Made by a program: the position numbers and the translations under genes. From the IMG/VR virus record IMGVR_UViG_3300043009_000039, positions 21,822 to 85,821 of that record: a stretch of 64,000 nt of DNA; one strand, 5' to 3'. The notes below the pieces were generated by a model, which was not told the origin of the DNA, made no database searches, and saw only the letters and a program-made list of their open reading frames with translations. Below are positions 1-64,000 of the stretch, piece after piece. The DNA comes from a virus (Duplodnaviria; Caudoviricetes). How positions within the stretch are numbered: the first letter of the stretch is position 1; each line of letters starts with the position of its first letter.

Positions 1-1
1 C

Positions 2-3000
2 ACGGCTGGAACTGCATCCTACGCAGACCTTCAGACGCTCGACGATATGAAGAAGCGCTATGCGGATATAATGGCTGTCATTGCCGAGTTTGACAGACTC
101 CAAAACGAAGCCACCAATGCAACGAACAAATTCAACAGTGCCGTATCGAGTCAAAGAGGGAGCCTTGACTTTTTGCAGTATTCAGCACAGCAGGTTGTCG
201 AACAGATTCAGGGCATTGAGAAAGTAAACGCCTCCCTTAATGCTGAAATGGCAAAGGGAACGACGATTAAGGGCCTTGTTAACGAGTACAAGAACTTGGT
301 GAACGAGGCTACGCGCATGAAACAGCTTATCGAAAGTGCGAGAAGTATCGGCATGGATACTTCCAATAACGCGGCATACGATGCTGTTGTGGCTCAATAC
401 GGTCAGATTTACGGCAGAATAAGGCAGATAGAAGCGATGAACGTTGACGCAATCAATGAATATCGCGCACAGAAAGAGGCGGAAGCCAATCAGAAGTCTG
501 TCGCAGATTATATCGTCGCCGTTCAGGAAAAGAGCAAAGCCGAAAGCGCCGCCCGAGAAGAAAACTACAAGAAGTACGTCACCTCCTACGAAGGGGTTAT
601 GCGTGCGGCACAGAAGCTTGAATCGGGCCGTACATCGGGCGACTACGCCAATACGTATGAGAATCGGGAGAGAGTTATCAAACAGCTGACAACGGCATTG
701 TCGCAACTGTCCGACACAGAGGGGCGGAACAAGACAAAAGCCGAGTCGCTTAGAACGACCATCCAAAAACTCACGGAGGCGCAGAATCAATACAAGGCTG
801 CATTAAAGGGCGTTCAAGCCGCACAAGGAAAGCAGGAAGTCACCGTTGATACTGCAATACGAGCTTACAGCATCGCAAAGCAGACGGGCGCTCTGAAAGA
901 TTTGAAAATCGCTTACGACCAACTTAAAACCGCCATGTCGGGCCTGAAATACGGTTCCGAGGACTGGTTTCGGTTGAATGGTATGCTCTCCACGACGAAG
1001 GGAAAGATAGACCAAATCAAAACTGCGATGGGCGAGGTTGGTTCCAAATCAAAGAGCACTACAAATACATTGGAACAGCTTAAACGCGGACTCCTCGCGG
1101 CATTTTCCATTTCAGCCATCAGAGGGTATATCAACAAGATGGTGGAAGTTCGCGCTCAGTTTGAGCTGCAGAACGTCGCATTGCGTGCCATCTTGCAGAA
1201 TAAGGACGAGGCGGACAGAATCTTCCTTCAGGTGCAGAATATGGCCTTGCAATCACCGTTTACGATTATGCAGTTGACCACTTACACCAAGCAGTTGGCG
1301 GCATACCGTATCGAAGCAAGCAAACTCGTTCAAACGACTAAGATGCTCGCCGACGTATCCGCCGGGCTTGGCGTGGATATGCAGCGACTCATCTTGGCTT
1401 ACGGTCAGGTGAAGTCGGCCAACTACCTTAGAGCAACGGAAGTAAGACAGTTTACCGAAGCTGGCTTGAACATCGCGGGCGAATTGGCGACATACTTCTC
1501 CGAGCTTAAAGGGCGCGTAATTTCCGTCGGTGACGTAATGGATATGATTACAAAGCGCATGGTGAAGTTCGAGGACGTGGAAGAAGTATTCCGTCGCGTA
1601 ACGAGCGAGGGCGGTATCTTCTTCGATATGCAGAAGAAACAGTCCGAAACGCTTTACGGTCAGGTACAGCGTATCAAGGATGCTTATAACATCATGCTCA
1701 ACGACATCGGCAAGGATAATCAGTCGTTTGTTTCTCAGGCATTGCAACTCATCCGCATGCTCATTAATCATTGGCAACCTCTTGCGTCCGACCTGAAAGC
1801 GTTTCTCTATACTTTCGGGATAGGCAAACTGTTGAATATGTGGAGATTGCAAATTTTAGCAATAGGCGGAAGCCTAAAAAAACTTGGTCTTTTTTTAGCC
1901 GAAGCAACAAAAAAAACGTCTAAATTCGCAAACTCTCTTGCAAATATGAGCAATGTCATGCAGGTGGGCATCGGCCTCGGTATTACGTCCTTTATTGCAG
2001 GACTCTCCGTTTTGATTCACCTCTTGAACGTGGCAAACGACAAGGCAACAAAAGTAATGCAGGTTATGGCAAGCGCTGACGCCGATGTTGAAGGCGACGC
2101 AAACAACGGTATCAACACATACGAACGTCTTGCCGCTACCATTGCGAGTGTTACGACTTCTTTTGAAGAGCGCACCAAGGCTATGGAGGAAATGAAGCGA
2201 ACCTTCAACGACATTCTTCCTTCATATATGCTTGAACGCGAATGGGTGTCCGACCTGAAAGAGAACCTCCCAAAGGCTACCGCGGCTTTGAGAGAATACT
2301 ACGACGAGCGACGCAAGCAGAGAGAGCTGGAAGCGCTTCAGAGTGCTAAAACCAAGACCATCGACGAGTTGTTCACCAAAAACGGAATGAAGAACTTTGA
2401 CGCCATCAAGGATATTTGGCCGCGTGCAACTCTTGATAAAGCCAAGGAAATCTATACGGAAACAATTAGCGAAGGGGTAAAGCAAGGCTATAAAGAGGGT
2501 TCGGATTTTGCCGAGCTGTTTGTCAACAAGATGAACGAGTATTACACCTCGGGCATCTACTCTTTGCTTGGCGGCACGAAGAAGCAGTTGAAGGACATCA
2601 AGGCGGTTACAGACGATATATTCGATACCAACTGGTGGGGTGACGACTTCAAGAGCGTCATGAACTACACCGAAGCTATCAAGAAATTGGAAGAAGAAAC
2701 GGGTCTTTCTCTTAAAACAAACACCGAGCACGAGCGGCAGACATTGTTGGTGCTTGAAAAGCAGAAAAAAGAGAGAGAAGAAACGCTTAACACGGTAGAA
2801 AATCTCTTCGATAAACTTTCAAAGCTTCAAAAGTCAGGCAAGCTGTCCGCAGACGGAGCGTTCACGAAGGAGGGCGAAGAGGGCTTCCAACAGCTTAATG
2901 ACCTTTTGACCCAAATGGGAGCCAAGCCTATTTCCAACTTGGAAGAGCTTAACACCCTTCTCGGTTCCAACTTCAGGTTGCAGGAACGAATAAGAAACAT

Positions 3001-6000
3001 CAAGTCAGACTATTGGATTCAGTGGGCGGACGATATAAAGAAGATGACGAACGCCGCAGACCCCGCCAATGCTCTCGTAGAAAAGTTCTCCCAAAATATC
3101 AAGGGCGTAGGTGAAGCCGCGAAAGGCACAAGCATCCAACGTGACATTTGGGCGGTAATGCAGAAAATATCCGAAGGTTCTCAGCTCGGCATCGACTCGT
3201 TCGTGAACTTTGAAGTTACCGCGCAGGACTCATTCGGTACTGCCGCTGAATCCGCTAAAAAGGCTGGCGAAGCTTTCGAACAGCAAGCAAAGCAATACAA
3301 GCAGATTTCAGAGTCTATGGTTTGGGCAGACCCCGAAGCGCAAGCGCAGCTCATTACGGGCTTGACGAAAGAACAGTTCGAACAAGCTCCCGTAATTATC
3401 GAGTTTTTCAAAACGCTCGCCAAAGCGCTGGGTGCCTTGGATAAAAATTCGGGTAAGGGTAAAGATACTGTTTCCGAGCTGTGGAAGAATCGTCTTAAAG
3501 CTCTTCAGGACTACTACAAGAAGTACGAGGAAACGAACAAGCTTTACAGCGACACGGAATCATTGGAGAAATCCAAGGAAGCTTTCAGAAAATACTTTGA
3601 AGAGCTTGGTCTTGATATTGACGAGATTTCTAAGCTTGGTATGGGCAAAGAGGGTGCCGTGCTTAATCTTGAAAAGATGATAGAAGAAGTGCGGAAGATA
3701 CGTCCTGAACTTGTCGATGAATTTGAAAAGGTTGCCGCCGACTTTCGCGTTGAGATTGGCGTGAAGCTTCAAGAGGACGCTCTCGAAAAGGTGAAGAAAG
3801 AGATGGATGAGTTGCTTGATAACGTAGAGCTTACCAAGGAGCTTAAAAATCAGAATCTTCCTATCGACCTTATCTATATGGTCGGAGGTAAGCCGATTGA
3901 CCTTGACGGAGCGAAAGAGAACATCGAGAGCTTCTATAAAGACCTCCTTGTGGTACAGAAGAAGTACGGTGAAGAGGGCGTCAAGGCTTACAACGACATC
4001 GAGAAGAAGATTAAGGAAACCGAGCTTAAGGAGCTGAAAGACCGAATCAAGAGCTACACGAAGTACCTTTCTCACGCCTACACGGAGCGAGTCAAGTATC
4101 AGCTTGACGCATACGCCGAAATGAAGCAGATGCAGGACGACCTTCGTAAGTCTATCAAAGACGCATGGGCGAAGATTGATACGGGCGAGGTAAAGGGCGA
4201 CGATGCCGAAAAACTCAAACAACGCATCAGCACTTGGGAGAGTATTCTCAAACAAGGCGTCGCTGGAATCAAGAAAGAGATTGTCGACAAGATGGCTGAG
4301 TTTGACTTCAAGCAAATTATGGAGTCACCTTTGTTCTCCGAGATATTCCAAGACCTTGGCAATCTGACTTCGGGTGTTCTCGATACGATGTTGGAAAAGA
4401 TTAAGGATATTCGTAATAATACCCAAAATCTTTCGCTCACGCAAATCAAACAGCTCGCCCAATACGAAGAGAAGATACGCAATGCAAAGTTCGATTCTGA
4501 CGCATTTAAAGCCCCTATCGAGGCGATTAAGGAGGCGTATAAACTTCGCACAGAGGGCATCACCGCGACAACGGCAAGCGAGGACTTGGCGTCGAGTGAA
4601 CAGCAACTTGCCAACCTTGAAAAAGAATTGGAGGACTTGCAACTTATTCAGGGATTGAAGCAGGGAGCGTTAAACATCGACCAAAAGAATTTGAATCTTT
4701 CCGAGCGGCAGAAGAAGTACATGGAAATGACTCCCGATGCCATTAACATGGAGATAGCCGCAAGAACAAAAAATATCGAGACTACGAAGAGTCAGGTTTC
4801 AACGAATCAGCAGTATGTGCAGACGTTCAGTAACGCAAGGCTCGCCACCGAGAAACTTCAAACTCAGTTGCAGGAAGTCGGGAAGATAGGGAGCGGTGCT
4901 ATCGACGTGATTACATCCGGACTTCAGCTGTTCGGCGAAGATATAAGCGAGTCGGATGCGGCATGGTTCGATTTTGCGAAGAATATGATAGACCAATGCG
5001 TTCAGCTCGGCATCATGTTCGTTGCGCTCGGCATTGAAATCAACTCCGCGTTGGGTATTATCGGTCTTATCGCCGAAGCGCTCACCTTGGTTGCGGGTCT
5101 GTTCAGCACCATCCTTAAAGCTCACGATGCGGGCGTTGAGAAGCAGATTGAGAAAGTCAAGGATAAGGTTGAAGAGCTGCAAAAAGCCTACGAGAAGCTT
5201 GAAAAAGCCATCGAGAACGCCTATTCGACCGAAGCTTATGAAACGGACTATACCAAGGCGCAGAACAACATTGAGAAGCAGATTGCGGCGTACAAGGAGA
5301 TGATAAATCTCGAGTACAGCAAGAAGCAAACCGACAAGGATAAAATCAAGGAGTATCAGGATGCCATTGATGACTTGGAGGAACAGCTTGAAGATTTGAG
5401 AATAGCCCGCATTCAGGCTATGGGCGGTTTCGGGTCAGGCTCCGATTATCAGCAAGCCGCGGAGGATTTTGTTTCTGCATGGTTGGACGCTTTCAAGGAA
5501 ACGGGCGAAGGTCTTGACGCCTTGGACGACAAGTGGCAGGAGTTTGTAGAAAATCTGTTCGTGAAGCAAGCGGCCTACAAGAAAGCCGGCAAGCTCTACG
5601 AAGGGATATTCTCGATGATTGACGATGCCTTGGATAAGGGTATCTCGGGTGCGGGTCTTGAAGAAACTTTAAAGGCGGCGCAAGCACAAGTGGATTCGGC
5701 AAATGAACAGCTTGACGAGTACCTGAAAGCCTTGGCGCAGGTATTCAACATCTCGCCTGATTCGGAGTCTACGCTGTCCGATTTACAGAAGGGCATTCAG
5801 AACATCACCGAGGCTCAGGCGGCGGCGTTGGAGGCATATGTGAACAGTATCCGCTTCTACGTTGCCGAGCAGAACACGATTCTGCGGGATTTGTCCGCTG
5901 CGATTAGAGAGCAGTATTCTTCCTCCGACAACCCCGTACTCTCGGTAATCAAGGAGATTCGGGATGCCGTGAACAATCTCTCGCAACGGTTCTTCTCGGT

Positions 6001-6046
6001 AACGGAAGTCAAGTCGGGACGAGGGTATATCTTAAAGGTCGGTTGA
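2..6046 (+). CDS. Tape measure protein (5' partial; frame is open to the window edge)
   Basis: >1999 aa, coiled-coil/helical. Tape-measure domain signature (LRAILQNKDEADRIF...SPFTIMQL...LADVSAGLGVDMQRLILAYGQVKSANYL) and hydrophobic segments. No stop between position 2 and the Met at 47. Confidence 0.92.
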   Translation, partial: TAGTASYADLQTLDDMKKRYADIMAVIAEFDRLQNEATNATNKFNSAVSSQRGSLDFLQYSAQQVVEQIQGIEKVNASLNAEMAKGTTIKGLVNEYKNLVNEATRMKQLIESARSIGMDTSNNAAYDAVVAQYGQIYGRIRQIEAMNVDAINEYRAQKEAEANQKSVADYIVAVQEKSKAESAAREENYKKYVTSYEGVMRAAQKLESGRTSGDYANTYENRERVIKQLTTALSQLSDTEGRNKTKAESLRTTIQKLTEAQNQYKAALKGVQAAQGKQEVTVDTAIRAYSIAKQTGALKDLKIAYDQLKTAMSGLKYGSEDWFRLNGMLSTTKGKIDQIKTAMGEVGSKSKSTTNTLEQLKRGLLAAFSISAIRGYINKMVEVRAQFELQNVALRAILQNKDEADRIFLQVQNMALQSPFTIMQLTTYTKQLAAYRIEASKLVQTTKMLADVSAGLGVDMQRLILAYGQVKSANYLRATEVRQFTEAGLNIAGELATYFSELKGRVISVGDVMDMITKRMVKFEDVEEVFRRVTSEGGIFFDMQKKQSETLYGQVQRIKDAYNIMLNDIGKDNQSFVSQALQLIRMLINHWQPLASDLKAFLYTFGIGKLLNMWRLQILAIGGSLKKLGLFLAEATKKTSKFANSLANMSNVMQVGIGLGITSFIAGLSVLIHLLNVANDKATKVMQVMASADADVEGDANNGINTYERLAATIASVTTSFEERTKAMEEMKRTFNDILPSYMLEREWVSDLKENLPKATAALREYYDERRKQRELEALQSAKTKTIDELFTKNGMKNFDAIKDIWPRATLDKAKEIYTETISEGVKQGYKEGSDFAELFVNKMNEYYTSGIYSLLGGTKKQLKDIKAVTDDIFDTNWWGDDFKSVMNYTEAIKKLEEETGLSLKTNTEHERQTLLVLEKQKKEREETLNTVENLFDKLSKLQKSGKLSADGAFTKEGEEGFQQLNDLLTQMGAKPISNLEELNTLLGSNFRLQERIRNIKSDYWIQWADDIKKMTNAADPANALVEKFSQNIKGVGEAAKGTSIQRDIWAVMQKISEGSQLGIDSFVNFEVTAQDSFGTAAESAKKAGEAFEQQAKQYKQISESMVWADPEAQAQLITGLTKEQFEQAPVIIEFFKTLAKALGALDKNSGKGKDTVSELWKNRLKALQDYYKKYEETNKLYSDTESLEKSKEAFRKYFEELGLDIDEISKLGMGKEGAVLNLEKMIEEVRKIRPELVDEFEKVAADFRVEIGVKLQEDALEKVKKEMDELLDNVELTKELKNQNLPIDLIYMVGGKPIDLDGAKENIESFYKDLLVVQKKYGEEGVKAYNDIEKKIKETELKELKDRIKSYTKYLSHAYTERVKYQLDAYAEMKQMQDDLRKSIKDAWAKIDTGEVKGDDAEKLKQRISTWESILKQGVAGIKKEIVDKMAEFDFKQIMESPLFSEIFQDLGNLTSGVLDTMLEKIKDIRNNTQNLSLTQIKQLAQYEEKIRNAKFDSDAFKAPIEAIKEAYKLRTEGITATTASEDLASSEQQLANLEKELEDLQLIQGLKQGALNIDQKNLNLSERQKKYMEMTPDAINMEIAARTKNIETTKSQVSTNQQYVQTFSNARLATEKLQTQLQEVGKIGSGAIDVITSGLQLFGEDISESDAAWFDFAKNMIDQCVQLGIMFVALGIEINSALGIIGLIAEALTLVAGLFSTILKAHDAGVEKQIEKVKDKVEELQKAYEKLEKAIENAYSTEAYETDYTKAQNNIEKQIAAYKEMINLEYSKKQTDKDKIKEYQDAIDDLEEQLEDLRIARIQAMGGFGSGSDYQQAAEDFVSAWLDAFKETGEGLDALDDKWQEFVENLFVKQAAYKKAGKLYEGIFSMIDDALDKGISGAGLEETLKAAQAQVDSANEQLDEYLKALAQVFNISPDSESTLSDLQKGIQNITEAQAAALEAYVNSIRFYVAEQNTILRDLSAAIREQYSSSDNPVLSVIKEIRDAVNNLSQRFFSVTEVKSGRGYILKVG

Positions 6047-6079
6047 TTCTTTCTTTTCCATAACGATAGAGGCGGTGGT

Positions 6080-6367
6080 TCAGTCCATCGCCTTTATTTT
6101 TTCCACAATGCCGTCGTACAAGGCCCTGACGCGCTTGTCGTAGGTCATTTGGTTCTTGATAGTGGTAATGCCTCGGATGATGTTTCGCTGTGTTCTGTCG
6201 AACTTTTTTGCTATTGCATTGTTACTTAATCCAACCTCGTAGTGCAGGTAGGAGTAAATCATGTAACGTGTGAGCCACAAATCGCCTTTTTGCTCGTAGC
6301 TCATTACTCTTCTCGGGTCTACGCCCATCTCGTCACAGAAAAAGAATACTACTTCGGATACTGTCAT
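6080..6367 (-). CDS. Small HTH protein resembling the DnaA C-terminal DNA-binding domain
   Basis: TRYMIYSYLHYEVGLSNNAIAKKFDRTQRNIIRGI resembles a DnaA_C/TrpR-type HTH; has its own promoter. Confidence 0.6.
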   Translation of the reverse strand: MTVSEVVFFFCDEMGVDPRRVMSYEQKGDLWLTRYMIYSYLHYEVGLSNNAIAKKFDRTQRNIIRGITTIKNQMTYDKRVRALYDGIVEKIKAMD

Positions 6368-6396
6368 GGGTTTATGGAATGTAAGGGTTTATGATA

Positions 6397-6428
6397 CAAA
6401 GGTATCAAAGGTTTATCACACTGTCAAG
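6397..6428 (-). promoter_or_regulatory. Bacteroidota sigma-A-type promoter overlapped by a palindrome
   Basis: TACCTTTG (-7 box, 6397-6404) with CTTG ~20 nt upstream; TGATAC-N4-GTATCA inverted repeat over the -7 box. Confidence 0.55.
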
Positions 6429-6456
6429 AAAAAAGCGGACTTTCACAAGCCCGCCT
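6429..6456 (-). terminator. Intrinsic terminator
   Basis: Minus strand GGCGGGCTT-GTGA-AAGTCCGCT followed by T6. Confidence 0.75.
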
Positions 6457-6557
6457 AATACATCAGAACAAAAATCTTAATTATTAACACATTAAACACA
6501 AAAATACTAATGAAAACACACAAATTTGAAAAGCTTCTAATATTCTCGCATATAGTA

Positions 6558-7163
6558 TCAAAGGTCAGCTGTAATTACATCACCCGCTTTTCTGAGGTTG
6601 TCAAATTCCGCATTCTTTTTGTGGTCATCTTCTGTCTCTTCGAACTTGGTAGCTTCTTCCAAGATTCTTTGGCCTTCCTCGTTGGCGACCTCGATGCAGT
6701 TGTTGGCAATTTTGAAGAGCGCCAAGTCGCTTATACTTGCAAAGATAGGCGTTTGCATAATAACGGAGATGGCAGTTAAGAACTGACTTGCGGTGTCCTT
6801 TTCCTCTTCCGAAAGCGAATCGTATTGTTCGAGAATTTGGCAGTAGTTGTTTATCATTGCATAAACGCCGCCGCTCCCGATGCCCGAATAAAACGCATAA
6901 TCGAGGCTTTTTGTTTTCACGAGGAATCCTTTTTTCGTTTTTATAACATCCAACGACTCCCCCAGCTTATAGGTTTCAATCACGTCCTTGGTCGGGACGA
7001 TTAATTCAACCGATTCCACGTCGTTCTGCTTCTGTAAGGATGTAAGTTCGGAGAGCATCTTCTTGGCCCATTCCGCATCCTTCGAGTTGGCGACAATCTG
7101 ACCTTTGAGGTCATTGATTTTCTGTGGAATTGTTTTTTGGCTTTCTGCCTCTTTTGTTGCCAT
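6558..7163 (-). CDS. Hypothetical protein (201 aa)
   Basis: Long ORF in a co-oriented operon. Confidence 0.7.
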   Translation of the reverse strand: MATKEAESQKTIPQKINDLKGQIVANSKDAEWAKKMLSELTSLQKQNDVESVELIVPTKDVIETYKLGESLDVIKTKKGFLVKTKSLDYAFYSGIGSGGVYAMINNYCQILEQYDSLSEEEKDTASQFLTAISVIMQTPIFASISDLALFKIANNCIEVANEEGQRILEEATKFEETEDDHKKNAEFDNLRKAGDVITADL

Positions 7164-7656
7164 TTATCTTAATCCTTTCGTTATAGTCGTTTAAAATCTT
7201 CTTGCATCTCTCATCCTCGGCTTCGTTTTCGCGCATACGCTGTTCCACCGCATCGTCGATATAGCCTTGAATAATGGCTTCGTCGCGTGCAATCTCTTCT
7301 GCCGTCTTGCCGTCGTGTTTCAACAGCTTGTACAATTTATTCGGGTCGTGACCGAACTTTGTGAGGTAGACGAGCTTTTCTTTCGGGTCGTTCGACGTGT
7401 ACGCGACATTCGGGTCAATCTTCTCATACGGTCTGATTTCGATAATCTGCGAAATGCGTGAGATTGAGCCGAAGTCTTTCTTAATATGTACTTCACCTTT
7501 GTGACAATGCACAAGGCAGTAGTTCTTTGTGCCGTTCATCTTTGACACAAGGGCAATACCCTTGCGCCAATTTCGGTCTGTTTCAACGGGCGGCAGGGTA
7601 CGAAGCCCCGCCGCTTCCAAACAGTATTGTAAGGTTTCTTCTTCAACCGTTAACAT
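7111..7656 (-). CDS. Hypothetical protein (181 aa)
   Basis: Long ORF overlapping both neighbours, operon context. Confidence 0.7.
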   Translation of the reverse strand: MLTVEEETLQYCLEAAGLRTLPPVETDRNWRKGIALVSKMNGTKNYCLVHCHKGEVHIKKDFGSISRISQIIEIRPYEKIDPNVAYTSNDPKEKLVYLTKFGHDPNKLYKLLKHDGKTAEEIARDEAIIQGYIDDAVEQRMRENEAEDERCKKILNDYNERIKINGNKRGRKPKNNSTENQ

Positions 7657-8021
7657 ACGCTGTGAATTAAGTCAAGAATCTCTTCCCGAAGTTTTCCTTG
7701 GATTTTGAACTTGTTAAGTTCTTCGGCGTAGTGCCATGTGCCGCCCGATACGATGTAAATCTTGTGTCCGTCAGGGTCAACGCTGATTGCGATAACCTTT
7801 TCATGCCGGAAAGTGTCGTCGACTTGGTCTATGCCAACATAGTCGCCGACCCGAATCACGTTGTCCGCCTTGTATGTATCGTCCGCTTCCACGTCGAATC
7901 CGAGGAAGTCGCCCGGTTCGTTTTCTATTGATTGTGATTGTTTTGCCATATGTTCAACAAAAAAATTCACGAAATCGTTTAAGTCCTCGCTTTTGTTTTT
8001 CTTCTTTTTGTTCTTTCCCAT
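7650..8021 (-). CDS. Hypothetical protein (123 aa)
   Basis: ORF tightly packed in operon. Confidence 0.7.
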   Translation of the reverse strand: MGKNKKKKNKSEDLNDFVNFFVEHMAKQSQSIENEPGDFLGFDVEADDTYKADNVIRVGDYVGIDQVDDTFRHEKVIAISVDPDGHKIYIVSGGTWHYAEELNKFKIQGKLREEILDLIHSVC

Positions 8022-8024
8022 AAA

Positions 8025-8516
8025 TCAGCTGATTTGAGATTCGGCAAACGATGTGCCGTAAATGTTCTTGAATGTGTAAGTAACCTCTCTGTATTGCTGC
8101 CCGCCGTAGAGCCTTTCAGCCACCATCTTGGGGGCGTCTATAAGAATAAGCTCGTAGAAGCGTTTTCTGAACGTATCCGAATACTCAATCATTCGTCCCT
8201 TGATGAAGTTGTAGAATGCGTTTTCGGCCTCAGATACGCTCTCGGCTATTGTGCCTGAAATTGAATCAGCCGTCCAAAGCAGCGTAAGAGCCGCGGTGGT
8301 TGATTCGTGCGCCAAGTCCTTCTGCTCGGGGATATACATAGCCGACTCCGTAGTTTCGGCGAAGTCCTCGATGTAGATGTTCTTGATTGCACCGCTCTCG
8401 GTAAGGCCCGTAAAGGAAACGTACTTGGCACCGAAGTCATGCTCCAAGTCATAAGCGTTGAGTGTCAGCCCATCCTCTTCGTTATTGTAGGGCCTTATGT
8501 AGAAATTATATTCCAT
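8025..8516 (-). CDS. Possible distal-tail (Dit)-like virion protein
   Basis: 163 aa, beta-rich, close to the tape-measure gene; resembles Bacteroides siphovirus proteins found near TMP (recollection, not searched). Confidence 0.45.
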   Translation of the reverse strand: MEYNFYIRPYNNEEDGLTLNAYDLEHDFGAKYVSFTGLTESGAIKNIYIEDFAETTESAMYIPEQKDLAHESTTAALTLLWTADSISGTIAESVSEAENAFYNFIKGRMIEYSDTFRKRFYELILIDAPKMVAERLYGGQQYREVTYTFKNIYGTSFAESQIS

Positions 8517-8524
8517 ACTCGTCT

Positions 8525-8986
8525 TTATTTACGTTCCTTAATGATTGCCTTGCTGTCGCTCAGGTTGGTGACTTCCGAGTTGTATGCATATACCACGCAG
8601 TTGCTCGTGCCCGTTATTTTCACGGCGGAGTTGCAGAGGTATATCTCGCAGAGTCGGTTGACCTCTATTTCGCAATGGCTGTCAATAACCAGAACGACGG
8701 TAAATTCATTTTCAAAGTCATTCGTTCGGCAGTATATTGCAGAGGTGTAACCGTCTTTGTCGAAAACGCATCTGCCGTTTAGGAACTGTCCGAACTCTTT
8801 TTCTATGTAGTTCGAAGTTAGTCCCCATCCGTTGTAGATAGACTCCGCAATATACTGCAAGCCGCGAATGTTACAAGCCAAATCGAAGAGTTGCTTCTTC
8901 GACTTGGCCTTATCCCACTCTTCGCGCATGGAACAAATCCCGTGAAGAGCGGCTTTATGTCTGAAATCACGCAATTCGTCGTTCAT
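8525..8986 (-). CDS. Conserved-type hypothetical phage protein (153 aa), probably leaderless
   Basis: Clear ORF; -7 promoter box ends 4 nt from the ATG. Confidence 0.8.
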   Translation of the reverse strand: MNDELRDFRHKAALHGICSMREEWDKAKSKKQLFDLACNIRGLQYIAESIYNGWGLTSNYIEKEFGQFLNGRCVFDKDGYTSAIYCRTNDFENEFTVVLVIDSHCEIEVNRLCEIYLCNSAVKITGTSNCVVYAYNSEVTNLSDSKAIIKERK

Positions 8987-8990
8987 GACA

Positions 8991-9021
8991 CAAACTTACA
9001 AAATGTTTTTTAATTTTCAAA
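8991..9021 (-). promoter_or_regulatory. Bacteroidota sigma-A-type promoter
   Basis: TTTG (9018-9021), 19-nt spacer, TAAGTTTG (8991-8998). Confidence 0.7.
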
Positions 9022-9787
9022 TAGTATCTTCTTTTTCTACCGATTCAAAATCAGAGGAATGCGGAGCGACGTGTTCATCTTTCGGTCTGTTCTCTACGTG
9101 AGGTACTGACGCCCAATGCGTGAAGTGCGACGGAATCACGATGTCGTCGGCTTTAACGTCCAGCATCTCGGGTTCGCTCGTTTCGCTGTTGAAGAGAAAG
9201 ACGTATTTCTCTTTGAACATGTTAAGTCTGCAAAAGTTAAGGATACGGCCCTCTTTATCTCTGTTAATCGGGTACCAGTTAACCTCTGTCGTTAAAGGGT
9301 TCGTGCTTGCACTTCTAATCCCGTTAAAACGAGGCTTCCAATGTGTGTAGCCCGAGTACTTCGTGTCCCCGTTCTTGAGTGCTGTTTCAGAGATAAAGGA
9401 ATAGTCGGGACAAACATCCATTGTAGTGTTAATCCCTTCTTCGTCGGTGAGGATAACATGTCCTGCTTTATACATATCCTCCGCTGATTTTCTCGTTATT
9501 AAACCCTTCTCATTTCGTTCGATTGGCATCCAATCGTTTGACATCTTTTGTTTTTCCATACAGATTTGTTTTAATTTTACTTCTTGATTGTACAATATGC
9601 AAGCCAAAATAAAGATGCAAGCTTCAATTATTACGAATTTTACCGAGCCTATATCGTTGTGTCCGGCTTTCTTTTCCACGAAGTAGATATTCAGGCCCAT
9701 TAAAGCCGAATAAAAGCTAAGGAACATGATTATGGCTAAAACCATTCTTGCATCATGATGGTTCATTGCCAAATATACGTTATTCAT
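9017..9787 (-). CDS. Protein with N-terminal membrane segments and two tandem DUF551-like repeats (may be two genes; internal start at 9559/9544)
   Basis: Internal duplication DWMPIERNEKG...YTHWKP / NWYPINRDKEG...FTHWASVP. Confidence 0.6.
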   Translation of the reverse strand: MNNVYLAMNHHDARMVLAIIMFLSFYSALMGLNIYFVEKKAGHNDIGSVKFVIIEACIFILACILYNQEVKLKQICMEKQKMSNDWMPIERNEKGLITRKSAEDMYKAGHVILTDEEGINTTMDVCPDYSFISETALKNGDTKYSGYTHWKPRFNGIRSASTNPLTTEVNWYPINRDKEGRILNFCRLNMFKEKYVFLFNSETSEPEMLDVKADDIVIPSHFTHWASVPHVENRPKDEHVAPHSSDFESVEKEDTI

Positions 9788-9788
9788 T

Positions 9789-10127
9789 TCATTTAGAATA
9801 CAACGGCGACTTCATAACAAACGTATCGCCCTTATCGAATCGGTAGTATGTGTCGTCGCTTACTTCGGCTCTGAAAATACGCCCCGTCCCGAGGTCTTTT
9901 ACGACCATCACGTTGCGCGATTCCGTCTTATATCCGTTCGTCCACCAATTGTAGCCGCTGGATATTTCGGTAGTTTTCTCCACAACCTGATAGCGGTAGG
10001 TTCGGTCAGGCTGTCTGTAAGCGTAAACGCCTACTGCAATCGACGAAATTACCGCCGCTACCAAGTAAAACTTTTCGAATTTATCCATATCAATGTCTTT
10101 TATGCCTTTCATTCCTTTTTTCTGCAC
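9789..10127 (-). CDS. Single-pass membrane protein (112 aa)
   Basis: Hydrophobic FYLVAAVISSIAVGVYAY segment followed by a soluble domain. Confidence 0.7.
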   Translation of the reverse strand: MQKKGMKGIKDIDMDKFEKFYLVAAVISSIAVGVYAYRQPDRTYRYQVVEKTTEISSGYNWWTNGYKTESRNVMVVKDLGTGRIFRAEVSDDTYYRFDKGDTFVMKSPLYSK

Positions 10128-10308
10128 GCAATTCCTTCCAAATCTGCACTAAATTATATAAGCTGTATAAGCTCAATAGCGTAAAAAGCGAATAATAAGC
10201 CGCGCACAACGGAAAGGGCACATGACCCGCATAAATAAAGACGATGCAAAGAATGCACAGCACCGTGCAAATAGCACCAAGCAGAAAAACTACATCTAAC
10301 CTTCTCAT
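10090..10308 (-). CDS. Small two-TM membrane protein (72 aa)
   Basis: Two hydrophobic segments and a basic tail. Confidence 0.6.
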   Translation of the reverse strand: MRRLDVVFLLGAICTVLCILCIVFIYAGHVPFPLCAAYYSLFTLLSLYSLYNLVQIWKELRAEKRNERHKRH

Positions 10309-10571
10309 TTCTCTTCTGTTGTTTTAATATTGTCACTCATCCTTTTCAAGATTTCTTTATACGCTTTGTCACGACGCCTAATCGACCGTTTCATCTCATC
10401 GAATGTCATGCCGGGTCTTTCCAATTCCTCGACAAGCATTGCTTTTGCTCTTCGGACGAACCATTGCATCAAATCTCTCTTTTTGAGGTTGTATTCGATT
10501 ACATCGTCAACTATTGTACTGAATATGCAGTACATTCCGTTTGGTTGTTTTACTACGAATATCGACATCAT
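10305..10571 (-). CDS. Hypothetical protein (88 aa)
   Basis: ORF with coupled start/stop overlap. Confidence 0.7.
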   Translation of the reverse strand: MMSIFVVKQPNGMYCIFSTIVDDVIEYNLKKRDLMQWFVRRAKAMLVEELERPGMTFDEMKRSIRRRDKAYKEILKRMSDNIKTTEEK

Positions 10572-10901
10572 TCACCTCCTTTTCGGTCTGTCGGGTAAAG
10601 GCATCCAATACAACACATCCTCGAAAATTGTAGATAATTCGTCGTCATTGGTATCCCAATAAACCTCACCTTCTTCGTTGCAGTAGTAGGCAACCGCTCT
10701 TGTGCCATACTTGTCAAACACAAGTACGTCTATGTGCTCCTGCGGTAGTTCATCTTTCACACTTATCCAAGTGCGATTGTCGTCCGCCCATTTTGCACCG
10801 TCGCAGAATCCTGCGCAATAAGCAGGTCTTAGCGAGCCGCCCCCTGCATTCAAATAGCCGTAATCAGTTGCGGCATCTTTAATTTGTTCTTCTCGTATCA
10901 T
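10572..10901 (-). CDS. DUF551-domain protein
   Basis: WISVKDELP...VLV...VLYWMPLPDRP signature. Confidence 0.75.
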   Translation of the reverse strand: MIREEQIKDAATDYGYLNAGGGSLRPAYCAGFCDGAKWADDNRTWISVKDELPQEHIDVLVFDKYGTRAVAYYCNEEGEVYWDTNDDELSTIFEDVLYWMPLPDRPKRR

Positions 10902-11310
10902 TGTTCTTTATTTTTATCGTCCTACTAATTGCTGAACACGCAGCCTCAAACGGGGTCGAACCGCGTCCGATTATTAGACGTTGAGAACTGCCCCAATATG
11001 CAGCACAAGTCCAAACGCCCGAATCGCATTGCAGTTTTGGATTTTCCAACAGCCCAAGCAACGCCTCCAAGCTCCATGCGGAAATATACCCGTCCCATAA
11101 CGCATCGAACACCTTTTCGGGATTACTGTTCAGTGTGTTCTTTAAACTCATTCGAATATCACTTAACAACATGGGCTTCTTGGCTATCAATTCATACCTC
11201 TTATCAGTATCAGAGCCGTATGGCTTGTAGTACATATCCGCCGTTTCGTGAGCCACGCCCAATTCAATCAGGCGTTGGCTCTGTTCGATTGTAGTTGCTA
11301 TCTGTGTCAT
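10879..11310 (-). CDS. Hypothetical phage protein (143 aa)
   Basis: ORF in operon; MTQIATTIEQSQRLIELGV...TADMYY N-terminus typical of Bacteroidales phage hypotheticals. Confidence 0.7.
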   Translation of the reverse strand: MTQIATTIEQSQRLIELGVAHETADMYYKPYGSDTDKRYELIAKKPMLLSDIRMSLKNTLNSNPEKVFDALWDGYISAWSLEALLGLLENPKLQCDSGVWTCAAYWGSSQRLIIGRGSTPFEAACSAISRTIKIKNNDTRRTN

Positions 11311-11316
11311 TGTCCT

Positions 11317-11625
11317 TTATTTATTTGCCATTTCATCCGCGACATCTCGTGCGACTTGCATTGCTTTCTCAATGTATTCGGGTGAGAATTTGACCATTGC
11401 ATATGCAAGCGCATGTTGGAGAATCGAATCGGCAATATCTTCATCCTGCATCATCAGGTCACGAACACAAGCGCCTACTTCCAATAATTTGCCGCCATAA
11501 CTTGTTGTTACGATTTTTGACTGCAAGTCGCGGAAAACGGCGATTACTGTACGGTTCTGAGCATCTTTTTTACTCCATGCCTCTATTTTATTGACAATAG
11601 GCTGAATTTCAGATGGTTCTCTCAT
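11317..11625 (-). CDS. Hypothetical protein (102 aa)
   Basis: ORF in operon. Confidence 0.7.
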   Translation of the reverse strand: MREPSEIQPIVNKIEAWSKKDAQNRTVIAVFRDLQSKIVTTSYGGKLLEVGACVRDLMMQDEDIADSILQHALAYAMVKFSPEYIEKAMQVARDVADEMANK

Positions 11626-12178
11626 TGCTTTGTTCTTTATTTAGTTTATTCATTGGCTCGCCATATATGGCAACAAACTCCTCGACGTCCATGTAGTCGA
11701 TGCCGAAGTTCTGCGCGGTCTTTAAGTCCGTGTCCGAATACTGCCCCTCCTTGCCCGAAGCATCGCAAATCATCAGGCATTCCGACTTGGCAAGAGGCTT
11801 GCCGATGTAAGGGCCGCCAAAGACTTTGTATAGCTCCTCGAGCATCCTCGTGTTCGGCTTTCGGTACGGATTGCTTGGATATTCATTGTCGCAGTATCTG
11901 TAACAAACCATACCGAATATGTCGAGATAGTCCTCCAATGCGGCTTCAACGTAGTCTATCTTATGGTTGAAATACGTTTGCCTGACGTATCCTGCCTGAA
12001 TGCCGCCTTGGTTTGATACGATGCCCACAAAGTCGGGGTTGAATCGTTTGATTGCCTCGAATACTTCAAGTCTCAACTCCATGTCCCATACTCCTTTCGG
12101 GAATGTCTTGCCGCTTCGGGTCTTGATAAGTGTTCCGTCGAGGTCGCAGAACAGCAACTTATAATGTCTCATATCCAT
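11609..12178 (-). CDS. HAD-family polynucleotide 3'-phosphatase (PNKP phosphatase-like)
   Basis: FCDLDGTLIKTRSGKTF (DxDxT), SNQGGI, RKPNTRM, and C-terminal DASGK...SDTD motifs. Confidence 0.85.
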   Translation of the reverse strand: MDMRHYKLLFCDLDGTLIKTRSGKTFPKGVWDMELRLEVFEAIKRFNPDFVGIVSNQGGIQAGYVRQTYFNHKIDYVEAALEDYLDIFGMVCYRYCDNEYPSNPYRKPNTRMLEELYKVFGGPYIGKPLAKSECLMICDASGKEGQYSDTDLKTAQNFGIDYMDVEEFVAIYGEPMNKLNKEQSNERTI

Positions 12179-12368
12179 TTAATGTTTCAGGCCAACAGCC
12201 TTCAATTAATACTCCATCTTCGTCATTAAGATGGAAAGGTCTTACTTTCTTCACCTCTTCGTAAAATTCGAATGAAGAAGTCATAACCTTTACATCTGTG
12301 TCTATCCCTTTGCTCTTGAGTTCATCGCGTATCTCTTCGAGCTTGGCGATTAGTTCGTTCAGTGTCAT
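12159..12368 (-). CDS. Hypothetical protein (69 aa)
   Basis: ORF overlapping both neighbours. Confidence 0.6.
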   Translation of the reverse strand: MTLNELIAKLEEIRDELKSKGIDTDVKVMTSSFEFYEEVKKVRPFHLNDEDGVLIEGCWPETLNGYETL

Positions 12369-12829
12369 TCGTCGTCGTCCTCCAATATCAGTTTCATCCT
12401 GCGCGGGCTGTTTTCAAATGTCAGGTTGGGGAAAAAGAAACCGTATTCCTCGAGCACCCCGGTCGCCCCGCTCTCGGGGGAGTACCACGATTCATCGTCG
12501 GTGTCCTCGCAATACCTGCCGTACTGCGGGCGGTCTTCCGACAAAAGGAGCACCCCGTCCTTTCCCCTCGCCGCCCACACTTCAACGGCGTGCTTCTCGT
12601 ACACTCTCTCGGCGTACTCCACGCCGTCGAGGAACGCTTCGTTGATACGACCACGCCACTTGTAGCGGGTGGGGACGGTAGGGTCGGCGAGCATTTCTTT
12701 AATTTCGAGTTCTTTCATTTGAAACCTCCTTTCAGCGTCTATTTTGTTGTACTTAACTTCATCATCTGCTTCGTTAAGACTGTAGGCATTAAGGGCTTCC
12801 ACCCATTTAATAAATTCTTCTACTTTCAT
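12365..12829 (-). CDS. Hypothetical protein (start at MKVEEF)
   Basis: ORF; downstream ATG with AT-rich leader preferred over the track start. Confidence 0.65.
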   Translation of the reverse strand: MKVEEFIKWVEALNAYSLNEADDEVKYNKIDAERRFQMKELEIKEMLADPTVPTRYKWRGRINEAFLDGVEYAERVYEKHAVEVWAARGKDGVLLLSEDRPQYGRYCEDTDDESWYSPESGATGVLEEYGFFFPNLTFENSPRRMKLILEDDDE

Positions 12830-12861
12830 ATTATTCCGTTCATTATCTTCTTCTTCACGTC

Positions 12862-13395
12862 TTAGTCTATCAGTTCGGGACTGTCGTGAATGTTGCCGAT
12901 GACATACGGTGTCAAGAAATGATTCCACGTCAGATACGGGTATTTGTCTTGTATGTCTTTATAGTTGTCATCCCATAGCTCCCAAAAAAGTTCCTCCATG
13001 TTGTCGGAATGAATACCGTTCGAGTCTGGCTCCCATAAGTCTTTAAACGCAAGGGGAAAGTGGTCTTTGTCAGTATTAAAAGAGCCATAGCTAAACTCTA
13101 CTACAGACGCGGTTCGCTCTATGTCGTATTCTTCGACTTCCACATTAGGCGGCGGGTAATTACCGACTTGTCGGTTTGACTGGGAAATCGAGAACGTTTC
13201 GACTATATCGCCCTCGTAAATCTCGTAGCCGTAGACGTCATGAAGCCCCGTGAATTGGCCGACGGTTTCAGGATAGACAGTACATGGCCGACCGTTGGGC
13301 GATGAAATAATATTGCAACCACCATTGTACGTTACGAGGCTTCCCTTTATCCATTTGCCGTACTTATTCTTGCCCCTAAACTTAATCTGTCTCAT
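12862..13395 (-). CDS. YopX-family protein
   Basis: MRQIKFRGK...TVGQFTGLHD...EIYEGDI...VIGNIHD. Confidence 0.85.
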   Translation of the reverse strand: MRQIKFRGKNKYGKWIKGSLVTYNGGCNIISSPNGRPCTVYPETVGQFTGLHDVYGYEIYEGDIVETFSISQSNRQVGNYPPPNVEVEEYDIERTASVVEFSYGSFNTDKDHFPLAFKDLWEPDSNGIHSDNMEELFWELWDDNYKDIQDKYPYLTWNHFLTPYVIGNIHDSPELID

Positions 13396-13819
13396 TTTCT
13401 TCCTCCTCTTCTTTCTGATAGTCGGTGCTGTCAAGTCCGTACCCAACCTCTCTGAATCTCGGATTGTCGTGGATGTTGCCGACTACTTTATACGGCCATG
13501 AGTTTAACTCAACGCTAAGTATATCTATGCAATTGATTGATTGGTCGGATGGGTCAACAAGACGGTACGCAGCGTCTTTATCATCCCAATAAACCATCAT
13601 TCTTGAATTAGGATAGTCCTTGGAAAATAGCACATCACCCTCATAAATCTCCTTACCGTCGATGTCGTATAATCCCGTGAACATACCTACCGTTTCGGAA
13701 TAGACCGGATGAAACTCGGTTGGTCTTGTCACGATTGAAGATGTCGTCTTGAATGTAAAGAGGCTTCCGTAAAACCATTGTCCGTCAATGCCTTTCCCTC
13801 TAAATTTAATTTCTCTCAT
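13382..13819 (-). CDS. YopX-family protein
   Basis: MREIKFRGK...TVGMFTGLYDIDGKEIYEGDV...VVGNIHDNP. Confidence 0.85.
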   Translation of the reverse strand: MREIKFRGKGIDGQWFYGSLFTFKTTSSIVTRPTEFHPVYSETVGMFTGLYDIDGKEIYEGDVLFSKDYPNSRMMVYWDDKDAAYRLVDPSDQSINCIDILSVELNSWPYKVVGNIHDNPRFREVGYGLDSTDYQKEEEEENETD

Positions 13820-14174
13820 TGCTCTCGTTTTTAGCGTTCTTTTTTGCTTGTACTCTTGCCGTAATTATATCTCCCAATAAGGTAGCCGTAGACTTTTTTA
13901 TCCGCTTGTGAAAACCCCTGACGGGATTAATTTCTATCGCTGACCGCTTGATAAGGTTGATAATTATTGCTGCGGCTTCTTCGTTGCTTCTCATCAGCCC
14001 AATAATCAATGCGGCTGTACTCTCGGGTGTGCCGTCTGTGAGTGTGGCAACCATTTTTGATTCCATATCGATAACTGCGGCGACGGCATATAGGTTCTCA
14101 TCAGGCTTGGTGCGTTTTTCGATGTCGGCGATTATTTCCTTTGCCGTTTCAAGTGACGTTTTTGTTTCTTCCAT
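13806..14174 (-). CDS. Hypothetical protein (122 aa)
   Basis: ORF in operon. Confidence 0.7.
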   Translation of the reverse strand: MEETKTSLETAKEIIADIEKRTKPDENLYAVAAVIDMESKMVATLTDGTPESTAALIIGLMRSNEEAAAIIINLIKRSAIEINPVRGFHKRIKKSTATLLGDIITARVQAKKNAKNESNERN

Positions 14175-14177
14175 AGC

Positions 14178-14438
14178 TTATAATGTTTCAAGTTCCTTTT
14201 CAATTGCGAGTTTTCTCTGCTCGAACATCTTCTTAATCTCGGGAATAAACTCGTGGTATGCTTCCCATTCAATGTCGGAATAACTGTCTTTCGCCGTACG
14301 TCCGTTTAAGTCCCATACACCTCTGACAGCCGTTGTGACGGCGCACTTGTCGTTGACATTGAACACTTTGATTATACGTTCTACCTTATTCAACTCGGCT
14401 ATCAGATTTTTTACCTTTTCAATGTTGTCTAAATTCAT
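14178..14438 (-). CDS. Hypothetical protein (86 aa)
   Basis: ORF in operon. Confidence 0.7.
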   Translation of the reverse strand: MNLDNIEKVKNLIAELNKVERIIKVFNVNDKCAVTTAVRGVWDLNGRTAKDSYSDIEWEAYHEFIPEIKKMFEQRKLAIEKELETL

Positions 14439-14450
14439 TTTCTTTGCGTT

Positions 14451-14630
14451 TTATTCATCATCATGCTTTGCTTTCAAGACCAGCGATGCGGGCGTCACGG
14501 TGTAGAATCCGTCAAACGTTGCCTCCTCGCGGTCAATCTCGATGTCGTGGAGCATTCCGTCCTCTCCGAGTACGAATACCTCCTCTTCCTCCTCATTCAA
14601 CAGTGCGTCGATTAATTCCTGCTTGTTCAT
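14451..14630 (-). CDS. Small acidic protein (59 aa; not in the ORF track)
   Basis: MNKQELIDALLNEEEEEVFVLGEDGMLHDIEIDREEATFDGFYTVTPASLVLKAKHDDE; fills the gap exactly. Confidence 0.7.
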   Translation of the reverse strand: MNKQELIDALLNEEEEEVFVLGEDGMLHDIEIDREEATFDGFYTVTPASLVLKAKHDDE

Positions 14631-14631
14631 A

Positions 14632-14919
14632 TCATTTGGTTCTAAGAATAGTTCCTCTCGCTTGTTTTATCTCTTCGAAGCTCATTCTCTGCAAGTCCGT
14701 CAACGACCCCTCGCCTACCGTTCCTTTCGGGTCGGGCATGACGAGAAGATACATCTCGTGGTACTTGTCAAGCTCGTCGTCGTGCTTGTAAATCAGGTAG
14801 ACCGTGCAGGGGCCTACGTGACCGATTGTTTCCAAGAAGCGCACCTTTGACTTGAATCTTTTCAGGCAGAAGTCCTGCAACTGTTTGTCGCCCTCAATCC
14901 ATAGGAAGCTGTAAAACAT
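14632..14919 (-). CDS. Hypothetical protein (95 aa)
   Basis: ORF in operon. Confidence 0.65.
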   Translation of the reverse strand: MFYSFLWIEGDKQLQDFCLKRFKSKVRFLETIGHVGPCTVYLIYKHDDELDKYHEMYLLVMPDPKGTVGEGSLTDLQRMSFEEIKQARGTILRTK

Positions 14920-15220
14920 TGTCTTTGAGTTTTTCGTTTATAATCTTTTTCATATCGCTCGGGGAGCTTATATAGTATGCAAAAGCCGCGATAACTTGAA
15001 GAAACTTTTCTCGTCCGAGCTTTTTGTACAGCGGTATAAAGCGCTCGTCAATCAAATCGTGCGGCTCTGATTCGGCTACACCCAAGACTTTTTTACCGTT
15101 CTTGTCTACGAGCGTGTAAACTTTGCCGTTGATTTTAACCGAGCCGTAGTATCGGGCCAACGAGAGATGGCCGTTTGACCACAGCTCTTTAGGGTAGAGT
15201 ATGTTCACTGTTTGTGCCAT
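14894..15220 (-). CDS. Hypothetical protein (108 aa)
   Basis: ORF in operon. Confidence 0.7.
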   Translation of the reverse strand: MAQTVNILYPKELWSNGHLSLARYYGSVKINGKVYTLVDKNGKKVLGVAESEPHDLIDERFIPLYKKLGREKFLQVIAAFAYYISSPSDMKKIINEKLKDNVLQLPMD

Positions 15221-15449
15221 TTTGTTTAAAGATTAACTGTTCCAATTGTTCATCGTGTTTTTGACTCGACTGATAGATGCCTATGCAAGCCGCTGTAAGG
15301 CCGAAGAGCCATATCAGGACTATGCCTATTAGGAATGTGTGAGTAACGCAGTAGCGGGCGAGTCCGCCGTACATTCCCACTTCATCTTTTTCAATCATGG
15401 CTTGGGCCATATAGTCGGCCAATAACTCTTCATTGTTTCTCTCTTTCAT
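15189..15449 (-). CDS. Single-pass membrane protein (86 aa)
   Basis: Hydrophobic FLIGIVLIWLFGLTAACIGIY segment. Confidence 0.65.
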   Translation of the reverse strand: MKERNNEELLADYMAQAMIEKDEVGMYGGLARYCVTHTFLIGIVLIWLFGLTAACIGIYQSSQKHDEQLEQLIFKQNGTNSEHTLP

Positions 15450-15453
15450 GACG

Positions 15454-15693
15454 TTAATTCGGGTTCTTCTTTATGTTTACAAATTTTACGGGTACGCGGT
15501 CGGCTCTAAGATGTGCCGCGCACAGATATGGTGCTGTTTTAGGGTTACATGCATCCATGCTCGACGCTTCACGATTGAAGAAGTGGCATCCGATACATGA
15601 TTCGCTGTGATATACGACAGCGGGTTTAACTTTCAATTTTGTACCGTCGGGATGTTCGATAATCTCCCCGATGGCGTAATAAGGTTGGCTCAT
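15454..15693 (-). CDS. Small Cys-containing protein (79 aa)
   Basis: CIGCHF...C...C pattern; ORF in operon. Confidence 0.65.
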   Translation of the reverse strand: MSQPYYAIGEIIEHPDGTKLKVKPAVVYHSESCIGCHFFNREASSMDACNPKTAPYLCAAHLRADRVPVKFVNIKKNPN

Positions 15694-16364
15694 GCTTTTG
15701 GTAAATCAAGTTCATATTCTTTCTCCACGGCGTCGATTACGGGCATTACGTACTCGGGATTGGTCATCTTCGAGGCAACCGCTTTGATTGCTTCCACCAC
15801 CTTGGGGTCGTTCGGCAAATCGGGGCAGATGCCTATCTGCGGAATCAGCTCGTCGCGTAGAAAGCCGTACTGCGTCATGATTCCCTGCGGTGCAATCAGT
15901 TGGGCGTCCTTGCACATCGGCATGACTCTCTCGGCAATCGCACAAGCCGCACAGCCGAAAACGGCTGTTGTTTCAATCAGCACGTGCAGGTCGACGTATT
16001 GCGCCTTGCTCTCCACGAGATATGTCCTGATAGAATCCTCGAGGTGTTTCACCTCCTCTTCAAGCATGTCCTCTATCCCCGAAGCGGCATCTGCGAAAGC
16101 CGAGCAGTTGTACAGCGACTTGTTCAGTACCTTTTGAAGGAATGCAACCTGCTCCTTGACTTTCTTGGCGAGCAGCTTCACCTTGTGGCGGTAGAGGTTC
16201 TTGTCGGCTTCAAGGGCCGCAAAAACGTCGCATATGTGCGAGAAGAAGATGTCGGTGCAGAATGCCGCAATGGTCATGTACTCGTAATCGTTCCGTGGCT
16301 TTGCCTGCAACATCGCGGCGTAGTTGCGCGGTCGCATGGCATTTATCATTTGTTTTGCTTCCAT
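15690..16364 (-). CDS. Hypothetical protein (224 aa)
   Basis: Long ORF coupled to the initiator gene. Confidence 0.75.
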   Translation of the reverse strand: MEAKQMINAMRPRNYAAMLQAKPRNDYEYMTIAAFCTDIFFSHICDVFAALEADKNLYRHKVKLLAKKVKEQVAFLQKVLNKSLYNCSAFADAASGIEDMLEEEVKHLEDSIRTYLVESKAQYVDLHVLIETTAVFGCAACAIAERVMPMCKDAQLIAPQGIMTQYGFLRDELIPQIGICPDLPNDPKVVEAIKAVASKMTNPEYVMPVIDAVEKEYELDLPKA

Positions 16365-17053
16365 TACTTGTAAATATCGTCTTGTTGATTGGAACCGCCA
16401 ACTTCGGTCGTTGTCCCTTTCATGATGTTATCGTATGCCTGACGTTCGAAGAAGTCCTTGCAGTAGTGACCTTCGAGAACCTTCGTCACGTTGTTTGCGT
16501 CGCGGCAGAGCCAATCGAAGGTGCAAGACCAGTTCGTTGTGCGTCCCTGAAGGAAACCGCTCGCGGCGATAATCTTAAACGCCTTTATAAGCCCGTCTAC
16601 GGAGATGTCTGCGTTGGCCATCATAGTTCTAAGCTTCTGCTTTCTCTTGGGCGTAAAGCGTGTGATAGGCGGCAAATTCGGGTTGATTAAGCCCCACTGT
16701 TCGGCGATGTAATCGTAGTCGACCGTGAACTTCGGCTTCTCTTCGATTTTCGCCGCTTTGCCCGAGCCTGAATAAGACTCCTTGTAAAGCAGCGCTTTCA
16801 TGACAACCTGCCCGTTCTCGTTGTACGAGGTTTCAATGGCTCCTTTCTCTTGGAGCGATACGATAAGTTCTTTTGCCTCCTTGTCCGTCACGCCCATTGA
16901 AAGTGCAAGCATGTGCGGCGTCATGACAACGCCCGTCGGGTCGGGAGAATAGCTGTCTATCTCGACAAGAGCAAACTTTTCGGGGATGGTCAGCTCCGTG
17001 GTATTCTCCCACAAAGAAAGCGGGATAACGATAAATTGGTGATTTCTTTTCAT
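16364..17053 (-). CDS. Phage replication initiator / replisome-organizer-like protein
   Basis: N-terminal winged-HTH pattern (PEKFALVEIDS...LALSMGVT...LQEKG) and C-terminal TPKRKQKLRT...FLQG...WSCTFDWL...KVLEGHY. Confidence 0.7.
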   Translation of the reverse strand: MKRNHQFIVIPLSLWENTTELTIPEKFALVEIDSYSPDPTGVVMTPHMLALSMGVTDKEAKELIVSLQEKGAIETSYNENGQVVMKALLYKESYSGSGKAAKIEEKPKFTVDYDYIAEQWGLINPNLPPITRFTPKRKQKLRTMMANADISVDGLIKAFKIIAASGFLQGRTTNWSCTFDWLCRDANNVTKVLEGHYCKDFFERQAYDNIMKGTTTEVGGSNQQDDIYK

Positions 17054-17071
17054 TTCAGATATTTATTGGTT

Positions 17072-18172
17072 TTATTCTTGAAGCATCATAGGCATGACAA
17101 GCAGTACGGCGCCCGTATCGCCCTCGCCTCGAATTACGGCGGGTTTTTGAGGCGACATCATCTTCATGTCAATCTTTTCGGTGTCGAATGCCTTCAGCGC
17201 CTGAACGAGGTATTCGGCTTTGACTCCGATACGGATTCTTCCGTTCGTGGTGCATTCGAGTCTTTCCGTCGACTTCTTGGAGTTTTCGAAGTTGTCGGCG
17301 CTTATTTTCACCCCGGTCGGAGAGAAGTCAAGCTCGATAAGGTTCGTTACGGGGCAGAGAAGCGATGTACGCTGAACCGATTCGATAAACTTCACTCGGT
17401 TTATGGTGCAGACCTGCGCGAAGTTCTGCGGAATGATAGACCTGAAATTCGGGTATCTCCCCTCGGTCATGCGGGAGAAGAGAACCGTATTGCCCGCTCT
17501 GAACGATACAATCTTCTCAGAAACGCGAACCACGGCTTCGTCCTTGTCGCTCGTGACCTTTTCAAGCAGTTTGCTCGTCGGGGCGTCGATGTAGAACACC
17601 GTCTTGTCGTATGATTCGGGAATATCAATCGTGTCGGTTGCAAGACGCGAAGAGTCGGTCGCGCAGAAAGTGAACTTGTTGCCGTCCACCTCGCAGTAGA
17701 TTGCCATGAGAGCCTTGCGAAGCTCTTCCGTACCAAGAAAAGGGCTGCCCGTTTTCGCGGCGTATTTCAGAGTCGACAAAGGAACTGTCAGCATGGTCGC
17801 CGTATCAGGCTCTTCCACTTCGGGAAACTCGTCGGCATTTGCGGTTGGAATCTCCATGACGCCCTTGTCGTGAATCACCTTCATAAGATTAAGCTCTGTT
17901 TCAAGCGTGACAACCGCGTCGCCGATGCTGTTTATAATCTTCGAGAACAACGCGCATTCAAGACAGAAGCTCCCGTCATCCCCGAGCACCTCAATGGCTC
18001 GGATATACTTTCGGATGGTTGATTGTCCGTCGGTCGTCTGCAAGCGCAGTCTTTCACCTTTTACCACGATTTTTACGTCGTTTAAAATGGGGAGCAGTTT
18101 ATTCTTCCCCGCAAGAGGCGACACTTCCGCAAGCGCCTCCCTCAATACGATTCTTTCAATTTGTATCTTCAT
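17072..18172 (-). CDS. dnaN: DNA polymerase III beta sliding clamp
   Basis: 366 aa; LPILNDVKI, ATDSSRL, EGRYPNFRSIIP, IGVKAEYL, LLVMPM motifs. Confidence 0.92.
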   Translation of the reverse strand: MKIQIERIVLREALAEVSPLAGKNKLLPILNDVKIVVKGERLRLQTTDGQSTIRKYIRAIEVLGDDGSFCLECALFSKIINSIGDAVVTLETELNLMKVIHDKGVMEIPTANADEFPEVEEPDTATMLTVPLSTLKYAAKTGSPFLGTEELRKALMAIYCEVDGNKFTFCATDSSRLATDTIDIPESYDKTVFYIDAPTSKLLEKVTSDKDEAVVRVSEKIVSFRAGNTVLFSRMTEGRYPNFRSIIPQNFAQVCTINRVKFIESVQRTSLLCPVTNLIELDFSPTGVKISADNFENSKKSTERLECTTNGRIRIGVKAEYLVQALKAFDTEKIDMKMMSPQKPAVIRGEGDTGAVLLVMPMMLQE

Positions 18173-18416
18173 CTGCTTTTACCAATTTGATTTTAAGTCC
18201 GAGTACTTCGAGGACATACAACAGCGTGGTGAGCATGATGTATCCGTCCCCGTCGAAGAGTCTGCGCACGGTCATTGCCGAAATATTGCCGCAGGAATCC
18301 TTGACAATGCGGTACCTAGTCGTGCCGATTTCAGCCAGCCGCTCGTCAAGCTTTCGTTGAATGTCTGACAGAATTTCAGCCTGATAGGGCGTAATCTCCT
18401 TTCTGATATTTCCCAT
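18156..18416 (-). CDS. XRE/Cro-like HTH regulator
   Basis: TTRYRIVKDSCGNISAMTVRRLFDG...LTTLLYVLEVLGLKI. Confidence 0.7.
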   Translation of the reverse strand: MGNIRKEITPYQAEILSDIQRKLDERLAEIGTTRYRIVKDSCGNISAMTVRRLFDGDGYIMLTTLLYVLEVLGLKIKLVKADEDTN

Positions 18417-18440
18417 ATTGTTTTACTGATTAATACTATA

Positions 18441-18472
18441 CAAATATACATATTCTTTTTATTATCTACAAA
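18441..18472 (-). promoter_or_regulatory. Bacteroidota sigma-A-type promoter for the HTH-dnaN-initiator operon
   Basis: TTTG (18469-18472), 20-nt spacer, TATATTTG (18441-18448). Confidence 0.75.
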
Positions 18473-18489
18473 AGAATTGCATCATTTTT

Positions 18490-19233
18490 TTAATATATAG
18501 CGCGAATTTTTTTCAGCATGGAGTAGAAGCGCGGCTTGTCGAACGACATGCCCGTGGAGGTCTTGTACCCGAGGGCGTTCAAATCGTCGATAATCTCGAT
18601 TATGTCGCTGTTTCTATCCACCCGTCCGTTCTTGCTTTCGTAGCGGCAGATGTAACGGTAGAACCGCTGATTGCTCGCGTTGTTCTTGGCCGTTTCGCGT
18701 CTTGAAGCGGCGGATGCGGCATTGGCGGTGCTCAGGTCTGCGCCCTTATCACGGCCCAAATGCGTAATCGTCCGTCCCTTTCTCGACACGTGATGCCCGT
18801 TTGCCTTGATGTGCTCCTTAATCGACTCCAAGCCCGCTTTCGTCTGCAAGCTGATAGACAATGCTTCACGTTCGGCGATGGCGAAGAGAATCGTGATGGT
18901 GAACTTATCCGAGGAGGGTGCGTCGCAGAAGTAGATGTGCCCCTCCATCTTTTCCCATATAGACAACGCTTCGGCACAGTTTCTGAAACGGTTGCTCTTG
19001 GCTATCATCAAGGTGGCGCCCGTGCGTTTGCAATGCTCTATGGCTTTCTGCAACTGTACGCATTCGTTAAGCTCCGTCCCCGTGTAGACCTCTTCGTAGT
19101 CCGCGAGAAGTTCGCCGTTTTCAAATTCGACGAAAGCCTTGACGGTTCGAAGCTGTGCGTCAAGACCCAAGCCCGTTTCCCCCTGACGCCACGTGGATAC
19201 ACGACGCCAAGAGATGAATTTTTTCTTTTCCAT
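18490..19233 (-). CDS. Serine recombinase (resolvase/invertase family) with short C-terminal DNA-binding domain
   Basis: WRRVST catalytic Ser motif, GLDAQ, EVYTG, AKSNRFRN, FAIAEREALSISLQTKAGL. Confidence 0.9.
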   Translation of the reverse strand: MEKKKFISWRRVSTWRQGETGLGLDAQLRTVKAFVEFENGELLADYEEVYTGTELNECVQLQKAIEHCKRTGATLMIAKSNRFRNCAEALSIWEKMEGHIYFCDAPSSDKFTITILFAIAEREALSISLQTKAGLESIKEHIKANGHHVSRKGRTITHLGRDKGADLSTANAASAASRRETAKNNASNQRFYRYICRYESKNGRVDRNSDIIEIIDDLNALGYKTSTGMSFDKPRFYSMLKKIRAIY

Positions 19234-19285
19234 TTTCTCCGTTTTGTTGGTTTAAAGCAGGAGGCTTGATAAAACCTCCCGTATT

Positions 19286-19519
19286 TCATTCGTAAGGATA
19301 AAGCTCGCAAGCCCTTTCAACAAGCTTTACACGGCATTCGCTGTCAAGGTTCGAATAAAGTTGCATGGTTCTGTCGTGAAAGTAATCCAAGCCGTAGGTT
19401 ATCCATTTCTCGAATATGTGATTCCCCAAGTCCTTCCCGAATATTTTCACCGCCTCGTCGCGCGACCATCGGTTGAACATATAGTACATAAAACTGCTTA
19501 CTTGATTTTCCCGTTTCAT
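19286..19519 (-). CDS. Hypothetical protein (77 aa)
   Basis: ORF in operon. Confidence 0.7.
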   Translation of the reverse strand: MKRENQVSSFMYYMFNRWSRDEAVKIFGKDLGNHIFEKWITYGLDYFHDRTMQLYSNLDSECRVKLVERACELYPYE

Positions 19520-19531
19520 GGCCGAAGAGTA

Positions 19532-19756
19532 TTAAAGTTCGATTCTTGAAGCGTTGACACAAAGCGACTGCTTGCCGATGTGTCGCTGATACACGAGCGA
19601 GTCGGAGAGTCCGTTCTCCACGTCTGCAACGATGATTTCGCTGACGAACGAGCCTTTTCTATCCATGTCCGTGTAGATTTCAATCTCCATGCCGTATTCG
19701 TCCATCAACTGAATCAGGTCATGCTTGAATTGTTTGAATTTTTCTGAAAGTTCCAT
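19532..19756 (-). CDS. Hypothetical protein (74 aa)
   Basis: ORF in operon. Confidence 0.65.
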   Translation of the reverse strand: MELSEKFKQFKHDLIQLMDEYGMEIEIYTDMDRKGSFVSEIIVADVENGLSDSLVYQRHIGKQSLCVNASRIEL

Positions 19757-19759
19757 AGC

Positions 19760-20179
19760 TTATTTGATATTGAATGTTAGTACGTCAAGCTGCTGAACCA
19801 GCGTCGCTTCACGTGTTTTGTTGCTCAGGTTGATTAGCATCGGTTTCAGCTTCTCTTTTCTGTGGCCCATCGCCCAGTGATACTCGTTGTAGATGTTCAC
19901 ATCAAAGTCCTTGTCGTAGAAGTCGATTATCATGCCCAATGCCGGGATGTAGATGTCGGCGTACATCGTGTAGGGCCGCTTGTAAAGGTAAGACCAAAAA
20001 TGTATCGCCCAATAAAGATGATATTCAATTCCCTTTTTCTGAAAGTATTCTTCGAGGAACTGAACTTTCTTCGAACGTTTGTGGAATTTTTTCAAGCCCT
20101 CACGGTAGGCTAAGATGGCTTGCTTCTCCCTTAAATCACCCACCCAATCAGGATGGTCTTGTCGTCTTATAGGAATCAT
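19760..20179 (-). CDS. Degenerate DUF559/Vsr-like nuclease-fold protein
   Basis: FLEEYFQKKGIEY...YADIYIPALGMIIDF parallels the adjacent DUF559 core but lacks E-x-DG. Confidence 0.45.
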   Translation of the reverse strand: MIPIRRQDHPDWVGDLREKQAILAYREGLKKFHKRSKKVQFLEEYFQKKGIEYHLYWAIHFWSYLYKRPYTMYADIYIPALGMIIDFYDKDFDVNIYNEYHWAMGHRKEKLKPMLINLSNKTREATLVQQLDVLTFNIK

Positions 20180-20180
20180 A

Positions 20181-20882
20181 TCAATAATAGGTTTTTGAAA
20201 CGTTTATCTCGCAGTTGGCCAACGTCCAACCAAACACGAATCTTCTGCTTGAAGATTTAATGTAGTCATAGTCGAGAAGCTTCAGGATGTCGGGCGCGGC
20301 AAGCTGTGTGTTAATCTTCGCCTCGAACACATCCTTAAACTCAAAGTACGAACCGATTCTGTTGTCATAAAGCCATATCGGGCCTTTGTGAATGTCCGGG
20401 CCTACCGCTTTAAGACAGTCCTCTTCCGCTTGCTTCAAGTTGCGGTCGAAGGTTGCCGAGTAGATTCTTCGGCGGTTTTTTCTTTTCTCGCCTTTACGGT
20501 TCTCCAAAGACCGAACGATGATTGTTTCAATGTCAATCTCTTCCATTTCGAGGACTTCCTCGTTCGTGAAGCGTGCGATGTACTCGAATCCGTTTTTGAC
20601 GTAGGTGTCTTTTCGGCGGTCTTTTTCTTTTTGTTCTTCTCGCTGATGGCTTTCGCCGTCAATTTCGATGTACATGCGGTAGTAGGGAATGTAGAAGTCA
20701 TAATAGACCCACTCTGTACCGATTCTGTAATTGCCTTTTTCGCGACGGTAATAGAAGTTTGCCTTTTTGAGAAGTTTTTCAAAATGTGCTTCTGCGTCAC
20801 TGTGTTTTGTCAAAAGTTTATTTTGAATTGGAGTAAATCTCTTTTGAACAAACTTCATGTCTGAATAATTCTCGACTTTCAT
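20181..20882 (-). CDS. DUF559 (Vsr-like PD-(D/E)XK) endonuclease
   Basis: SDAEAHFEKLL...YDFYIPYYRMYIEIDGESH...KDRRKDTY...IARFTNEEV. Confidence 0.8.
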   Translation of the reverse strand: MKVENYSDMKFVQKRFTPIQNKLLTKHSDAEAHFEKLLKKANFYYRREKGNYRIGTEWVYYDFYIPYYRMYIEIDGESHQREEQKEKDRRKDTYVKNGFEYIARFTNEEVLEMEEIDIETIIVRSLENRKGEKRKNRRRIYSATFDRNLKQAEEDCLKAVGPDIHKGPIWLYDNRIGSYFEFKDVFEAKINTQLAAPDILKLLDYDYIKSSSRRFVFGWTLANCEINVSKTYY

Positions 20883-21508
20883 ACTTTACTTTTTTAGTTT
20901 TGGCTTTATATATAATATATTACTTGTTATATTATATATTATTACTTGCTTCTCTTATCTCATCAGCTAACTGCGGAAACCTGAGACCCCGAGCGAGGAG
21001 GCGCAAAATTTCCCTTAGCGCTGTTAAACGCTTCGAGAAATCGCGTAAAAAAGTTCCTGCGTATAACCGTCGCCCGTCGCTTTTCAACGCCCATAGCCGT
21101 TGGTACAAATGCTATGACCAAGAGTTCCGCAGTGTCCCCTGCGCCGTCTTTTTGTGCTCTTGCACCCATTGCTGCTCGTGAAACAATGAGCATCTCCTCA
21201 CATAGCGCTGTTGACGGTTCCTTTTAGCGCAGATGTCCTTTCAAGCCAAACGTACACAGCCGCCTCCAGCCTCACCGATAAACTTGAAAGTAAGTATTGG
21301 CGGTTATCAGACTTTATTCCCGTTCTCAGTTCGCTCGATAGGGGCAATAAAAAAATCCATACCGTCAACGATTTTAAGGCACCTGACTTGCAAAACAAGT
21401 CAACGAACTGGTACTAAAAAAGACGATATGGATATATAAAATAAAATCCTTGTGTTACGTATTATAACAGTTCGTTTTGTGCCTTTTTATATCGTTTCCA
21501 ATACGTAA

Positions 21509-21540
21509 CAAAAGTAGGGGCTATTTTTATAACCTCCAAG
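21509..21540 (-). promoter_or_regulatory. Bacteroidota-type promoter overlapping an 11-bp inverted repeat
   Basis: TACTTTTG (21509-21516), CTTG 20 nt upstream; TGTTACGTATT (21453-21463) / AATACGTAACA (21500-21510). Confidence 0.55.
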
Positions 21541-21588
21541 ATATTTTTCAACTTTGTGAGCGGAAAATTTAAATCCGCCCAAAACAGA

Positions 21589-22532
21589 CTAATTAAACAG
21601 CTCGTTTCGCTCGTCGGGTAAAGTTTTGTTACATCTTGCGAGCACTTTTCTAACAGCTTCACGGAAAGTCACGCCGTTGTTTGTGTAGTTCATGACCATG
21701 TTGTAGAGCTTGGGGTAGGTTTTATAGAGCAGGTCGAACTTGTCCTCGAACTGAATCGAGAATCCGCATCCTACGCATCCCGTTCTGTTTGCACCCTGAT
21801 GGTAGACTTCGGCTATTTCGAGGTTGTAACGTTCGACATATTCGAGGATGTCTTTCTCCGTCCAAACAGAGAGAGGATTCGACATGCTCCGTTCGCCGTA
21901 GTAGTTACAGCCCTGATGTCTGAGCCACGTACCCGCACGCATCTGACTCTCGCTTGCCATCATCCCGAGGATTGGCGAGCGACCCGTCTGATGTTCGAAT
22001 TTCTTGAAAGGGTCTTTTTTGAGTTTGTCACAGCATCGGTTGGTGCAGTCGTAAGGTTCGTCTATCAGGTACCGCCATTTCAGCGGCAGGATGTAGCAGC
22101 CTTTGCGGGCCATAAACTTTTGAGAGGTGGCGGTGTTCGGGTCGTGACGTATTCGTCGAATCTTGTCCGATGTTTCCTTGCTTACGAGAGGGAATCCGTA
22201 TTCTTCCCAAACTTGCTTCGGGGTCAGTTTCGGGTAGATGGTCAGGATGTTATACCCCCCCTATGTTTAAGTTTGTTAACAAGGCTGACCACCGACGGGT
22301 TCTCATTTCGGGTGTTGCAGAACACGGCGAGAATGTCGGGGTAGATTCGTCGGCAGAGGTCTAAGAGTACCGTACTGTCGCGACCGCCCGAGAAGCCGAC
22401 ATAGACTTTATCCAATCCTCCCATTCGGGTAACGAACGAGGATATGACGTCGAGGCTGTGTTGAATCTTCTGCTCGAGCGACCATTGCTGTCTTTCTTCG
22501 AGGTCTTTGTAATCCAATTTCATAGGTTCCAT
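21589..22532 (-). CDS. PAPS-reductase-family (PP-loop, Fe-S) protein, split by a -1 frame change at a G7 tract
   Basis: N part FSGGRDSTVLL...NTRNE; C part CCDKLKK, GMMASES, RTGCVGC. The linking YGFPLVSK segment is in the -1 frame directly after G7 (22255-22261). Confidence 0.85.
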
Positions 22533-22571
22533 GTTTTGGTGAGTGTGAGCGGCGTCGTGCCGCCCGTAATG

Positions 22572-22847
22572 TCATTTGTTTTTCAATTCATCGCGAATCT
22601 CGGTAAGCAAGCGGACAATCTTGGTAAGTCCTACCCAGAAACCCGTGCCGACCACCGTAAAGCCCAAGACTATGAGACCATGTATGAACCCATCGGCTTT
22701 CCACAGAATCGCTTTGCAGAGCGCCGCCGCGGTTCCAAACGAGATGATGCCGGACAAGACCGCAACTATGTAGAGGAATGTTTCGGCTCCGCTTTTCGAG
22801 ATTGCTACGTTTTCTTTTGCTTCGTTGTTTACTTCATTTGTGTTCAT
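22572..22847 (-). CDS. Two-TM membrane protein (91 aa; start MNTNEV)
   Basis: Two hydrophobic helices; module upstream of the ATG at 22847. Confidence 0.75.
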   Translation of the reverse strand: MNTNEVNNEAKENVAISKSGAETFLYIVAVLSGIISFGTAAALCKAILWKADGFIHGLIVLGFTVVGTGFWVGLTKIVRLLTEIRDELKNK

Positions 22848-22971
22848 AACCGTAAGTTTTAGTTTCTGCAACATTGCATTGCGGACGGTCTGCTTTGACC
22901 GCCCTGAACCAACAAAACTTAAATTACGCCGCCATAGGCGGAGAGTGGGAGGCGGGTGAACCTCCCGTGTT

Positions 22972-23379
22972 TTAGTAGGTGTAGACAATCTCGTTGAAGA
23001 GAATTATCTGCCACAAGACGCTTGCATCGCTGACGTCAAACTCGCCCGATTTGAACAATGTAAACGCGCCGTAAGCCGCTATCAAATCTTCCTCGCCGTT
23101 AGCCTTAAAATTGCCGTCTAACGCATTTTTAAGCCCTCGTTGGATGTCCTCTAAGGAAACGAAGTAAACGCGGTCTCCGAGGCGATTTATGGCGTTTCTG
23201 AGCGTGCCGTATATTTCGATGTCATTATCGGTCGCCACCTTGATTGTGCCGCCCTCTTGGAAGAGCCGATGCGGGTCTGTATCTCCGTCGAAATACAAGT
23301 CCTCGTTGCCGTAAAGCGTGAGAATCAAATCTTCAAGGTCTGCTGCCGTAAGCTTTTCAATAAATTGTTTGTCGTTCAT
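22972..23379 (-). CDS. Acidic cassette protein (135 aa)
   Basis: ORF with upstream module. Confidence 0.8.
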   Translation of the reverse strand: MNDKQFIEKLTAADLEDLILTLYGNEDLYFDGDTDPHRLFQEGGTIKVATDNDIEIYGTLRNAINRLGDRVYFVSLEDIQRGLKNALDGNFKANGEEDLIAAYGAFTLFKSGEFDVSDASVLWQIILFNEIVYTY

Positions 23380-23430
23380 AACTAAAAGTATTTGGTGAGT
23401 GAAAAGCGGGCGGCTCTCACCGCCCCGAAA

Positions 23431-23793
23431 TCAGGACAGCTCATGGAATACTTTTTCGACAGCCTCCTCTAAACGGATATACGCCTGCGAGGACGTTTTG
23501 TAGTCGCCGACGTACATCTCAACCATGATTTCGCCGTGTTTGGTCATGATGATTTCGCCCGAGCGGTCGTCCTCTTCGCCCACTTCACTCGGGTAGAAGC
23601 CCATGTAGAGTGACTTGTTCCGTCCTATCTCGCAGGTGATAACCATTGACTTCCTCCCTTTCTGCCACTTTACGTCGCTGAAGAATGCGTGAGGAATGTA
23701 AGGCTCTTCGCACCAGTCCTTGATGCCGAGCTTGTCAATTACTTCTTTCAGCACATCGTATGCCGAGCATTTCGTTAAATCGAACTGTTTCAT
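23431..23793 (-). CDS. Cassette protein (120 aa)
   Basis: ORF with upstream module. Confidence 0.8.
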   Translation of the reverse strand: MKQFDLTKCSAYDVLKEVIDKLGIKDWCEEPYIPHAFFSDVKWQKGRKSMVITCEIGRNKSLYMGFYPSEVGEEDDRSGEIIMTKHGEIMVEMYVGDYKTSSQAYIRLEEAVEKVFHELS

Positions 23794-23930
23794 AGATTAC
23801 GTTTGTTTGGTGAGAAAATAGAAGGAGGGTCTTGTTCAAACCCTCCCTGCCTTGCATATCCGTCGCGGATGGCTCGGCTTCTGAAATACTTAAACAATTA
23901 TGAATCAGCGGGAGGTTTTCACCTCCCTTT

Positions 23931-24008
23931 TTAGTCCGCCCTGCCGTTTGTGAGGTCTGCGAACACATTCAAAATCTCAACGGCAAGAACAATGATGAAA
24001 AGCAACAT
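23931..24008 (-). CDS. 25-aa hydrophobic peptide (not in the ORF track)
   Basis: MLLFIIVLAVEILNVFADLTNGRAD; starts 13 nt after the stop of 24022..24210. Confidence 0.5.
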   Translation of the reverse strand: MLLFIIVLAVEILNVFADLTNGRAD

Positions 24009-24021
24009 AAAGGTAAGGTTT

Positions 24022-24210
24022 TTATCGGTTTGACAATTCTGATTCGATTAATTTTTTCAACCCCTGACGGGTATCCGCTTTCACGAACGTATAATATTTG
24101 CCGCCCGTGTCGAAGAATGCCTCGAACATTCCCTGCGGTGTCATTCTTATAGAACCGATGTAGTTGCCGTCACGTTCAATGTTTCCGTTTCTTTTAAATA
24201 CAATTTTCAT
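24022..24210 (-). CDS. Cassette protein (62 aa)
   Basis: ORF with upstream module. Confidence 0.75.
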   Translation of the reverse strand: MKIVFKRNGNIERDGNYIGSIRMTPQGMFEAFFDTGGKYYTFVKADTRQGLKKLIESELSNR

Positions 24211-24255
24211 AACTTGTAGTTTTTAATTGGTTTGTGCAGTCGGGTTGCCCCGACT

Positions 24256-24633
24256 TTATTCATTAGACATAATCTCATCAAGAAGCTTTTCCAATTTAAG
24301 CCCAATCTCTTCCAACGTTTTTTCCGAGCCGAGTCTTATTGCACTTTTAAAGATGTAAAACAAATCCTGCGTCCGAAACTCTCCGTAATCGCAGACCGTT
24401 TCACTTCCGTCCGTTTCATTGCATATGTAATCTGCTATTTCGTTTTTATAGAACGTTGAAAAATTGATGTAATCGTTTACACAAGCAAGATAAAAGTTGG
24501 CGAGCCAGCTCTTACCCAAATAATCTCTTTCGGGATAATTCTCGTTTTGGCTTTCCAAACTGAAATGCTTCTTGCACACTTTTACCACGATGACGTTAAA
24601 TTCTCTTACTCCGAGTTCTTTAAATGTAATCAT
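24256..24633 (-). CDS. Cassette protein (125 aa)
   Basis: ORF with upstream module. Confidence 0.8.
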   Translation of the reverse strand: MITFKELGVREFNVIVVKVCKKHFSLESQNENYPERDYLGKSWLANFYLACVNDYINFSTFYKNEIADYICNETDGSETVCDYGEFRTQDLFYIFKSAIRLGSEKTLEEIGLKLEKLLDEIMSNE

Positions 24634-24690
24634 AATTCTAAGTTTTAATCGGTTAATAATTGGCGAGCGGTCTTGTCGACCGCTTTAAGG

Positions 24691-24930
24691 CTAAACATAG
24701 CGCACTGCCCGGCCTTTACTTTTCGACAGCTGTTGGCGCAACAATTTTTTGTAGCCTCTTATATTGCATTCCATATTTCTGACGCATTCGTATGCCTCCG
24801 CTTTAGTCCAGAAGTAATATGTGTATTGCCAATACAAATCATATACAAACCACATTTTACCGCCTGAAACATCACACAGCCCTGCAAATCCAATGTTTTT
24901 ACCTTTGTTGAATGATTCTAATAGTGCCAT
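24691..24930 (-). CDS. Cassette protein (79 aa)
   Basis: ORF with upstream module. Confidence 0.75.
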   Translation of the reverse strand: MALLESFNKGKNIGFAGLCDVSGGKMWFVYDLYWQYTYYFWTKAEAYECVRNMECNIRGYKKLLRQQLSKSKGRAVRYV

Positions 24931-24993
24931 AATATCTGAGTTTTATTGGTTGAACATGGTGAGCGGTCGTAAGTCCTACAACCGCTCTTTAAG

Positions 24994-25539
24994 TTACAGC
25001 TCGCAGATGCCGATAACGTAATTGTGAGAGTCATAGCTGAACTCGACGGGCTGTTGCTTGACGGTATCGTAAAGCTCGCCGTTACAGATAATCAGCATCT
25101 CATCATCGTTTTTATCGTAAGCCGCGTCGCAGATTTTTTCGAATTGCTCTACCGCATCTTTTACTTCTTCGATGCTGTCGGCGTTTTCAAGCATCTCCAT
25201 AAGATTGCCTTTATTCTCTTTGAAATACTGTTGCCCCGTACCGTAAAACGTAATGCAGTCGTCAGACAGATAACGCTCTACGTCTATACCGTCACACATC
25301 CAATCGCGGAGTCTTGTGTAGAAATGATGCCCGTCGGGTCTGTCAAGCTCGAAGATGCATGTCTTTTTGAAGTACTTCTCTGCGACTTCGTTTGCAACGT
25401 CCATGTCCCTGAAGCCTATCAAAGCTTCTCTGACACCGTGAGGAAAATCGCTTTTGTCGTCGTTGGTTTCAACAATTCTAAGACTCGGGTAAACGTCCAC
25501 AATGTGCTGTAACTTTTCGGAATATTCTTCTCGTGTCAT
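24994..25539 (-). CDS. Acidic cassette protein (181 aa)
   Basis: ORF with upstream module; D/E-rich C-terminal half. Confidence 0.8.
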   Translation of the reverse strand: MTREEYSEKLQHIVDVYPSLRIVETNDDKSDFPHGVREALIGFRDMDVANEVAEKYFKKTCIFELDRPDGHHFYTRLRDWMCDGIDVERYLSDDCITFYGTGQQYFKENKGNLMEMLENADSIEEVKDAVEQFEKICDAAYDKNDDEMLIICNGELYDTVKQQPVEFSYDSHNYVIGICEL

Positions 25540-25594
25540 AATGTATAAGTTTTATTGGTTAGTAGTAGCGGGCGGGACGTCCCACCCTTAAAGG

Positions 25595-25978
25595 TTAGAA
25601 TTGAATGACCGAGCGTTTGTATTCCCAATGCCTTGCGTCCATAATCCTTGTCCGTTTCAGCTGACACAACGTGTATATCTTGTGAATATACTGAATGATT
25701 GCGGCTGTCGGGCGGGCGTCCTTTATGCAGTCCGCATTCTCTTCCGCAAACTTTCTCTCGTCAAACTCGGCGGAGTCTACGATTCTCTTTATGCCCGTGT
25801 TTACCATATCTCCGTCGTCATACAATACGTAGCAATAGACTTCGGAATAATTATCGGACAAAGAGCGCAGGGCGTTTTTCTGATATGTTTTCTCGTTTTG
25901 TTTCGCCGTTTTCTTTTCAGCTCCCTCGGGATTAATGTTGAGTAACGGCAGTCTGTCATAATACATATTCTTTTTCAT
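25595..25978 (-). CDS. Cassette protein (127 aa)
   Basis: ORF with upstream module. Confidence 0.8.
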   Translation of the reverse strand: MKKNMYYDRLPLLNINPEGAEKKTAKQNEKTYQKNALRSLSDNYSEVYCYVLYDDGDMVNTGIKRIVDSAEFDERKFAEENADCIKDARPTAAIIQYIHKIYTLCQLKRTRIMDARHWEYKRSVIQF

Positions 25979-26027
25979 AATCGTAAGTTTTGTTAGTACT
26001 CGTAGTCGGCCCGCAGACCGACTTTGG

Positions 26028-26369
26028 TCAATAAACGCTCTGTGGGTAATTTTTTAACGCCCAATCAATCGCTGATTGGCACTCTTTACGGGTTTTCCAC
26101 TTAACGCCCACGCCGTTTAATTTTTGCGGTATGCCATGAAGATAGTCATATACCACCCACCATATTTTGCCGTCCAACGCTTCGCGTTTGATTGGCCTGA
26201 ATCTGCCGAACAGTGCGCAGGAGCATTCAGCGAGTGTTCCTTTGCATTTAAATTCTCCGTTCAGATACGCGGTGTAGTACATATCGCCCATACAGTTCCA
26301 ATGGCGGTCAATTTCTCCGTATTTACCGCGATATTCATTCTTGGTGAACCATTGTGCATAATTTTCCAT
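26028..26369 (-). CDS. Cassette protein (113 aa)
   Basis: ORF with upstream module. Confidence 0.8.
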   Translation of the reverse strand: MENYAQWFTKNEYRGKYGEIDRHWNCMGDMYYTAYLNGEFKCKGTLAECSCALFGRFRPIKREALDGKIWWVVYDYLHGIPQKLNGVGVKWKTRKECQSAIDWALKNYPQSVY

Positions 26370-26421
26370 AATCGTAGCTTTATTGGTTAGATATTGTGGG
26401 CGGCTCTCGCACGCCCTTTGT

Positions 26422-26706
26422 TTAGAGTCTGCTGTAATATTTCAACAACGCGGCACAAATGTAGTAGTCATTGTAGTATCGCATCCATCCGCCGCTTATG
26501 AGCATATCGTTTATCTCGCTGTCACGGAGCTTTCTTGTTTCCCGCTCTTCGATATACGATACTTTCATTGTTTCCTCATCAACCGCCTCGATTTTGAACA
26601 ACCCGTGACACAAACGGTCGTCGTCATCATCCGTGAGTTGTTTGAGGGCGTCATAAACATCTTCTGCACTGTATGCAAATTCTACGGTTTTTTCTTTTGT
26701 TTCCAT
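26422..26706 (-). CDS. Cassette protein (94 aa; start METKEK)
   Basis: Module directly upstream of the ATG at 26706. Confidence 0.75.
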   Translation of the reverse strand: METKEKTVEFAYSAEDVYDALKQLTDDDDDRLCHGLFKIEAVDEETMKVSYIEERETRKLRDSEINDMLISGGWMRYYNDYYICAALLKYYSRL

Positions 26707-26753
26707 AATTCTTGTTTTTATTGGTTGGTTGCGGGCGGCATTAACCGCCACAA

Positions 26754-27038
26754 TTAAGGCAATGTTACGTAATAAAATCCGCACCCCTCTTTGATAAAAT
26801 TAAAACCGTTCTGTCTAACCCAGTCAGCAAAGCCGATAAAATATTTACCGTTTACCTCCAAATACTCCCCGTAAATGGTTTTCCCGATTTTCGCGTCCGG
26901 TCTATCGAGGTAAAGATATTGAAATTCAATCCGTACACGAGTTTTTCCTTTCATAAAGAGTTCTGTGAGGTACTTTTCGATTTGGCTGTAATCCAAATCT
27001 TTCGTCAAATCTGCTTTAATCTTTTGTGCTAAGTTCAT
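26754..27038 (-). CDS. Cassette protein (94 aa)
   Basis: ORF with upstream module. Confidence 0.8.
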   Translation of the reverse strand: MNLAQKIKADLTKDLDYSQIEKYLTELFMKGKTRVRIEFQYLYLDRPDAKIGKTIYGEYLEVNGKYFIGFADWVRQNGFNFIKEGCGFYYVTLP

Positions 27039-27180
27039 AATATGTAAGTTTTAGTTGGCAATTGTTAGCGGTCTGTGACCGCTATCTTTCAATCGGTTAA
27101 AAAAACGTGATTCATCAATTGTTTCGGCACGCTTAACAGAACCGGGACAACCCACACGCCCCCGAAGGATTCATTATCAT

Positions 27181-27417
27181 TCAGCGCTTCGGCAAGCTCT
27201 TCGTATGAAAAAATCCAAGCTCTTCTTCGGAATAAATCTCTTCCTCGGTAAGATTGAATGTTTTTTCCATCAATTCAAGCGCGTCAATATTGTCATCGAA
27301 CTTCTCCAAGTAGAACGCTTCAACGAATTTGCTTCTTTCGATTTCTTTACCGTTAACCGATATAGGACATACGAGAAAGAACGGTTCGTAACCGTCATGA
27401 GTCATAGTAATCTTCAT
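27181..27417 (-). CDS. Acidic cassette protein (78 aa; start MKITMT)
   Basis: Module directly upstream of the ATG at 27417. Confidence 0.75.
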   Translation of the reverse strand: MKITMTHDGYEPFFLVCPISVNGKEIERSKFVEAFYLEKFDDNIDALELMEKTFNLTEEEIYSEEELGFFHTKSLPKR

Positions 27418-27471
27418 AATTATAAATTTTAGTTGGTTAATAATGTGGCCGGCCCGAAAGCCAGCCAATGT

Positions 27472-27756
27472 TTATGAAAGAGTGAAGTTGCCACGGTATA
27501 GCTTGAACACCATCGCTTGCGCTGTGTCGTACAATTTATCAAGGACTTGATTCTGCTCCTTTCGATGAGCCTTGTATTGCTCTTCGCTTGTAATCACTCC
27601 TTCAGCGATGAGCCTTTTTGTCTCGGCAACCTGCTTGGAGATAATCGCAATCTCGAGTCGTCTGTACTGGTCTCTGATTTCGAATATCGACTTGCCATTC
27701 GGCTGTAACTTCACCCATGAGGCTAATTTTTTGCCTACATTGAATCTCTGTTTCAT
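27472..27756 (-). CDS. Cassette protein (94 aa)
   Basis: ORF with upstream module. Confidence 0.8.
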   Translation of the reverse strand: MKQRFNVGKKLASWVKLQPNGKSIFEIRDQYRRLEIAIISKQVAETKRLIAEGVITSEEQYKAHRKEQNQVLDKLYDTAQAMVFKLYRGNFTLS

Positions 27757-27808
27757 AATTTCTATTTTATTGGTTAAACATTGGCGAGCGGAGTAATCCG
27801 CTCATTGA

Positions 27809-28219
27809 TTACCACTTAACTTGTTCTACCTCGTCAAGCTCTTTGCGAATCGTGTCTATCAGCTTTCGAGTCAAAGTAACATCTTCGCACCCATACTCTA
27901 TAACGGACGGACATTGGTTAATCAGCGATATTACGCCTTGTGTAACCATTAAGACCATGTAATCTTCAGGGTCGTCAAACGGGTCTGTATAAGGGCCGCT
28001 GAGAACATCCCTTTCAAATTTCCAATAAGCCGACGCATCGGCACGCCATTCGCACAAGTATTCCAAGGCAAGCTCTTCGGACTCGGTGAGCGTGCCGTTG
28101 TAGTTTATGTCGTCCATAATGTAATCGCCTATATCACTTGCTTTGACTTCCATATCTTCTTTCCAAGGCAACTGCATTTTAGCCATTTCGCGGCAGTAAT
28201 CAGTGAAATTCTTTTTCAT
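27809..28219 (-). CDS. Acidic cassette protein (136 aa)
   Basis: ORF with upstream module. Confidence 0.8.
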   Translation of the reverse strand: MKKNFTDYCREMAKMQLPWKEDMEVKASDIGDYIMDDINYNGTLTESEELALEYLCEWRADASAYWKFERDVLSGPYTDPFDDPEDYMVLMVTQGVISLINQCPSVIEYGCEDVTLTRKLIDTIRKELDEVEQVKW

Positions 28220-28268
28220 AATTGTAAAGTTTTAAGTTTAGTTGTGAGCGGTAATAACCGCTCATTGA

Positions 28269-28811
28269 TTAGAAAGTGAGCACAAATTTATCATACGTAT
28301 CCGAGTCCGCCACCTGCTCCATCTTCCCGCCAAGAAAGACGGCAACACCATAGTAGCAGCTCATCCCGCAACCGCTTTCAAAGTATGGTCGGAATCCGCC
28401 GTTACCGTAGTGTGCGCCAAGCGGGGCTTTTTTAGCTTTTCTTCTGCAACGCCACAACATTCCGCGGCATAACTGATTCATTACGTCGGCTACCACGGTG
28501 GATTTTTTGTCGTAGCCCCAACCGCTGCAAGTGGCAGAGGCTTGCTTCCAATGTCCGTCGGAATACTGCGCCCATGCGGTGGCGTGCGGGTTGTAGCCCC
28601 AAGTTTTGTTGCGCTTCCATTCGATGTCGATTTCAAGCCGCTTTACGGGAAGCTCTTTATCCATCTGCTCAAATTCATCGTTTGCTCTCTTCAGCTCACC
28701 TCGTATGCCTCGCATCGTGGCTTTCTTTGAGTACTTTACGATATGTTCGATACACTTTACGGTAAGGTACGGATAGTCGTTTCTCAGGCTCTTTAATTCT
28801 TTGCGTGTCAT
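28269..28811 (-). CDS. Basic cassette protein (180 aa)
   Basis: ORF with upstream module; contains CSGWGYDK. Confidence 0.8.
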   Translation of the reverse strand: MTRKELKSLRNDYPYLTVKCIEHIVKYSKKATMRGIRGELKRANDEFEQMDKELPVKRLEIDIEWKRNKTWGYNPHATAWAQYSDGHWKQASATCSGWGYDKKSTVVADVMNQLCRGMLWRCRRKAKKAPLGAHYGNGGFRPYFESGCGMSCYYGVAVFLGGKMEQVADSDTYDKFVLTF

Positions 28812-28865
28812 AATTTCAAGTTTTTAATTGGTTAGTAATGGGTGTCGGGTCGCCCCGACAAATAA

Positions 28866-29210
28866 TCAAAACGTTTCGGAATGAACCCAAACGTTCCGTA
28901 TTTCTATACGGATATACATTTCTCCGTTCTGATTAAAAACGTACATGTCGGTAAACTCATTCCATAGGTGAGTCCCATCGTGCCCGTTATGCACGGCTGT
29001 TATTTTAGTTATGTCGCCCCACGTCAGACGCTCTGCGATTTTACTATTCATAAAGTCACGCGCAAGCGCTTCGGTCTTGAAAGTGAAGCTGTCGATATTC
29101 GGCATGCGGGTTATTTTCGACGGTGTGTAATTTCCGCACATTTCGCCCAATCCTGAATAAGTTTCTTCAATGATACTTACCACATAAACGTATTCTCTTT
29201 TATTTTCCAT
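28866..29210 (-). CDS. Cassette protein (114 aa)
   Basis: ORF with upstream module. Confidence 0.8.
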   Translation of the reverse strand: MENKREYVYVVSIIEETYSGLGEMCGNYTPSKITRMPNIDSFTFKTEALARDFMNSKIAERLTWGDITKITAVHNGHDGTHLWNEFTDMYVFNQNGEMYIRIEIRNVWVHSETF

Positions 29211-29244
29211 AATTTAAAAGTTTAATTGGTTGATTGCAAGGGGA

Positions 29245-29565
29245 TTACTCCCCTTTTTTGAACAGCTTGATTAAGACTTTGTCGCCTCTCTTGTAATAGC
29301 AGTGTTCGATTTCAAAGTGACTGTTCAACCGCCACTCCATTTCACCGAACGCTTTTGCGTATTCATTGTTGTCGTCGGCTTTCGAATAGTAGAAGAGAAG
29401 CTCGTCCGAGCCGTATTCCCATCCGAGAATTACGGGCGTTCGGCATATAAAGCCAACTGCACGGCATTCTTCGAAAATATACTTGTCGTCGAATACCAAA
29501 TTGCAAATCTTCTTCACTAACTTGTCGTCGTAGTCAAATACTGCGGGATTCAATTCTTCTTTCAT
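29245..29565 (-). CDS. Cassette protein (106 aa)
   Basis: ORF with upstream module. Confidence 0.8.
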   Translation of the reverse strand: MKEELNPAVFDYDDKLVKKICNLVFDDKYIFEECRAVGFICRTPVILGWEYGSDELLFYYSKADDNNEYAKAFGEMEWRLNSHFEIEHCYYKRGDKVLIKLFKKGE

Positions 29566-29611
29566 AATCTTTAAGTTTAATGTTGGTTGCGGGCGGAATA
29601 CTCCGCCCTTT

Positions 29612-29938
29612 TCAATCTTTGTGGTAAAAGGTTAGAAAGTAATTGTAGCTCGTTTTCCGAGTGTCTACGTAAATATCTTCGGGTAACGACTGTTTGACCG
29701 CCTCGATTCTGTCCTCCAACCGTTTCATGGAAGCCACGCTGATTGGCGATTCGGCCACGCATATCTTCAGGCGGTTGGTCGTTACGGCGTATGTGGCGCA
29801 GATTGGGACATTTGCGGCATAGCCGACCGACATTTCCTGCGACACTACTCTTGTGTCGAGGCGGCGGCCCTCGTCGAACAACTCATCATAGATTTCACTT
29901 ACCGAGATTGATTTTCCGTTTAATAATGCTCTCATCAT
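29612..29938 (-). CDS. Cassette protein (108 aa)
   Basis: ORF with upstream module. Confidence 0.8.
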   Translation of the reverse strand: MMRALLNGKSISVSEIYDELFDEGRRLDTRVVSQEMSVGYAANVPICATYAVTTNRLKICVAESPISVASMKRLEDRIEAVKQSLPEDIYVDTRKTSYNYFLTFYHKD

Positions 29939-29988
29939 AATTCAAAAGTTTTTAGGTGTGCGGTAGGCAAAGATAGCCTACCTTTTGT

Positions 29989-30633
29989 TTAATACGGCGT
30001 CCCATCTTCAAGAAACTCGTATTCGTTCAAATTCAGTTCTTCTTCGACCGCCTCGTCCGAATAGCCCCAATCCACGTCGTCACCGTAGGCATCGGCCAAG
30101 GCGTCCACGCTTTTCTGTATCAAATCCTCCATCGTCGTATCGTTGTCGGGATGCTTCATGTAATCGACAATCGGCTGTATCACCTCATAGTCGCAGCATA
30201 CGCCCGTGAGCGGATAACTTGCCTCGGCGTCGTCGTACATTATTCGGCTCTTGCGCTGTTTCTTGTAGTCGCCCCGATAGAATGTACGCGGCTTGACCAA
30301 ATACGGCATGATGTTGTTGCGTATGTACCGTTGAAGCAGTTTGCCGGACAACTCTTCAAGGCAGAGGTATTCGCTACCGTCCTCGGTGTCTATCATGTAG
30401 CACCAAGAGTCGTCGTTGAACTTCGGGCTGAACCATGTGCGTCCGCGGTCGTCTTTCACGTCGATACGTATGTCAAGCAGCTTCTCGAAAGCCTTGAGCG
30501 TTCCGATATAGTCGTCGGCGATACATTCTTCGTGATATGCGGCGCATTCGCCTCGCTTTGATTCAATCGCTTTTTTCTTTGCTTCTTCGGAAAGTTCGTC
30601 GTACTTGTAAAGTTTTACTTCTAAGGTTCTCAT
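29989..30633 (-). CDS. Acidic cassette protein (214 aa)
   Basis: ORF with upstream module; YKYDELSEEAKKKA...YEFLEDG termini typical of a mobile-element hypothetical family. Confidence 0.8.
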   Translation of the reverse strand: MRTLEVKLYKYDELSEEAKKKAIESKRGECAAYHEECIADDYIGTLKAFEKLLDIRIDVKDDRGRTWFSPKFNDDSWCYMIDTEDGSEYLCLEELSGKLLQRYIRNNIMPYLVKPRTFYRGDYKKQRKSRIMYDDAEASYPLTGVCCDYEVIQPIVDYMKHPDNDTTMEDLIQKSVDALADAYGDDVDWGYSDEAVEEELNLNEYEFLEDGTPY

Positions 30634-30680
30634 AATTTCAAGTTTTAAGTTGGTTAATCGCGAGGGGCGAACCCCTCAAT

Positions 30681-30908
30681 TTACAAGACCTCGTGAGGCA
30701 GAACAGTGTCACGCGATACAACGTCGAACTCATGTGTGGAGCCGTTCAATTTAAGCCCGTAAATGTGCGCGTATTGGATTTCTCTCGCCCACATGGATAG
30801 ATTATCCAACTGCATCCTAAAACGCCTTAGAGCGGCATTTTTAGAGGTAAATATGGCTTTATAGCCGCAGGTCTGTCTGTCGAAAATTCTCAATTCATAA
30901 ATTATCAT
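30681..30908 (-). CDS. Cassette protein (75 aa)
   Basis: ORF with upstream module. Confidence 0.75.
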   Translation of the reverse strand: MIIYELRIFDRQTCGYKAIFTSKNAALRRFRMQLDNLSMWAREIQYAHIYGLKLNGSTHEFDVVSRDTVLPHEVL

Positions 30909-30957
30909 AGCTTCTAAGTTTTATTGGTTGGTTGCAGACGGATTGCTCCGTCTTGAT

Positions 30958-31149
30958 TCAATATCCCTGCAGGTACGACGGGGCTTCGTCGTCCTCGGTT
31001 TCACAAGCTCTGTGACGTTCCACAATTTCACAGTTGCAACCGTAGTTCATGAGCAGTTCTTCGCGCACGTCCGACGCTTCTTCGTATGTGTCGAAACAAT
31101 CTTCAATGCATCCCGCGGCTTTATTCCAAAGTTCAAATTCAGTGTACAT
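30958..31149 (-). CDS. Acidic cassette protein (63 aa; start MYTEF)
   Basis: Module upstream of the ATG at 31149. Confidence 0.75.
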   Translation of the reverse strand: MYTEFELWNKAAGCIEDCFDTYEEASDVREELLMNYGCNCEIVERHRACETEDDEAPSYLQGY

Positions 31150-31192
31150 AATCAATTAGTTTTAGTTGTGAGCGGATTGCTCCGCCCGTGAT

Positions 31193-31711
31193 TCATTGTT
31201 GACCCCAATAAGTCCATGTTTTAACCTTTGACATTCCGTAGCGTTTGAGGTACGTCCGAAGTCGTTTCTCGAACTTGTCGCGTTCTTCGCGAACAAATCG
31301 TTCAAGCGGCTCGTAATCCTCTTCTTTCGGTTCGATACAGCTGTCGTAGTTGTGCCCCGAAATTCCGTAGATGTTCGCCTCTTTATAGGCGGTCATTTCG
31401 TAATGGTAGAGGTAGACTTCGCGTTTGGCGATACACTCGAGCATCCAGTCGTATTCGCGAAGATTCTCTTTCATGAAGTAGTCTTCGCTTGTACGCGCGT
31501 ATTCAGCTTGTTCGACCGCTCTGTTATAATCGAAGCTGTCGTCAAAGCAGAACTTTGTCTCAATGCGCGGCTTGCCTATAATTACGATTTTACCGTCGTC
31601 AAGTTTGATTGCATTCGAGAATCCCCGCATCATATATTCGGGGTTAAGGCCCATCTTTTCATATTCGCGCATGATTTCATCCTGCAATTCATGTTGCTTG
31701 ATATTCTTCAT
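31193..31711 (-). CDS. Cassette protein (172 aa)
   Basis: ORF with upstream module. Confidence 0.8.
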   Translation of the reverse strand: MKNIKQHELQDEIMREYEKMGLNPEYMMRGFSNAIKLDDGKIVIIGKPRIETKFCFDDSFDYNRAVEQAEYARTSEDYFMKENLREYDWMLECIAKREVYLYHYEMTAYKEANIYGISGHNYDSCIEPKEEDYEPLERFVREERDKFEKRLRTYLKRYGMSKVKTWTYWGQQ

Positions 31712-31812
31712 AATTCTAAGTTTTAGTTGGTTAAACAGTACGCGGCAACAGCTCGGGCCGCCGCCGCGTTTTTTAAGGCTGTACTATACAGCCCTCGCCA
31801 AATACCTCTCGG

Positions 31813-32148
31813 TTAATTCTTATACACCCTTTGGTTAATTCTTTTCACATACAGCGACCACGTTGTAAAGTGATTGGTTTCAAGGCATTGGCACGTCACA
31901 CGGCCTATCAGGTCGCAATAGCCCTTTGTTTCGGGCGTGTTCATGTAGGATTCCGTGATTCGGTAAGTTCTTTCGGGTTCGCCGGGCGCTCTGTAAAACC
32001 ACGAGCCGCAGCGCACACCGTATTCGATTTCCCGCATCTGTTCCTTTGCTTTCTTCAAACTTGTAAATGCAAATGTCGGAATGGAGCATGATTGCCACGT
32101 ACTGCCTTCAGTCCACTGATGTTCGTTGATAATATAAATATAATCCAT
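31813..32148 (-). CDS. Cassette protein (111 aa)
   Basis: ORF with upstream module. Confidence 0.8.
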   Translation of the reverse strand: MDYIYIINEHQWTEGSTWQSCSIPTFAFTSLKKAKEQMREIEYGVRCGSWFYRAPGEPERTYRITESYMNTPETKGYCDLIGRVTCQCLETNHFTTWSLYVKRINQRVYKN

Positions 32149-32209
32149 AATGATAAGTTTTATTGGTTTAACACGGCAGACGGTCTTTCAACCGTCTTTT
32201 TGCGGATAA

Positions 32210-32581
32210 TTACTCATCTTCGTCGTCGTAGCTCATCTCGATACAGTCGTGCCAATCGCCGTCGGCGTATATTTCGTCGGAGTAATAATCCGCCTCCCAC
32301 TCCACGTCCTCTTCACTTGCAGACACAAATCTTCCGTTGGCGTCCTGCAGGATATAGCGGTCGGCGAGGTTCACTTGTCCGCCCCGCAGGTCGCGCACGA
32401 GTTCCATCGGATTGTCTTTGTATCGCTGAATATTAAAGAAATCTTCGTTCAGCTCATGCCACACACAATCGTAGTATCTCTGATTCTCGAAATATCGGTT
32501 CAGCAGGGCCAATCGTTGGCCATGTGTCAGACTCTTAAATTTTTCTTTCCATGCTTCGCGGCGAGAATATTCTTTTTCCAT
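32210..32581 (-). CDS. Cassette protein with very acidic C-terminus (123 aa)
   Basis: ...SEEDVEWEADYYSDEIYADGDWHDCIEMSYDDEDE; upstream module. Confidence 0.8.
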   Translation of the reverse strand: MEKEYSRREAWKEKFKSLTHGQRLALLNRYFENQRYYDCVWHELNEDFFNIQRYKDNPMELVRDLRGGQVNLADRYILQDANGRFVSASEEDVEWEADYYSDEIYADGDWHDCIEMSYDDEDE

Positions 32582-32643
32582 AATTCATAAGTTTAATCGG
32601 TTAATAATTGCAAGAGGTCGGTCGGGAAACCAACCTCTTCGGC

Positions 32644-32949
32644 TCAGACAAGTTCAATGTCGATTCCATACGGAAGCGATTCGCTATTTTCGTAATAGTC
32701 GAATTTATACGTAGGTCTAAGGCCCAGTTCGCGTTTACATAAGCGTTTTTCTATCACCTGCTTTATCTTCCCCTCGTCGATTACTTTCGTAAGTTCGACT
32801 TCGTAATGTGGCGTAGACGTACCGATTGTTTCGTGCGTGATTCGTGCAATTGCAACAAGTCCGTGGAACTTGTCATAAAAATAGATGCCGCTCGCCGCGA
32901 ACACTACGTACATTTCAACTCCGTAATTCTTGGTTCTTAAAAATTCCAT
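32644..32949 (-). CDS. Cassette protein (101 aa; start MEFLRT)
   Basis: Module upstream of the ATG at 32949. Confidence 0.75.
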   Translation of the reverse strand: MEFLRTKNYGVEMYVVFAASGIYFYDKFHGLVAIARITHETIGTSTPHYEVELTKVIDEGKIKQVIEKRLCKRELGLRPTYKFDYYENSESLPYGIDIELV

Positions 32950-33011
32950 AACTGTAAATTTATTGGTTAGCTGTAAGAGGTCGCGTGACGACACACAACC
33001 TCCGATTCGTT

Positions 33012-33281
33012 TCATTTGTCAAGCGTGCAAGTCGCATAGTAAGGCGAAAAGCAACCGTCTTTATAAAGCGACGCCGCATAGCCCCGACGGGTCTTGTAGA
33101 CTTTCACGCAGCCCGATTCATACGAGCTTCGTTCTTTGCACACAAAGCCCCCTACCGCCTTGTAGGTTTTCGGCTTCTTTTCTTTCGGTTTGATTGAACC
33201 CGCGTAATGCATTGTCACGCCCGTAAACAGTTCGCCGTTTACCTTAAAAGGCTTTTCAGAGGTAAGTTTGTAAGTTTTCAT
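33012..33281 (-). CDS. Cassette protein (89 aa)
   Basis: ORF with upstream module. Confidence 0.75.
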   Translation of the reverse strand: MKTYKLTSEKPFKVNGELFTGVTMHYAGSIKPKEKKPKTYKAVGGFVCKERSSYESGCVKVYKTRRGYAASLYKDGCFSPYYATCTLDK

Positions 33282-33341
33282 AATTCAGTAGTTTTATTGG
33301 TTCGTGGAAGAGGGCGTGTTTTCGGGCACACCCTCCGTAAT

Positions 33342-33467
33342 TCAGTCGATTTCGACCGTCGAATCGTTCAAATCCACGTGCGCGTATAAATCTTCGGCAA
33401 AGTCGGGTTCTATAAACTCTTCAAATACGCGCAATTCGCCTTGGAAATAAATAGTTCCGTCAAGCAT
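33342..33467 (-). CDS. 41-aa strongly acidic peptide (not in the ORF track)
   Basis: MLDGTIYFQGELRVFEEFIEPDFAEDLYAHVDLNDSTVEID; its start overlaps the stop of 33460..33645. Confidence 0.65.
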   Translation of the reverse strand: MLDGTIYFQGELRVFEEFIEPDFAEDLYAHVDLNDSTVEID

Positions 33468-33645
33468 TTTTGTTTCCTCCCTTCTTTTCGTCGGTCGGGT
33501 CTATTATTTCCCCTATCGGAAACACGCCCATAAGGCCCGACAGAAACGCCAAATAGCAAACATCCGTGCCCATAAAGTTGTAGAACACAAACACGGCGAA
33601 AGCTTCAAAGAATACAAACAGAAGAAACAGATAAATCGTTCTCAT
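33460..33645 (-). CDS. Two-TM membrane cassette protein (61 aa)
   Basis: Hydrophobic; upstream module. Confidence 0.75.
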   Translation of the reverse strand: MRTIYLFLLFVFFEAFAVFVFYNFMGTDVCYLAFLSGLMGVFPIGEIIDPTDEKKGGNKNA

Positions 33646-33708
33646 AATTCATAAAGTTTTATTGGTTGGTAACAGTAAGCGGTTCGACCCCGAAAGAGCC
33701 AAACCGCC

Positions 33709-33969
33709 TTAATTCATTCCCATCCCCACGGACACAGCTCGCCCGCGGGGGGTAATCTGCCACGACAGTTCGTTCCTGCCGTCGTAGATAGTCCATCCGA
33801 TGCCGTTGTCGCCCCTTTTATGCAGGGCGATATGCAGACAGCGGCGCACGATTCGCTTCAGTTCGGTTGAGTGTAAAGTCTTACAGAAACTTTCACTCGC
33901 GATAATTGCGGAAAACTCACCCTTTCGGGCAAAGTTCGTCCATGCGATTTCATCGTAAAAGGTTTTCAT
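33709..33969 (-). CDS. Cassette protein (86 aa; start MKTFYD)
   Basis: Module upstream of the ATG at 33969. Confidence 0.75.
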   Translation of the reverse strand: MKTFYDEIAWTNFARKGEFSAIIASESFCKTLHSTELKRIVRRCLHIALHKRGDNGIGWTIYDGRNELSWQITPRGRAVSVGMGMN

Positions 33970-34030
33970 AAATAGTTTTATTGGTTGGTTCGGAGAGGGT
34001 TCGCCCCGATACGGTTTGAACCCCCTGATT

Positions 34031-34216
34031 TCAGGCGAACATATCGTACAGTTCTTCAAGGCGTGCCTTTGCGTCCTCGATTCGGGCGAATAGAGTCGTT
34101 CGGTTCCAGTACTCGAAGTGATTCTTTTCACCTACTGTTTCAAACGAAATTTCGGCTACTTGTCCGTCGTGTTCGTAGCTGTTCCATGCCACGTAATAGT
34201 AAGTTTTTGCTTTCAT
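34031..34216 (-). CDS. Cassette protein (61 aa)
   Basis: ORF with upstream module. Confidence 0.75.
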   Translation of the reverse strand: MKAKTYYYVAWNSYEHDGQVAEISFETVGEKNHFEYWNRTTLFARIEDAKARLEELYDMFA

Positions 34217-34284
34217 AATTTATTAAGTTTTATTGGTTGGTTAATTCGCAGACGGTTCGACCCCGAAGAATCGAACCCCCTGAT

Positions 34285-34722
34285 TCAGATTTGGTCCAGA
34301 AAGTCGGCCAAGTCTTTTTCCGTAGCTTTCAGTCCGAGCGCACGTTTGCGCATCAGATATTCTTTGATTCCGAATCGGGATATAAGAACATCCCGATTTG
34401 ATTCGTCCTGAAAGAGTCGGTCGATAAGTTCGTCTTGCATAGCAAGCTCGTACTTCAGATTTTCGGCCTCCTGCTTCGACGCTTCCAGTTCTTTGCGAGC
34501 GTCCTCCAACGCTTTCGCAGTCCCTTTGAGGTCTGCGATAATCGCATAGTTCTTCCGCGCTTCGTTTACCGCGGACACAAACAAACCCTTTGTGTTTTCA
34601 GGGAGTTTGCTCCAAATTTCACAGAACATATTTTTATCTAACTCGCAGAACATATAGATATAGTTCGCAACTTTGTACTCTTCGGCCTTGCAGCCTCTTT
34701 CGATAAATTCATTAAGTAACAT
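34285..34722 (-). CDS. Coiled-coil cassette protein (145 aa)
   Basis: YMFCELDKNMFCEIW motif followed by a heptad region; upstream module. Confidence 0.8.
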   Translation of the reverse strand: MLLNEFIERGCKAEEYKVANYIYMFCELDKNMFCEIWSKLPENTKGLFVSAVNEARKNYAIIADLKGTAKALEDARKELEASKQEAENLKYELAMQDELIDRLFQDESNRDVLISRFGIKEYLMRKRALGLKATEKDLADFLDQI

Positions 34723-34787
34723 AACAGTAAGTTTTATTGGTTAAACGTGGAAAGAGGCTTCAGGATTAAGCCCGAAACCTCTCTAAT

Positions 34788-34973
34788 TTAAAATTCGAAG
34801 TCTGTAAATACCTTGAATGTTCCTTTATGAAACGATTCGTAGTTCGTGTCGTCAAATTTGTAGACGGAATACATTTTGGTCGCACGGTCGTATTCGCCGC
34901 GCACCCAAACAACGGCGGACGATTCTTTCATTTTAAAGAGTTCGCCCTTTTTAAGTTCTGATAATTTTTTCAT
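34788..34973 (-). CDS. Cassette protein (61 aa)
   Basis: ORF with upstream module. Confidence 0.75.
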   Translation of the reverse strand: MKKLSELKKGELFKMKESSAVVWVRGEYDRATKMYSVYKFDDTNYESFHKGTFKVFTDFEF

Positions 34974-35018
34974 AATTCGTTTGATTGATTCGTAAAGGGT
35001 CGAATTGCCCCGACCCGA

Positions 35019-35372
35019 TTAAGCAAAGTAATTCTTTACAGTTTGGTAGTCCAGTCCGTAACGCTTACGTATTCGCGCAATTTCGGCGTTAAATTCGCGT
35101 GCTGAGTCGAAACAGCACAGTTCGAGGGCTTTAATCAATTCAAGCCCGTAAAGGCTCGGATTATTCACCTCGATAGCTCGCAGTTCGCCCCGACGGTTTC
35201 GGGCGCAATTATCCACGAATTTTATCGTTTCTTTGTACCCTTTGCCCGCCCCTTTCTTTTTTCGGCTCGATACGACGTATTTGCCCCGATTTTTCGGTTC
35301 AGGCTCGCACGGTTCAGGCTCGCACGCTTTTTTAGCTTTATAAAGCCCTTCATAGTACTCTAATAAGTTCAT
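35019..35372 (-). CDS. Cassette protein (117 aa)
   Basis: ORF with upstream module; short internal tandem repeat (CEPEPCEPEP). Confidence 0.8.
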   Translation of the reverse strand: MNLLEYYEGLYKAKKACEPEPCEPEPKNRGKYVVSSRKKKGAGKGYKETIKFVDNCARNRRGELRAIEVNNPSLYGLELIKALELCCFDSAREFNAEIARIRKRYGLDYQTVKNYFA

Positions 35373-35452
35373 AATTGTTTAAGTTTGGTTCATAGTCCGA
35401 CGCCCAGTAGTAAGGGCGTTTCGTCGCAATTCTCAGCGACTCTTCAGGGACT

Positions 35453-35710
35453 TTAAAACTGCATCGTTTCAAAAGATACAATTTCAAAGTAATTCAAATT
35501 CACCTCGATTTTCGGGCACAGTTTTTCCCCGAAAAAGTACAGTTTAACGCCAGTAAAGCGCATGAAACGGTTTATAAGCCGCTCAGGCGTGTCTTGATAA
35601 CGGTCGTTGAAATACGATACGACGAACCCGTTTTCAACTCTTAATCTCGGTTCAATCAGGGCAAATTCAAGCCCTGATTCTTTTTCGCGTAATACGATTT
35701 TGTAGTTCAT
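35453..35710 (-). CDS. First cassette protein of the array (85 aa)
   Basis: ORF with upstream module. Confidence 0.75.
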   Translation of the reverse strand: MNYKIVLREKESGLEFALIEPRLRVENGFVVSYFNDRYQDTPERLINRFMRFTGVKLYFFGEKLCPKIEVNLNYFEIVSFETMQF

Positions 35711-36343
35711 AACAGTAAGTATTTTAGTTCAACATAGTAAGGGCGCGGGGGTTCGAACCCCGTAAAAATTCCACAATTCGCCCCTGCATCGGTTTACGTC
35801 AACGATGCACTTTGACGTTTGCCCCTTAATTCAGGGGCTTAATAACCAAAAACTTAATTATGTTTTGCCGCTACCTTGTTACGTGCTCGGCACGCCTCCT
35901 GCATTTACTTTCATAGTTCGTCCAGTACATAGGACGGACGGCCAACTAAGCGCAATTATATTAGCGCAATTCGTTGACGTTTGGATAATTCATTCACTGC
36001 AGTTGTCAAGACGGCTCAAATATTTTTATCGTTAAATCCTAAAAACGTCCTGCATCAACCGCTAAGCCGGAGCGACTTTTTTGCTCGAAAAAAGCGCAAT
36101 TTTTCCCCTTTCAAGATTTTACCCTTGTCCAGTTCGGTTTTTTAATTCTCTTAACAATTTGACCCTCTTCCTTAACAAAACGTTACACTTGGTAACTTCG
36201 ATTAACTCTTTTACAACCCGATTTAAACTTTTTTATGATTTCGGGCGTCCTACTTGAGGAAAAGTCTCTTTTTTGTTAATTTGGATAGTCAAATTATTAA
36301 AATTTGCCAAAGAACTCCGTTAGAGTTCTGACCAACTCTAACG
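35711..36343 (-). ncRNA. Long structured 5' leader / candidate ncRNA
   Basis: No convincing minus-strand ORF; many hairpins (e.g. 36318-36343, 35821-35838, 35748-35761). Confidence 0.45.
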
Positions 36344-36346
36344 CTA

Positions 36347-36376
36347 CAAAAGTAGGTATAATCGATTATATGCAAA
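36347..36376 (-). promoter_or_regulatory. Bacteroidota-type promoter likely driving the cassette array
   Basis: TTTG (36373-36376), 18-nt spacer, TACTTTTG (36347-36354); perfect 10-bp hairpin at the predicted start. Confidence 0.6.
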
Positions 36377-36663
36377 GGTCAATTTTCCCACAAAGTTAGC
36401 TAATTTGTCGGTAATTACTTATCTTGTTGAATATCAATAAGTTAGGTTATTAAGATAGTTGTAGTTAGTTATTACCTATTATATACAACTGTAGTAAGTA
36501 CAATTACAGATTACGGATTAATCGACGCCGTATAATTGCCACAATTGCGACGCCTCAAGATGCAATTATAGTAGCACACTAATAATTACAGTTGGTACAC
36601 TTTACCCCCTTGAGTTGATGCATCAACTTTGCCCCGCCCCTTTGTTTCGTCGACGTCGTGAAA

Positions 36664-36700
36664 CTACCTACTACCTACTACCTACTACCTACTACCTACT
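36664..36700. repeat. (CTACCTA)x5 heptamer tandem repeat
   Basis: Directly visible. Confidence 0.95.
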
Positions 36701-36923
36701 ATCTATATAAGTAAGTAGTAGGTACTTTGCGAGCGGACGACGCACCACCGCGTTTTTTGGTCAAAAATAGAAGAAAATTAGCTATTTTGGCGTAAAAGTC
36801 ACTTTCCGAAAAACAGAATAATTTTAAGGGAAAAAAGAGTATATAGGTATAATAGAAACTACCTACATTTGTGCTGTAGAATGAAACAAGCCCCTGCAGG
36901 GGCAAACTTAAATACTTACAATT

Positions 36924-37691
36924 ATGAAAAAAGAAACAAAGAAAGCTACAAAGGGGGCAAAGAAAGCCACGGCAAAGAAAGCCGAAAGCGAAAGCACGGC
37001 GTTAACCGTTATTGCCGAAACAAACAATAACGCCGAAACTGAAACAGTCGACGCCGAAACAGTCGAATGCACGACGTTGGTACTTTGCACGGCAAAGAAA
37101 GCAAAAAAGGAAAGCGAAAGCGAAAAAAAGGAAAGCGCAAACTTTCGAAAAGCTTTCAAGACTGAAGCAAACAGTTACGGCGCGGCTATCCGTAACATGC
37201 AGGCAATTGCAAGCAAAGGAAATAAGCGGGCGCAAAAGATATTAGCCGCTTTCGGCTTGTCGACAAAATCGAGCGCAAAGGAAATTAGCACGGCCCGCGC
37301 CGCTATCTTTGCCGCGTATCCTTTTGCAACGGCTGAAGGTACTCTTTGCCGTTTTCGCTTACTGAATACTGAAGAAAGCGTTTTTTGTGGCCTGAACAAA
37401 AAGCTTTTCGGCGTTTTTGAGGCGGCGAAAAGTTGGGGCGAAATTCTTGATGAAAGCTACATTAGCACGGTTAAGGGCCGCGCGCAAGCTATTATCGAGC
37501 CGCTAACCGTCGAAAGGGAAAGGGGGGTTATTTCCTTTGTATACGCGCCTTTATATTGCATCGACGGCGCGAAAGTAGGCAAAGATTATAGCCGCGAATA
37601 TACGGCGTATCTTTGCGCGAAAAGCGACGCTAATAAAGCGGCAAAGAATGCACGCGCGAAAGCTTTCGAAGAAAGCACGACAAACGAATAA
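36924..37691 (+). CDS. Orphan Ala/Lys-rich protein (255 aa), divergent from the array
   Basis: Long ORF; upstream GCCCCTGCAGGGGC palindrome and AAATACTTACAATTATG start like the array modules; TACATTTG -7 box at 36864-36871. Confidence 0.8.
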   Translation: MKKETKKATKGAKKATAKKAESESTALTVIAETNNNAETETVDAETVECTTLVLCTAKKAKKESESEKKESANFRKAFKTEANSYGAAIRNMQAIASKGNKRAQKILAAFGLSTKSSAKEISTARAAIFAAYPFATAEGTLCRFRLLNTEESVFCGLNKKLFGVFEAAKSWGEILDESYISTVKGRAQAIIEPLTVERERGVISFVYAPLYCIDGAKVGKDYSREYTAYLCAKSDANKAAKNARAKAFEESTTNE

Positions 37692-37903
37692 AGCACGATA
37701 CAACACACACAAAGGGGGCAAAGATGCAATATTCTTTGCCCCTTTTCTTTTGCCCTTATACTACCTATTACGACGCCTCGAGCGCTCGAAAGCACGTACT
37801 ACCTACATACTCTATCTTTTCAACCACTACAAAAGGGGGGCTTAATCCTTACTTTTCATCATGATGAAACAATAGATACCTACTTACTTTCTCTATTGAT
37901 ATT

Positions 37904-37975
37904 CTCTTTACTCTTTACTCTTTACTCTTACTCTTACTCTTTTCGCTTTACTCTATCTATCTATCTATATATATA
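37904..37975. repeat. (CTCTTTA)x3, (CTCTTA)x2, (CTAT)x4 and (AT)n microsatellite cluster
   Basis: Directly visible. Confidence 0.9.
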
Positions 37976-39227
37976 CGTTTGTACTCTTTATTCTCGACAA
38001 TAGGATATTAGCTTATATGTTTCCGTTTGTTTCGGTTGGTATGTTTTCGGAAAATGTTTTTTGCAAGCTGTTTTTTTCGACGCCTTGAGGCCCTTTGCTT
38101 ACTTTCTCTTTGCCGTCTAATTACCCCCCTTTCAACGTCTATTTTCACGCAATTACGCCCCTTTATTGTCTACCTACTTACTACCTACTTTTGCCCCTTT
38201 GCGCCCCCTTTTCGGCTTAATAACGCCTACAATACGACCGCTTCAGCCGCGTTTTACGCCCTTTTCAATGCAAGGGGGGGGGCGGCAAAGCCAGGACAAA
38301 CAGGGGGGGCTACCTTCTCTCAAATTTTTTTCTGTTTTTTTTATTTTCAGGACTATCTATATGCTTCTTTCTTTACTGCTTACCTTTCTTGCAGATTTTT
38401 TTATTTTATTTTTTCATTACAGCTAATCCCCCTTCTTTCTATGCTAATTCCCCTTCTTTTCTTCTGAATTTCTGCGACATGATTTCTCGGATGCTTTGTT
38501 CTCGCTTGGGATTTTCTTGCAATGATACGCCTTGTTCAAATTTCTGCGACATTGCATCGGCGACAAGGGACTGCTGCGATTTTGGAACGAAAAAAGCGAT
38601 TGTACTTAGGATAGATAAAGCTATTAAGCAAGATTGAATAAATTTCAATAAAATTAACGCCAATCTATGATAGGGACGACGCGGCTGCGACATTGGGAGG
38701 CTGATACTATGGCGCAGAGCGAAGCAACGAGAGCAAGGACGCTGAAAAACGATTCAGGGCGCGATTTCAGACGTTTGGCTGAACAACCGTCCGACTTAGA
38801 CGCGATAAGCGATTCTGCGCGATTTTAGGGGGCTTTTCAGGGCATATTCGCGTCTGCGTCCGACTCTGCCGTCTGAATCGCTTGACGGGAACGAAAAAGA
38901 GGGCGCAAGGACGACCCGCCGAAGGAGGAGGAGCGACTGCCCGAAGAGCGAACGAATTGACGCAGGAGCGGAGGCGACGAGGCGGGGAGGGAACATAACG
39001 GGCGCGAAGCGGGCAAGCAAAAGAGGCGGAGCTTTTCTTTTTAGATGCGAAGCATCTTTTTCTTTATATAATATATATATTAATACAGAAGTATATGATT
39101 AAGTATAGAGAACTCTATATAGGAGAGTTTAATTCTTTCTTTTTTAGGGGGATGTAGGGGGACATTTTTCTTTCTTATTAGAGAACCTGTCAGCAAGCGT
39201 GTTTTTTTGTCGCTGTTTTCCGAGTGG

Positions 39228-39433
39228 AACTTTTAGGAAAAGTTGGTCTTTATCTTATCCGACCGCTGTTTTTCGGTTTCCTCCTCTTCTGTCGTGTTCC
39301 AAGCGCTTCATTGTCAGCCAATTATAACTTTTTCCAAAAGTTCGGTTCGTGTTTTTACCCCTCTTCTCCCGTTAGATTTTTCGCGTTTCATACGTTGCTG
39401 ATTGTCAAGCAATTGTAACTTTTCCCAAAAGTT
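39228..39433. promoter_or_regulatory. Three 17-bp palindromic operators AACTTTT-NNN-AAAAGTT
   Basis: At 39228-39244, 39326-39342 and 39417-39433. Confidence 0.7.
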
Positions 39434-39547
39434 GGTCTTATTCTGTTGTCGTTGTTTTGAAAATCGCAATATATTTTTTCTTCTTCGGCGTTGCTGTTTT
39501 AAAAAATCCGATTACATTTGTGGCATAACCAAAACCGTTTTGAACCT

Positions 39548-40168
39548 ATGGAAATAATCAAGAGAGAGATGTTCGGCGCCGAGCTTCGTCAGCGGGCCGA
39601 CAATGATTTTCTTTGTGTGACCGATTTGGTCAAGGTGTGCAACAGTCGTCGACTTGCCCGCGGAGGCGGATACGCGACCGTGCATCAATGGATAGCCAGC
39701 AAACAGACTTCCGAATACCGTGCCCTGCTCCGCCCGATTTACGGAGAAACCTATACCGCCGAACTTGGGCGCGGCAAGACCTCGTGGGCGCATCCCCTGC
39801 TCTTCATCCGACTCGTCATGATGTTTGAACCGAGATTCAGAGTCGAGGAATACCCTTGGCTTCTTGAATGCCTCGTGAAATACCGCCTCGCCGGGTCTGT
39901 CGAGGAGCGCGGATTTATCGGTGCGCTCTATGCGAACTCCACCTCGCAGTCGGCTTTTATCCGCGAGTACACATACTTCGATGCGTTGATTCTGAATGTA
40001 GTGGGCGCTCTGAATTGGCACGAAGCCACACCGTCGCAGACCGAATACCGCTTCGTCATATACGACTACATCACCCAATACTGCGGCGTGTTTTACAAAA
40101 ACAACATGGAGGCGGTGCGATTGGGGCTTCTGAAAGCGAAGGAATGGAAACTTTCTCTTACGGATTAG
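39548..40168 (+). CDS. KilA-N/APSES-domain DNA-binding protein
   Basis: LRQRADNDFLCVTDL...QWIASKQT...GRGKTSWAHPLLFIRL. Confidence 0.8.
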   Translation: MEIIKREMFGAELRQRADNDFLCVTDLVKVCNSRRLARGGGYATVHQWIASKQTSEYRALLRPIYGETYTAELGRGKTSWAHPLLFIRLVMMFEPRFRVEEYPWLLECLVKYRLAGSVEERGFIGALYANSTSQSAFIREYTYFDALILNVVGALNWHEATPSQTEYRFVIYDYITQYCGVFYKNNMEAVRLGLLKAKEWKLSLTD

Positions 40169-40216
40169 CCATTTTTACCTTACTGAAACTTTTTCTAAAA
40201 CTTTTCCTACATTTTC

Positions 40217-40247
40217 TTTGAATTTGAGAAAAGTGTCTTTATATTTG
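40217..40247 (+). promoter_or_regulatory. Bacteroidota sigma-A-type promoter for the ncRNA cluster
   Basis: TTTG (40217-40220), 19-nt spacer, TATATTTG (40240-40247). Confidence 0.8.
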
Positions 40248-40414
40248 TATCACCATTTGTAAGGATTGATTTGTTTCTCCCCGACGAGAACGCGGGGGGT
40301 GCCCGTAAAAGGGCGCAAAGTCATGAATCTGTGAAGATTATAAAGTTCTCTGCAATTTTTCTCCGATTTTGCCATGCGGTGCCGTTTTTTGATTAGGATT
40401 TTTAGGCATCGCGA

Positions 40415-40465
40415 GGGTGCGGCGCAGTCGGGCGCTTATCGGGTTCGAATCCCGCGCATCCACCA
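40415..40465 (+). ncRNA. tRNA-like element lacking an anticodon arm (ends in encoded CCA)
   Basis: GGGTGCG/CGCATCC acceptor stem, GCGC-AGTCGG-GCGC D-like arm, CGGG-TTCGAAT-CCCG T arm, ACCA. Confidence 0.7.
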
Positions 40466-40573
40466 TGCGGCGACTTAGACCTTCAAGTTTGTTAAGTGTT
40501 TAATTAAATGGGTGTTAGTATGCTTATCTTGATTACTTGGAGTATTTTGGCAATGGTCGAAGTTGTCGCAGAC

Positions 40574-40622
40574 GGGAGCGCCGCGCGGGCGGTCGTCGAA
40601 GGTTCGAGTCCTTCCGCTCCCA
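40574..40622 (+). ncRNA. Second tRNA-like element lacking an anticodon arm
   Basis: GGGAGCG/CGCTCCC acceptor stem, CCGC-GCGG-GCGG hairpin, GAAGG-TTCGAGT-CCTTC T arm, discriminator A. Confidence 0.7.
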
Positions 40623-40681
40623 CTTGGAATCAGGACATATCTCGACTGTCCTCTCGGTAAAGATGAAGAAACTCTATGTGA

Positions 40682-40731
40682 GAATCGTCTGGCGCGTGTA
40701 GTCGAGAACCGCGTTGGGCGATTCTTTTTTA
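40682..40731 (+). terminator. Intrinsic terminator ending the ncRNA cluster
   Basis: GAATCGTCTGGCGCG...CGCGTTGGGCGATTC stem followed by a T run. Confidence 0.6.
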
Positions 40732-40932
40732 AGCGGAAGTTTCAAGGCTGTCCCTTTTTATGAGGTGGTTTCAAACCACCCCATCCCAGAGAGGGGGGCG
40801 TCGTTTTACAGACCCCCATGAGTATCAGCGAACTAAATAAACAACCACATAAAAAAGGGCCGCTTTTGGGTGACTCCTTCTTTAAAACAAACGTCCGCAA
40901 GGGCAATGTATTAACTTTTAAAATTACAAATT

Positions 40933-41799
40933 ATGGAATTAACGAAATTCAAAGGACAGTTTGGCGACGTGAGAGTCGTCGTTGAAAATGAAGAACCGTG
41001 GTTTTGCTTAAAGGATGTCTGTGAATCCCTCGGATTGACCTCTAAGGGGGTGGCTCAACGCCTCGGAGATGGGGTAATTTCAAATTACCCCATCGTTGAC
41101 TCCCTTGGAAGAGAGCAGGTTGCCTCTTTCGTAAACGAAGATGGGCTTTATGATGTAATTCTTGAAAGTCGCAAGCCTGAAGCAAAAGCTTTCCGTAAGT
41201 GGGTGACATCCGAGGTTCTCCCGTCCATCCGTAAGAACGGACTCTATGCAACCGACGACCTTCTCAAAAAGACGTTGGACGACCCCGACTTCCTTATCAA
41301 CATCCTCGTAAAGGTTAGAGATGAGCGTCAGGCCCGCATCGAAGCTGAAAAGATTGCCGCCGAGCAGAAAGAACATATCAACGAGCTTTCCGCCGCCGTT
41401 TCGGAGATGCAGGTTAAGTGTGACTACGTAGAACAGATTCTCAACTCCAAGGAAGCAATCACGGTGACACAGCTCGCAGCCGACTACGGCATGTCGGCAA
41501 AAGCCATGAACAAGCTCCTTGCCCACATGAAGATTCAGCGCAAGGTAAACGGTCAGTGGGTACTCTACTCGAAATATGTGTCATATCAATATGTCGACTC
41601 CAAGACGTATTCGATTAAGGACTCGAAGGGCGGTCAGCACGCCGCGGTAAACACGCTTTGGCGTCAGAGAGGGCGACTGTTTCTTTACGAGGAATTGAAG
41701 AAGATTGGCGTACTGCCTATCCTCGAACGCGGTCTTGACTACAAGCTCGACCTCGACGCAATCCTGAACCGCGAAGTCGAAGATGCCCAATACCTCTAA
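40933..41799 (+). CDS. Phage antirepressor (BRO-N + KilA-C)
   Basis: EPWFCLKDVC...VNEDGLYDVILESRKPEAKAFRKWVTSEVLPSIRKNG; C-terminal ITVTQLAADYGMSAKAMNKLL...WRQRGRLFLYEELK. Confidence 0.92.
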   Translation: MELTKFKGQFGDVRVVVENEEPWFCLKDVCESLGLTSKGVAQRLGDGVISNYPIVDSLGREQVASFVNEDGLYDVILESRKPEAKAFRKWVTSEVLPSIRKNGLYATDDLLKKTLDDPDFLINILVKVRDERQARIEAEKIAAEQKEHINELSAAVSEMQVKCDYVEQILNSKEAITVTQLAADYGMSAKAMNKLLAHMKIQRKVNGQWVLYSKYVSYQYVDSKTYSIKDSKGGQHAAVNTLWRQRGRLFLYEELKKIGVLPILERGLDYKLDLDAILNREVEDAQYL

Positions 41800-41837
41800 C
41801 CCGAACCGAACAATCATTCATTAACCGAAACACTAAT

Positions 41838-42260
41838 ATGTACTATCCAAACGATGTGGTCAGCCGCGAGCTGGCCAAGGAGCTTAAATCAATAGGTTTT
41901 AAAGATACCGTTCGTTTCATCTACGACGATGATATTGTCGACCCTGACGAAGCCATTGTCAGCAGCAAGACTTTCGGCGACGACTACAATTCGAAGAGCG
42001 ACGCCCTCACCTCGGCTCCGACCCTTTACGAGGCGCAGATGTGGTTTATCCGCGAGCACGGGATTTCTCCCGAAGTTTTCTACGCATTCGACAAATGGCA
42101 GGGGGATGCAATCAGCATGAGCACCTGCGACTCCTACACCAACGAGTCCGGCATTTTCCCGACTTACCAAGAGGCGATGTCTTACGCATTGACCGTCGCC
42201 GCCGATACGGTGAAGAACCGAAACAAAAACTTTGAGAAGTGTTATGAGGCGCAACCGTGA
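41838..42260 (+). CDS. Hypothetical phage protein (140 aa)
   Basis: VSRELAKELKSIGF...APTLYEAQMW pattern; ORF in operon. Confidence 0.75.
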   Translation: MYYPNDVVSRELAKELKSIGFKDTVRFIYDDDIVDPDEAIVSSKTFGDDYNSKSDALTSAPTLYEAQMWFIREHGISPEVFYAFDKWQGDAISMSTCDSYTNESGIFPTYQEAMSYALTVAADTVKNRNKNFEKCYEAQP

Positions 42261-42699
42261 AATCAGATTTCGGGGCAAGCGCGTCGATAATAATGAATGG
42301 GTCTGCGGCAACTTCGTTTTCACCCGCAACAAGACTTACATCATGAAAGACGAGGATGGCGTCTGCGGACTCATGTATGAGGTGGATTACGATACCGTCT
42401 GTCAATTCACGGGAATGCTTGATATGAACGGAAACGAAATCTACGAGGGCGACGTTGTACAGCGCGTTTGGAATTTCAAGAACGAGTCGGGGCGTCAGTC
42501 AGGCATCTACGTCGGCGAGGTAAGAATCTACCCCACGCAGGGTACGGTCATGAAAGGCTTCTCCGCAGGTGACAAGATAGGCTCCGAGGTAAAACCTTTT
42601 CGAACGGTGGTGCGCCCCAAGCGATGCCGCGTTGTCGGCAACGTGATAGACGAGCCTGATATAATGAAACGCGAACTTAAAATATTTTCCGAAAAATGA
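42244..42699 (+). CDS. YopX-family protein
   Basis: REIRFRGK...TVCQFTGMLDMNGNEIYEGDV...VVGNVID. Confidence 0.85.
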   Translation: MRRNREIRFRGKRVDNNEWVCGNFVFTRNKTYIMKDEDGVCGLMYEVDYDTVCQFTGMLDMNGNEIYEGDVVQRVWNFKNESGRQSGIYVGEVRIYPTQGTVMKGFSAGDKIGSEVKPFRTVVRPKRCRVVGNVIDEPDIMKRELKIFSEK

Positions 42700-43319
42700 G
42701 AATCGACCTTCAATATGACGACCCGCTCGAAGCCATGCCGATGTTTGACGACGAGTTTTTCGATTTGGTTGTGCTCCATCCCGAGCCTCGCGATTGGGAC
42801 AAGCTCTGCGAGGAGGGCCTGATATGTCAGGCGGTGCGATGCCTGAAAATGACGGGCAATCTGCTTTGTCTGACAAGACAGCCTTACGACTTCAATCTTC
42901 GCGGCGAAGTGAACAACATCTTCCATTGCGAGATAATCTGTACGGATTCTTGTGCGGAGTCGGTCGAGTACAACGAGTACGCCATGCCGTATCCTTTGAA
43001 GATATATTGGTGCGTCGGGACGGCGGACTTTTACTACAAGCCCGCTCGGGGGTTTTTCAAAAGGCTCGCCTACCTTATCGAAGAAGGACAAGAGCCGCTG
43101 ACAAACATATTGGTCAAGAGCTTCTGTCCCAAGGGAGGCAAGGTGCTGGATGTGTTTGCCGACAGATGGAACGTGAACTATTCCTGCATGGCCTCTTCCT
43201 GCATCGCCGTAAAGACGGATTATTACGGCATCGCAAGTGACCGTGAAGGGTATCTTTGCTGTGTTGAAAAGCTGAAAAAGGAATGCGAAGGGAGGTATGA
43301 GCTTATAGAGCATCTGTAA
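42696..43319 (+). CDS. Degenerate beta-class DNA amino-methyltransferase homologue
   Basis: Order and spacing match (D)xLxxM...FDLVV[LHPEP]...LVKSFCPKGGKVLDVF[ADRW], but the DPPY and FxGxG motifs are replaced. Confidence 0.55.
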   Translation: MRIDLQYDDPLEAMPMFDDEFFDLVVLHPEPRDWDKLCEEGLICQAVRCLKMTGNLLCLTRQPYDFNLRGEVNNIFHCEIICTDSCAESVEYNEYAMPYPLKIYWCVGTADFYYKPARGFFKRLAYLIEEGQEPLTNILVKSFCPKGGKVLDVFADRWNVNYSCMASSCIAVKTDYYGIASDREGYLCCVEKLKKECEGRYELIEHL

Positions 43320-43369
43320 ACAGCTAATATTCAACGCGAAAAAACTTTTTAAAAATATTCCGAAAAATA

Positions 43370-43402
43370 TTTGGACTATTATCGAAATGTTTTGTATATT
43401 TG
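43370..43402 (+). promoter_or_regulatory. Bacteroidota sigma-A-type promoter
   Basis: TTTG (43370-43373), 21-nt spacer, TATATTTG (43395-43402). Confidence 0.7.
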
Positions 43403-43430
43403 AACATCGAAAAGAACTAATTCTAAAATT

Positions 43431-43817
43431 ATGGAAAGTTATTCTCTTTATGTAGAACTGACGGCCATTCAGGGCGCCAACGTTCAAACTTCCTCGGCAA
43501 CGGGTCAGCAGTGTCTGATTATCCCGCTTAATCAGGCCGACCTTAAAGTATCCACGAACGGCAAGGTTTATCTGAACCTTTCCATGTGGGCAAAGCGCCG
43601 CGTAGACCCGAACACGGGGCTTGACGACCGCGGTCATTCGCACGACATCAAGCAGTCCTTCTCGAAGGAGCGCCGCGAAGCTCTCCCGCAGGGCACTTAT
43701 CCGCCTTCGCTCGGTCAGGCAAAGCCTATTGCCGCAAAACAGTACCCGTTACAGACCGCGCCCGTCCCGCAGGGCTATGCTCCCGTGAATCCGTCAACCG
43801 AAGATTTCGTGTTCTAA
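43431..43817 (+). CDS. Probable single-stranded DNA-binding protein
   Basis: Beta-rich OB-like core, Pro-rich linker, acidic-aromatic tail TEDFVF; first gene of the replication operon. Confidence 0.55.
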   Translation: MESYSLYVELTAIQGANVQTSSATGQQCLIIPLNQADLKVSTNGKVYLNLSMWAKRRVDPNTGLDDRGHSHDIKQSFSKERREALPQGTYPPSLGQAKPIAAKQYPLQTAPVPQGYAPVNPSTEDFVF

Positions 43818-43829
43818 ACATCTATTGTT

Positions 43830-44273
43830 GTGAAGGTAAAAATCAAGAAGTTACATCCTGACGCCGTAATCCCGACGTATGCACACGCGGCGGATGCGGG
43901 TCTTGACTTGGTGGCCGTAGACCGTTATCAGGACGAGCACGGCAACATGGTTTACAAGACGGGCCTCGCTTTTGAGATACCCGAAGGTTATGTCGGCTTG
44001 CTCTTCCCGCGCTCGTCGGTTTCGAAGTACAATATGTCGGTGGCAAACTGCATCGGCGTGATTGACGCTCCCTACCGAGGCGAGGTGACGTTAAAGTTTC
44101 GTCCCGCCTATTCATTCAAGGAGAGAGCGAAATACGAGATTCGCATCTATGAAATCGGCGAACGCATCGCACAATTAATCATCATGCCTTTCCCTCACAT
44201 CGAGTTTGAAGAAGTCGAAGAGCTTAGCGATACGGAGCGGGGTCAGGGCGGTTACGGAAGCACGGGAAAATAA
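43830..44273 (+). CDS. dut: dUTPase (trimeric)
   Basis: AGLDL, PRSS, GVIDAPYRGE, GERIAQL, RGQGGYGSTG motifs. Confidence 0.95.
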   Translation: MKVKIKKLHPDAVIPTYAHAADAGLDLVAVDRYQDEHGNMVYKTGLAFEIPEGYVGLLFPRSSVSKYNMSVANCIGVIDAPYRGEVTLKFRPAYSFKERAKYEIRIYEIGERIAQLIIMPFPHIEFEEVEELSDTERGQGGYGSTGK

Positions 44274-44282
44274 AAAGATAAG

Positions 44283-46235
44283 ATGAAAAATATCAAGTTA
44301 AAAACATTGACGCTGGATAACTTTCGCGGTCAGTCGCGAACATTATCCTTCAATGACGGGATTACGGAAATCAGAGCCTATAACGGTGCGGGCAAGAGTA
44401 CCATCTTCAATGCGTGGATTTGGCTGTTGGTTGGAACCGACTCTTCGAACCGCTCCAACTTCGACCTTTTCGACTCCACGCAGGAGGTGACAAAGGACAC
44501 ACCCGCCGCCACCGTTGAGGCTGTCATTGACGTAGACGGCGTGGAATGGAACCTTATGCGCTCGGCCAAATCGCAGTGGGTTCGTCCGCGCGGAAAAGAA
44601 GAGTTTGTAAAGGCCAACAGTGACAAGTACACATTCTATGTCGACAACTGCGAGGTTCAGGCGAGCGTCTATCAGGACAAAGTGAGCGAACTCTTTGCGG
44701 GTCAGGACGCCGACTTAATCAAGATGTTCTGCAACCCTTTGCAGTCAGAGAACATAGAATGGCGACAGCTTCGCTCTTTGTTTCAGCGCATCATCGGCGA
44801 GATTAAAGAGTCGGACTTCAAGGGCGACTATTCGCTCATCTCGGATTTAATTGCCAAGCTCGGTTACGATACGGCAAAGCAAGCCACCATGAACCATGCG
44901 AACGATTACAGCCGCCGCTTGAAGATTCTCGAAACAGACCTTGCCGCAAAGGAACGCACGCTTCCCGACTTGTCCGACTGCGACGACGCACAGCAGAAGA
45001 TTGACGCGGCCAAGGCTCGCATTGCCGAGATAGACGCCGAGATTGTCGGTCTTGGCGAGGCGAACAAGCCGCTTGCGGACAAGCGCAGAGAGGAAGAAGC
45101 CGCAATTGTCAAGAAACGCGCCGAGATTCAGCAGTACAAGTTCAACTACGACATTGCTTGTCAGGAGTCACTGCGCGAGTATGAGGCCAAATATCGTGAG
45201 CTTAAACAGCAGAACGATGAAATCATTCGTCACAATGCTTCAATCGAGAAGAGTAAGCAAGTCCTCGAACATGACATCATCGCCGCAAAGGGCGATGTGG
45301 AATATCTCGAAGAGGCTCTGACCGAACTTCGCAAACGCAACGCCGAGGTGAAAGCCCGTGTGTTTGACGACAGCATGACCTGCCCGACATGCAACCAGCC
45401 GCTTCCTTTCGAGCAGGTTGAGGCGGCCCGCAAACTGTTCAACGAAAATAAAGACAAGGAACATGAAGCGATTGTCAAACGCGGTGTTGAAACCAAGGCG
45501 CGAAAAGAGGCGCGGCAAAAACGTCTTGAAGAGCTTGAAGCGAAGCGAGGTACTTTCAACACGAAAGACACCATCGACTTGACTGTTGCCAAGTCCAATT
45601 TTGAAGCAGCGAAAGCCGCGATTGTTCCATTCAACGAAACGGACACCTATCAGGCGTTGAACAAGGAATTGACGGATATGGAAACGAATCGCACCGTCGT
45701 TCCCGAAACGCCCGATACGACCGCTCTCGTTTCAGAGAAGAAACAACTCTTGACCGACGTTCAAAAGTATTCCGAAATCACCGCTTACCGAGCCATCCAC
45801 GAGCGTATCAAAAAAGATATTGCCGTAAAACGGGCCGAAGTGAGCGCCACGGCGCAACAGCTTGCCGAGGAAGAACACAAGCTGTTCAAGTTCACGGAGT
45901 ACGAGCGCGAAAGAGCCGACATCATATCATGCCGCGTAAACCGCTATTTGAAGGTTGCCGAAGTGAAGATGTTGACTACCAACAAGAACGGCGAATTGTC
46001 CGACTGTTGCGTTGTAACGATGGGCAGTGTGGGTTCTACGAAGAACCGCGCAAGCAGAATCATTGCCGGGGTGGATGTCGCCCAAGCGTTCCAACAATAC
46101 TTCGAGCTTAAAGCGCCAATCTTTATCGACGACGCCGACTGTATCGCCGACGAGCTTATTCCGACCACGGCGGGACAGCAGATACGTCTGAGATTTGACG
46201 AAACTTATAAGGATAAACCATTAACAGTATTGTAA
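44283..46235 (+). CDS. SbcC/Rad50-like ATPase
   Basis: Walker A NGAGKST, long coiled coil with CPTC zinc hook, Walker B IFIDDAD. Confidence 0.85.
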   Translation: MKNIKLKTLTLDNFRGQSRTLSFNDGITEIRAYNGAGKSTIFNAWIWLLVGTDSSNRSNFDLFDSTQEVTKDTPAATVEAVIDVDGVEWNLMRSAKSQWVRPRGKEEFVKANSDKYTFYVDNCEVQASVYQDKVSELFAGQDADLIKMFCNPLQSENIEWRQLRSLFQRIIGEIKESDFKGDYSLISDLIAKLGYDTAKQATMNHANDYSRRLKILETDLAAKERTLPDLSDCDDAQQKIDAAKARIAEIDAEIVGLGEANKPLADKRREEEAAIVKKRAEIQQYKFNYDIACQESLREYEAKYRELKQQNDEIIRHNASIEKSKQVLEHDIIAAKGDVEYLEEALTELRKRNAEVKARVFDDSMTCPTCNQPLPFEQVEAARKLFNENKDKEHEAIVKRGVETKARKEARQKRLEELEAKRGTFNTKDTIDLTVAKSNFEAAKAAIVPFNETDTYQALNKELTDMETNRTVVPETPDTTALVSEKKQLLTDVQKYSEITAYRAIHERIKKDIAVKRAEVSATAQQLAEEEHKLFKFTEYERERADIISCRVNRYLKVAEVKMLTTNKNGELSDCCVVTMGSVGSTKNRASRIIAGVDVAQAFQQYFELKAPIFIDDADCIADELIPTTAGQQIRLRFDETYKDKPLTVL

Positions 46236-46236
46236 C

Positions 46237-47001
46237 GTGGAATACTTCGGCGGCTTAAACCTTTTGAGTATCCCCTTTTCATTTGTGGAGCGCAGAGTGT
46301 ATGACGGGCAGGAAGAGCTTATGTTCTGCGTTCCCTTGAAGAGGGCGAGAATACAGCACGATAAAAGAGGAAGATTTCTTTTGAGGTTTTACGCCGTCAA
46401 CCCGACGGATGAAAAATTGAAGGCTCGCGGTTGCACTCACCAATTGATGCTTGCCGCACAAAGAAATATTAAGGAAGAATTAAAAGCGACCGGCGACTAC
46501 CGCATTAACAATGCAGGTTCTTTAATTCCTTACTTGTACGGTGAAATACCGAGAAATCAGGGTCGCGACGTAAGAATCGAGGGCGTACTCGACTATGACC
46601 TTATGTGTGACGAAAAGACCATAAAGGAATGTTGTCCCGACGGTAATCGTTTGCCTTGTATTTTTCGTACCCGCTACGGAAGCGAAAAACCTATGTTTTG
46701 CAAAGGCTTTTTATTTGTCAGGGAAATCCTGAACTCTTCCATAAAGGTGAATCCCGAAACGGGCAAGAAGTATATTCCATGCGTATTTAGAAAGATGTTA
46801 GAAGTCGACAATCAGAAAAATTCCCACGAGGTTGTTTTTGTTCGACCGAACGGCACCGAGGTGCAAATAGGCGTATTCAGAGAATATCTGCCTACGGGAG
46901 GCTTGGTAAACGAAAGAACCGCTAACACGAATCTTGCGCTTGACGCGGAACGTGAATTAAAAAATAATGAAGTCGACACCATAGACGGACTCGACTTTTA
47001 G
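46237..47001 (+). CDS. Protein with two tandem copies of an SSB-like fold
   Basis: Each half resembles 43431..43817 (LNLLSI...FCVPL...G..LL...THQL; ...YIPC...SHEV). Confidence 0.45.
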   Translation: MEYFGGLNLLSIPFSFVERRVYDGQEELMFCVPLKRARIQHDKRGRFLLRFYAVNPTDEKLKARGCTHQLMLAAQRNIKEELKATGDYRINNAGSLIPYLYGEIPRNQGRDVRIEGVLDYDLMCDEKTIKECCPDGNRLPCIFRTRYGSEKPMFCKGFLFVREILNSSIKVNPETGKKYIPCVFRKMLEVDNQKNSHEVVFVRPNGTEVQIGVFREYLPTGGLVNERTANTNLALDAERELKNNEVDTIDGLDF

Positions 47002-47025
47002 TATCAACATTCAAAAAAGAGCAAA

Positions 47026-47451
47026 ATGAGAACACTTTATGAACTTAAAGCGTCACGATTCAAAAAGATGGACGACGCTACGTATAAACGTATCACCGAA
47101 AGCTACATTGTAGCCGCAGTGGACATTGTGGATGCATGTGCCAAATTTGCCGCTTATGCAGGGAAGCATGACTTCGGCGATTACAGCGTTGTGTGCGTCA
47201 AACTGTCCGTTTACACCGAGGTTGTTCAGGGCGAAGAAGATGAAACGTTCTTCAAAGGAAAAATCGGTATAATTCTCGTTGACGAGAAAACGGGCAGGGA
47301 AAAGAAAAACCCGACTTACATCCTTATTCAGTCCGAGGACATCGACTCGGCGAAAGGTATGGCGGAAGATTATCGCAACGGTCTCCTCGCGGATACAACC
47401 CTTGACGGTATTATCGAAACCAAGTTTGTCGACTACATAGACACTATCTAA
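47026..47451 (+). CDS. DUF4494-family protein
   Basis: TESYIVAA...FFKGKI...VDEKTGREKK...ILIQSED...IIETKFVDY. Confidence 0.75.
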   Translation: MRTLYELKASRFKKMDDATYKRITESYIVAAVDIVDACAKFAAYAGKHDFGDYSVVCVKLSVYTEVVQGEEDETFFKGKIGIILVDEKTGREKKNPTYILIQSEDIDSAKGMAEDYRNGLLADTTLDGIIETKFVDYIDTI

Positions 47452-47525
47452 ATTTCTTCATAATGCGGCGGAGGTCGCGGGAATCGCACCTGCGGCCTCC
47501 ATGCGAAAGAAGATTCAAACAGAGT

Positions 47526-48167
47526 ATGAAAGTAAATGTCACCAAACTGACCGATGCGGCCCTTCTACGACAAGCCGCCTCGTACACTACGGGCAAGCCC
47601 TGCAACATGACATTGGCACGGGCCTACGCCTCGCAGCATTCAATCATCCGCACGCAGATATTCTTCGTCACGCTTGAAGATATTCCGCTGTTCGTGGCTT
47701 CGCAACTCGTTCGGACTCACGTTGGCGTTCAGTTCTTTCAGCGGTCAAAGCGTACTGACCGCGGCGGTCTGGATTTCACGGATGAGTGCAGGGAGATTTG
47801 CGACACCGTTTTGTTGGAGTGCATGGAGAATGATATGCCAAGCGTTGCCACAGTGAATAGAATAAGCGACCTACCGAAGAAGTGCGATAGGATGGCACCT
47901 ACCGACTTGGCTTTTATCTGCAACGCCGAGATGATTATCAATACGAGCCACAAGCGCTTGTGTACGAAAGCGAGCGAGGAAACGCGCGAAGTCTGGGCCA
48001 AGGTGGTTGATGCTATTGCGAGTATCGACATAGACTTGGCGGAGCATTGTGTTCCGGCTTGCATCTATCGCGGCGGCATCTGCGGAGAGCCGAGGTGTTG
48101 TAAATTCTATGCCTCGCCCCAAGGTCAAAACGTATTAAACAGTTACAAGAAATTATTCGAAAAATGA
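47526..48167 (+). CDS. thyX: FAD-dependent thymidylate synthase-like protein
   Basis: HSIIRT...VASQLVRTH...QRSKRTDR...HKRLC...ETREVW...CIYRGG (divergent ThyX motif). Confidence 0.7.
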   Translation: MKVNVTKLTDAALLRQAASYTTGKPCNMTLARAYASQHSIIRTQIFFVTLEDIPLFVASQLVRTHVGVQFFQRSKRTDRGGLDFTDECREICDTVLLECMENDMPSVATVNRISDLPKKCDRMAPTDLAFICNAEMIINTSHKRLCTKASEETREVWAKVVDAIASIDIDLAEHCVPACIYRGGICGEPRCCKFYASPQGQNVLNSYKKLFEK

Positions 48168-48409
48168 AGAAGTTGATGGAAAGATGGAAAGAGTATATCT
48201 CTGACAAAAAGAAAGAGCACGAGCATAAAATCTTGGAGGCGCTTACGGACAGCTTTCAGGTGAACGAGAGAAACGGCAAACTGTATCTTGTGATTCACGA
48301 TGTCGCCTTTGCGGTCGTCGAGGATGCAACGAGTGCGGTGGATATTGTGTCGAAACTGAACGAGGCCCGAAACGCGGCCATCGCCTACAAGCAGGACGAA
48401 GAGGTATGA
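48164..48409 (+). CDS. Hypothetical protein (81 aa)
   Basis: ORF with coupled overlaps. Confidence 0.7.
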   Translation: MKKLMERWKEYISDKKKEHEHKILEALTDSFQVNERNGKLYLVIHDVAFAVVEDATSAVDIVSKLNEARNAAIAYKQDEEV

Positions 48410-48774
48410 GCGGTGGATATTTCGATTACAGACAATACGAGCTGAAAGAATGGGCCGACGACATTCTTCGCATTGTCAAACGAAACGAGAAACTTTTGGC
48501 CGTTCCGAAAGGCTCCGCTCCTCCCGTTTGGGCCGACGGCAACTACAGCGAGTACACTGAGCTGGAGTTGGAAAAGCTTAAAGAAGCGGTCTATTATCTT
48601 AATAAAGCGTATATTTACGCGGAAAGAGCAGACCGATTGATTTGCGGTGACGACACTGGTAAATGCTTTCTTGAACGTTTGGAGTTTGACCTCGCCAAGT
48701 TGGAGGAAGAACGCCGTTGGATTGGTCTGAAACCTTCTGATAATTATGGAAAAGAAGAAGAGCGAAGTATATGA
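48406..48774 (+). CDS. Hypothetical phage protein (122 aa)
   Basis: MSGGYFDY N-terminus; ORF in operon. Confidence 0.7.
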   Translation: MSGGYFDYRQYELKEWADDILRIVKRNEKLLAVPKGSAPPVWADGNYSEYTELELEKLKEAVYYLNKAYIYAERADRLICGDDTGKCFLERLEFDLAKLEEERRWIGLKPSDNYGKEEERSI

Positions 48775-49123
48775 ATTTGACCCCGTTATCTATCCCAACC
48801 TTGTATGGATAACGGTCAACACAAAACCTATGGAAGAGTTTGGCGCGGACGAGATGCCCGATTACGCGCACGCGGATACGGGGCGGACATACCGCCGAAG
48901 CGACGGAGAATACGGCGTTTTGCTTCGGTTCCGTTCCAAGTCGCTTATGACCCCGAGCGTTATGGCGCACGAGAGCATCCATGCCGCCTTGTTCATCCTT
49001 GACTATGTTGGAATCCAAATCAATGCCGAAAACAGCGAACCGCTGACCTACCTTGCAGGGTGGATAACGGAATGCTGTCAAAAAGTAAGAAACTGTAAAT
49101 TAAGTCATGAAAATAATGAATAG
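48746..49123 (+). CDS. Small HExxH (zincin-like) protein
   Basis: MAHESIHAA...EPLTYL. Confidence 0.6.
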   Translation: MEKKKSEVYEFDPVIYPNLVWITVNTKPMEEFGADEMPDYAHADTGRTYRRSDGEYGVLLRFRSKSLMTPSVMAHESIHAALFILDYVGIQINAENSEPLTYLAGWITECCQKVRNCKLSHENNE

Positions 49124-49541
49124 TTTAGTGGAAGCAAGGGCGTGTTATATGCGGGCAATAGACGACGCCATGCTCCGAGCCGACGCAGACTTCGTAAATT
49201 TCTGCAAGTCAAAATTGGATGAGATTGAGATAAGACTCGAAGAGTTGAACCGCCGTCAAGCTGTCGGCGGCGATAAAAAGAAGCCCGAAACAGAATCTCA
49301 TTACAAGCCTTTGTCGCCTCTCGACAAGCAGGTGGGCGGCAGTCATTACCTGCTGTCGGTTCAGCCGATAGAGTTTATTCAGAAGAACCATTTGGGCTTC
49401 ATCGAGGGGAATATCTGCAAGTATGCCGCACGCCATGCAACCAAGGGAAAGGAGCAGGATGTCAAGAAGATTATCCACTACGCAAAGCTCCTCTTGAAGT
49501 TGGAGTACGGATGCACCGACGAAGAGATTGCGGATATATAG
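49107..49541 (+). CDS. DUF3310-domain protein
   Basis: QVGGSHY...QPIEFI...GNICKYAAR...KGKEQDVKK. Confidence 0.85.
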   Translation: MKIMNSLVEARACYMRAIDDAMLRADADFVNFCKSKLDEIEIRLEELNRRQAVGGDKKKPETESHYKPLSPLDKQVGGSHYLLSVQPIEFIQKNHLGFIEGNICKYAARHATKGKEQDVKKIIHYAKLLLKLEYGCTDEEIADI

Positions 49542-49596
49542 TCTTTTTATAGTTGCCTTTTAAGGCGTATTGTTCTACGAGCATAAAGTTAATGCA

Positions 49597-51723
49597 ATGA
49601 ACAACCTGATAGATGAAACGGAACTGCGTCGTTTTTGGGACGTAGAGAAGCGTAACGGCATTTTAACCGAGATAAGGCTTATTTCGACCGACGGGAAGAT
49701 AGCGAGCGGATACTTCAAGAATGTAGACAACATCATAGCGGGCCTTCAGGCGTTCCCCAACTACGGAGTCTATTATACGATTAACAGCATCAAGGACGAC
49801 TGCTACGGTCGTCTGCAATGCGAGAAGTTTATCGTAAAGCCCAAGCAGACCACAACGGACGGGGATATTCTCGGGCGTGATATGGTTGTGCTTGATATAG
49901 ACCCCGTGAGATGTGCGGGTGTGAACGCCACTGAAGAGGAACTTGGATTGGCCAAGGCAAAAGCCAACGAGATATACAAATTCCTGCGCGACAACGGCTT
50001 CTATTCGCCGATAGTCAACATCTCGGCAAACGGCGTGCATATTAAGCTCCGCTGTGCGATGAAGAATACGGAAGAGAATACGCTTATTGTGAAAAACTTT
50101 CTGCTCGCGATGGATATGATGTTTTCGGACGAGAAAGTATCCGTGGATACCTCACTGAGCAACGCAGCCCGCATCCTTAAAGCGTGCGGCTCGGCAAGCA
50201 ATAAAGGGAACGACAACCCGAACAGCGACAGACCCCGGCGTATGGCATACTACGTCAGGATACCCGACGATTGGTACGAGAACATCAACTCCAACGAATA
50301 CTTTCAGAAGGTGGCCAATATGTTGCCGCAAAAGGAACAGCCCTCTTACAGCAACAATTACCGCACCGAGGCGTTCGACGTGGAAGCTTTTATCAACAAG
50401 CACGGCATAAAGGTGGCCCGAAAGGTAGTCACAGACCGCATGACAAAATGGGTGCTTGAAGAATGTCCTTTCGACTCGAATCACAAGGCTCCCGACAGCG
50501 CAATCTTCAAGATGGCGGACGGGTCGCTCGGCTTCTGCTGTCTGCATAACAGCCACCGCCACCTCACGTTTAAAGACCTTCGTATAAAGTATGAACCTGA
50601 CGCCTACACGCGCAAGGAAATCGCGGAATACAACCAACGTCAGCGATATTACGGTTCGTTCGAACGGACGCCCTTCAAACCTCTCCCCGAAACGGAGGAG
50701 TTGGGTAAAAAATGGCTCGCCGCGAGCGAAATCAAGCGCGTGGAGATAGACGAGCTTGCTTATGTGTCGATTGGCTATCCCGAGATAGACAAGGCTATGT
50801 GGGGTTTGTTTATGGGTGACGTGACGGTGCTGACGGGTACGAGCGGCAGCGGCAAGAGCAGTTTGCTTGCGTGTATCGTGAACAACCTGATAGAGCGCAA
50901 CGTCAAGGTTGCCATGTACTCGGGCGAGCTTCAGGGATTCCGTCTTATGAGTTGGCAGTACTGTTCCCTCGCGGGCAAGACCTACACCAAGAAGAAGGAG
51001 GGCTACGACAATTGGTACTACGCTCCGAAGAACGTCTGTGACAGAATCGACGATTGGCTGAAAAGAAAGCTTTTGGTCTATAACAACAACTACGGCAACA
51101 ACTTCTTTCAGCTCTTCTCGGACATCAAGGACGTTGTGGAGCATGAGCGTGTTTCCGTTGTGGTCGTGGATAATATGTCCGCGTTGGACTTGTCGGAGTA
51201 TCAGGGCAAGGACTTGGAAAAGCAGACAAAGTTCATTACCGACATCAAGAACTACGCCAAGACCAAGAACATTCACGTCATACTCGTCGTACATCCGCGC
51301 AAACAGTCGGGCGACGGAGAACTAAACCAAAAGGAGTCCGTAGCGGGGTCAAACAACCTGACGAACCTTGTCGACAACGTGCTGATTGTATCGCGAAGGG
51401 GAATCGACTTTCTTAAACGCTTGGGCAACTTCTTGGGGCAGGAGCGGGCAAAGGAATACGAACAGTACGACACCATTGTTCAGCTGTGTAAATGCCGTAT
51501 GAGCGGTCAGCAGGACAGATTCTTCGGATTGTTCTACGAGCCTGAGAGCCGACGCATCAAGAACTCTCGTGCCGAGCATATTGTTTACGGTTGGTGCGCC
51601 GAACCCGTCCAACAGCAGATGGATTTTGCCTCGACTCCACAACTTATCTCGATTCCCGAAGATTCGCCTATCGTGGATATGCCGTTCGCCCCGGCTTCGG
51701 AAGGCGAGGTGGCACCGTTCTAA
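49597..51723 (+). CDS. AEP-type primase fused to an SF4 (DnaB/Twinkle-like) helicase
   Basis: VLDID and SANGVH AEP motifs; CPF...H...CxH zinc module; GTSGSGKS Walker A, VVVVDN Walker B, VVHPRK. Confidence 0.85.
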   Translation: MNNLIDETELRRFWDVEKRNGILTEIRLISTDGKIASGYFKNVDNIIAGLQAFPNYGVYYTINSIKDDCYGRLQCEKFIVKPKQTTTDGDILGRDMVVLDIDPVRCAGVNATEEELGLAKAKANEIYKFLRDNGFYSPIVNISANGVHIKLRCAMKNTEENTLIVKNFLLAMDMMFSDEKVSVDTSLSNAARILKACGSASNKGNDNPNSDRPRRMAYYVRIPDDWYENINSNEYFQKVANMLPQKEQPSYSNNYRTEAFDVEAFINKHGIKVARKVVTDRMTKWVLEECPFDSNHKAPDSAIFKMADGSLGFCCLHNSHRHLTFKDLRIKYEPDAYTRKEIAEYNQRQRYYGSFERTPFKPLPETEELGKKWLAASEIKRVEIDELAYVSIGYPEIDKAMWGLFMGDVTVLTGTSGSGKSSLLACIVNNLIERNVKVAMYSGELQGFRLMSWQYCSLAGKTYTKKKEGYDNWYYAPKNVCDRIDDWLKRKLLVYNNNYGNNFFQLFSDIKDVVEHERVSVVVVDNMSALDLSEYQGKDLEKQTKFITDIKNYAKTKNIHVILVVHPRKQSGDGELNQKESVAGSNNLTNLVDNVLIVSRRGIDFLKRLGNFLGQERAKEYEQYDTIVQLCKCRMSGQQDRFFGLFYEPESRRIKNSRAEHIVYGWCAEPVQQQMDFASTPQLISIPEDSPIVDMPFAPASEGEVAPF

Positions 51724-51731
51724 AATGATTA

Positions 51732-52535
51732 ATGATGAAACTGATAAAAGGAAATTGTTTGGAGGTGTTGCCCACGTTGGAGTCGGGCAGTGTGGATTTG
51801 ATTCTTACCGACCTGCCCTACGGAGTCTTGAACAAGAGCAACAAACATGCCGTATGGGACGAGATGCTCCCGCTTGACGTGTTGTGGGCCGAATTTAAGC
51901 GAATCATTAAATCGGGCGGAGCGATTGTCCTCTTCTCGCAGGGAATGTTTACAGCCGAACTTATGATGAGCAACCCGAAGATGTGGCGTTACAACCTGAT
52001 ATGGGATAAGGGCCGAACGACGGGATTCCTGAATGCCAATCGGATGCCGCTCAGACGTCACGAGGATATATGCGTTTTTTACGACAAGCTGCCGACCTAC
52101 AATCCGCAGATGTCGAAGTGCGAGCCTCACCAACGTAATCACAGCCGAGGCAAACCGAAAGGAACCCCTACGAATCGCTGTTACGGAGGGTATTCGGATT
52201 TGGCCGCCGTAATATCGGACGAAAAGTTTCCGACAAGCATTATAGACATTCAAAAAGGGCACAAGAACGGTTCCTACTTTCACCCGACCGAAAAGCCCGT
52301 TCCGCTTCTTGAATATCTCATAAAGACTTACTCCAACGAGGGCGATACGGTGCTTGACGCCACGATGGGGAGCGGCAGTACAATGGTTGCCTGCGTGAAC
52401 ACCAACCGACACGGCATCGGGATAGAGTTGCATGACGGCTATTTTGAAACCGCGGTCAAGAGGGTTCAAGACGCACAAAACGAGGCGGTTAAGTCGGTTG
52501 AAAAAGATAAAGCCAAGCAATTGTCTTTGTTCTAA
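51732..52535 (+). CDS. Beta-class N4/N6 DNA methyltransferase
   Basis: TDLPYG (motif IV), HPTEKP, LDATMGSGST (motif I), GIEL. Confidence 0.92.
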   Translation: MMKLIKGNCLEVLPTLESGSVDLILTDLPYGVLNKSNKHAVWDEMLPLDVLWAEFKRIIKSGGAIVLFSQGMFTAELMMSNPKMWRYNLIWDKGRTTGFLNANRMPLRRHEDICVFYDKLPTYNPQMSKCEPHQRNHSRGKPKGTPTNRCYGGYSDLAAVISDEKFPTSIIDIQKGHKNGSYFHPTEKPVPLLEYLIKTYSNEGDTVLDATMGSGSTMVACVNTNRHGIGIELHDGYFETAVKRVQDAQNEAVKSVEKDKAKQLSLF

Positions 52536-52587
52536 AATTTATTGGAAAATTAGAGGTAAATCATTTCTATTTTCTTCAAACATTTTG

Positions 52588-52595
52588 TATATTTG
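52588..52595 (+). promoter_or_regulatory. -7 promoter box upstream of recT
   Basis: TATATTTG; no clear -33 box. Confidence 0.5.
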
Positions 52596-52679
52596 TAGAG
52601 GATACCGCGACATCCTATTAAAGACTTTAAAAAGCCCTTTTCGATGCGTCGCGGCTCGGAAGGGGCTTTACTTTTAACT

Positions 52680-53546
52680 ATGGCAGAAAATCAGGTGGCT
52701 GTCAATCAGCCGCAAAAGCCCGTGTCGGGACTTCAGCTGTTGACGCAGAAGTTAAATTCCGACACAATCCAAAAGAAATTCGCCGATATGCTCGGCAAGA
52801 AGAGCGTGGGGTTTCTCGCGTCGGTTTCGAACGTTGTGACAAACAACTCTCTGCTTAGAAACGCAGACCCAAATTCGATTATCCTCGCGGCGGCACAAGC
52901 GGCGGCGCTGGACTTGCCCATCAATCCGAACCTCGGCTACGCGGCCATTGTTCCGTATGACGGCAAGGCGCAGTTTCAGCTCATGCGCGACGGTTTCGTT
53001 GAGCTTGCCCTTCGAACGGGGCAGATTGTTTCGCTCGTGAACGAAGTCGTCTACGAGGGCGAGCTGGTAAGACAGAACCGATTCAGAGATGAATACGAGT
53101 TTGACGAAAGCAAGCGCACCTCGAACAAGGTTATCGGTTACATGGCCTACGCACAGCTCGCCAACGGCTTTGAAAAGACGGTTTATTGGGATGTTGAGCG
53201 TGTAAAAGCTCACGGCATGAAGTATTCCAAGACGTTCAAAAACAGTAAAAGTCTGTGGGTCACTGACTTCGACAACATGGGACTAAAGACCGTCTTAAAG
53301 TATCTTATTAAGAAATACCTCCCTAAATCAATCGAAATGATGCGGGCGGTCGAATACGACGGCGCTACGGTGGGCGGCACTATTGACGCTCCAATTGCCA
53401 ACTATGTCGACAATGCCGATGCGCAGAATGTCGACTATGAAGAGGTTATCAATATCGACGAAGTTCAGGAAGAAGCCATTGGGGCGGTTAACGGAAAGAA
53501 ACCGCACAAACAAAATACGACCGCTGAGATAGCGGACGATTTCTGA
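52680..53546 (+). CDS. recT: RecT-family single-strand annealing recombinase
   Basis: LDLPINPNLGYAAIVPYDGKAQFQLMRDG...VYEGE...VIGYMAY...KTVYW...M.LKTVLK. Confidence 0.9.
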   Translation: MAENQVAVNQPQKPVSGLQLLTQKLNSDTIQKKFADMLGKKSVGFLASVSNVVTNNSLLRNADPNSIILAAAQAAALDLPINPNLGYAAIVPYDGKAQFQLMRDGFVELALRTGQIVSLVNEVVYEGELVRQNRFRDEYEFDESKRTSNKVIGYMAYAQLANGFEKTVYWDVERVKAHGMKYSKTFKNSKSLWVTDFDNMGLKTVLKYLIKKYLPKSIEMMRAVEYDGATVGGTIDAPIANYVDNADAQNVDYEEVINIDEVQEEAIGAVNGKKPHKQNTTAEIADDF

Positions 53547-53570
53547 TAATTGGATTTCTTTTCTCATCTT

Positions 53571-53611
53571 CAAGGGACTGTCTTTTAACGATTCGCAGTC
53601 CCTTGTTTTTA
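53571..53611 (+). terminator. Intrinsic terminator after recT
   Basis: CAAGGGACTG...CAGTCCCTTG followed by TTTTT. Confidence 0.7.
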
Positions 53612-53631
53612 AAAATCTAAGACTGACAAAA

Positions 53632-53847
53632 ATGAATAATATACCAAGACGCGGCATGAGCTTGCTAAGCACGCTCTTTGTCATTTTCCTTATCCTGAAA
53701 CTTACCTCCCTGATTGATTGGTCATGGTGGTGGGTTACATCTCCGCTATGGATTCCGTTTGCGGCATTCGGCGCCTTATCCGTAATAATCATAGTTATTT
53801 TCGCAGTAATGGATATACTTGGAATAAGGAGGGGAGGATGGAATTAG
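53632..53847 (+). CDS. Two-TM membrane protein (71 aa)
   Basis: LFVIFLILKLTSLIDWSWWWVTSPLWIP pattern. Confidence 0.75.
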   Translation: MNNIPRRGMSLLSTLFVIFLILKLTSLIDWSWWWVTSPLWIPFAAFGALSVIIIVIFAVMDILGIRRGGWN

Positions 53848-54182
53848 AGGAAATAAAGGAATATACCTCCTCACAGCTTAGACGAGCCTATGAGGATATA
53901 TGCGAGGAATACGCCAAGCGAATGTGTGAAAGATTCGGCATCGACTATGATACCTGCTTTTGGGTATGCGATGAGGTTGGCACCGTTTTCTGCGCGGACA
54001 ATATAGATTTCTCCCTCGGCATGGACGACATCATATTCATTGTGGAAAAACGCCTTTCATGGGACGACTTTTGGGAATATTGGTCGTACAACATGGAGGA
54101 AACTCTGAAATATAAATTAAACAGTTTTCCAATTAACATGAAGTCATGGTTTAACGGATATAGACCCGAAAATTACTCATGA
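53838..54182 (+). CDS. Hypothetical protein (114 aa; start MELEEI)
   Basis: ORF ending in an ATGA overlap with the methyltransferase gene. Confidence 0.7.
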   Translation: MELEEIKEYTSSQLRRAYEDICEEYAKRMCERFGIDYDTCFWVCDEVGTVFCADNIDFSLGMDDIIFIVEKRLSWDDFWEYWSYNMEETLKYKLNSFPINMKSWFNGYRPENYS

Positions 54183-54991
54183 AAAAGATTAACGTTGTAA
54201 CATTATTCTCGGGATATGACGCGATGTGCTTGGCTTTGGAAAGGCTTAAAGCCGACTTTCCTTTGTGCTTCGACTACGAGCTTATCGCTTGGAGCGAGAT
54301 AGACAGATTCGCCATAGACGCCCACAACGCTCTTTTTCCTCAATGGGCGGACAGAAACTTGGGCGACGTAACCCAAGCTGATTACAGCACGATTAATGAG
54401 CCGATAGACCTTCTCATTTACAGTTCCTGCTGTCAGTCCGTATCTTTGGCGGGCAAGAGAGCGGGTATGAAGAAAGGTGACGACTCGGCGGCGTCTGCGT
54501 TGATATGGTACACGGAGCGTGCAATCGAAGCTCTGAAACCGAAGTATCTTCTGCTTGAAAACGTAAAGGGCATGATAACGAAGAAGAATAAGCCGGACTT
54601 CGATATGTGGTGCGAAACGCTTAAAAAGCACGGCTACGACAACTTCTATCAAGTCTTGAATGCAAAACAGTTCGGTGTGCCGCAGAATAGAGAGCGCGTG
54701 TTTATGGTCAGCATCAGGCGCGACGGAGCGACGCCCGAGAGTTATACGTTTCCCAAACCATTTCCGCTCGAAAGACGACTTCGCGATATTCTCGAAGATA
54801 GCGTTGACGAAAGCTATTATTTGAAGCAGGAGCAAGTCGACCGTATTGTAGCCCACTGCGACCGCAAAGTAGCGGAAGGATGCGGCTTTAAGACCAACTT
54901 CCAAGAGGGGGGGGGTATAAGTGGAGCAATAAAGACCAAGGAGGGGTCGAGGGAATACGACACCTACGTCAAAACGACCGAGCCGAAGTGA
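54179..54991 (+). CDS. C5-cytosine methyltransferase, N-terminal part (motifs I-VIII)
   Basis: LFSGYD, SEID, GDV, SSCCQ (PCQ variant), ENVKG, VPQNRERVF; G9 tract at 54907-54915. Confidence 0.9.
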   Translation: MKKINVVTLFSGYDAMCLALERLKADFPLCFDYELIAWSEIDRFAIDAHNALFPQWADRNLGDVTQADYSTINEPIDLLIYSSCCQSVSLAGKRAGMKKGDDSAASALIWYTERAIEALKPKYLLLENVKGMITKKNKPDFDMWCETLKKHGYDNFYQVLNAKQFGVPQNRERVFMVSIRRDGATPESYTFPKPFPLERRLRDILEDSVDESYYLKQEQVDRIVAHCDRKVAEGCGFKTNFQEGGGISGAIKTKEGSREYDTYVKTTEPK

Positions 54992-55107
54992 TTGTTGCAG
55001 GGAAAACAAGCACGAGCCAAGACGCAGTGATAGTGTATCCCGACGGAATATCGCCTTGCCACTGTTGCGGTCACGGCAACCAACCAAAAATTTTAACCGA
55101 TGAGTGA
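54988..55107 (+). CDS. 39-aa stand-alone methyltransferase variable-region (TRD-like) module (not in the ORF track)
   Basis: VIVAGKTSTSQDAVIVYPDGISPCHCCGHGNQPKILTDE; GTGA overlap with the upstream gene; resembles modules in 55100..56203. Confidence 0.6.
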   Translation: MIVAGKTSTSQDAVIVYPDGISPCHCCGHGNQPKILTDE

Positions 55108-56203
55108 GAACGACATCCGTCCGAGAGTGATTGCAAGTGTAAGGCCCGACAAAAATTGGGGAGGGCTTCCGAAGCAGGTTGACAGAATCTACGACCTGAA
55201 CGGAGTCGCACCATCCTTACTTTGCAACACGGGCGGGAACAGAGAACCAAAGATTATGACACAAGAACCCATCAACGTTACAACGGAGGGCGCGGCTTAT
55301 ACGTTAACGGCTCGTTATTCAGCCATGTGCGCAACGAATGTCGTAGGCGGAGGCCACTATCCTATGACGGCGGTCTGTGAGCGGGACGAAGAACTGCCGC
55401 CCCTGCCGCAGAACCTCGATACCAAACGAGTTAAAGGCGAGCCGAGGATAATTCAGAAATACGGCGACCGAGGAACAAGCAACTACTCGGTTAAAGGTAT
55501 TTCCAATACGATACCCGCCAACCCAATGAGCGACCGCGGGCAACTCCTCGTCGAGCCGCAATCTATTAGCACCAAACAAGACAAGATGAAAGAAAATAAT
55601 ATTACAGTCACGACCTGCGCACAGCGCGGGCGCGAAACGGGGCAACGCCTCGAGGCGGGCGGTGAGGTGGCAAACGCACTGACCACCGTACAGAAGGATA
55701 GTATGGTCATCGAGTCCGCAACGGTAACAACGCAGGTTGACAGCAGCCACTTGTATTTTGTGAGCGAGCCGACGACCAGAGCCGCCGAGGAACTGCGGCA
55801 AATAGCGCAGGAGCACCGAAGCTGCAAGGTTGGCGTAAACATCATGAATGACGGTGCGCTTAGACCGTTCAACGCCGAATCAAGAGCGAAAGACAGCATC
55901 TCCGAATACTGCACGGATAGTAGTAGTAGTAGTACGGTGATAGCGGCAAGGGAGGGAAGGGTTTACGGCCCCGAAACCCGGTATCGAATCCGCAAGCTGA
56001 CCCCGAGAGAGTGTTTTAGGTTAATGGACGTCGACGACGAAGATATTGATAAAATACAAGCCGCGGGAATTTCCAAGACACAGCAATACAAGCTTGCGGG
56101 AAACAGCATCGTGGTCAGCTGTCTGTACCATATCTTCCGAACGATGTTCATCGACGACCAGCCGAAAGACGACCAACCTATACAACTGACATTGTTTGAC
56201 TGA
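55100..56203 (+). CDS. C5-cytosine methyltransferase, C-terminal part (multiple TRD-like modules + motifs IX-X)
   Basis: RKLTPRECFRLM...QQYKLAGNSIVV; several short modules upstream. Confidence 0.88.
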   Translation: MSENDIRPRVIASVRPDKNWGGLPKQVDRIYDLNGVAPSLLCNTGGNREPKIMTQEPINVTTEGAAYTLTARYSAMCATNVVGGGHYPMTAVCERDEELPPLPQNLDTKRVKGEPRIIQKYGDRGTSNYSVKGISNTIPANPMSDRGQLLVEPQSISTKQDKMKENNITVTTCAQRGRETGQRLEAGGEVANALTTVQKDSMVIESATVTTQVDSSHLYFVSEPTTRAAEELRQIAQEHRSCKVGVNIMNDGALRPFNAESRAKDSISEYCTDSSSSSTVIAAREGRVYGPETRYRIRKLTPRECFRLMDVDDEDIDKIQAAGISKTQQYKLAGNSIVVSCLYHIFRTMFIDDQPKDDQPIQLTLFD

Positions 56204-56205
56204 AT

Positions 56206-57135
56206 ATGAGAATAGGACTTTTGGACGTAGACAAGACGAATTACCCGAACTTAGCCCTCTGTAAAATATCGGCATGGCATAAAGCGCAGGGTGATGATGT
56301 GGAATGGGCTGACCCGATGTTCGGACAGTATGACCGCGTATATGCCTCCAAGGTGATGGTGTTTACGCCCGACTTTACGGATATATACGACTGCGAGATA
56401 ATCAAGGGCGGCACGGGATACGACATTCATTCGAAGCTCCCCCAAGAGATTGACGACATGACGCCGGACTACTCGATTTATCCGCAGGTCGATTCAAAGA
56501 CCGCCTACGGTTTTATAACAAGAGGATGCCCGAACAAGTGCAAGTGGTGCTGTGTCCCCGAAAAAGAAGGTAACGTAGTCCCGTATCGGGACGTGGACGA
56601 AATATCCGAGAACGGCAAAAGACCGAACCTGATTCTCATGGATAACAACGTGCTCGCCTCCGACTACGGCCTGAAACAAATCGAGAAGATAGTCGAGAAG
56701 AGATACCGAATCGACTTTAATCAGGCTTTGGATGCAAGACTTGTGACCGATGAGATAGCGCAACTGCTCGCCAAGGTCAGATGGCTCTCCGTGATTCGTT
56801 TCGGATGCGATACCAAGGCACAGATTCAGCATTGTGTAAAAGCAATGGCGTTGATAGACAGCTACCGCGAACGACCCGCATCGTATCTGTTGTACACTAT
56901 CATTAACGACGACATTCAGGCATCCTATGAGCGCCTGACGTATTTCAAGGATTTCAGGCGGGTGCGTCTTGCCGCCCAACCTTTCAGGGATTTGAACAAT
57001 CCGCATCAAGTCATTCCGCAATGGCAGAAAGATATGGCTCGGTGGGCGATGCGTCGCGAGTTGTACGCCATGACGGATTTCAAGAACTTCGAATGCAGAA
57101 AGGGAATCTTCGGAAGGGATTATTTCAAGGATTGA
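56206..57135 (+). CDS. Radical SAM protein
   Basis: RGCPNKCKWC (CxxxCxxC), GGTG, DNN, DFNQ motifs. Confidence 0.88.
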   Translation: MRIGLLDVDKTNYPNLALCKISAWHKAQGDDVEWADPMFGQYDRVYASKVMVFTPDFTDIYDCEIIKGGTGYDIHSKLPQEIDDMTPDYSIYPQVDSKTAYGFITRGCPNKCKWCCVPEKEGNVVPYRDVDEISENGKRPNLILMDNNVLASDYGLKQIEKIVEKRYRIDFNQALDARLVTDEIAQLLAKVRWLSVIRFGCDTKAQIQHCVKAMALIDSYRERPASYLLYTIINDDIQASYERLTYFKDFRRVRLAAQPFRDLNNPHQVIPQWQKDMARWAMRRELYAMTDFKNFECRKGIFGRDYFKD

Positions 57136-57164
57136 AAATACTAATATTATAAGACAAAATAACT

Positions 57165-57482
57165 ATGAGACTAAACTTTTCGTGGCTGACAAAAGCAGAC
57201 CTCGATGCGGTATTAAAGCTTAAAGAGGACTACGATAATCTGCAAAAAGACGTAGAACAGCTTAGGATGTTTATACTTGATTTTGAGCAGGTGGGCGTTG
57301 TAAGACGCAATATCAAATCTTCCAATTTTAATGTTACAGCATGTTACAATGTGCTTTATGATGCTATCAAGGAGGGCAGATATAAGCCAAACATGATACA
57401 GCCTGAATGGAGAGATAATTTCGGGATGTACGAAAGAGTTTCAGCCCATCCTAATGAGGACGTAAATGGAGGAAGCAAATAA
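57165..57482 (+). CDS. Hypothetical protein (105 aa)
   Basis: ORF in operon. Confidence 0.7.
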   Translation: MRLNFSWLTKADLDAVLKLKEDYDNLQKDVEQLRMFILDFEQVGVVRRNIKSSNFNVTACYNVLYDAIKEGRYKPNMIQPEWRDNFGMYERVSAHPNEDVNGGSK

Positions 57483-57485
57483 GCT

Positions 57486-58199
57486 ATGGGCAAACTATTT
57501 GTATTAGGCTCGTCGAGCAAGGGAAACGGCTATATCTTGACCGCAGGAAAAGAAAGCCTCATAATAGAGCTTGGTTGTAATTGGGACACATATGCATGGG
57601 GCCTTAATTATAATTTAAAATCTTGCGGCTATGCTTTGGCGTCTCACGCCCATTCAGACCATTTGAATAATTCTACGGCGAAAAAGGCTATGATGTACGG
57701 TCTGCGAGTTTGCGGCCCGAAGTCAGTAGCCGATAAGTGCGGATGCCTTACCGTAAACCACGGCAAAAAGTACAGCTTGGGCGGATTCAAGGTTATCCCT
57801 TTAAAGGTACCTCACGGTGAATGCGAGTGCTTCTCATACGTCATTCAGCATCCCGACTTCGGGACGCTCCTCTTCGCGACAGACCTGACGGCATTTCCGT
57901 ACAGCATCAAATGCGACCATCTGCTTATCGAAGCGAACTACTCCGAAGATATTGCCTTGGATGCGGTATTAAACGGCGTTGAATTGCGCTCTGCTTCGCA
58001 AAATCACTGCGAGCTGAACACTTGTATCGACATCATAAATAAATTGAACAGAAGGCTGAATACGGTCGTTTTACTGCATTTAAGCAGTAACCTATCCAAT
58101 GAGAAGATATTCATCCAAAAGGTGCTTGAAGGAACTGGAATCAAACCGATAATTGCAGACTCGGGAGTAACTATTGAATTGAAAAAGGAAGAGTTTTAG
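57486..58199 (+). CDS. Metallo-beta-lactamase-fold nuclease
   Basis: GSSSKGN, SHAHSDH, HG, ATD, IEANY, LHLS motifs. Confidence 0.9.
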   Translation: MGKLFVLGSSSKGNGYILTAGKESLIIELGCNWDTYAWGLNYNLKSCGYALASHAHSDHLNNSTAKKAMMYGLRVCGPKSVADKCGCLTVNHGKKYSLGGFKVIPLKVPHGECECFSYVIQHPDFGTLLFATDLTAFPYSIKCDHLLIEANYSEDIALDAVLNGVELRSASQNHCELNTCIDIINKLNRRLNTVVLLHLSSNLSNEKIFIQKVLEGTGIKPIIADSGVTIELKKEEF

Positions 58200-58221
58200 A
58201 TTTTTTGTGTAACTTTATCGC

Positions 58222-58626
58222 ATGAAAAGAAATGTTCCTAAATATAGAAATTCCAAGGTCGAATATGACGGGATTATGTTCGACTCCAAGCGGGAAATGC
58301 AGCGGTATCTTGTCCTGAAAGAAGCCGAGGCAAAGGGAATCATATCGGGTCTTGAAGTACACAAGAAGTATATTCTCATCCCGGCTATCACCGAGAACTA
58401 CACGGTGCATCTGAAAACAAAGGACAAAGAGTGTACGCGGACTGTTCAGCATCCCGTGACATACACTTGCGATTTTTTATACATTAAAGACGGCAAGGAG
58501 GTCTGCGAGGACGTAAAGATAAGCGAGTTTATTATACCCAAAGAGTTTGTCCTGAAAGAGAAGATGATGCGTTACTTTCATAATATCACTATACGACGTG
58601 TGTACAAACCCACGGAAGAGGTATGA
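58222..58626 (+). CDS. DUF1064-family PD-(D/E)XK nuclease
   Basis: KYRNSKVEYDGIMFDSKRE...YTCDFLY...EDVK. Confidence 0.8.
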   Translation: MKRNVPKYRNSKVEYDGIMFDSKREMQRYLVLKEAEAKGIISGLEVHKKYILIPAITENYTVHLKTKDKECTRTVQHPVTYTCDFLYIKDGKEVCEDVKISEFIIPKEFVLKEKMMRYFHNITIRRVYKPTEEV

Positions 58627-58627
58627 A

Positions 58628-58660
58628 AAAAGAGGCGAGAATAAAACCCCGCCTCTTTTC
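58628..58660. terminator. Bidirectional terminator between convergent blocks
   Basis: AAAAGAGGCG...CGCCTCTTTT. Confidence 0.75.
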
Positions 58661-58675
58661 GTATCTCAAAACGCA

Positions 58676-59179
58676 TCAAAGCTCGCTCTTGGCCAAGAAG
58701 TATTCCCAAGTTTTTGACGCCGAGAACCCGTCTTTCGACTCGTCCCAATCGGCATCCTTGAAGAAAAATTCATAGGCGACTTTGAGAATCTTCTCATCGT
58801 CGAGGACTCTGCAAAGGTCTGTGGCCGAGGCGTTGAAAGCTACGTACTTTGTCCACTTTGTAACCGACGAAGGGAACTGCATTCCTTTTGTCGCTTCCTC
58901 GATTTGATGACAAGTCCAATACTCCCCTTCCCGAGAACGGCCCTCTCTGTCCGTCCACTTCATTTGAGAAACATCCCAACGGGCGTAATCCTCGCCGTAT
59001 TGGTCGGAATGCATTGCGCCGTACTGTTCTCGCATGAAGTTCCAATACAGAGCCGGGTGGGCTTCTTTAATGCTCTCGAGAAGGTTGCTTACAGCTTCCA
59101 CCGAACCCCACATTACATCCTTTGAGAATGTGCCGCGTTTTTCGGCTTCTTTGGTCATTTGATAATATGTCTTTACCAT
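58676..59179 (-). CDS. Helical hypothetical protein (167 aa), last gene of the Cys/Gly-rich operon
   Basis: Clear ORF (...WTKYVAFNASATDL...AYEFFFKDAD...WEYF). Confidence 0.8.
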   Translation of the reverse strand: MVKTYYQMTKEAEKRGTFSKDVMWGSVEAVSNLLESIKEAHPALYWNFMREQYGAMHSDQYGEDYARWDVSQMKWTDREGRSREGEYWTCHQIEEATKGMQFPSSVTKWTKYVAFNASATDLCRVLDDEKILKVAYEFFFKDADWDESKDGFSASKTWEYFLAKSEL

Positions 59180-59268
59180 TACTCAACAGTTGTTACAATG
59201 TTTTGGAAACTTTGGCAAAGGACGATACTCCTTGATGGGAGTCGTGACCTGCTCCTCTTTAGGCTCGG

Positions 59269-59550
59269 TCACTTCTTTCGATTTACTTTTTGCCATAATT
59301 CTTCGTATTTGTTGATTAGAAGCGACAGTAACAACCCGAACCAATTACTAAGGTATGCGCCTATTGCCGAGAATACCACGATTTCTATGATGTCGCAGTC
59401 ACAGTGCCACGAGGCAAGCACGCACATCCAAAAGCTCGCGCATTGAGGGCAGGAGGCAATCTTCTTAATGACATCCGCTATGGCCTCCGTCAGGCCGAGG
59501 TGGACGCTTATGGTCGCGGTCATTACTATCGCAAGAGTTATCAGGAACAT
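59269..59550 (-). CDS. Three-TM membrane protein with CxxC (93 aa)
   Basis: Hydrophobic segments, SCPQCASFW, basic tail; holin-like topology. Confidence 0.7.
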   Translation of the reverse strand: MFLITLAIVMTATISVHLGLTEAIADVIKKIASCPQCASFWMCVLASWHCDCDIIEIVVFSAIGAYLSNWFGLLLSLLINKYEELWQKVNRKK

Positions 59551-59572
59551 CTATTTCAATGTCTGCCGCCTT

Positions 59573-60004
59573 TCAAGCGATGGTTAATGCGAGCGGTGTT
59601 TCGCTGACGAAGTTCTTCGAACAGTTCTGACATCCGCTGACAGCAACATCGTTAATGGTGGCTCCCTGAACCACGGTGACGGAAGTAGGAGTGGTGGCGG
59701 CGAAAAACGGAATGGTGAAGTTGGCCGACAAGGGCTGTTGCTTCGTGCAGTCGCACCCTCCGTTGCAAGGGATGTACGAGATGATGCCCTCTACATGAAC
59801 CGTAGCCATGTATTGCGACGTCCCGACTTTCGAAAAGCTCACCACGTTGAAGCGTGGATTGAATACGGGTGTGTTGTCCGCGCAGGTCTTTTGACAAAGT
59901 TTCTGCGAGATGTTACACATTACGTAGTAAGGGCTTGTGGCGCTACCTGCCGCGAGCGTTGCCGTGATATTAGGCACGGCTACCTGATTACAATTGCAAC
60001 TCAT
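59573..60004 (-). CDS. Cys-rich beta protein (143 aa)
   Basis: MSCNCN..., CNGGCDC, GCQNC. Confidence 0.8.
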   Translation of the reverse strand: MSCNCNQVAVPNITATLAAGSATSPYYVMCNISQKLCQKTCADNTPVFNPRFNVVSFSKVGTSQYMATVHVEGIISYIPCNGGCDCTKQQPLSANFTIPFFAATTPTSVTVVQGATINDVAVSGCQNCSKNFVSETPLALTIA

Positions 60005-60025
60005 GATAAATAGTTTTAAGAGCGA

Positions 60026-60208
60026 CTACTGTTTGTTCTTCTCCGCGCCGTCACTCGTTGGCTCGGAAATTTCTTCTGGATACATCGCGTCGTACATCGC
60101 ATCAATCTTTATGGATTGCTCTTCAACGAGTCGGTACAGCTCCACGACGTTCTGATTGATATTACCGATACCCTCGGCCATGATATGAAATATAGTCTTA
60201 TCTGCCAT
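60026..60208 (-). CDS. Small coiled-coil protein (60 aa)
   Basis: ORF in operon. Confidence 0.7.
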   Translation of the reverse strand: MADKTIFHIMAEGIGNINQNVVELYRLVEEQSIKIDAMYDAMYPEEISEPTSDGAEKNKQ

Positions 60209-60398
60209 GATTCTTTAAGTATGAGTTTAAGAAATGGTTGTCCTTGAATTTGTCGAGAGCCGACATCAAAGCTTTTGCCGTTACAGCGATGCCCATCTGT
60301 CGTTTGCCGTCCACAAAGCCGAACAGTGACTTTGAAAGCTCCGCCGCTTCCGCATCGTTCTCGACGTAAACGAAAAATTCTATCTTTGCGGGCTTCAT
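60198..60398 (-). CDS. Hypothetical protein (66 aa)
   Basis: ORF with ATGA overlap. Confidence 0.7.
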   Translation of the reverse strand: MKPAKIEFFVYVENDAEAAELSKSLFGFVDGKRQMGIAVTAKALMSALDKFKDNHFLNSYLKNHGR

Positions 60399-60757
60399 GA
60401 CTGTTCAGTTAAAGTTGGTAATGGAGGTATCTCCGTAGCCGCAGTTTCCGTAGTCGCTACCGCCGTACTTGCTCCGTTTCTCATCGACTGAATATACTCC
60501 ACAGCTTGCATAAGGTCGTCTTTGTTATCTCTGACCCATCCGTAAACTTGTCCTGCGCTTTCTTTCAGCTGGTCGAACACGCTGGGCCTTGGAATGTCGA
60601 AGTCCGGCATGGATTCCACTCCGTCCGCCAAGAAGTTATACAGCTTCATAGCTTGGTCTATGTCGCCCTTGCACGAAGCGAGGCAGGTCATTTTCAAGGA
60701 CATTTTTGAACTTGGATTAATCATGCGAAGGTCTATCGGTTTGCGTTTTGAGAACAT
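60395..60757 (-). CDS. Hypothetical protein (120 aa)
   Basis: ORF in operon. Confidence 0.75.
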   Translation of the reverse strand: MFSKRKPIDLRMINPSSKMSLKMTCLASCKGDIDQAMKLYNFLADGVESMPDFDIPRPSVFDQLKESAGQVYGWVRDNKDDLMQAVEYIQSMRNGASTAVATTETAATEIPPLPTLTEQS

Positions 60758-60823
60758 AATCTTTTTAAATTAGAGGTAGCCCCTTCGAATGAAAAAGCTA
60801 CCTCTTTTTTGGGGTTAATACTT

Positions 60824-61324
60824 TCAGCCGTTGCAACCGCATCCGCAGTCCTGAGTAGAAACTCTCTGTACGCGAAGCGCACATGAATTTTGAATTACAG
60901 AGCTAAGCGGGTTTGAGTTGTTATTCTGCAACAGAGCTAAAGCTTCCGCGGTGGCCAATGCCGAAGCCGAGCCTCCCGTAGCTGTCGCGCCCGCCAAATT
61001 ACGGAGCGTCTGCTGAACATCGAGGGTGATGTTGTCGGCACGCTGACCGTCTGCAATGGCGCGATTTGCGAGGAGATTGAACAGCTGTGCATTAGACTGC
61101 TGCTGTTGGTTGATTGCATTCTGATTACCTGCCGCACGAGCTTTTGAAGCTGCGTTAAGGCCGTAAGCGATGGCAAGACCACCGAAGATTGCAATACCCA
61201 AACCGCTTGCACCAAGGGCAAGACCCGTAGCCGCCACGCCTCGATTGTGGCAGTGTCCGTAACCGTAGCTGTCGCGCTTGTCGTCGCGAAGAGCCATTAC
61301 GTCTGAAATACTCAAATCAGTCAT
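60824..61324 (-). CDS. Gly-zipper, Q/N-rich protein ending in CGCGCNG (166 aa; start MTDLS)
   Basis: GVAATGLALGASGLGIAIFGGLAIAYG segment; NQQQQSN; Cys-rich tail. Confidence 0.8.
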   Translation of the reverse strand: MTDLSISDVMALRDDKRDSYGYGHCHNRGVAATGLALGASGLGIAIFGGLAIAYGLNAASKARAAGNQNAINQQQQSNAQLFNLLANRAIADGQRADNITLDVQQTLRNLAGATATGGSASALATAEALALLQNNNSNPLSSVIQNSCALRVQRVSTQDCGCGCNG

Positions 61325-61367
61325 GATTCGTAGGATTAAAGGTTTTTCCGTCAATATTAACGTACAG

Positions 61368-61399
61368 CAAAGCTAATACAGACAGCCCCATATTACAAA
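61368..61399 (-). promoter_or_regulatory. Bacteroidota sigma-A-type promoter of the Cys/Gly-rich operon
   Basis: TTTG (61396-61399), 20-nt spacer, TAGCTTTG (61368-61375). Confidence 0.7.
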
Positions 61400-61454
61400 A
61401 AGGTTACAAAATAAGCATATGTGGCTAATATGCAGACGTGTAAGTGTATATAAA

Positions 61455-61482
61455 GCAAAAGCGCCATCTTCTCAGACAGCGC
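61455..61482 (-). terminator. Intrinsic terminator
   Basis: Minus strand GCGCTGTCT-GAGA-AGATGGCGC (two G-U pairs, GNRA loop) followed by TTTT. Confidence 0.75.
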
Positions 61483-61589
61483 TTTACATTAACCAATAAA
61501 ACTTGAAATAATCTTTAATGGAAAGAAATTTTCAATTTTATCCTTAATTAACTCTATGCTTAGTGAAATGATATGAAATAAAGAATGTC

Positions 61590-61859
61590 TTAAAGCCATT
61601 TTGAAGGCATTTTCTTCAAGAACCAAAACATGCTGTGGTAAACCTTCCTTTTAGGCTTGTCGCCGTAGTTGCGGCTGATTACAGCTTTTACGTTACTCTC
61701 GCTTTGATTCATAAACTCGGCAATGTCCTTCGTTGTAGCATCCACTTCGAGATTGGTTTCAACCATCCGATAGATGCTTTTAATTTCGTCTGCCGTACAT
61801 TTGTCGTTTTCAAGCTGATACTTTATGAAGTCGCATAAAGCGACAAGTTGCTTCGTCAT
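61590..61859 (-). CDS. Small HTH regulator (89 aa; start MTKQL)
   Basis: ATTKDIAEFMNQSESNVKAVISR HTH pattern; ATGA overlap with the upstream gene. Confidence 0.65.
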   Translation of the reverse strand: MTKQLVALCDFIKYQLENDKCTADEIKSIYRMVETNLEVDATTKDIAEFMNQSESNVKAVISRNYGDKPKRKVYHSMFWFLKKMPSKWL

Positions 61860-62224
61860 GCACGTCGTGCTCTCCATAGGCGGAATAAAAGAATTAAAAG
61901 TCCGTTTAATAATGATAAAAGCAAAAGGTAGCAAAACATTGGATTGCATGAATCGGCGGAACCAAAAAGACCGACAAACACAACCAATGCACATTGCACC
62001 TTATGCCAAAAACACATCTTATACACAAAAGATAACAAGAGTGCCATCATTGCCGCTACGGGAGATATGTAGCAGAAATGAATACCCAAATATAGGTAGA
62101 ATAAATCAGAAACTCCAAACGCAAATGGAAGAAATTTTGCTATTAGCGTGGATTTCCTAAGTATTTTAACAACTTTATTCATTTTGACTCTAAAATAAGC
62201 ACGTTTTAGTCCCTCCTTAATCAT
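61856..62224 (-). CDS. Multi-pass membrane protein (122 aa)
   Basis: Three to four hydrophobic segments. Confidence 0.7.
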   Translation of the reverse strand: MIKEGLKRAYFRVKMNKVVKILRKSTLIAKFLPFAFGVSDLFYLYLGIHFCYISPVAAMMALLLSFVYKMCFWHKVQCALVVFVGLFGSADSCNPMFCYLLLLSLLNGLLILLFRLWRARRA

Positions 62225-62290
62225 ACCCGCGGTACTCTCCGCCTCGGAGGAAAAGCCTCCGCCGTAAAAGACGGAGGCGTGATAAAGAGA

Positions 62291-62536
62291 TTACTCGGCT
62301 CCCGCTTCTTTGTTCATCTCCTCGTTCATTTTTTCTTCCGCCTCTTTCCGTGCGGCTTCGTAGGCGTCGGCTTCCTCTTGGGAGATTTCGCGCCAATCGT
62401 CCTCTGAGGCGTTGGCGGCGAGGTAGACCTTGTCGGCTGTGACGATGCGTTCAAGGGCGTCAACGTCTTTTGTTTGGGTGAGGTACTTGCCGTTGTCGGC
62501 TTGAAGAACCCTCATTGTGTAATTTGTCTGTTGCAT
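62291..62536 (-). CDS. Small protein downstream of the BspA-like gene (tail-fibre-associated type)
   Basis: LQADNGKYLTQ...KVYLAAN...WREIS pattern. Confidence 0.65.
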   Translation of the reverse strand: MQQTNYTMRVLQADNGKYLTQTKDVDALERIVTADKVYLAANASEDDWREISQEEADAYEAARKEAEEKMNEEMNKEAGAE

Positions 62537-62575
62537 ATTCGTAAAATTTAAAAAGTTCGTAATGTAGCACGGGGT

Positions 62576-64000
62576 TTATGCTATCGTAAACCCTTTCGCC
62601 GTTATCTGTGCTATTTCATCTGTCGTAAGTCTTGCTTTAACTTGACTCGGAAGTGAGATAGTCACTGACGAGTATCCTGCGCTTGCTCTGTCGAAACTAT
62701 CCCTAATAAGTGTATTACGTAATGCTTCTAAGCCTTCGGGGGATGAGCCGAGGTTTGGGCTACTGAGGAACATGTTAGTAGTGTTGATACTCCCATTATA
62801 CGCTCCAAGATTTTTAAATTTTAAAACATCAAGATTAGTACATCCAGCAAAAGCATAATCCATATGCGCTATATTCTCATTTACAATTCCACTTAAATCT
62901 AACGATTTAATCTGTATGCAATCTTGTGCAAATCCAGCTATTGAATCTACAATCGTGTTTGTCCATCTGCTGCAATCTAAGACTTCAAGATTATAGCAAT
63001 GTTTAAATAAAAATCTAAACCGTACAGCTTTTGAAACATCCCAAGAAGAAACATTAATCTCCTTTAATACTTTACAGCCTTGGAATATACTCTCAAAATC
63101 CGTCACCTTCCCAACATCCCACTTAGAAACATCCAAACTCTCTAATTTACTGCAACCATTAAACATACCATACATATTTGTAACATTAGATGTGTTCCAA
63201 TTGCTGACATCAAGAGAAGTAAGACTACTGCAATTATTAAACATACCATACATATTTGTAACATTAGATGTGTTCCAGTTGGAAACGTCAAGATTAGAAA
63301 GATTTTTGCAAGTACCAAACAAATATCGCATAGTGGTGACATTAGAAGTGTTCCAATTGCTGACGTCTAAGCTTTCTAATTTACTGCAACCATTAAATAT
63401 ACTCTGCATGATGGTAACATTAGATGTGTTCCAATTGCTAACATCAAGAGAAGTAAGACTACTGCAATAATAAAATATACTCTGCATATCGGTAACATTA
63501 GATGTGTTCCAATTGCTAACATCAAGAGAAGTAAGACTATTGCAATAATAAAATATACCATGCATATCGGTAACATTAGATGTGTTCCAATTGCTGACAT
63601 CAAGAGAAGTAAGACTACTGCAATAATAAAACAAAAATCGCATATTAGTAACATTAGAAGTATCAAAATTAGATACATCTAATGAAGTTAACGACGTGCA
63701 AGAGTCAAACATACAATACATATTTGTAACCTTAGATGTGTTCCAATTAGAAACGCCTAAACTTTCCAATTTGCCACATCCACAAAAAATATATTGCATA
63801 TCAACAACATTAGAAGTATCCCAATTGCTGACGTCTAAGGAGGTGAGGGAGGAGCAGCTTTGGAACATACTTGAAATAGAGCAAGCCTTATCTGGCTTTA
63901 CAGTAAGTCCTTTAACTTCTTTAAGATTAGTACAATTCTGGAATATGCCACCAGATGTTACAAATCCCGAAGTGTCCCAATCTGTACAATCTATACGTTC
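62576..64000 (-). CDS. BspA/DUF285 leucine-rich-repeat protein, probable adhesin or tail-fibre tip (5' partial)
   Basis: About 14 repeats of 26 aa (xxFxxCxSLTSLDVSNWNTSNVTxM); the frame stays open from Met 63868 to the window end. Confidence 0.88.
   Translation of the reverse strand, partial: ERIDCTDWDTSGFVTSGGIFQNCTNLKEVKGLTVKPDKACSISSMFQSCSSLTSLDVSNWDTSNVVDMQYIFCGCGKLESLGVSNWNTSKVTNMYCMFDSCTSLTSLDVSNFDTSNVTNMRFLFYYCSSLTSLDVSNWNTSNVTDMHGIFYYCNSLTSLDVSNWNTSNVTDMQSIFYYCSSLTSLDVSNWNTSNVTIMQSIFNGCSKLESLDVSNWNTSNVTTMRYLFGTCKNLSNLDVSNWNTSNVTNMYGMFNNCSSLTSLDVSNWNTSNVTNMYGMFNGCSKLESLDVSKWDVGKVTDFESIFQGCKVLKEINVSSWDVSKAVRFRFLFKHCYNLEVLDCSRWTNTIVDSIAGFAQDCIQIKSLDLSGIVNENIAHMDYAFAGCTNLDVLKFKNLGAYNGSINTTNMFLSSPNLGSSPEGLEALRNTLIRDSFDRASAGYSSVTISLPSQVKARLTTDEIAQITAKGFTIA
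63090..63868 (-). repeat. 78-bp tandem repeats with near-identical copies
   Basis: TAGATGTGTTCC recurs at 63421 and 63499 (78-bp period) and in further copies. Confidence 0.9.

Follow-up and report, generated by a model that had tools for sequence, protein, structure and literature searches.

A single host-type promoter faces a hyperplastic operon of ~13 kb in which 34 small genes are each led by the same module, a hairpin followed by a G-free leader. The operon belongs to a complete 85.8-kb tailed phage that infects a Bacteroidota host, and we analyzed it mainly in a stretch of 64,000 nucleotides of this genome, referred to below as the window. We consider it probable that the host RNA polymerase reads the whole array, presumably early in infection, that the hairpins and the leaders, which lack a Shine-Dalgarno (SD) sequence, act at the RNA level, and that the leader also provides homology for cassette exchange. 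The original prediction was borne out in part. A standardized expression module for each gene and a set of swappable, unrelated genes are supported, but the view of the motif as a private phage signal and the analogy to T7 RNase III processing are not.

Anatomy and gene content of the array

The modules lie on the minus strand, before ATGs that run from 35710 down to 22532 (Table 1), and they share the order stop codon, GC hairpin, AACCAA..AAAACTT tract, and ATT-ATG. All 34 gene starts for which this order had been predicted were recovered, the last three or four being weak (ATGs 23793, 23379, and 22532). In the example module of Table 1, the hairpin (28843-28860) has a 7-bp GC stem and a GCGA loop, and the leader occupies positions 28812-28835; the remaining 33 modules are the 43 to 68 nt immediately above their respective ATGs. 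Intergenic gaps within the array have a median of 54 nt, and none of the 33 is 15 nt or shorter, compared to 30 of the 55 gaps outside the array in the same genome. The contrast between genes that each form their own unit and the stop/start coupling used elsewhere, as originally described, is therefore real.

No paralogs were found among the array proteins at E<1e-3, and Pfam families were absent except for the phosphoadenosine phosphosulfate (PAPS) reductase. Six array proteins matched PHROGs, all of unknown function, and the array genes are ORFans that may serve an anti-defense function. As predicted, the PAPS-reductase gene closes the array; it is split into two open reading frames (ORFs), and an intact homolog of 328 aa is present in L124.

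Table 1. Positions of the array, its genes, and associated features in the window
Feature	Position	Strand	Remarks
Host-type (sigma-ABfr) promoter	36347..36376	-	Consensus TTTG-N18-TACTTTTG; the sole one upstream of the array
Untranslated leader, ~630 nt	35711..36340	-	From promoter to first cassette
Array, 34 module-led small genes	22242..35710	-	61-214 aa; frames checked from ATG to stop
Array genes (end..ATG)	35453..35710, 35019..35372, 34788..34973, 34285..34722, 34031..34216, 33709..33969	-	
Array genes (end..ATG)	33460..33645, 33012..33281, 32644..32949, 32210..32581, 31813..32148, 31193..31711	-	
Array genes (end..ATG)	30958..31149, 30681..30908, 29989..30633, 29612..29938, 29245..29565, 28866..29210	-	
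Array genes (end..ATG)	28269..28811, 27809..28219, 27472..27756, 27181..27417, 26754..27038, 26422..26706	-	
Array genes (end..ATG)	26028..26369, 25595..25978, 24994..25539, 24691..24930, 24256..24633, 24022..24210	-	
Array genes (end..ATG)	23431..23793, 22972..23379, 22572..22847, 22242..22532	-	
Example module, before ATG 28811	28812..28860	-	Hairpin and G-free leader
Recently exchanged cassette	27446..27756	-	Gene with ATG 27756 and its 3' hairpin (27446-27467)
Second exchanged cassette	25560..26030	-	ATG 25978 with flanking hairpins
PAPS-reductase-like, N-terminal part	22242..22532	-	Last module gene
PAPS-reductase-like, C-terminal part	21589..22113	-	
RecT-family single-strand annealing protein	52644..53546	+	PF03837, E=2.4e-43

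The leader as a probable SD-less translation start region

The leader comprises ~23 nt, is G-free, and has the consensus TTAACCAATAAAACTTAnAATT followed by AUG. Among the array starts, A is present at -12 in 97% and at -13 in 91%, a purine occupies -3 in 94%, and G accounts for 6% of the region from -25 to -1, while A at -6 is found in only 39%. SD sequences are lacking in the phage genome. In Bacteroidia, A at -3, -6, -12, and -13 promotes initiation (Baez 2019, PMC6847099), and GeneMarkS-2 reports an A-rich non-SD motif that has a TAAAAA core and lies ~9 nt from the start (PMC6028130). The leader length likewise agrees with the modal 5' untranslated region of Bacteroides thetaiotaomicron, 23 nt (PMC7366714). 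A weaker form of the same profile was seen in the non-array genes of the phage and in 192 Bacteroidota host genes. From this agreement in start grammar, the array motif appears to be the SD-less translation initiation region of Bacteroidia at consensus strength. We also considered the motif as a promoter and rejected this on the grounds of the G-free leader with A at -11 to -14 and -3, which are determinants of SD-independent initiation. The conserved CC at -17/-18, CUU at -8 to -10, and UU at -1/-2 are accounted for by no published determinant.

The spacing between motif and ATG is tight (5 to 8 nt), and the distance from hairpin to ATG is variable (22 to 37 nt). The leader is predicted to be accessible: leader stretches of 20 nt had a median probability of 0.087 of being unpaired, versus 0.0002 across the transcript, and 30 of the 34 leaders were at or above the 93rd percentile. 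Furthermore, in 27 of 32 modules the leader was more open in silico next to the native hairpin than next to a shuffled one (p=5e-4), the insulation being modest (0.068 versus 0.044). We propose that this unstructured, G-free leader would offer adenines at -11 to -14 and -3, and that Bacteroidia ribosomes, disregarding SD sequences, would choose start codons by those adenines. The cistrons would therefore initiate individually and not via coupling to a neighbor.

Hairpins act as sense-strand RNA

The array hairpins act as sense-strand RNA. The sense fold was stabler than the antisense fold in 27 modules versus 4 (Wilcoxon p=6e-5), and 46 of the 316 hairpin pairs are G-U pairs. The corresponding sense:antisense counts in three related phages were 23:3 (G012), 13:3 (G003), and 13:7 (G001). 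Over the four phages, GNRA or UNCG tetraloops were found in 35/57 cases in sense (11/20 in the studied phage and 9/14, 9/12, and 6/11 in the others) and in 3/57 in antisense. The hairpins span 18 to 32 nt, and their sequences differ freely, with no conserved end boxes. The 8 nt past the stem contain only 26% T, hence no U tract, whereas true terminators of the phage do have T runs. Stem-loops without U tracts were nevertheless strong terminators in a study of promoter-early stem-loops (PeSLs) (PMC2839356), which counts against the read-through that we propose. However, given a single promoter, termination of as little as 10% at each hairpin would leave ~3% of the transcripts after 34 units.

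In the reading that we favor, each ~54-nt spacer would act on RNA through a stem-loop part and a leader part. The GC-rich stem-loop, mostly with a GNRA or UUCG tetraloop, would be part of the 3' end of the upstream cistron, where it most likely blocks 3'-to-5' exonucleases and sequesters G/C-rich sequence from pairing with the leader. Any attenuation of transcription would be weak at most.

A sharper version of this reading, compatible with it and possible although well short of probable, invokes a host endonuclease of the RNase E/G or Y type that would cut the A/U-rich single-stranded tract 3' of the hairpins. The products would be monocistronic mRNAs with a standard ~23-nt 5' untranslated region (5'UTR) and a protective 3' hairpin. 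The processing of T7 early RNA and plastid intercistronic expression elements are similar to this scheme. In its favor, the 22 to 37 nt from hairpin end to ATG bracket the modal 5'UTR of Bacteroides thetaiotaomicron, which is 23 nt (PMC7366714), the same sequence begins at the 5' end of the transcript in host genes, and the hairpin moves with the upstream gene in an exchanged cassette. Additionally, the first module has a tRNA-like fold instead of a hairpin, and RNase P or Z could be recruited by it. However, no conserved cleavage motif beyond a loose (C)TAYTRTT was found between hairpin and leader, and the T7 mechanism itself, originally cited as an analog, fails on anatomy because the stems, at 7 to 13 bp, are too short for RNase III.

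The leader is specific to the array

With up to 2 mismatches, AAGTTTTATTGGTT was matched 14 times in the window, against 0.84 matches expected from shuffles, and none of 100 shuffles reached 14. The six exact units and three near-exact ones of the original prediction were all confirmed. The exact copies lie 7 to 9 nt before ATGs 25539, 30908, 32148, 33645, 34216, and 34722, so that the positions originally assigned to them are those of the ATGs and not of the motif; the three further copies agree at 13/14 bases (24938, 33289, and 33973). The whole 85.8-kb genome was then scanned with a position matrix covering the 22 nt upstream of the ATG. A threshold of 8 bits was reached at 37 of 2,531 ATGs, 29 of which are array starts, and the top 21 all belong to the array. 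Only 2 of 61 non-array genes reached this score, and their median was -5.4 bits, compared to 16.8 for the array. The capsid and portal genes scored -1.7 and -4.7 bits, respectively. The leader is therefore class specific and not simply the strongest available ribosome-loading sequence.

Nor is the motif equally common before host genes. In five host genomes, the 14-mer occurred at background level, ~1 to 4 per Mb versus ~140 per Mb in the phage. The exact 24-mer was found 49 times in 185,579 species genomes, ~45 of these in Bacteroidota of many orders, where it precedes ordinary genes such as those for EF-Ts, SSB, and SusC-like proteins. Seven host copies begin 7 to 10 nt past a TAnnTTTG box, so in those genes the 24-mer is 5'UTR.

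Such specificity could suggest a regulatory handle, which we regard as rather unlikely: a trans-acting factor would read the leader and switch the whole gene set together. Candidates would be a phage or host RNA-binding protein or an antisense RNA (exact complement at 61490-61504), and in T4, RegA and RegB act on early start regions (PMC3014915). Outside the array, the full consensus is found only at two promoter-proximal genes and is absent from capsid, portal, and replication genes, and positions beyond the known ribosomal determinants are conserved. Moreover, there are two gene-less antisense copies (0 and 1 mismatch) against ~0.02 expected, one of them immediately ahead of a U-tailed terminator with a GAGA loop in a 3'UTR. 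However, G001 and G003 yielded no antisense copies, part of the candidate seed is predicted to be paired, and no RNA-binding protein, RegA/RegB-like or otherwise, was identified. The leader is also found again in phages with hardly any genes in common, as would be expected for a reader on the host side more than for one on the phage side.

One promoter upstream of the array

Full-consensus sites (TTTG-N17-21-TAnnTTTG) number 8 in the genome, all intergenic, versus 1.36 in shuffles. Exactly one of them faces the array, with a predicted transcript start at ~36340, and none lies inside it (22.5 to 35.7 kb), in agreement with the claim that the array stands behind one promoter. The arrays of G001 and G003 likewise have one such promoter, 0.6 to 1.8 kb upstream. 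The untranslated leader contains no minus-strand ORF and ends in the tRNA-like fold (35735-35785), a sub-threshold Rfam match to mascRNA-menRNA (27.8 bits, E=0.045). In the operon that we propose, the host RNA polymerase would start at this promoter and transcribe all 34 cassettes.

It is improbable that, as in strict PeSLs, the hairpins terminate and the tracts are promoters, with every gene a separate transcription unit and its 5'UTR very short or absent. The closest known system is built in this way (PMC2839356, PMC4122927), and a Flavobacteriia-type phage, L014, has TAnnTTTG boxes 5 nt before many ATGs. In the studied array, however, the box is present in 1 of 34 modules, the hairpins lack U tracts, and the motif is ATG anchored, G-free, and unstructured, and lies downstream of the promoter box in host genes. 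Additionally, six-frame searches detected no sigma70 region 2, and no polymerase was found when the larger proteins were scanned against Pfam and PHROGs; a search for T7-type RNA polymerase gave no match here, but its control likewise matched in no genome. An unrecognized promoter class, or a phage factor redirecting the host polymerase to the motif, is conceivable.

Cassette turnover among related phages

Syntenic arrays were found in G001 (22 modules), G012 (27 modules), and G003 (~19 modules), which have only 6, 5, and 1 genes, respectively, in common with the studied array. Shared cassettes occur in differing order and are 24 to 94% identical, and G001 has 26 of the 71 non-array genes in common with the studied phage, versus 5 of the 33 array genes. 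As anticipated for swappable genes, the relatives show gain, loss, replacement, and re-ordering.

The cassette with ATG 27756 is 92.2% identical in nucleotide sequence to L146:7075-7400 of G012 over 322 alignment columns, with flanks of 38 to 46% identity on both sides. Its identity begins at the ATG region of its own leader and ends where the next leader starts; in this one informative case, the only high-identity cassette with sharp recombination junctions, the junctions fall inside the module. The cassette with ATG 25978 has 77% amino acid identity to L011:15049-15429 of G001, the other cassettes shared in that comparison being 24 to 47% identical. Its similarity stops at the next ATG, and its upstream hairpin has kept its pairing despite changes on both sides. 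Judging from these alignments, related phages appear to have swapped single genes at the shared leader. We propose that the leader would double as a homology patch, because the same leader recurs 34 times and in related phages, and that single cassettes (gene plus 3' hairpin) would be exchanged, inserted, deleted, and re-ordered at leaders, possibly by the RecT protein acting on short homologies.

That the hairpins are attC-like sites for a dedicated recombinase, such as the serine recombinase at 18490-19233, is very improbable: promoterless cassettes stand behind one promoter with an inverted repeat at the end of each unit, and the array is followed by a resolvase-family gene in G000 (the studied phage), G001, and G012, but the hairpins are short and carry tetraloops, in contrast to the imperfect attC hairpins of 57 to 141 nt, they vary freely without conserved end boxes, their GNRA/UUCG loops argue for an RNA over a DNA function, the observed junctions are in leaders, and a six-frame search found no tyrosine recombinase.

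Comparison with known systems

The closest known system is that of the PeSL cassettes in the hyperplastic regions of T4-type phages (Arbiol et al. 2010, PMC2839356; Comeau et al. 2014, PMC4122927), the present modules being without a promoter. In both, a conserved stem-loop and start-region element flanks unrelated ORFans in a variable region and gives expression signals as well as homology for shuffling, with junctions within the element. However, PeSLs have a strong sigma70-like promoter and an SD sequence, and the present modules have neither: all 34 units depend on one upstream promoter, what is conserved is an SD-less translation leader, and the phage is not T4-like and has a Bacteroidota host.

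Similarly, the start-associated sequences (SAS) and extended SAS of cluster K mycobacteriophages (Pope et al. 2011, PMC3203893) are short conserved sequences just upstream of many starts, often with an inverted repeat further upstream, and are thought to act in translation initiation. Unlike the present motif, which is G-free, follows the SD-independent rules of Bacteroidia, and occurs in one contiguous array with turnover, they are G-rich with an SD-like core and scattered over the genome.

The early regions of T4 and T7 also contain many small early genes separated by very stable tetraloop hairpins (T4 intercistronic UUCG hairpins, T7 RNase III sites), and their start regions share sequence that a phage factor can target (RegB/RegA targets, PMC3014915). 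For the present phage, no homolog of RegA or RegB was found, RNase III would need longer stems, and the shared sequence is not an SD. Integrons and attC arrays (CALINs) resemble the array in their promoterless cassettes, common promoter, terminal inverted repeat, and high turnover, but the array is devoid of an integrase, of attC-type structure, and of conserved boxes, and its junctions are in the leader and not in the hairpin.

Finally, the SD-independent initiation regions of Bacteroidia (PMC6847099; GeneMarkS-2 group B, PMC6028130; Arpin et al. 2026, PMC13000457) share with the array the lack of an SD, an A tract at -11 to -14 along with A at -3, a leader of ~23 nt, and little secondary structure. 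Host leaders are loosely A-rich, whereas in the array a near-identical word of 22 to 24 nt, with the additional conserved CC, CUU, and UU, is repeated 34 times in one operon.

Phage genome, host and transcription of the array

The virus record, of which the window covers bases 21822-85821, is 85,821 bp long, 100% complete by CheckV, and has a G+C content of 46.7%. It encodes a terminase, a portal, a major head protein and a 2,529-aa tape measure, together with a DnaB-like helicase, a sliding clamp, RecT, three DNA methylases, an antirepressor and a serine recombinase. Neither megablast against GenBank phages nor a search with the 255-aa divergent gene returned a useful relative. The gene starts are devoid of Shine-Dalgarno (SD) sequences and rich in A, and the full Bacteroidota promoter consensus (TTTG-N17-21-TAnnTTTG) was found at 8 sites, all at sensible intergenic spots, against 1.36 in shuffles. 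Six-frame searches of the complete genome gave no match to sigma70 region 2 or to a tyrosine recombinase (IntI/Xer-like, PF00589). Taken together, these features point to a Bacteroidota host whose own polymerase would transcribe the phage genes.

No full promoter site lies inside the array, and the -7 box (TAnnTTTG) is present in only 1 of the 34 modules. Reading the repeated motif as a promoter for a phage polymerase or sigma factor was set aside, given the lack of sigma70 region 2 in six frames and of any polymerase in the protein scans; a search for T7-type RNAP (PF00940) also gave no match but is uninformative, its control having matched in no genome. Two array-bearing relatives, G001 and G003, have one promoter each about 1.5-1.8 kb upstream of their arrays, and G001 and a third relative, G012, carry one further promoter site each inside the array. 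Upstream of the array promoter of our phage (window 36655-36725), we observed consecutive short tandem repeats of the GTAGGTAGTAG type. They sit in a 1.2-kb non-coding control region between divergent operons and might serve as a series of binding sites or form an origin-like element.

Features located in the window and in related phages
Feature	Position	Strand	Remark
Sole full promoter consensus facing the array	36376-36347	minus	consensus match
tRNA-like fold with GGTTCGAACC T-arm-like hairpin	35735-35785	minus	stands in place of the first module's hairpin
Region with inverted leader copy, 1 mismatch	22895-22972	minus	between cassettes ATG 23379 and ATG 22847
PAPS-reductase-like gene	21589-22532	minus	split: 96-aa and 174-aa ORFs
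Serine recombinase (resolvase family) gene	18490-19233; G001 28280-29029; G012 16776-17489	minus (window)	after the array in all three phages
Region with antisense copy, exact complement of the 14-nt motif	61448-61592	minus	3'UTR of 134-aa gene (61590-61994)

The repeated unit of the array is a spacer

All minus-strand starts from ATG 35710 to ATG 22532 were read, which confirmed the 34 module-led gene starts of the original prediction; the thirty-fourth module (ATG 32949) was picked up by a position matrix. The six exact and three 13-of-14 copies of the motif named earlier are all present, the numbers quoted for them being positions of the ATGs and not of the motif. The 14-nt core motif is indeed over-represented, with 14 matches against 0.84 expected. 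A typical spacer measures 43-68 nt and consists of the stop codon, 1-10 nt, a GC hairpin, 8-15 nt, the tract (T)TAACCAA-N1-3-AAAACTT, N3-5 and ATT-ATG. Thirty of 55 gaps elsewhere in the phage are 15 nt or shorter, against 0 in the array, in line with the spacing contrast that had been claimed. The variable region is thus built of ORFans separated by a conserved composite intergenic motif with a stable stem-loop. MAFFT alignment of the modules fails to register the variable hairpins, and each module was folded separately instead of by a covariance model.

Using a 22-nt matrix, we found that 37 of 2531 ATGs score at least 8 bits, 29 of these 37 being array starts, as are all 21 best-scoring ATGs. 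Only 2 of 61 non-array genes reach this score, and both are first genes of the two plus-strand operons adjoining the control region of the array. The capsid and portal genes score below 0.

Because the 35 array proteins include no paralogs, the repeated unit of the array is the spacer and not the gene. The only Pfam family in the array is the split PAPS reductase at its distal end, and six other array proteins match PHROGs of unknown function. In an Atlas search, the 214-aa protein fell into a widespread viral family containing only hypothetical proteins, with no annotation, and the 180-aa protein had no match. The cassettes form a catalogue of unexplored small phage proteins. The PAPS-reductase homolog of a relative (L124:9578-10564) is one 328-aa gene, and its neighbourhood has no array; the split in our phage may reflect a frameshift, or else programmed shifting at a run of G. 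We also noticed a 41-aa ORF (window 33342-33467, minus strand) that overlaps the end of the preceding gene and has a strong SD-like sequence of the GGAGG type in front of it, which is odd since host ribosomes are thought to ignore SD.

The conserved tract resembles an SD-less translation leader

The leader is anchored to the ATG, the motif ending 5-8 nt upstream of it, whereas the distance from hairpin to ATG varies from 22 to 37 nt. A is found at -12 in 97% and at -13 in 91% of the leaders, and a purine at -3 in 94%; A at -6 is present in only 39%, and G makes up 6% of positions -25 to -1. The distance from the end of the TAAAAC core to the ATG is 8-10 nt. The hallmarks of an SD-less start in Bacteroidia are the lack of an SD, A at -12/-13 and -3 (and at -6), and a core rich in A that lies about 9 nt before the start codon. 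A at -12, -13 and -3 raises initiation in Flavobacterium johnsoniae (PMC6847099), the non-SD motif reported by GeneMarkS-2 for Bacteroides and Flavobacterium matches the TAAAAC core at about 9 nt (PMC6028130), and the modal 5'UTR of B. thetaiotaomicron, 23 nt, matches the leader in length (PMC7366714). The other phage genes and 192 host genes have the same start profile in a weaker form.

We then considered predicted structure in the 15-kb transcript. A 20-nt stretch of leader is unpaired with a median probability of 0.087, against 0.0002 overall, and in accessibility 30 of the 34 leaders reach the 93rd percentile of the transcript or exceed it, in agreement with low structure at the start region. 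Judged by its sequence, the conserved tract is best read as a translation leader and not as a promoter. Pairing of the leader with 16S rRNA, as in an epsilon-type enhancer, was rejected, the duplexes being no better than shuffled ones (Alistipes, p=0.27; Bacteroides, p=0.56).

The leader word in host genomes

The exact 24-nt leader word was scanned in one genome per species across 185,579 species. It was found at 49 sites, about 45 of them in Bacteroidota of many orders (loci L045-L093), in front of ordinary genes such as those for EF-Ts, SSB and SusC-like receptors. In 9 cases there is a TAnnTTTG box upstream; 7 of these boxes are 7-10 nt before the motif, which in those host genes is therefore the 5'UTR. 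A rough estimate from host position frequencies, taking about 1/10 of the species as Bacteroidota, predicts about 5 exact sites. As 49 were found, the word seems mildly favoured in Bacteroidota; since it frequently makes up the entire 5'UTR of a gene of ordinary function, a preference for this leader word may extend through the whole phylum.

The shorter 14-nt motif occurs in 2-14 copies per 3-8 Mb in five Bacteroidota genomes, not above the reversed control, and in 12 copies in the 86-kb phage. Only 2 of 25 unselected host copies are at gene starts. A generic host regulon motif was rejected on the lack of enrichment over the reversed control in these five genomes. The motif is thus at background in hosts; equal frequency there would have spoken against the original prediction. 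The leader uses the translational language of the host, and its dense repetition is a feature of the phage.

The hairpins act at the RNA level

The hairpins of the 34 modules range from -9 to -24 kcal/mol and are 18-32 nt long, with perfect stems of 7-13 pairs, tetraloops and ends that are not shared. The sense RNA folds better than the antisense in 27 modules, the reverse being true in 4 (p=6e-5), owing to 46 G-U pairs. Similarly, GNRA or UNCG account for 11 of 20 four-base loops read in sense and 2 of 20 read in antisense, with about 5% expected by chance. Both biases recur in three other genomes, and over all four genomes the tetraloop counts are 35/57 in sense and 3/57 in antisense. The hairpins are therefore RNA elements of the sense transcript.

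Intrinsic (Rho-independent) terminators have a U tract directly after the GC hairpin, which the array hairpins lack: the 8 nt after the stem contain 26% T, while the genuine terminators of the phage have T runs, and only two distal modules (23793 and 23379) have T-rich tails. Moreover, appreciable termination at each of 34 serial hairpins behind one promoter would be expected to silence the distal genes. The proposed analogy with T7 RNase III processing did not hold either, since T7-type sites are irregular duplexes of about 20 bp or longer and the array stems of 7-13 pairs are too short. When the hairpin segment was shuffled, leader accessibility fell, if only modestly, in 27 of 32 modules (p=5e-4).

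An Rfam scan for known RNA families gave no match at gathering score. The tRNA-like fold at the head of the array had a sub-threshold match to the tRNA-like mascRNA family (27.8 bits, E=0.045) and a weaker, overlapping sub-threshold match to tmRNA; this fold might signal processing by RNase P/Z.

Cassettes are exchanged between related phages

G001, whose terminase is 42% and whose head protein is 71% identical to those of our phage, has a 22-module array, and G012 (head protein 74% identical) one of 27 modules. Both are in a syntenic position, with the genes for the recombinase and the clamp next to them. About 19 modules are present in G003, which is less closely related (terminase 25%). The L017/L018 lineage has the same leader without hairpins, showing that leader and hairpin are separable.

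The array varies much more than the remaining genome does, homologs in G001 being found for 26 of 71 non-array genes and only 5 of 33 array genes. Our phage has 6 array genes in common with G001 and 5 with G012, these two have 1 in common, and none is present in all three. The order of common genes is changed, and not fixed as the original prediction had named as a counterargument; their identities range from 24 to 94%.

We found one sharp case of exchange. The cassette with ATG 27756 is 92.2% identical in nucleotide sequence to G012 over 322 columns, with 38-46% identity in both flanks and different neighbouring genes in the two phages. The identity starts at the ATG region of the cassette's own leader, covers the gene and its 3' hairpin, and ends where the next leader starts. 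Both junctions are thus located in leaders, bearing out for this single case the expectation that gains and losses break inside the module. The cassette with ATG 25978, whose protein is 77% identical to that of G001, has the same limits, and pairing in the hairpin upstream of it is kept through change on both sides. From the limits of these two cassettes, the exchange unit is the gene with its 3' hairpin, crossovers falling in the common leader. RecT, present in our phage, may act in this exchange. Homogenisation of leaders within genomes was not supported: mean Hamming distances of about 11.1 within and 11.7-12.0 between genomes gave no clear concerted evolution. The serine recombinase gene of G001 itself carries an array-type leader, and no integrase was found in the phage.

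A possible regulatory role of the leader

Alternatively, the leader could be a regulatory handle, that is, a class-specific address label of early cassettes in several unrelated Bacteroidota phages, read by a dedicated reader. We consider this unlikely, and keep it alive for three reasons: the full consensus is confined to one gene class; CC at -17/-18, CUU at -8 to -10 and UU at -1/-2 are conserved beyond the published determinants; and there are two gene-less antisense copies of the motif, one at 22906-22920, within the transcript of the array, the other at 61490-61504, immediately ahead of a terminator. The first is flanked by three hairpins, with no gene start there. At the second, complementarity to ..CTTGAAAT-type leaders reaches about 21 nt; a GAGA-loop hairpin of 10 bp, two of its pairs being G-U, follows directly, then a U run, which would give this copy an sRNA-like shape. 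Its seed is partly paired by prediction, and neither G001 nor G003 has a counterpart.

If the address-label reading were true, the reader would be a high-affinity site for bS1 or another host RNA-binding protein, or the exact antisense copy of the phage in the 3'UTR at 61.49 kb. Cassettes would come first on SD-blind ribosomes early in infection and be shut off jointly later, and the CC, CUU and UU positions would mark a hitherto undescribed feature by which start sites are selected in Bacteroidia. In this class, start choice proceeds without SD pairing, with A-6, A-12, A-13 and bS1 as candidate contributors (PMC13000457). Returning to the leader as a translation start, about 100 natural, near-isogenic leaders before unrelated genes are available in the array and in its relatives. 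As their conserved positions exceed the known ones, they provide a ready mutational map and standard translation parts for Bacteroides engineering.

Comparison with known systems

The array does not qualify as an integron, given the size of its hairpins, their lack of conserved boxes, the type of recombinase (serine only) and where the junctions fall. The attC-type hairpins are imperfect, 57-141 nt long and have conserved end boxes, unlike the short perfect stems of the array. The analogy drawn with the start-associated sequences of cluster K mycobacteriophages stood in part: the architecture is alike, but those sequences are G-rich (PMC3203893), and their 13-bp consensus is absent from the array, whose motif is different and G-free.

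L014 (IMGVR_UViG_3300025641_000013), a low-GC Flavobacteriia-type phage, also has the 214-aa cassette gene. Here, many ATGs follow a TAnnTTTG promoter box at a distance of only about 5 nt (..CATTTGAATT-ATG; e.g., 762, 2805, 8614 and 9345), which implies that its early mRNAs would be leaderless or nearly so. This is a promoter-led version of the cassette idea, in contrast to the promoter-less modules of the array.

The closest known system is the PeSL cassettes of T4-type phages, in which a stem-loop, an early promoter and SD elements flank ORFans and mediate shuffling (PMC2839356, PMC4122927). The two are alike in logic and in their role in recombination. However, each PeSL motif has a strong host-type early promoter, of which there is none inside the array, and an SD, whereas the array leader is SD-less. 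Because of these two differences, the modules would represent a translational counterpart of PeSL rather than a member. The array would thereby carry the PeSL idea, that conserved expression modules double as recombination linkers for trading accessory genes between phages, to another phage group and to a module acting in translation and not in transcription.

Follow-up and report, generated by a model that had tools for sequence, protein, structure and literature searches.

A length-variable poly-G tract as a probable phase-variation switch in the PAPS-reductase-like gene of a tailed phage

We describe a run of seven G's (G7) within a PAPS-reductase-like gene of a tailed phage, which is probably a conserved, hypermutable contingency tract that switches the gene by phase variation, with the OFF allele present in the sequence analysed here. 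The locus unites the features by which contingency loci are recognized: a repeat within the reading frame, length polymorphism among near-identical genomes, the occurrence of both ON and OFF alleles, a gene under constraint, and a tract that is maintained. The sequence, hereafter the window, is a 64,000-nt stretch (bases 21822-85821) of an IMG/VR virus record, 85,821 bp long and rated complete by CheckV; feature coordinates given below are those of the window unless another locus is named. Its PHROG matches (a 1999-aa tape-measure protein, sliding clamp, primase/helicase, RecT, an SbcC-like protein, an Ant anti-repressor, and a radical-SAM protein) mark it as a tailed phage, siphovirus-like and with 47% GC. 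The close GTDB homologues of the gene are overwhelmingly from Bacteroidales (Bacteroides, Muribaculaceae, Prevotella, Rikenellaceae, Dysgonomonadaceae, and Tannerella), a distribution that suggests Bacteroidales as the host group. The whole 85.8-kb genome contains four G or C runs of at least 7 nt, two coding and two intergenic.

The PAPS-reductase-like gene, predicted to encode a PP-loop enzyme resembling BrxP, SspD, and DndC, occupies 21589..22532 on the minus strand and is split between two frames at the tract (22255..22261). An earlier note on this DNA, made from its letters and open reading frames, had described this split and the -1 shift needed at A-G7-TATAA to repair it, and both the frames and the sequence are as it stated. 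From the ATG at 22532, the 0 frame reads ...AAA CAT AGG GGG GGT ATA ACA TCC TGA, giving a 96-aa N-terminal ORF (22242..22532) with the PP-loop motif FSGGRDS; this is the putative OFF product, ending four codons past the tract at the stop at 22244-22242. The -1 frame has a TAG at 22263-22261 and then reads GGYNILTIYPKLTPKQVWEEYGFPLVSK... (GGG GGG TAT AAC...) for 223 codons (21589..22260), including the CC...CxxC cysteines, to the stop at 21589. Its first ATG, GTG, or TTG is the ATG at 22113, again as previously noted and in agreement with the ORF listing, which leaves 47 codons after the TAT without a start of their own. A tract of G8 would join the two parts (93 + 221) into a protein of 314 aa, the approximate length that had been proposed, and one that fits the homologue lengths of 310-320 aa. 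Both halves match Pfam PAPS_reduct (PF01507), the N part at profile positions 3-53 and the C part at 80-172, with scores of 32.2 and 32.9 bits, respectively (cut-off 22.5). In the ON allele, the tract codes for Arg-Gly-Gly, and the TATAA immediately 3' of it (22250..22254) for Tyr-Asn (TAT AAC); in the two other frames, the same TATAA is read as GTA TAA or as GGT ATA ACA TCC TGA, producing an immediate stop in both OFF frames. We infer that this off-frame-terminating arrangement has been selected.

Nucleotide searches gave no relatives of the window gene: megablast of the locus against 50,697 GenBank phage records gave no match, an exact 28-mer across the 3' flank of the tract was found in no other IMG/VR record or JGI metagenome contig. 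A single-protein scan of IMG/VR returned one relative, 47% identical and without the tract; further IMG/VR relatives came from a search with an alignment. Among 465 homologues, mostly single ORFs of 310-320 aa, the full-length members read ...FVRxxxxxGxNIQIIRPKxTPRQVW... across the junction, and several of ~220 aa start just past it, their contigs being split by a G run at the same codon site. The earlier note had named tract length in related genomes as a check, and this length ranges from G5 to G12 at the window's codon site; the outcome it had set against its own reading, that all homologues would be in frame and without a tract, is contradicted by the G runs of these relatives. The tract-bearing homologues at this site share 54-69% protein identity with each other and with the window protein, and a scripted frame check finds out-of-frame alleles in both directions. 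The tract is one G too long in C-G9-TATAAT (L005) and A-G12-TATAAT (L007), and one G short in the window as well as in A-G10-TATAAT (L006), C-G8-TAAAT (L252), and ATC-G10-TAATG (L253 and L254, two assemblies), while A-G8-TATAAC (L011) and TTA-G8-TAAAC (L113, a Prevotella MAG) are intact. Tyr-Asn follows the tract in seven of the ten tract-bearing lineages, the other 3' flanks being those of L113, L252, and L253/L254.

The closest view of length change comes from one lineage with identical flanks (L008-L010 and L255-L264), in which the tract is G7 in eight samples, G8 in two, G9 in two, and G10 in one. Within it, L008 and L009 have G8 and an intact 320-aa protein, and L010 has the same flanks with G10, at a coverage of 2.8, where long G runs in short-read assemblies can be miscounted; L255-L264, from ten samples and two projects, have identical C-part proteins with G7 in eight and G9 in two. 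A G5 allele is indicated by a 319-aa protein of the same 90% cluster that has QIRGYNVQ in place of QIRGGYNVQ. Of the listed members of the cluster, ~23 contigs carry intact alleles and ~46 carry C-part-only forms, some of which may be cut by contig ends. By these comparisons, the tract changes faster than any other position of the gene, and both states are common in nature. In some members of the tract-bearing lineage (P0248 and P0258, of the same 90% cluster as P0058), found on 25 contigs, the segment ...FVQSQIRGGYNVQ... has been swapped for the tract-less ...FVREMMSDGANIQ..., so that the switch can evidently be lost by recombination.

We propose that slipped-strand mispairing during phage DNA replication adds and removes G's, presumably at high and reversible rates within the population. 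Tract lengths of 3n+2 (G5, G8, or G11) would yield the full enzyme (314 aa at G8), whose surface loop would then have one, two, or three glycines; at all other lengths translation would end within a few codons of the tract, and the assembled window population, with G7 and one G short, would be OFF. In the AlphaFold (AF2) model of the intact homologue P0058 (pLDDT 94), the tract codons R90-G91-G92 lie in a surface loop between helix 79-90 and strand 95-98, and because of this position one, two, or three glycines are probably tolerated. The ON state would presumably lead to modification of the phage DNA by the enzyme, and stochastic ON/OFF switching could then serve as bet-hedging between two kinds of host, those with defences that the modification blocks and those with defences directed against it.

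Several observations suggest that selection maintains the tract. GGG makes up 16% of Gly codons in the genome and AGG 8% of Arg codons, and a pure G run at this site goes beyond what such codon usage and drift would give; the pure run also persists across lineages whose synonymous sites are saturated. In 160 family loci (80 from IMG/VR and 80 from GTDB), runs of G7-G10 occur at five or more Gly-Gly sites of the gene, all on the sense strand, and near-identical contigs differ in length (L029 G10 versus L030 G9; L055 G9 versus L080 G8; L073 G9 versus L084 G10). Counted over 90 distinct tract contexts, the sense strand outnumbers the antisense strand by 76 to 10, and the 3' flank is TA in 41% and CA in 22%. 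TATAA follows 9 of the 90 tracts, and six of these nine are the PAPS site itself in different lineages. As a side observation, Muribaculaceae prophages (L013-L015, L097-L100, L105, and L147) have a tract near position 395 in another gene, which lies upstream of the PAPS-reductase-like gene by ~800 nt; its context is always ...GTATCT-Gn-CAAAGTT, with G7, G8, G9, or G10 depending on the genome, including cultured isolates and the complete chromosome OX620685.

Three mechanisms had been offered for the frame break in the earlier note, namely programmed frameshifting, transcriptional slippage, and phase variation. The last of these gains from the G5-G12 polymorphism and from the near-identical intact and off alleles, while a fixed programmed -1 frameshift is rejected, as the register varies, many relatives are in frame, and a stimulatory structure is lacking. 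Programmed frameshift and slippage sites (dnaX, the phage tail chaperone G/GT, IS elements) likewise have a run of identical bases where two frames overlap, but they are constant in sequence and register from one relative to the next and as a rule come with a stimulator. The window allele resembles such -1 sites in needing a -1 correction at a run of identical bases, and differs from them in its variable tract length and register, in the frequency of in-frame alleles, and in having no stimulator: the folding energy of the next 90 nt is -14.2 kcal/mol, and shuffled controls average -15.3 (z 0.36). A looser form of recoding, in which the DNA stays at G7 and either the polymerase adds a G or the ribosome slips -1 on G GGG GGT, so setting a low level of expression, is in our judgement unlikely. 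Slippage is known to occur on runs of 7-12 identical bases, G GGG GGT in the 0 frame is formally an X XXY YYZ heptamer, and the same -1 correction is needed by both strains of the window lineage (G7 and G10) and by six of the eight out-of-frame lineages at this site; this excess of one-G-short alleles could mean that -1 slippage, by RNA polymerase or the ribosome, rescues the gene, or else that deletions are favoured. Yet L005 (G9) and L007 (G12) need the opposite correction, G8 alleles that are intact and have the same flanks are frequent, the tract varies in length where a programmed site would be constant, and the RNA after the tract has no structure beyond that of the controls. Slippage on G7-G12 may nonetheless provide leaky expression on top of the proposed DNA-level switching.

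A simpler reading, that the true tract is G8 and the gene intact, with one G lost in sequencing or assembly, we regard as very improbable, even though homopolymers are the commonest site of indel errors. One public run holds the window phage, and a 12.4-kb Logan contig from that run (word depth 12) crosses the tract unbranched with G7 and no difference from the window; it was made by a separate assembler, but probably from the same sample and possibly from reads shared with the IMG/VR record. A run of G7 is short enough for Illumina-type reads, however, and no other gene was seen to be broken at a homopolymer (16 A/T runs of 7-9 nt were left out of the individual check). Moreover, A-G7-TATAAC recurs in eight independent samples, from two projects, of the related lineage, and the lengths in other relatives vary by 2-5 bases rather than by one.

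The closest relative, L004, is a 1,134-bp contig from SRR5942304 with a 174-aa product, 95% identical to the window in nucleotides and with a tract of G10; it came from the protein search, and its first base is 3 nt ahead of the tract. Across the 221 post-tract codons, the window and L004 differ by 26 synonymous and 4 non-synonymous codon changes (dN 0.010, dS 0.215, dN/dS 0.045), and over the 47 start-less codons by 5 synonymous changes and none that are non-synonymous; the same changes read in the two other frames would be mostly non-synonymous. By this measure, the post-tract frame is under strong purifying selection, start-less stretch included. Since that stretch is constrained, the C part probably is, or until recently was, translated as a continuation of the N part, and the constraint on the whole post-tract frame argues that the gene is not a decaying pseudogene. 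That a frameshift mutation simply killed the gene, which is broken in both the window and its sole close relative, is scarcely credible given a dN/dS of 0.045 at a dS of 0.22, the finding of no further stop or indel in either half, and a break that falls within the very tract that many lineages conserve while varying its length.

As for the enzyme itself, a Foldseek search with the homologue model places CysH and APS reductases at the top, and the window protein keeps the CC...CxxC cysteines and the SGGxDS PP-loop (FSGGRDS in its N part). It does not score, though, as a true CysH or APS reductase of sulfate assimilation, falling far under the NCBIfam cut-offs for cysH (40 bits versus 165), APS_reductase (46 versus 235), and PAPS_reductase (23 versus 254). 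In the PADLOC defence library, the best match of an intact homologue is BrxP (5e-23), covering positions 204-345 of a 779-position profile, followed weakly by SspD and DndC. BrxP (of BREX type 4), SspD, and DndC are PAPS-reductase-fold components of DNA-modification systems. The window protein shares with them the SGGxDS PP-loop, the PAPS_reduct fold, and the CC...CxxC cysteine set; it differs in being a stand-alone phage protein of 314 aa, its gene having small phage genes as neighbours and no BREX, Ssp, or Dnd partner genes beside it. The proposal of the earlier note that the gene encodes a probable DNA-modifying enzyme is reasonable in light of these defence matches. In PHROGs, the family (phrog_424) is classed among the auxiliary metabolic genes, and it is usually labelled as one of sulfur metabolism; its probable phase variation, in company with that of methyltransferases, and its affinity to BrxP, SspD, and DndC together argue instead for a role in DNA modification.

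The second coding poly-G tract of the window, G9 followed by TATAA (54907..54915, plus strand), lies in the N-terminal ORF (54179..54991) of a C5-cytosine methyltransferase gene, directly past the catalytic N-domain (Pfam profile positions 2-230). This tract is in frame here (ON), because the 0 frame after it, GGGISGAIKTKEGSREYDTYVK, aligns with seven homologues; the same alignment rules out any need for a shift at this site. The 12-mer GGGGGGGTATAA, which the earlier note had found to be identical in the two genes, does occur in two places in the window, where chance would give 0.06, and its second copy (54909-54920) takes in the end of the G9 run, where there is no frame break. We rejected a shared functional signal, as the copies are in different registers (GGT-ATA-AGT in the methyltransferase, TAT-AAC in the PAPS-like gene) and TA follows 41% of the 90 tracts; the 12-mer is best taken as a common tract context that happens to recur.

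Many methyltransferase homologues end a few residues past GGG (...EGGYK or ...DGGGC, then a stop), and these are apparently OFF alleles at the same site; L198 and L199 instead have C9, read as PPP, where the window has G9, and also a C11 further on. G runs of at least 6 or C runs of at least 7 are present in 29 of the 80 IMG/VR methyltransferase loci, with up to six runs per 3.7 kb, mostly in the target-recognition part, which suggests phase-variable choice of recognition modules. Individual loci in the set L172-L251 (e.g. L183, L189, L196, and L205) hold up to six sense-strand runs of G7-G14, along with some of C8-C11. The window methyltransferase (54179-56203, plus strand) comes in three pieces. 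Piece 1 (ORF 54179..54991) has motifs I-VIII plus GGGISGAIKTKEGSREYDTYVK; piece 2 is a 39-aa ORF in the -1 frame, from the GTG at 54988 to 55107, that overlaps piece 1 by GTGA and resembles a target-recognition module (...GISPCHCCGHGNQPKIL); piece 3 (ORF 55100..56203, overlap ATGAGTGA) has further modules plus motifs IX-X. Since most homologues of piece 1 are also 240-275 aa, this is likely a naturally split enzyme. With G10 at the tract, piece 1 would read through into the 39-aa module. In L198 (190-2196), the methyltransferase N-domain is 668 aa, with a large insertion directly past the catalytic Pro-Cys motif; a related match, P0194, has Hint/intein Pfam domains, and the L198 insertion looks like an intein.

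Poly-G switching in phage genes is already known, and the window case is not a new mechanism. Campylobacter phages (Fletchervirus) are reported to have poly-G tracts in genes, and length changes of these tracts toggle the frame and leave mixed progeny, as shown experimentally (Sorensen et al. 2021, Cell Rep 35:109214, via PMC12823448). The window phage is like them in having poly-G runs within coding genes; however, the Campylobacter tracts are in receptor-binding genes of low-GC phages, whereas the window gene encodes an enzyme of the PAPS-reductase fold, in a phage of 47% GC, and the evidence for its switching is comparative. The closest functional analogy is with the contingency loci T2 agt and T4 rIIA (Gomez, Barrick and Waters, bioRxiv 10.1101/2025.10.21.683753), where reversible +/-1 frameshifts in a homopolymer of the agt glucosyltransferase gene trade TgvAB resistance against McrA/BC sensitivity. 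This is the same trade-off logic that we propose for the window gene, although the T-even loci are A tracts of ~9 nt with measured reversion rates, in contrast to a G tract in another enzyme family and host group, known from comparison of sequences. Among bacteria, Campylobacter jejuni cj0031 encodes a phase-variable Type IIG enzyme under poly-G control (PMC4889913). As in such phasevarions, stochastic ON/OFF switching would come from a simple-sequence repeat that lies within the coding part of a gene for DNA modification, but phasevarion genes are on the bacterial chromosome and regulate host expression or restriction, whereas the window gene is phage-borne.

To our knowledge, poly-G on/off switches are little documented in gut phages. 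A bolder reading, which we offer tentatively and hold to be possible but rather doubtful, is that gut Bacteroidales phages have a mutational "switchboard" over their DNA-modification genes, in which poly-G and poly-C tracts toggle the BrxP-like enzyme and determine, for the split, multi-module C5 methyltransferases, the target-recognition modules to be translated, each burst giving progeny with many differing epigenomes. Under this reading, the sense-strand tracts, often several per gene, would toggle independently; the BrxP-like enzyme would act in sulfur or adenylation chemistry; selection would favour the G(n)TA context because it ends the off-frames at once; and RNA slippage would make the switch leaky. 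If the switch of the window gene works as proposed, gut phage populations carry heterogeneity in DNA modification that is built in, heritable, and yet reversible, which would bear on host range, on escape from restriction and modification-dependent defences, and on the success of phage therapy or microbiome engineering. There is also a consequence for annotation: automatic pipelines split or drop such genes, which are then counted as pseudogenes or "frameshift errors," and recognizing conserved tracts would correct many virome annotations.

The two intergenic runs of the genome, G9 at 38274-38282 and G7 at 38303-38309 (plus strand), are 20 nt apart within an apparently non-coding region of ~1.8 kb, between a leftward and a rightward gene block, that has many short C-rich and TACCTACT-like repeats; one possibility is a phase-variable promoter, another an origin region. 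Directly downstream of the PAPS-like gene (21390-21480, minus strand), an AT-rich core of ~50 nt is conserved between the window and L004 (770-900). The inverted repeats around this core are wholly different in sequence, CGAACTG/CAGTTCG in the window and GAGCCGC/GCGGCTC in L004, yet keep their complementarity, and a small hairpin after the core co-varies too (GACTTG/CAAGTC versus GGCTTA/TAAGCC); possible readings of the element are a structured RNA and a terminator-promoter module.

Follow-up and report, generated by a model that had tools for sequence, protein, structure and literature searches.

The element described here belongs to a spacer of 228 nt, close to the distal end of an array of small early genes, within the window (the whole stretch of 64,000 nucleotides analysed, bases 21822-85821 of an 85,821-bp IMG/VR record rated complete). 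The spacer, like the array, reads on the minus strand, and its features were the following:

24021-23794, minus strand: spacer, read in the order stop codon of gene 24022..24210, mini-ORF, GGGAGG/CCTCCC hairpin, 5 nt, candidate anti-leader, 5-bp hairpin, 11-bp hairpin, leader
23930..24007, minus strand: putative 25-codon hydrophobic mini-ORF without a canonical leader, its stop directly preceding the next hairpin
23910..23927, minus strand: GGGAGG/CCTCCC hairpin of 7 bp with a 4-nt loop, just after a TAA stop and an A-run and 5 nt 5' of the candidate anti-leader
23888..23904, minus strand: candidate anti-leader, complementary to the leader, the AUG and two further bases of gene 35019..35372
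23884-23887, minus strand: extension which, together with 23888..23904, complements the leader of gene 36924
23858..23870, minus strand: small 5-bp hairpin between the candidate anti-leader and the terminator-like hairpin
23812..23848, minus strand: 11-bp hairpin (23848-23822) and its U-rich tail, in which 6 of the 10 nt that follow are U
23794..23815, minus strand: non-consensus leader of gene 23431..23793

The 11-bp hairpin at 23848-23822 was the most terminator-like sense-direction hairpin of the whole array, and therefore the 23888 element occupies a 3'-UTR-like position, as does a related copy at 61491 described below. The initial annotation had placed a GGGAGG...CCTCCC hairpin before the element, as at 22907, and this hairpin was indeed located at 23910-23927, on the 5' side in the array transcript. 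The mini-ORF at 23930-24007 begins 14 nt past the stop codon of gene 24022..24210, is hydrophobic in its N-terminal half and has neither a hairpin nor a leader. No protein-level similarity of the spacer to anything in this phage or in its array-bearing relative was found, nor any pseudogene signal, and with no such similarity the reading as a decayed gene was rejected. In addition, cmscan of 22400-24300, with both strands searched at E up to 1, gave no Rfam match.

The early-gene array and its relatives

The array comprised about 33 small minus-strand genes, from 35710 down to 22572, over approximately 13 kb. Nearly every spacer contained a stop codon, a short A-rich stretch, a variable GC-rich hairpin and a G-poor leader. 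The shared leader was composed of AACCAAT, AAAACTTA, 3-5 nt and ATTATG, and with few exceptions the hairpins had no U-tract in the sense direction. Gene 35019..35372 is the second gene of the array and the first past a hammerhead-like spacer (35394-35452, minus strand), in which the core motifs are visible by eye and cmscan reported none at E up to 1. Gene 36924..37691 is a lone plus-strand gene, with a TAnnTTTG-type box and a hairpin ahead of it and a leader of the same subtype as that of 35372. Ribozymes have been proposed to cut long phage transcripts into gene-length mRNAs (PMC3088659). From this idea and the hammerhead-like cores, we infer that the leader is best read as the 5' end and the translation signal of processed early mRNAs.

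The window encodes phage proteins for replication and recombination, namely an SbcC-like nuclease, a DnaB-type primase-helicase, a sliding clamp, a replication initiator and a serine invertase. The GenBank matches of its large terminase were only phages of Bacteroides, Phocaeicola or Parabacteroides or from gut samples, at about 25% identity, and therefore a host of the Bacteroidales type is likely.

A single true relative with an array was found, G014 (IMGVR_UViG_3300045988_114184, 82.8 kb), whose structural and replication genes have 30-60% protein identity to those of this phage. Its array has the same design with wholly unrelated genes; as no array genes are common to both phages, the arrays appear to turn over fast. 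In both phages, the array is followed within a few kb by the gene of a serine DNA-invertase homolog (window 18490-19233; G014 8036-8827; 35% identity). Among the other terminase relatives, the array part was absent or other leaders were used, and a group of phages of 86-88 kb had single leader copies, with no array and no DNA similarity. A first scan with a leader pattern returned chance hits only. No relatives of the genes flanking the element were found in IMG/VR, GenBank phages or metagenome contigs, and a set of 5.8 billion proteins contained, for the flanking gene, only the identical protein, on 5 contigs.

A separate clade (G028, L201; G029, L010; G030, L005) has the same G-poor leader before many small genes and, in several spacers, hammerhead-like cores (CUGAnGA, GAAAC, GUC) with predicted cleavage directly before the leader. 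None of these cores was reported by Rfam at the gathering threshold, and no opposite-strand leader copies were found in these three genomes.

The inverted 17-mer and its chance expectation

The plus-strand 17-mer at 23888-23904, ACTTAAACAATTATGAA, is the exact reverse complement of 35368-35384, which in gene 35019..35372 runs from leader position -12 through -1 and the ATG to the two bases that come next. This inverted match to the 35372 start had been annotated from the beginning. An exact search of the window and of the whole 85,821-bp record corroborated it, with copies at 23888-23904 (plus strand) and 35368-35384 (minus strand) only, and the pair is the longest inverted exact repeat of the 85.8-kb genome. 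The match has sharp edges and unrelated flanks; extended homology around it was not significant, with an upstream hint of 12/16 (anchored P 0.08). The likeness to the start of gene 36924, annotated as complete save for a 2-nt indel, was reproduced by blastn-short, in which 23884-23904 aligned to 36910-36928 with 19 identities over 21 positions and one gap of 2 nt (E 0.006). Given that gene 36924 is on the plus strand, this second match is a same-strand one. The 9 nt at 23884-23892 occur again in the leader of gene 35710, the first of the array.

A chance match between two AT-rich non-coding stretches had to be weighed against these results. Length alone is not rare, as some inverted 17-mer was present in 36-51% of shuffled genomes (P 0.36-0.51), and three unrelated exact inverted 16-mers also exist in this genome. 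To that extent, the reservation that such matches are common was justified; however, the result was the opposite once position was counted (P 0.008-0.011). In the position-aware test, the 32 array start regions were held fixed and the genome was locally shuffled 1000 times, and an opposite-strand exact 17-mer copy of an array start region appeared in 0.8-1.1% of the shuffles (P ~0.01). Moreover, the other arm of the repeat falls in a long array spacer beside a second anti-leader copy. The observation is thus real and beyond chance once its position is taken into account; pure chance is disfavoured, and we hold it to be very improbable. With k=15, opposite-strand copies of array starts were found at three loci (23888, 36916 and 61489) against 0.1 expected k-mer hits, the 36916 locus being a real gene start.

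The 16-nt inverted repeats just mentioned (20594/54959 and 16016/40629 in the window, and position 6673 of the genome with 48901 of the window) have their arms 24-64 kb apart. Genome-wide, there were 7 inverted 16-mer pairs versus 1.4-1.9 in shuffles and 23 inverted 15-mer pairs versus 5-7, leaders and palindromes accounting for part of this excess.

The two arms of the 17-mer could also be crossover sites of the serine invertase (18490..19233). A flip of the 11.5 kb of the array between them would put the 23910-23927 hairpin and its T-run in the sense direction just past the array head. Both phages have a DNA-invertase homolog past their arrays, and in G014 the longest inverted leader match likewise joins an inverted module to the first array gene. 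However, sites of the hix/gix type are imperfect dyads around a 2-bp core, and no such symmetry was seen when the 17-mer was inspected. The predicted inverted junction was not found in metagenome contigs, a weak negative because records near this genome may be missing from them. We regard crossover sites as extremely improbable.

Predicted partners and sibling copies

Two other opposite-strand copies of the leader, both of the consensus type, were found in the window:

22905..22928, minus strand: candidate anti-leader of the consensus type, located in the long spacer that follows some 1 kb later on the array transcript, with an architecture kept in G014
61488..61512, minus strand: candidate consensus-type anti-leader ahead of a minus-strand terminator

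The copies at 22907, 61491 and 23888 all adjoin hairpins on minus-strand transcripts, and the 22907 unit, like the 23888 unit, opens with a GGGAGG/CCTCCC hairpin directly past a stop codon. They differ in the part of the leader that is covered: the copies at 22907 and 61491 include the distal AACCAAT box, end before the AUG and are predicted to pair with most canonical leaders, whereas the 23888 copy includes the proximal half and the AUG and prefers two non-canonical leaders. When the 13.3-kb sense RNA was scanned against all leaders with a sliding RNAduplex, the strongest locus was 22906 (median energy z about -9.6), and 23881-23910 was the second non-coding outlier (z about -4.1, best energy -20.4). 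These two outliers are less than 1 kb apart, each in an unusually long spacer. The median energy of the 23888 element with all leaders was about 3 sd beyond shuffles, the weakest general complementarity of the three copies.

The 23-nt core of the 23888 element was paired by RNAduplex with 33 start regions, and the predicted partners and energies were:

35368..35384, minus strand: best putative target, 17/17 contiguous pairs over the AUG, -19.8 kcal/mol
36910..36928, plus strand: second putative target, 9 bp, 2-nt bulge and 10 bp, -16.5 kcal/mol
Start region of 34216: -14.2 kcal/mol
Start region of 28219: -13.9 kcal/mol
Median of the 33 partners: -10.1 kcal/mol
23794..23815, minus strand: leader of the local gene 23431..23793, worst partner (33/33), -5.2 kcal/mol

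The leaders of 35372 and 36924 are alike, and therefore the two top targets count as one event. With these same two leaders, the 22907 copy gave -15.4 and -12.0 and the 61491 copy -7.4 and -4.9, their medians over leaders being -17.9 and -12.6, respectively. The predicted targets of the 22907 and 61491 copies overlap (Spearman 0.71); both copies favour the canonical leaders of genes 24210-34722 and are weak on 36924, 35710, 35372 and the three genes downstream of the anti-leaders. The ranking by the 23888 element had a Spearman coefficient of -0.01 versus that of the 22907 copy and of -0.33 (p 0.065) versus that of the 61491 copy. Leaders that were weak for both generic copies had a mean of -13.0 with the 23888 element, versus -9.6 for the other leaders. 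The deviant leaders at 23794-23815, 23380-23405 and 22848-22872 (starts 23793, 23379 and 22847) ranked 30-33 of 33 for the 22907 copy and 22-31 of 33 for the 61491 copy, as if these three genes were to evade the generic anti-leaders in the pairing model.

The fold of 23935-23794 had a z of -4.5 versus shuffles, mainly because of the GC hairpins, and its minimum-energy structure, in which 23900-23906 and 23892-23897 are paired with the local leader, represented 4% of the ensemble. In the predicted local ensemble, the 5' half of the element was paired with a probability of 0.7-0.9 and the 3' half with one of 0.1-0.4; the latter being mostly unpaired, it is conceivable as a pairing seed. The minimum-energy structure and its z-score would also agree with a local structural element, in which cis pairing between the anti-leader and the leader of 23431..23793 would close a multi-hairpin fold and lower the translation of that gene, and the units at 22907 and in G014 fold analogously. 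Nevertheless, the GC hairpins account for most of the z-score, the minimum-energy structure is a small part of the ensemble, and the local leader is the worst partner of all. The 22907 unit (30/33) and the G014 unit (11/13) likewise rank their local leaders low. The rank of 33/33 speaks against a fold that is local only. On this ground, we rejected a main role in sequestering the local leader in cis, and we consider the local element quite improbable.

The array of G014 contains one non-genic inverted leader copy (L140:2311-2338). This module and the 22907 unit have the same succession of a stop, a GGAGG-type hairpin, a second hairpin, the inverted leader, a GGGCGG-type hairpin, a small hairpin, a leader and a small membrane protein gene, and on the opposite strand both are canonical hairpin-plus-leader modules without the ATG. 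The survival of the module across so diverged a pair argues that inverted leader modules can be functional and are not all junk. With its own leaders, however, the G014 module was not an energetic outlier, which weakens an anti-leader reading for the whole family. Compared with these two modules, the 23888 element has the same placement: its array spacer is a long one, a GGAGG-type hairpin close to a stop comes first, and more hairpins and the next leader follow. It departs from them in lacking the AACCAA box, in having 39 nt between the hairpin and its partial leader, and in keeping the ATG. In G014, the sole array-bearing relative, nothing that corresponds to the 23888 unit was found. Of the earlier description of a second anti-start RNA with the architecture of 22907 and another target subset, the different predicted targets and the hairpin after the stop were borne out, while the missing box and the missing G014 counterpart told against it.

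A 13-nt string is shared by 40481-40506 of the window and L140:2323-2335, within the inverted leader copy of the G014 array, with no other DNA similarity in the stretches compared. The former is part of a 108-nt spacer between two mini-tRNAs. It was tried as a fourth anti-leader and discarded, being energetically weak (median -8.2 versus -5.6 for shuffles).

The absence of a counterpart in G014 bears on another explanation, according to which the element is an unused relic of module shuffling. A leader-plus-start piece of the 35372/36924 subtype would have been copied or inverted into the spacer, perhaps at the loss of a cassette, with the hairpin-plus-leader modules serving as recombination joints. 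This explanation, which the initial annotation had named as its alternative in the form of a relic of an inverted cassette, comes close behind the anti-leader reading and is nearly as likely. On the plus strand, the spacer resembles a gutted cassette (hairpin, half leader, ATG, next hairpin) and lacks the distal AACCAA box, the two phages have no array genes in common, and the upstream hint of similarity, though weak, points in the same direction. So does a degenerate start in the sense direction in another long spacer: at 27086-27124, within the 142-nt spacer before gene 27038, there are a leader-like stretch, an ATG and an 8-codon frame, which look like the remnant of a lost cassette. On the other hand, the 17-nt identity is perfect amid unrelated flanks, so that a relic needs either a very recent event or selection, and the spacer has no pseudogene signal. 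The placement of the hairpin and the terminator, the nearby second anti-leader and the complementary target range would then all be coincidences.

The plus strand could also be the functional one. A TAnnTTTG-type box at 23798-23805 would drive an RNA of about 120 nt ending at the 23910-23927 hairpin and its T5, with a sense copy of the leader and a 17-codon ORF; such an RNA could be cis-antisense to the array spacer, a leader mimic or a tiny gene. This strand has a -7-like box as well as the hairpin with T5, and on it the element forms a direct repeat with the leader of 36924, a real gene, and keeps the ATG, unlike the inverted modules of 22907 and G014. Furthermore, G014 has an sRNA unit with promoter and terminator (c4-2), whose upstream mini-ORF opens with the same three codons. 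Against this, the box has a chance expectation of about 0.06 per strand in 228 nt and is the complement of the local leader, the -33 box is absent at the usual spacing, the 17-codon ORF crosses the hairpin and has no detectable relatives, and Rfam gave no match on either strand. The T-run was rejected as a special terminator because a stop codon and an A-rich stretch precede most array hairpins, T-runs after the hairpin being their general by-product across the array. A plus-strand unit therefore appears improbable to us.

Comparison with known systems and proposed role

As is proposed for the 23888 element, the C4 antisense RNA of phages P1 and P7, which is reportedly processed by RNase P, is a phage RNA from the operon of its own targets, with short complementarity to the ribosome-loading or start region. 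The trait of the c4 clan, antisense complementarity to a start region of the same phage, is present in the element (17/17 with 35019..35372 and 19/21 with 36924). In contrast to c4, it has no c4 fold, having a linear antisense stretch of 17-21 nt between hairpins where c4 has two short loops, and its putative targets are either 11.5 kb or so upstream in the array transcript or part of the transcript of the opposite strand. As for the release of a discrete small RNA by processing of the operon transcript, the features seen are the flanking hairpins and a U-rich tail. The c4 clan (CL00128; c4, c4-2, c4-a1b1) gave no cmscan match in 22400-24300 at E up to 1, nor in the whole window at the gathering threshold. 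In G014, a true c4-2 RNA (RF02944, 61 bits) was found at L140:17200-17277, with a TAnnTTTG-type box and a 7-codon mini-ORF ahead of it. The c4-2 hairpin loop has complementarity to the start of this mini-ORF, 27 nt upstream. The slot of the window syntenic to it is occupied by the mini-tRNA pair 40415-40622.

The cassette joints of T4-type phages are said to be promoter-early stem-loops (PeSLs). The array modules are like them in being repeated units of a hairpin plus an initiation site at the boundaries of small early genes, which are gained and lost, and a stray fragment such as the element could arise in this way. PeSLs contain promoters, whereas the array modules have no promoter consensus and look like RNA punctuation. 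Also unlike PeSLs, the related phages have hammerhead-like ribozymes in the slot taken here by the array hairpin module.

Start-region antisense RNAs are established in phage P1 and also in Bacteroides, where the FopS/GibS sRNAs block initiation on the first gene of polycistrons (PMC11697453). In Bacteroides thetaiotaomicron, these sRNAs form a multicopy family with overlapping targets, one member of which is derived from a 3' end (PMC11697453, PMC7366714). Their layout is a single-stranded seed followed by a terminator hairpin; the 23888 element is followed by the terminator-like hairpin 23848-23822 with 6 U in 10, and only its 3' half is predicted to be unpaired. However, FopS/GibS are host-encoded and have their own promoters and a conserved family sequence, whereas the element is phage-encoded and embedded in the operon of its putative targets, and no Rfam match to this family was found at 22400-24300 on either strand at E up to 1. 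The element would add a subset-specific member to the start-region anti-leader elements, and not a new principle.

Our preferred interpretation of the 23888 element is that of a candidate anti-leader RNA, specific to a subset of leaders and carried on the early array transcript itself; we give it a probability of roughly 0.38. This anti-start reading is coherent and plausible, and rests on sequence logic in a single genome. Its location in a long spacer, after a stop-proximal hairpin, next to a terminator-like hairpin and less than 1 kb from the 22907 copy speaks in favour of it. The AU-rich duplex, the predicted pairing of the 5' half and the missing counterpart in G014 speak against it. A polymerase reaching the spacer, some 11.5 kb past the start of 35372, would produce an RNA segment, the end of which may be at 23822-23812. 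Its anti-leader, with a 3' half (23884-23891) that is partly unpaired, could then use this half as a seed on the leaders of the head-of-array genes, and initiation would be blocked by a duplex of 17 bp that includes the AUG. The consensus-type copies at 22907 and 61491 might act likewise on canonical leaders, genes 23793, 23379 and 22847 would escape through their deviant leaders, and the combined outcome would be a delayed shut-off of early translation.

Taken as a whole, such an arrangement would be a translational timer within the early operon. Anti-leaders at the distal end of the array (22907 and 23888) and in a 3' UTR (61491) would shut off early proteins, the 23888 element being the one for the non-canonical leaders of 35372 and 36924, and genes located downstream would bear escape leaders. 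This wider proposal is doubtful at present. If the element is instead a relic, it documents the shuffling of hairpin-leader modules.

If the anti-leader function is real, a phage of Shine-Dalgarno-poor hosts would time the shut-off of dozens of early genes with only a few short antisense segments that are part of the early transcript, with a division of labour between consensus-type and subset-specific anti-leaders. Start-region antisense control, as in C4 of P1 and FopS of Bacteroides, would then be extended to a one-to-many relation within an operon, and a testable rule would be available for reading the early-gene arrays of uncultured gut phages.

Follow-up and report, generated by a model that had tools for sequence, protein, structure and literature searches.

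A small phage gene for a helix-turn-helix-like (HTH) protein carries in its 3' untranslated region (UTR), next to the terminator, an exact complement of the leader found before the start codons of a distant array of small genes. We tentatively propose that this stretch acts as an RNA anti-leader against the array leaders, in the manner of the small RNAs FopS and GibS of Bacteroides; this reading is plausible, not demonstrated. The window analysed, a stretch of 64,000 nucleotides, corresponds to bases 21822-85821 of an 85.8-kb phage contig, and all positions given here for this phage (Table 1) are those of the window.

The anti-leader would be carried by the tail of the HTH mRNA, or by a fragment processed from it. 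Such an RNA would accumulate, its seed would become accessible, and it would pair with the array leaders at positions of about -22 to -9, reaching -3 in some, thereby covering the adenines at -12/-13 used by Bacteroidota ribosomes. Binding of the 30S subunit would then be blocked, as it is by FopS and GibS in Bacteroides, and the pairing would repress translation. A wider formulation, in which the 3' tail of a regulator mRNA is a master anti-leader that silences some 20-30 early cistrons and possibly any host mRNA with a consensus leader, is doubtful at present.

Table 1. Features of the HTH region, the second inverted copy and the small-gene array
Feature	Positions	Strand	Remarks
Gene for helix-turn-helix-like protein, 89 aa	61590..61859	-	start set by homologue alignment
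Host-type promoter of the HTH unit, TTTG-N21-TATATTTG	62087..62119	-	sigma-A motif
Intrinsic terminator of the HTH mRNA	61448..61485	-	12-pair stem, GAGA loop, U-rich tail
Anti-leader (candidate)	61489..61504	-	RNA reads AAGUUUUAUUGGUUAA, exact complement of the consensus leader
Full inverted leader unit	61489..61513	+	23/25 positions match unit type TTAACCAATAAAACTTGAAATTATG; would-be ATG is ATC
Leader-like arm (GGAUAAAAUUGAAA) and small inner hairpin	61512..61549	-	predicted cis pairing partner of the anti-leader
Host-type promoter of the next operon, TTTG-N20-TAGCTTTG	61368..61399	-	sigma-A motif
Second anti-leader (AAGUUUUGUUGGUU)	22907..22920	-	distal end of the array; one mismatch
Array of ~30 unrelated small genes	24022..35710	-	candidate targets
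Array promoter, sigma-A type	36376-36347	-	full motif match

The candidate anti-leader site and the HTH transcription unit

The phage looks siphovirus-like, its contig having genes for a large terminase, a portal, a major head protein and a tape-measure protein of 2529 aa. Shine-Dalgarno sequences are missing from its genes, and a gene neighbouring the HTH region has homologues in Bacteroides MAGs, which together point to a host that is very probably a member of the Bacteroidota. Translation in this phylum proceeds without Shine-Dalgarno pairing. A DNA search against a GenBank phage collection gave no match, Rfam and ARAGORN found nothing over the whole window, and a PHROGs search with the ten proteins neighbouring the HTH gene gave no hits.

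On the + strand, TTAACCAATAAAACTT stands at 61489-61504 and constitutes an inverted copy of the leader; its complement is located in the - strand 3' UTR of the HTH gene, 3 nt before the terminator. The 14-mer core recurs exactly six times in the array (25547, 30916, 32155, 33654, 34225 and 34729), always in the orientation opposite to that of the 61489 copy. Three further array copies match the anti-leader over 13 nt, and the 16-mer is exact in the array only at 34729-34744. With at most one mismatch, the 14-mer was observed 12 times, against 0.09 expected by chance per window. The 61489 copy agrees with the consensus at 16/16 positions, exceeding most working array units. A complement that is exact over 16 nt is non-random, and this argues for the anti-leader reading. 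A scan of IMG/VR with the bare 14-mer returned mostly chance matches within coding sequence.

The hairpin following the site on the - strand (61485-61458) has 12 pairs with a GAGA loop and is continued by the tail TGCTTTATAT. As two of its pairs are G-U, it is strand-asymmetric in folding, the - strand fold reaching -17.6 kcal/mol and the + strand fold -10.9. This arrangement, a stem-loop and then a U-run on the transcribed strand, 100 nt past the HTH stop codon, is that of an intrinsic terminator, and the anti-leader region shares it with its parental mRNA, as 3'-UTR-derived small RNAs do. The initial annotation had placed the motif on the + strand at 61489-61504, its complement before such a terminator downstream of the HTH gene, and matches of 14 nt to six leaders, 16 nt to the unit at 34722 and 13 nt to three more; all of this was confirmed.

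The Bacteroidota sigma-A promoter was searched for as TTTG, 17-23 nt and TAnnTTTG, and the full pattern has seven matches in the 64 kb, all read as intergenic. A promoter of this type precedes the HTH gene, and since the promoter of the next - strand operon comes right after the terminator, the HTH unit would end there. By these signals, the HTH gene is a transcription unit of its own, consisting of promoter, gene, a 3' UTR of ~100 nt, anti-leader and terminator. That the site falls within the 3' UTR of this - strand unit, flanked by a sigma-A-type promoter and a terminator specific to the - strand, speaks for an anti-leader. Against it, no internal promoter was found, the - strand from 61500 to 61860 having no TAnnTTTG box. 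No RNA run turned up among sequencing runs searched for this sequence. The HTH unit had earlier been supposed to belong to a later operon than the array; this is unsupported, as both units have host sigma-A-type promoters and nothing marks the HTH unit as the later one.

The HTH protein itself gave only below-threshold HTH matches in Pfam, and its structure model is all-helical at low confidence (pLDDT 64). A metagenome scan with the HTH alignment found nothing. Between the promoter and the HTH gene there is a possible ORF for a hydrophobic 64-aa protein (61856-62053, - strand), which gene callers did not call on identical contigs; its stop codon TGA and the HTH start codon overlap as ATGA, an arrangement suggestive of translational coupling.

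One could also imagine that the site works on the + strand, as the leader of a 9-codon ORF, MERNFQFYP (61520-61549), or as the start of an RNA antisense to the HTH gene. It is indeed a perfect consensus leader on that strand with an ATG after it. However, this ORF, the only one behind the copy, starts 15 nt past the motif and not 6-8, has T rather than A at -3 and is not conserved in a distantly related contig (G002, 64 kb, 89% complete); there is no sigma-A-type promoter upstream on the + strand, and transcription would enter against convergent - strand units. Such a + strand function, including the expression of MERNFQFYP that the initial annotation had offered as an alternative, is highly improbable. 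We also discarded a 36-aa - strand ORF (61489-61599) over the 3' UTR, which is without a conserved counterpart in G002. As neither ORF is conserved there, both were taken as spurious.

The array leader across the Bacteroidota

Each array unit consists of a stop codon, a GC-rich hairpin of variable sequence, 4-8 nt, a AACCAATAAAACTT-like stretch, 3-8 nt usually ending in ATT, and the ATG. The hairpins of the units examined (29/29) have 7-14 pairs and no U-run in the sense direction; their mean sense and antisense folding energies are similar, the sense fold being better in 14 of the 29. Several are preceded by an A-run, which amounts to a hairpin with a T-run on the + strand, so antisense transcription might be stopped there. 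The idea that these hairpins are integron-like attC sites was dropped, the stems being simple, short and GC-rich and no integrase having been noticed among the proteins scanned.

The shared start motif had been taken for the array's own tag, and this view had to be abandoned. A scan of one genome per prokaryotic species for the exact 14-mer followed by N2-5 and ATTATG gave 56 exact matches, against ~4 estimated by chance, and ~50 of them were in the Bacteroidota. All classes of the phylum are represented, with Bacteroides, Alistipes, Prevotellaceae, Flavobacterium, Chitinophaga and Saprospiraceae among the taxa. The genes behind the matches are unrelated and chromosomal, and include those for EF-Ts, SSB, a hibernation factor and SusC-like receptors. 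The leader is also shared by several unrelated phages in IMG/VR.

In the hosts, a TAnnTTTG -7 box often precedes the match by 7-10 nt, in which case the motif would form nearly the entire short 5' UTR; the median 5' UTR of F. psychrophilum is 24 nt (PMC9723704). The usual spacer of 6-7 nt places the adenines of the motif at -3, -6, -12 and -13, the four positive determinants measured in Flavobacterium johnsoniae (Baez et al. 2019, PMC6847099). The occurrence of the motif before unrelated genes throughout the phylum and the positions of its adenines indicate that AACCAATAAAACTT-N-ATTATG is a phylum-wide consensus translation leader, neither a promoter nor a phage-specific tag. It fits every feature of the Bacteroidota translation initiation region (PMC6847099), namely an A-rich unstructured leader and a short 5' UTR, whereas the 61489 copy has no start codon in register. 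The exact 14-mer consensus is not stated to be a recurrent leader in the portions available of Baez et al. 2019 (PMC6847099) or of related literature. A promoter function of the motif was considered and rejected: TAnnTTTG and TTTG elements are absent, the distance to the ATG is fixed at 6-8 nt, and the motif lies downstream of host -7 boxes.

Pairing, folding and comparison with related phages

The predicted pairing of the anti-leader with start regions is well above chance. A 21-nt block pairs with 33 of the 134 phage start regions at -10 kcal/mol or better, whereas 100 shuffled blocks averaged 3.2 and never exceeded 12 at the same cut-off; this excess, together with the six perfect 14-mers, is what would be expected of a small RNA acting at start regions. 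With a 25-nt version, 17 of 30 array leaders pair at -14 kcal/mol or better. The array leaders are predicted to be open (opening cost 0.5-2.8 kcal/mol), so that the net interaction is still favourable, at a predicted -5 to -7 kcal/mol. This supports the anti-leader reading, but one RNA would face ~20-30 sites per array transcript, an unfavourable stoichiometry.

Outside the array, the gene at 59269-59550 has a split leader at 59551-59592 (- strand), made up of CATTAACCA, a small hairpin and TTGAAATAG-ATG. Both halves complement the anti-leader flanks, giving -19.5 kcal/mol, the best value outside the array. In a search for conserved targets, the G002 homologue of this gene was found to have an unrelated leader.

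A further difficulty is the folding of the seed itself. Predictions for the complete 3' UTR give the seed a mean probability of 0.17 of being unpaired and put the cost of opening it at 6.8 kcal/mol; it would thus be mostly paired, without the accessibility expected of a small-RNA seed. Cutting the RNA at ~61530-61512 is predicted to lower the opening cost to 1.4-2.8 kcal/mol. In both the minimum free energy and the centroid folds of the - strand RNA, the anti-leader pairs with a leader-like stretch ~30 nt upstream, and this arm forms with 61489-61511 an imperfect palindrome of roughly 60 bp. These folds favour a purely cis-acting 3' structure, in which the anti-leader and the arm at 61530-61549 would make an A-U-rich stem-loop before the terminator, with no targets in trans. 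Such a structure could shape the stability or processing of the HTH mRNA 3' end (for example as an RNase III-type site), while the 22907 copy would mask the 22847 leader locally. The corresponding block of G002 is likewise predicted to pair with an upstream segment in cis, although G002 is without leader targets. However, the local stem is weak and no better than shuffles on the - strand (z = -1.2), and no start codon follows the leader-like arm, so nothing is there to mask. The arms also fit each other less well than the seed fits the array: the anti-leader matches the distant array consensus perfectly and its local partner imperfectly, so that the array, and not the local hairpin, would seem to be its reference, and this argues for an anti-leader. 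A cis-acting structure alone seems on balance rather unlikely, both as a shaper of the HTH mRNA 3' end and as a local mask at 22847.

The 85.8-kb phage has two inverted leader copies, the 61489 site and that at 22907-22920. The single mismatch of the latter keeps a G-U pair in RNA, and a hairpin favoured on the - strand (22881-22904) follows it. Both copies are thus on the transcribed strand, each followed by a hairpin that folds better on the - strand, which, with the retained G-U pair, is in line with an anti-leader role. The cis reading is also supported here, as folding predicts that this copy pairs with a leader ~60 nt downstream, that of the gene with its ATG at 22847 (z = -3.07). In the predicted folds, the segment 22847-22972 looks like a cis translational control element masking the leader of this gene. 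The 22907-22920 copy stands within a cluster of four hairpins in that segment of the - strand. A third, weak leader-like sequence, ATTAACACATTAAACACAAAA followed by an ATG, was noticed at 6483-6512 (+ strand), where it is intergenic and flanked by - strand genes; its likeness to the consensus is far below that of the two other inverted copies.

Both the palindrome and the pair of inverted copies would also be compatible with a site acting at the DNA level. The leader or the palindrome (61489-61549) might be bound by a protein such as the HTH protein, or be a recombination or inversion site, in either case independently of the strand; the element is palindromic and adjoins a putative DNA-binding gene, and the two inverted copies flank a large segment that includes the array. 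This is improbable to a considerable degree. The array motif keeps a fixed distance of 6-8 nt from each ATG and a fixed orientation, and the host motif lies downstream of -7 boxes in the would-be 5' UTR, which together suggest a translation signal rather than an operator. Moreover, an HTH dimer would not typically bind palindrome arms separated by ~20 nt.

The anti-leader reading was then set against related phages. Three contigs (L158-L160) are 100% identical over 10.6-12 kb; they represent the same phage and therefore carry no comparative information. G002 shares the module at 58.6-61.9 kb in synteny, with an HTH protein that is 62% identical. Its block directly before the terminator is identical at 18/22 positions, a value reached by 6/5000 shuffles, and the rest of its 3' UTR has no significant likeness. 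Retention of the block beside the terminator, but not of other UTR sequence, favours the anti-leader reading, and so does the 16/16 consensus of the copy although its position seems old enough to be common to G002. On the other side, G002 has no leader array with the motif and no excess of targets (one matching leader, with 1.35 for shuffled blocks). Its block pairs with its own leaders no better than the block of this phage does; the covariation of seed and cassette motif that had been suggested as a check is absent from G002.

The block is missing in the G001-type lineage (HTH protein 67% identical) and in L241, whose 3' UTRs are unrelated, and in two close relatives (G003/L240) it differs more than its flanks; all this weighs against an anti-leader. 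So do G014 and G015, in which hairpin-leader or leader arrays with motifs of this family are evident but a scan with each phage's own leader profiles found no inverted copy. The proposed conservation of the seed in relatives with an array is thus partly contradicted: these two phages keep an array without an inverted copy, and G002 keeps a similar block without matching leaders.

Two other kinds of leader were noticed in G002, at - strand gene starts within 1-3100 (L124) and at about 55968-56010 (L126). Purine-rich AAGCGA/GAGCGA repeats stand before several ATGs, and tandem ACTAAAAT repeats stand before further ATGs; both are unlike the consensus leader of the present phage. In some relatives, the HTH gene or the module of a 166-aa protein has a diversity-generating retroelement (bAvd gene and reverse transcriptase) as its neighbour, as in L161-L169, ~1 kb upstream of the HTH gene, and in L243/L244 at 516-1760. 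No retroelement genes were found at the corresponding place in this phage.

Known systems and significance

The layout of the array recalls the PeSL (promoter/stem-loop) modules of T4-like phages (PMC2839356, PMC4122927), in which a stem-loop and an expression signal repeatedly precede the majority of small genes in a hyperplastic early region, and the modules are recombination-prone, with degraded or orphan copies. The conserved part here is a translation leader and not a sigma-70 promoter, and the hairpins have no U-runs. It is conceivable that the 61489 site arose in the same way, as an inverted duplicate of a hairpin-leader module left without a gene and with little or no function. Read on the + strand, the site has a hairpin, 4 nt and a leader, which is the layout of the array units (hairpin, 4-8 nt, leader). 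It resembles the whole unit at 23/25 positions, including the spacer GAAAT also present in units 28811 and 30633, with the ATG changed to ATC. To judge from this likeness, the site looks like an inverted duplicate of the module, and the similarity counts against an anti-leader, as inverted duplication would leave just such a copy. The ~30 near-identical modules offer many recombination partners, the orphan PeSL copies (PMC2839356, PMC4122927) provide a precedent, and no such copy occurs in the other array phages.

However, as a PeSL-like module the site is defective, its hairpin being better on the other strand and its in-register ATG being ATC; inverted orphan copies are not described in the consulted parts of the PeSL literature (PMC2839356, PMC4122927). 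Unlike the array hairpins, the adjoining hairpin is suited to the - strand and has its U-run there, which identifies it as the HTH terminator rather than an inverted array hairpin. A relic that dates back far enough to occur in G002 as well should have decayed, yet the copy is at 16/16 consensus. A functionless by-product of recombination is therefore an improbable account of the site, although less so than a DNA-level function.

The anti-leader reading has its closest parallel in FopS and GibS of Bacteroides thetaiotaomicron (Rfam RF04319), which inhibit translation by base-pairing with the start regions of mRNAs (PMC11697453, PMC7366714). As a class of mechanism, the translational shut-off put forward in the initial annotation thus has an experimentally established precedent in the host phylum (PMC11697453, PMC7366714), where the leader determinants are also known (PMC6847099). 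These RNAs occur in the same phylum and, as is proposed for the candidate, pair next to the start codon of mRNAs without Shine-Dalgarno sequences, one type of small RNA serving many mRNAs; FopS-14 is moreover 3'-UTR-derived and has its terminator in common with its parent (PMC11697453, PMC7366714). The seeds of FopS and GibS are, however, single-stranded and at the 5' end, whereas the present one adjoins the terminator and, by prediction, is paired; this element also belongs to a phage, and it would target internal cistrons within a single polycistronic array. The FopS covariance model RF04319 is unmatched, so that by this model the element is no member of the family, and this counts against the anti-leader reading: there was no match at E <= 1 in 60800-62400, and over the whole genome the best score was 11.4 bits, located elsewhere, against a cut-off of 56 bits.

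Phages have antisense regulators of their own, among them the C4 RNA of P1/P7, OOP of lambda and Sar of P22. Such RNAs mask a ribosome-binding region by short complementary stretches, and C4 is processed from a longer transcript and can act on sites in the same or another RNA. C4, OOP and Sar each regulate a single operon through one or two sites, whereas ~20-30 sites share the leader here, and there is no homology.

The exact consensus leader of the phylum should be of use in annotating phage early regions and in designing expression in Bacteroides, and shared motifs of this kind should not be taken for phage-specific regulon tags. If the anti-leader reading is true, the phage would possess a translational switch by which one RNA controls many genes, made out of the consensus start signal of its host. 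No phage equivalent of the FopS/GibS regulators was found in the searchable literature, so that this would be the first, and it would be relevant to how phages time protein synthesis in hosts without Shine-Dalgarno pairing.
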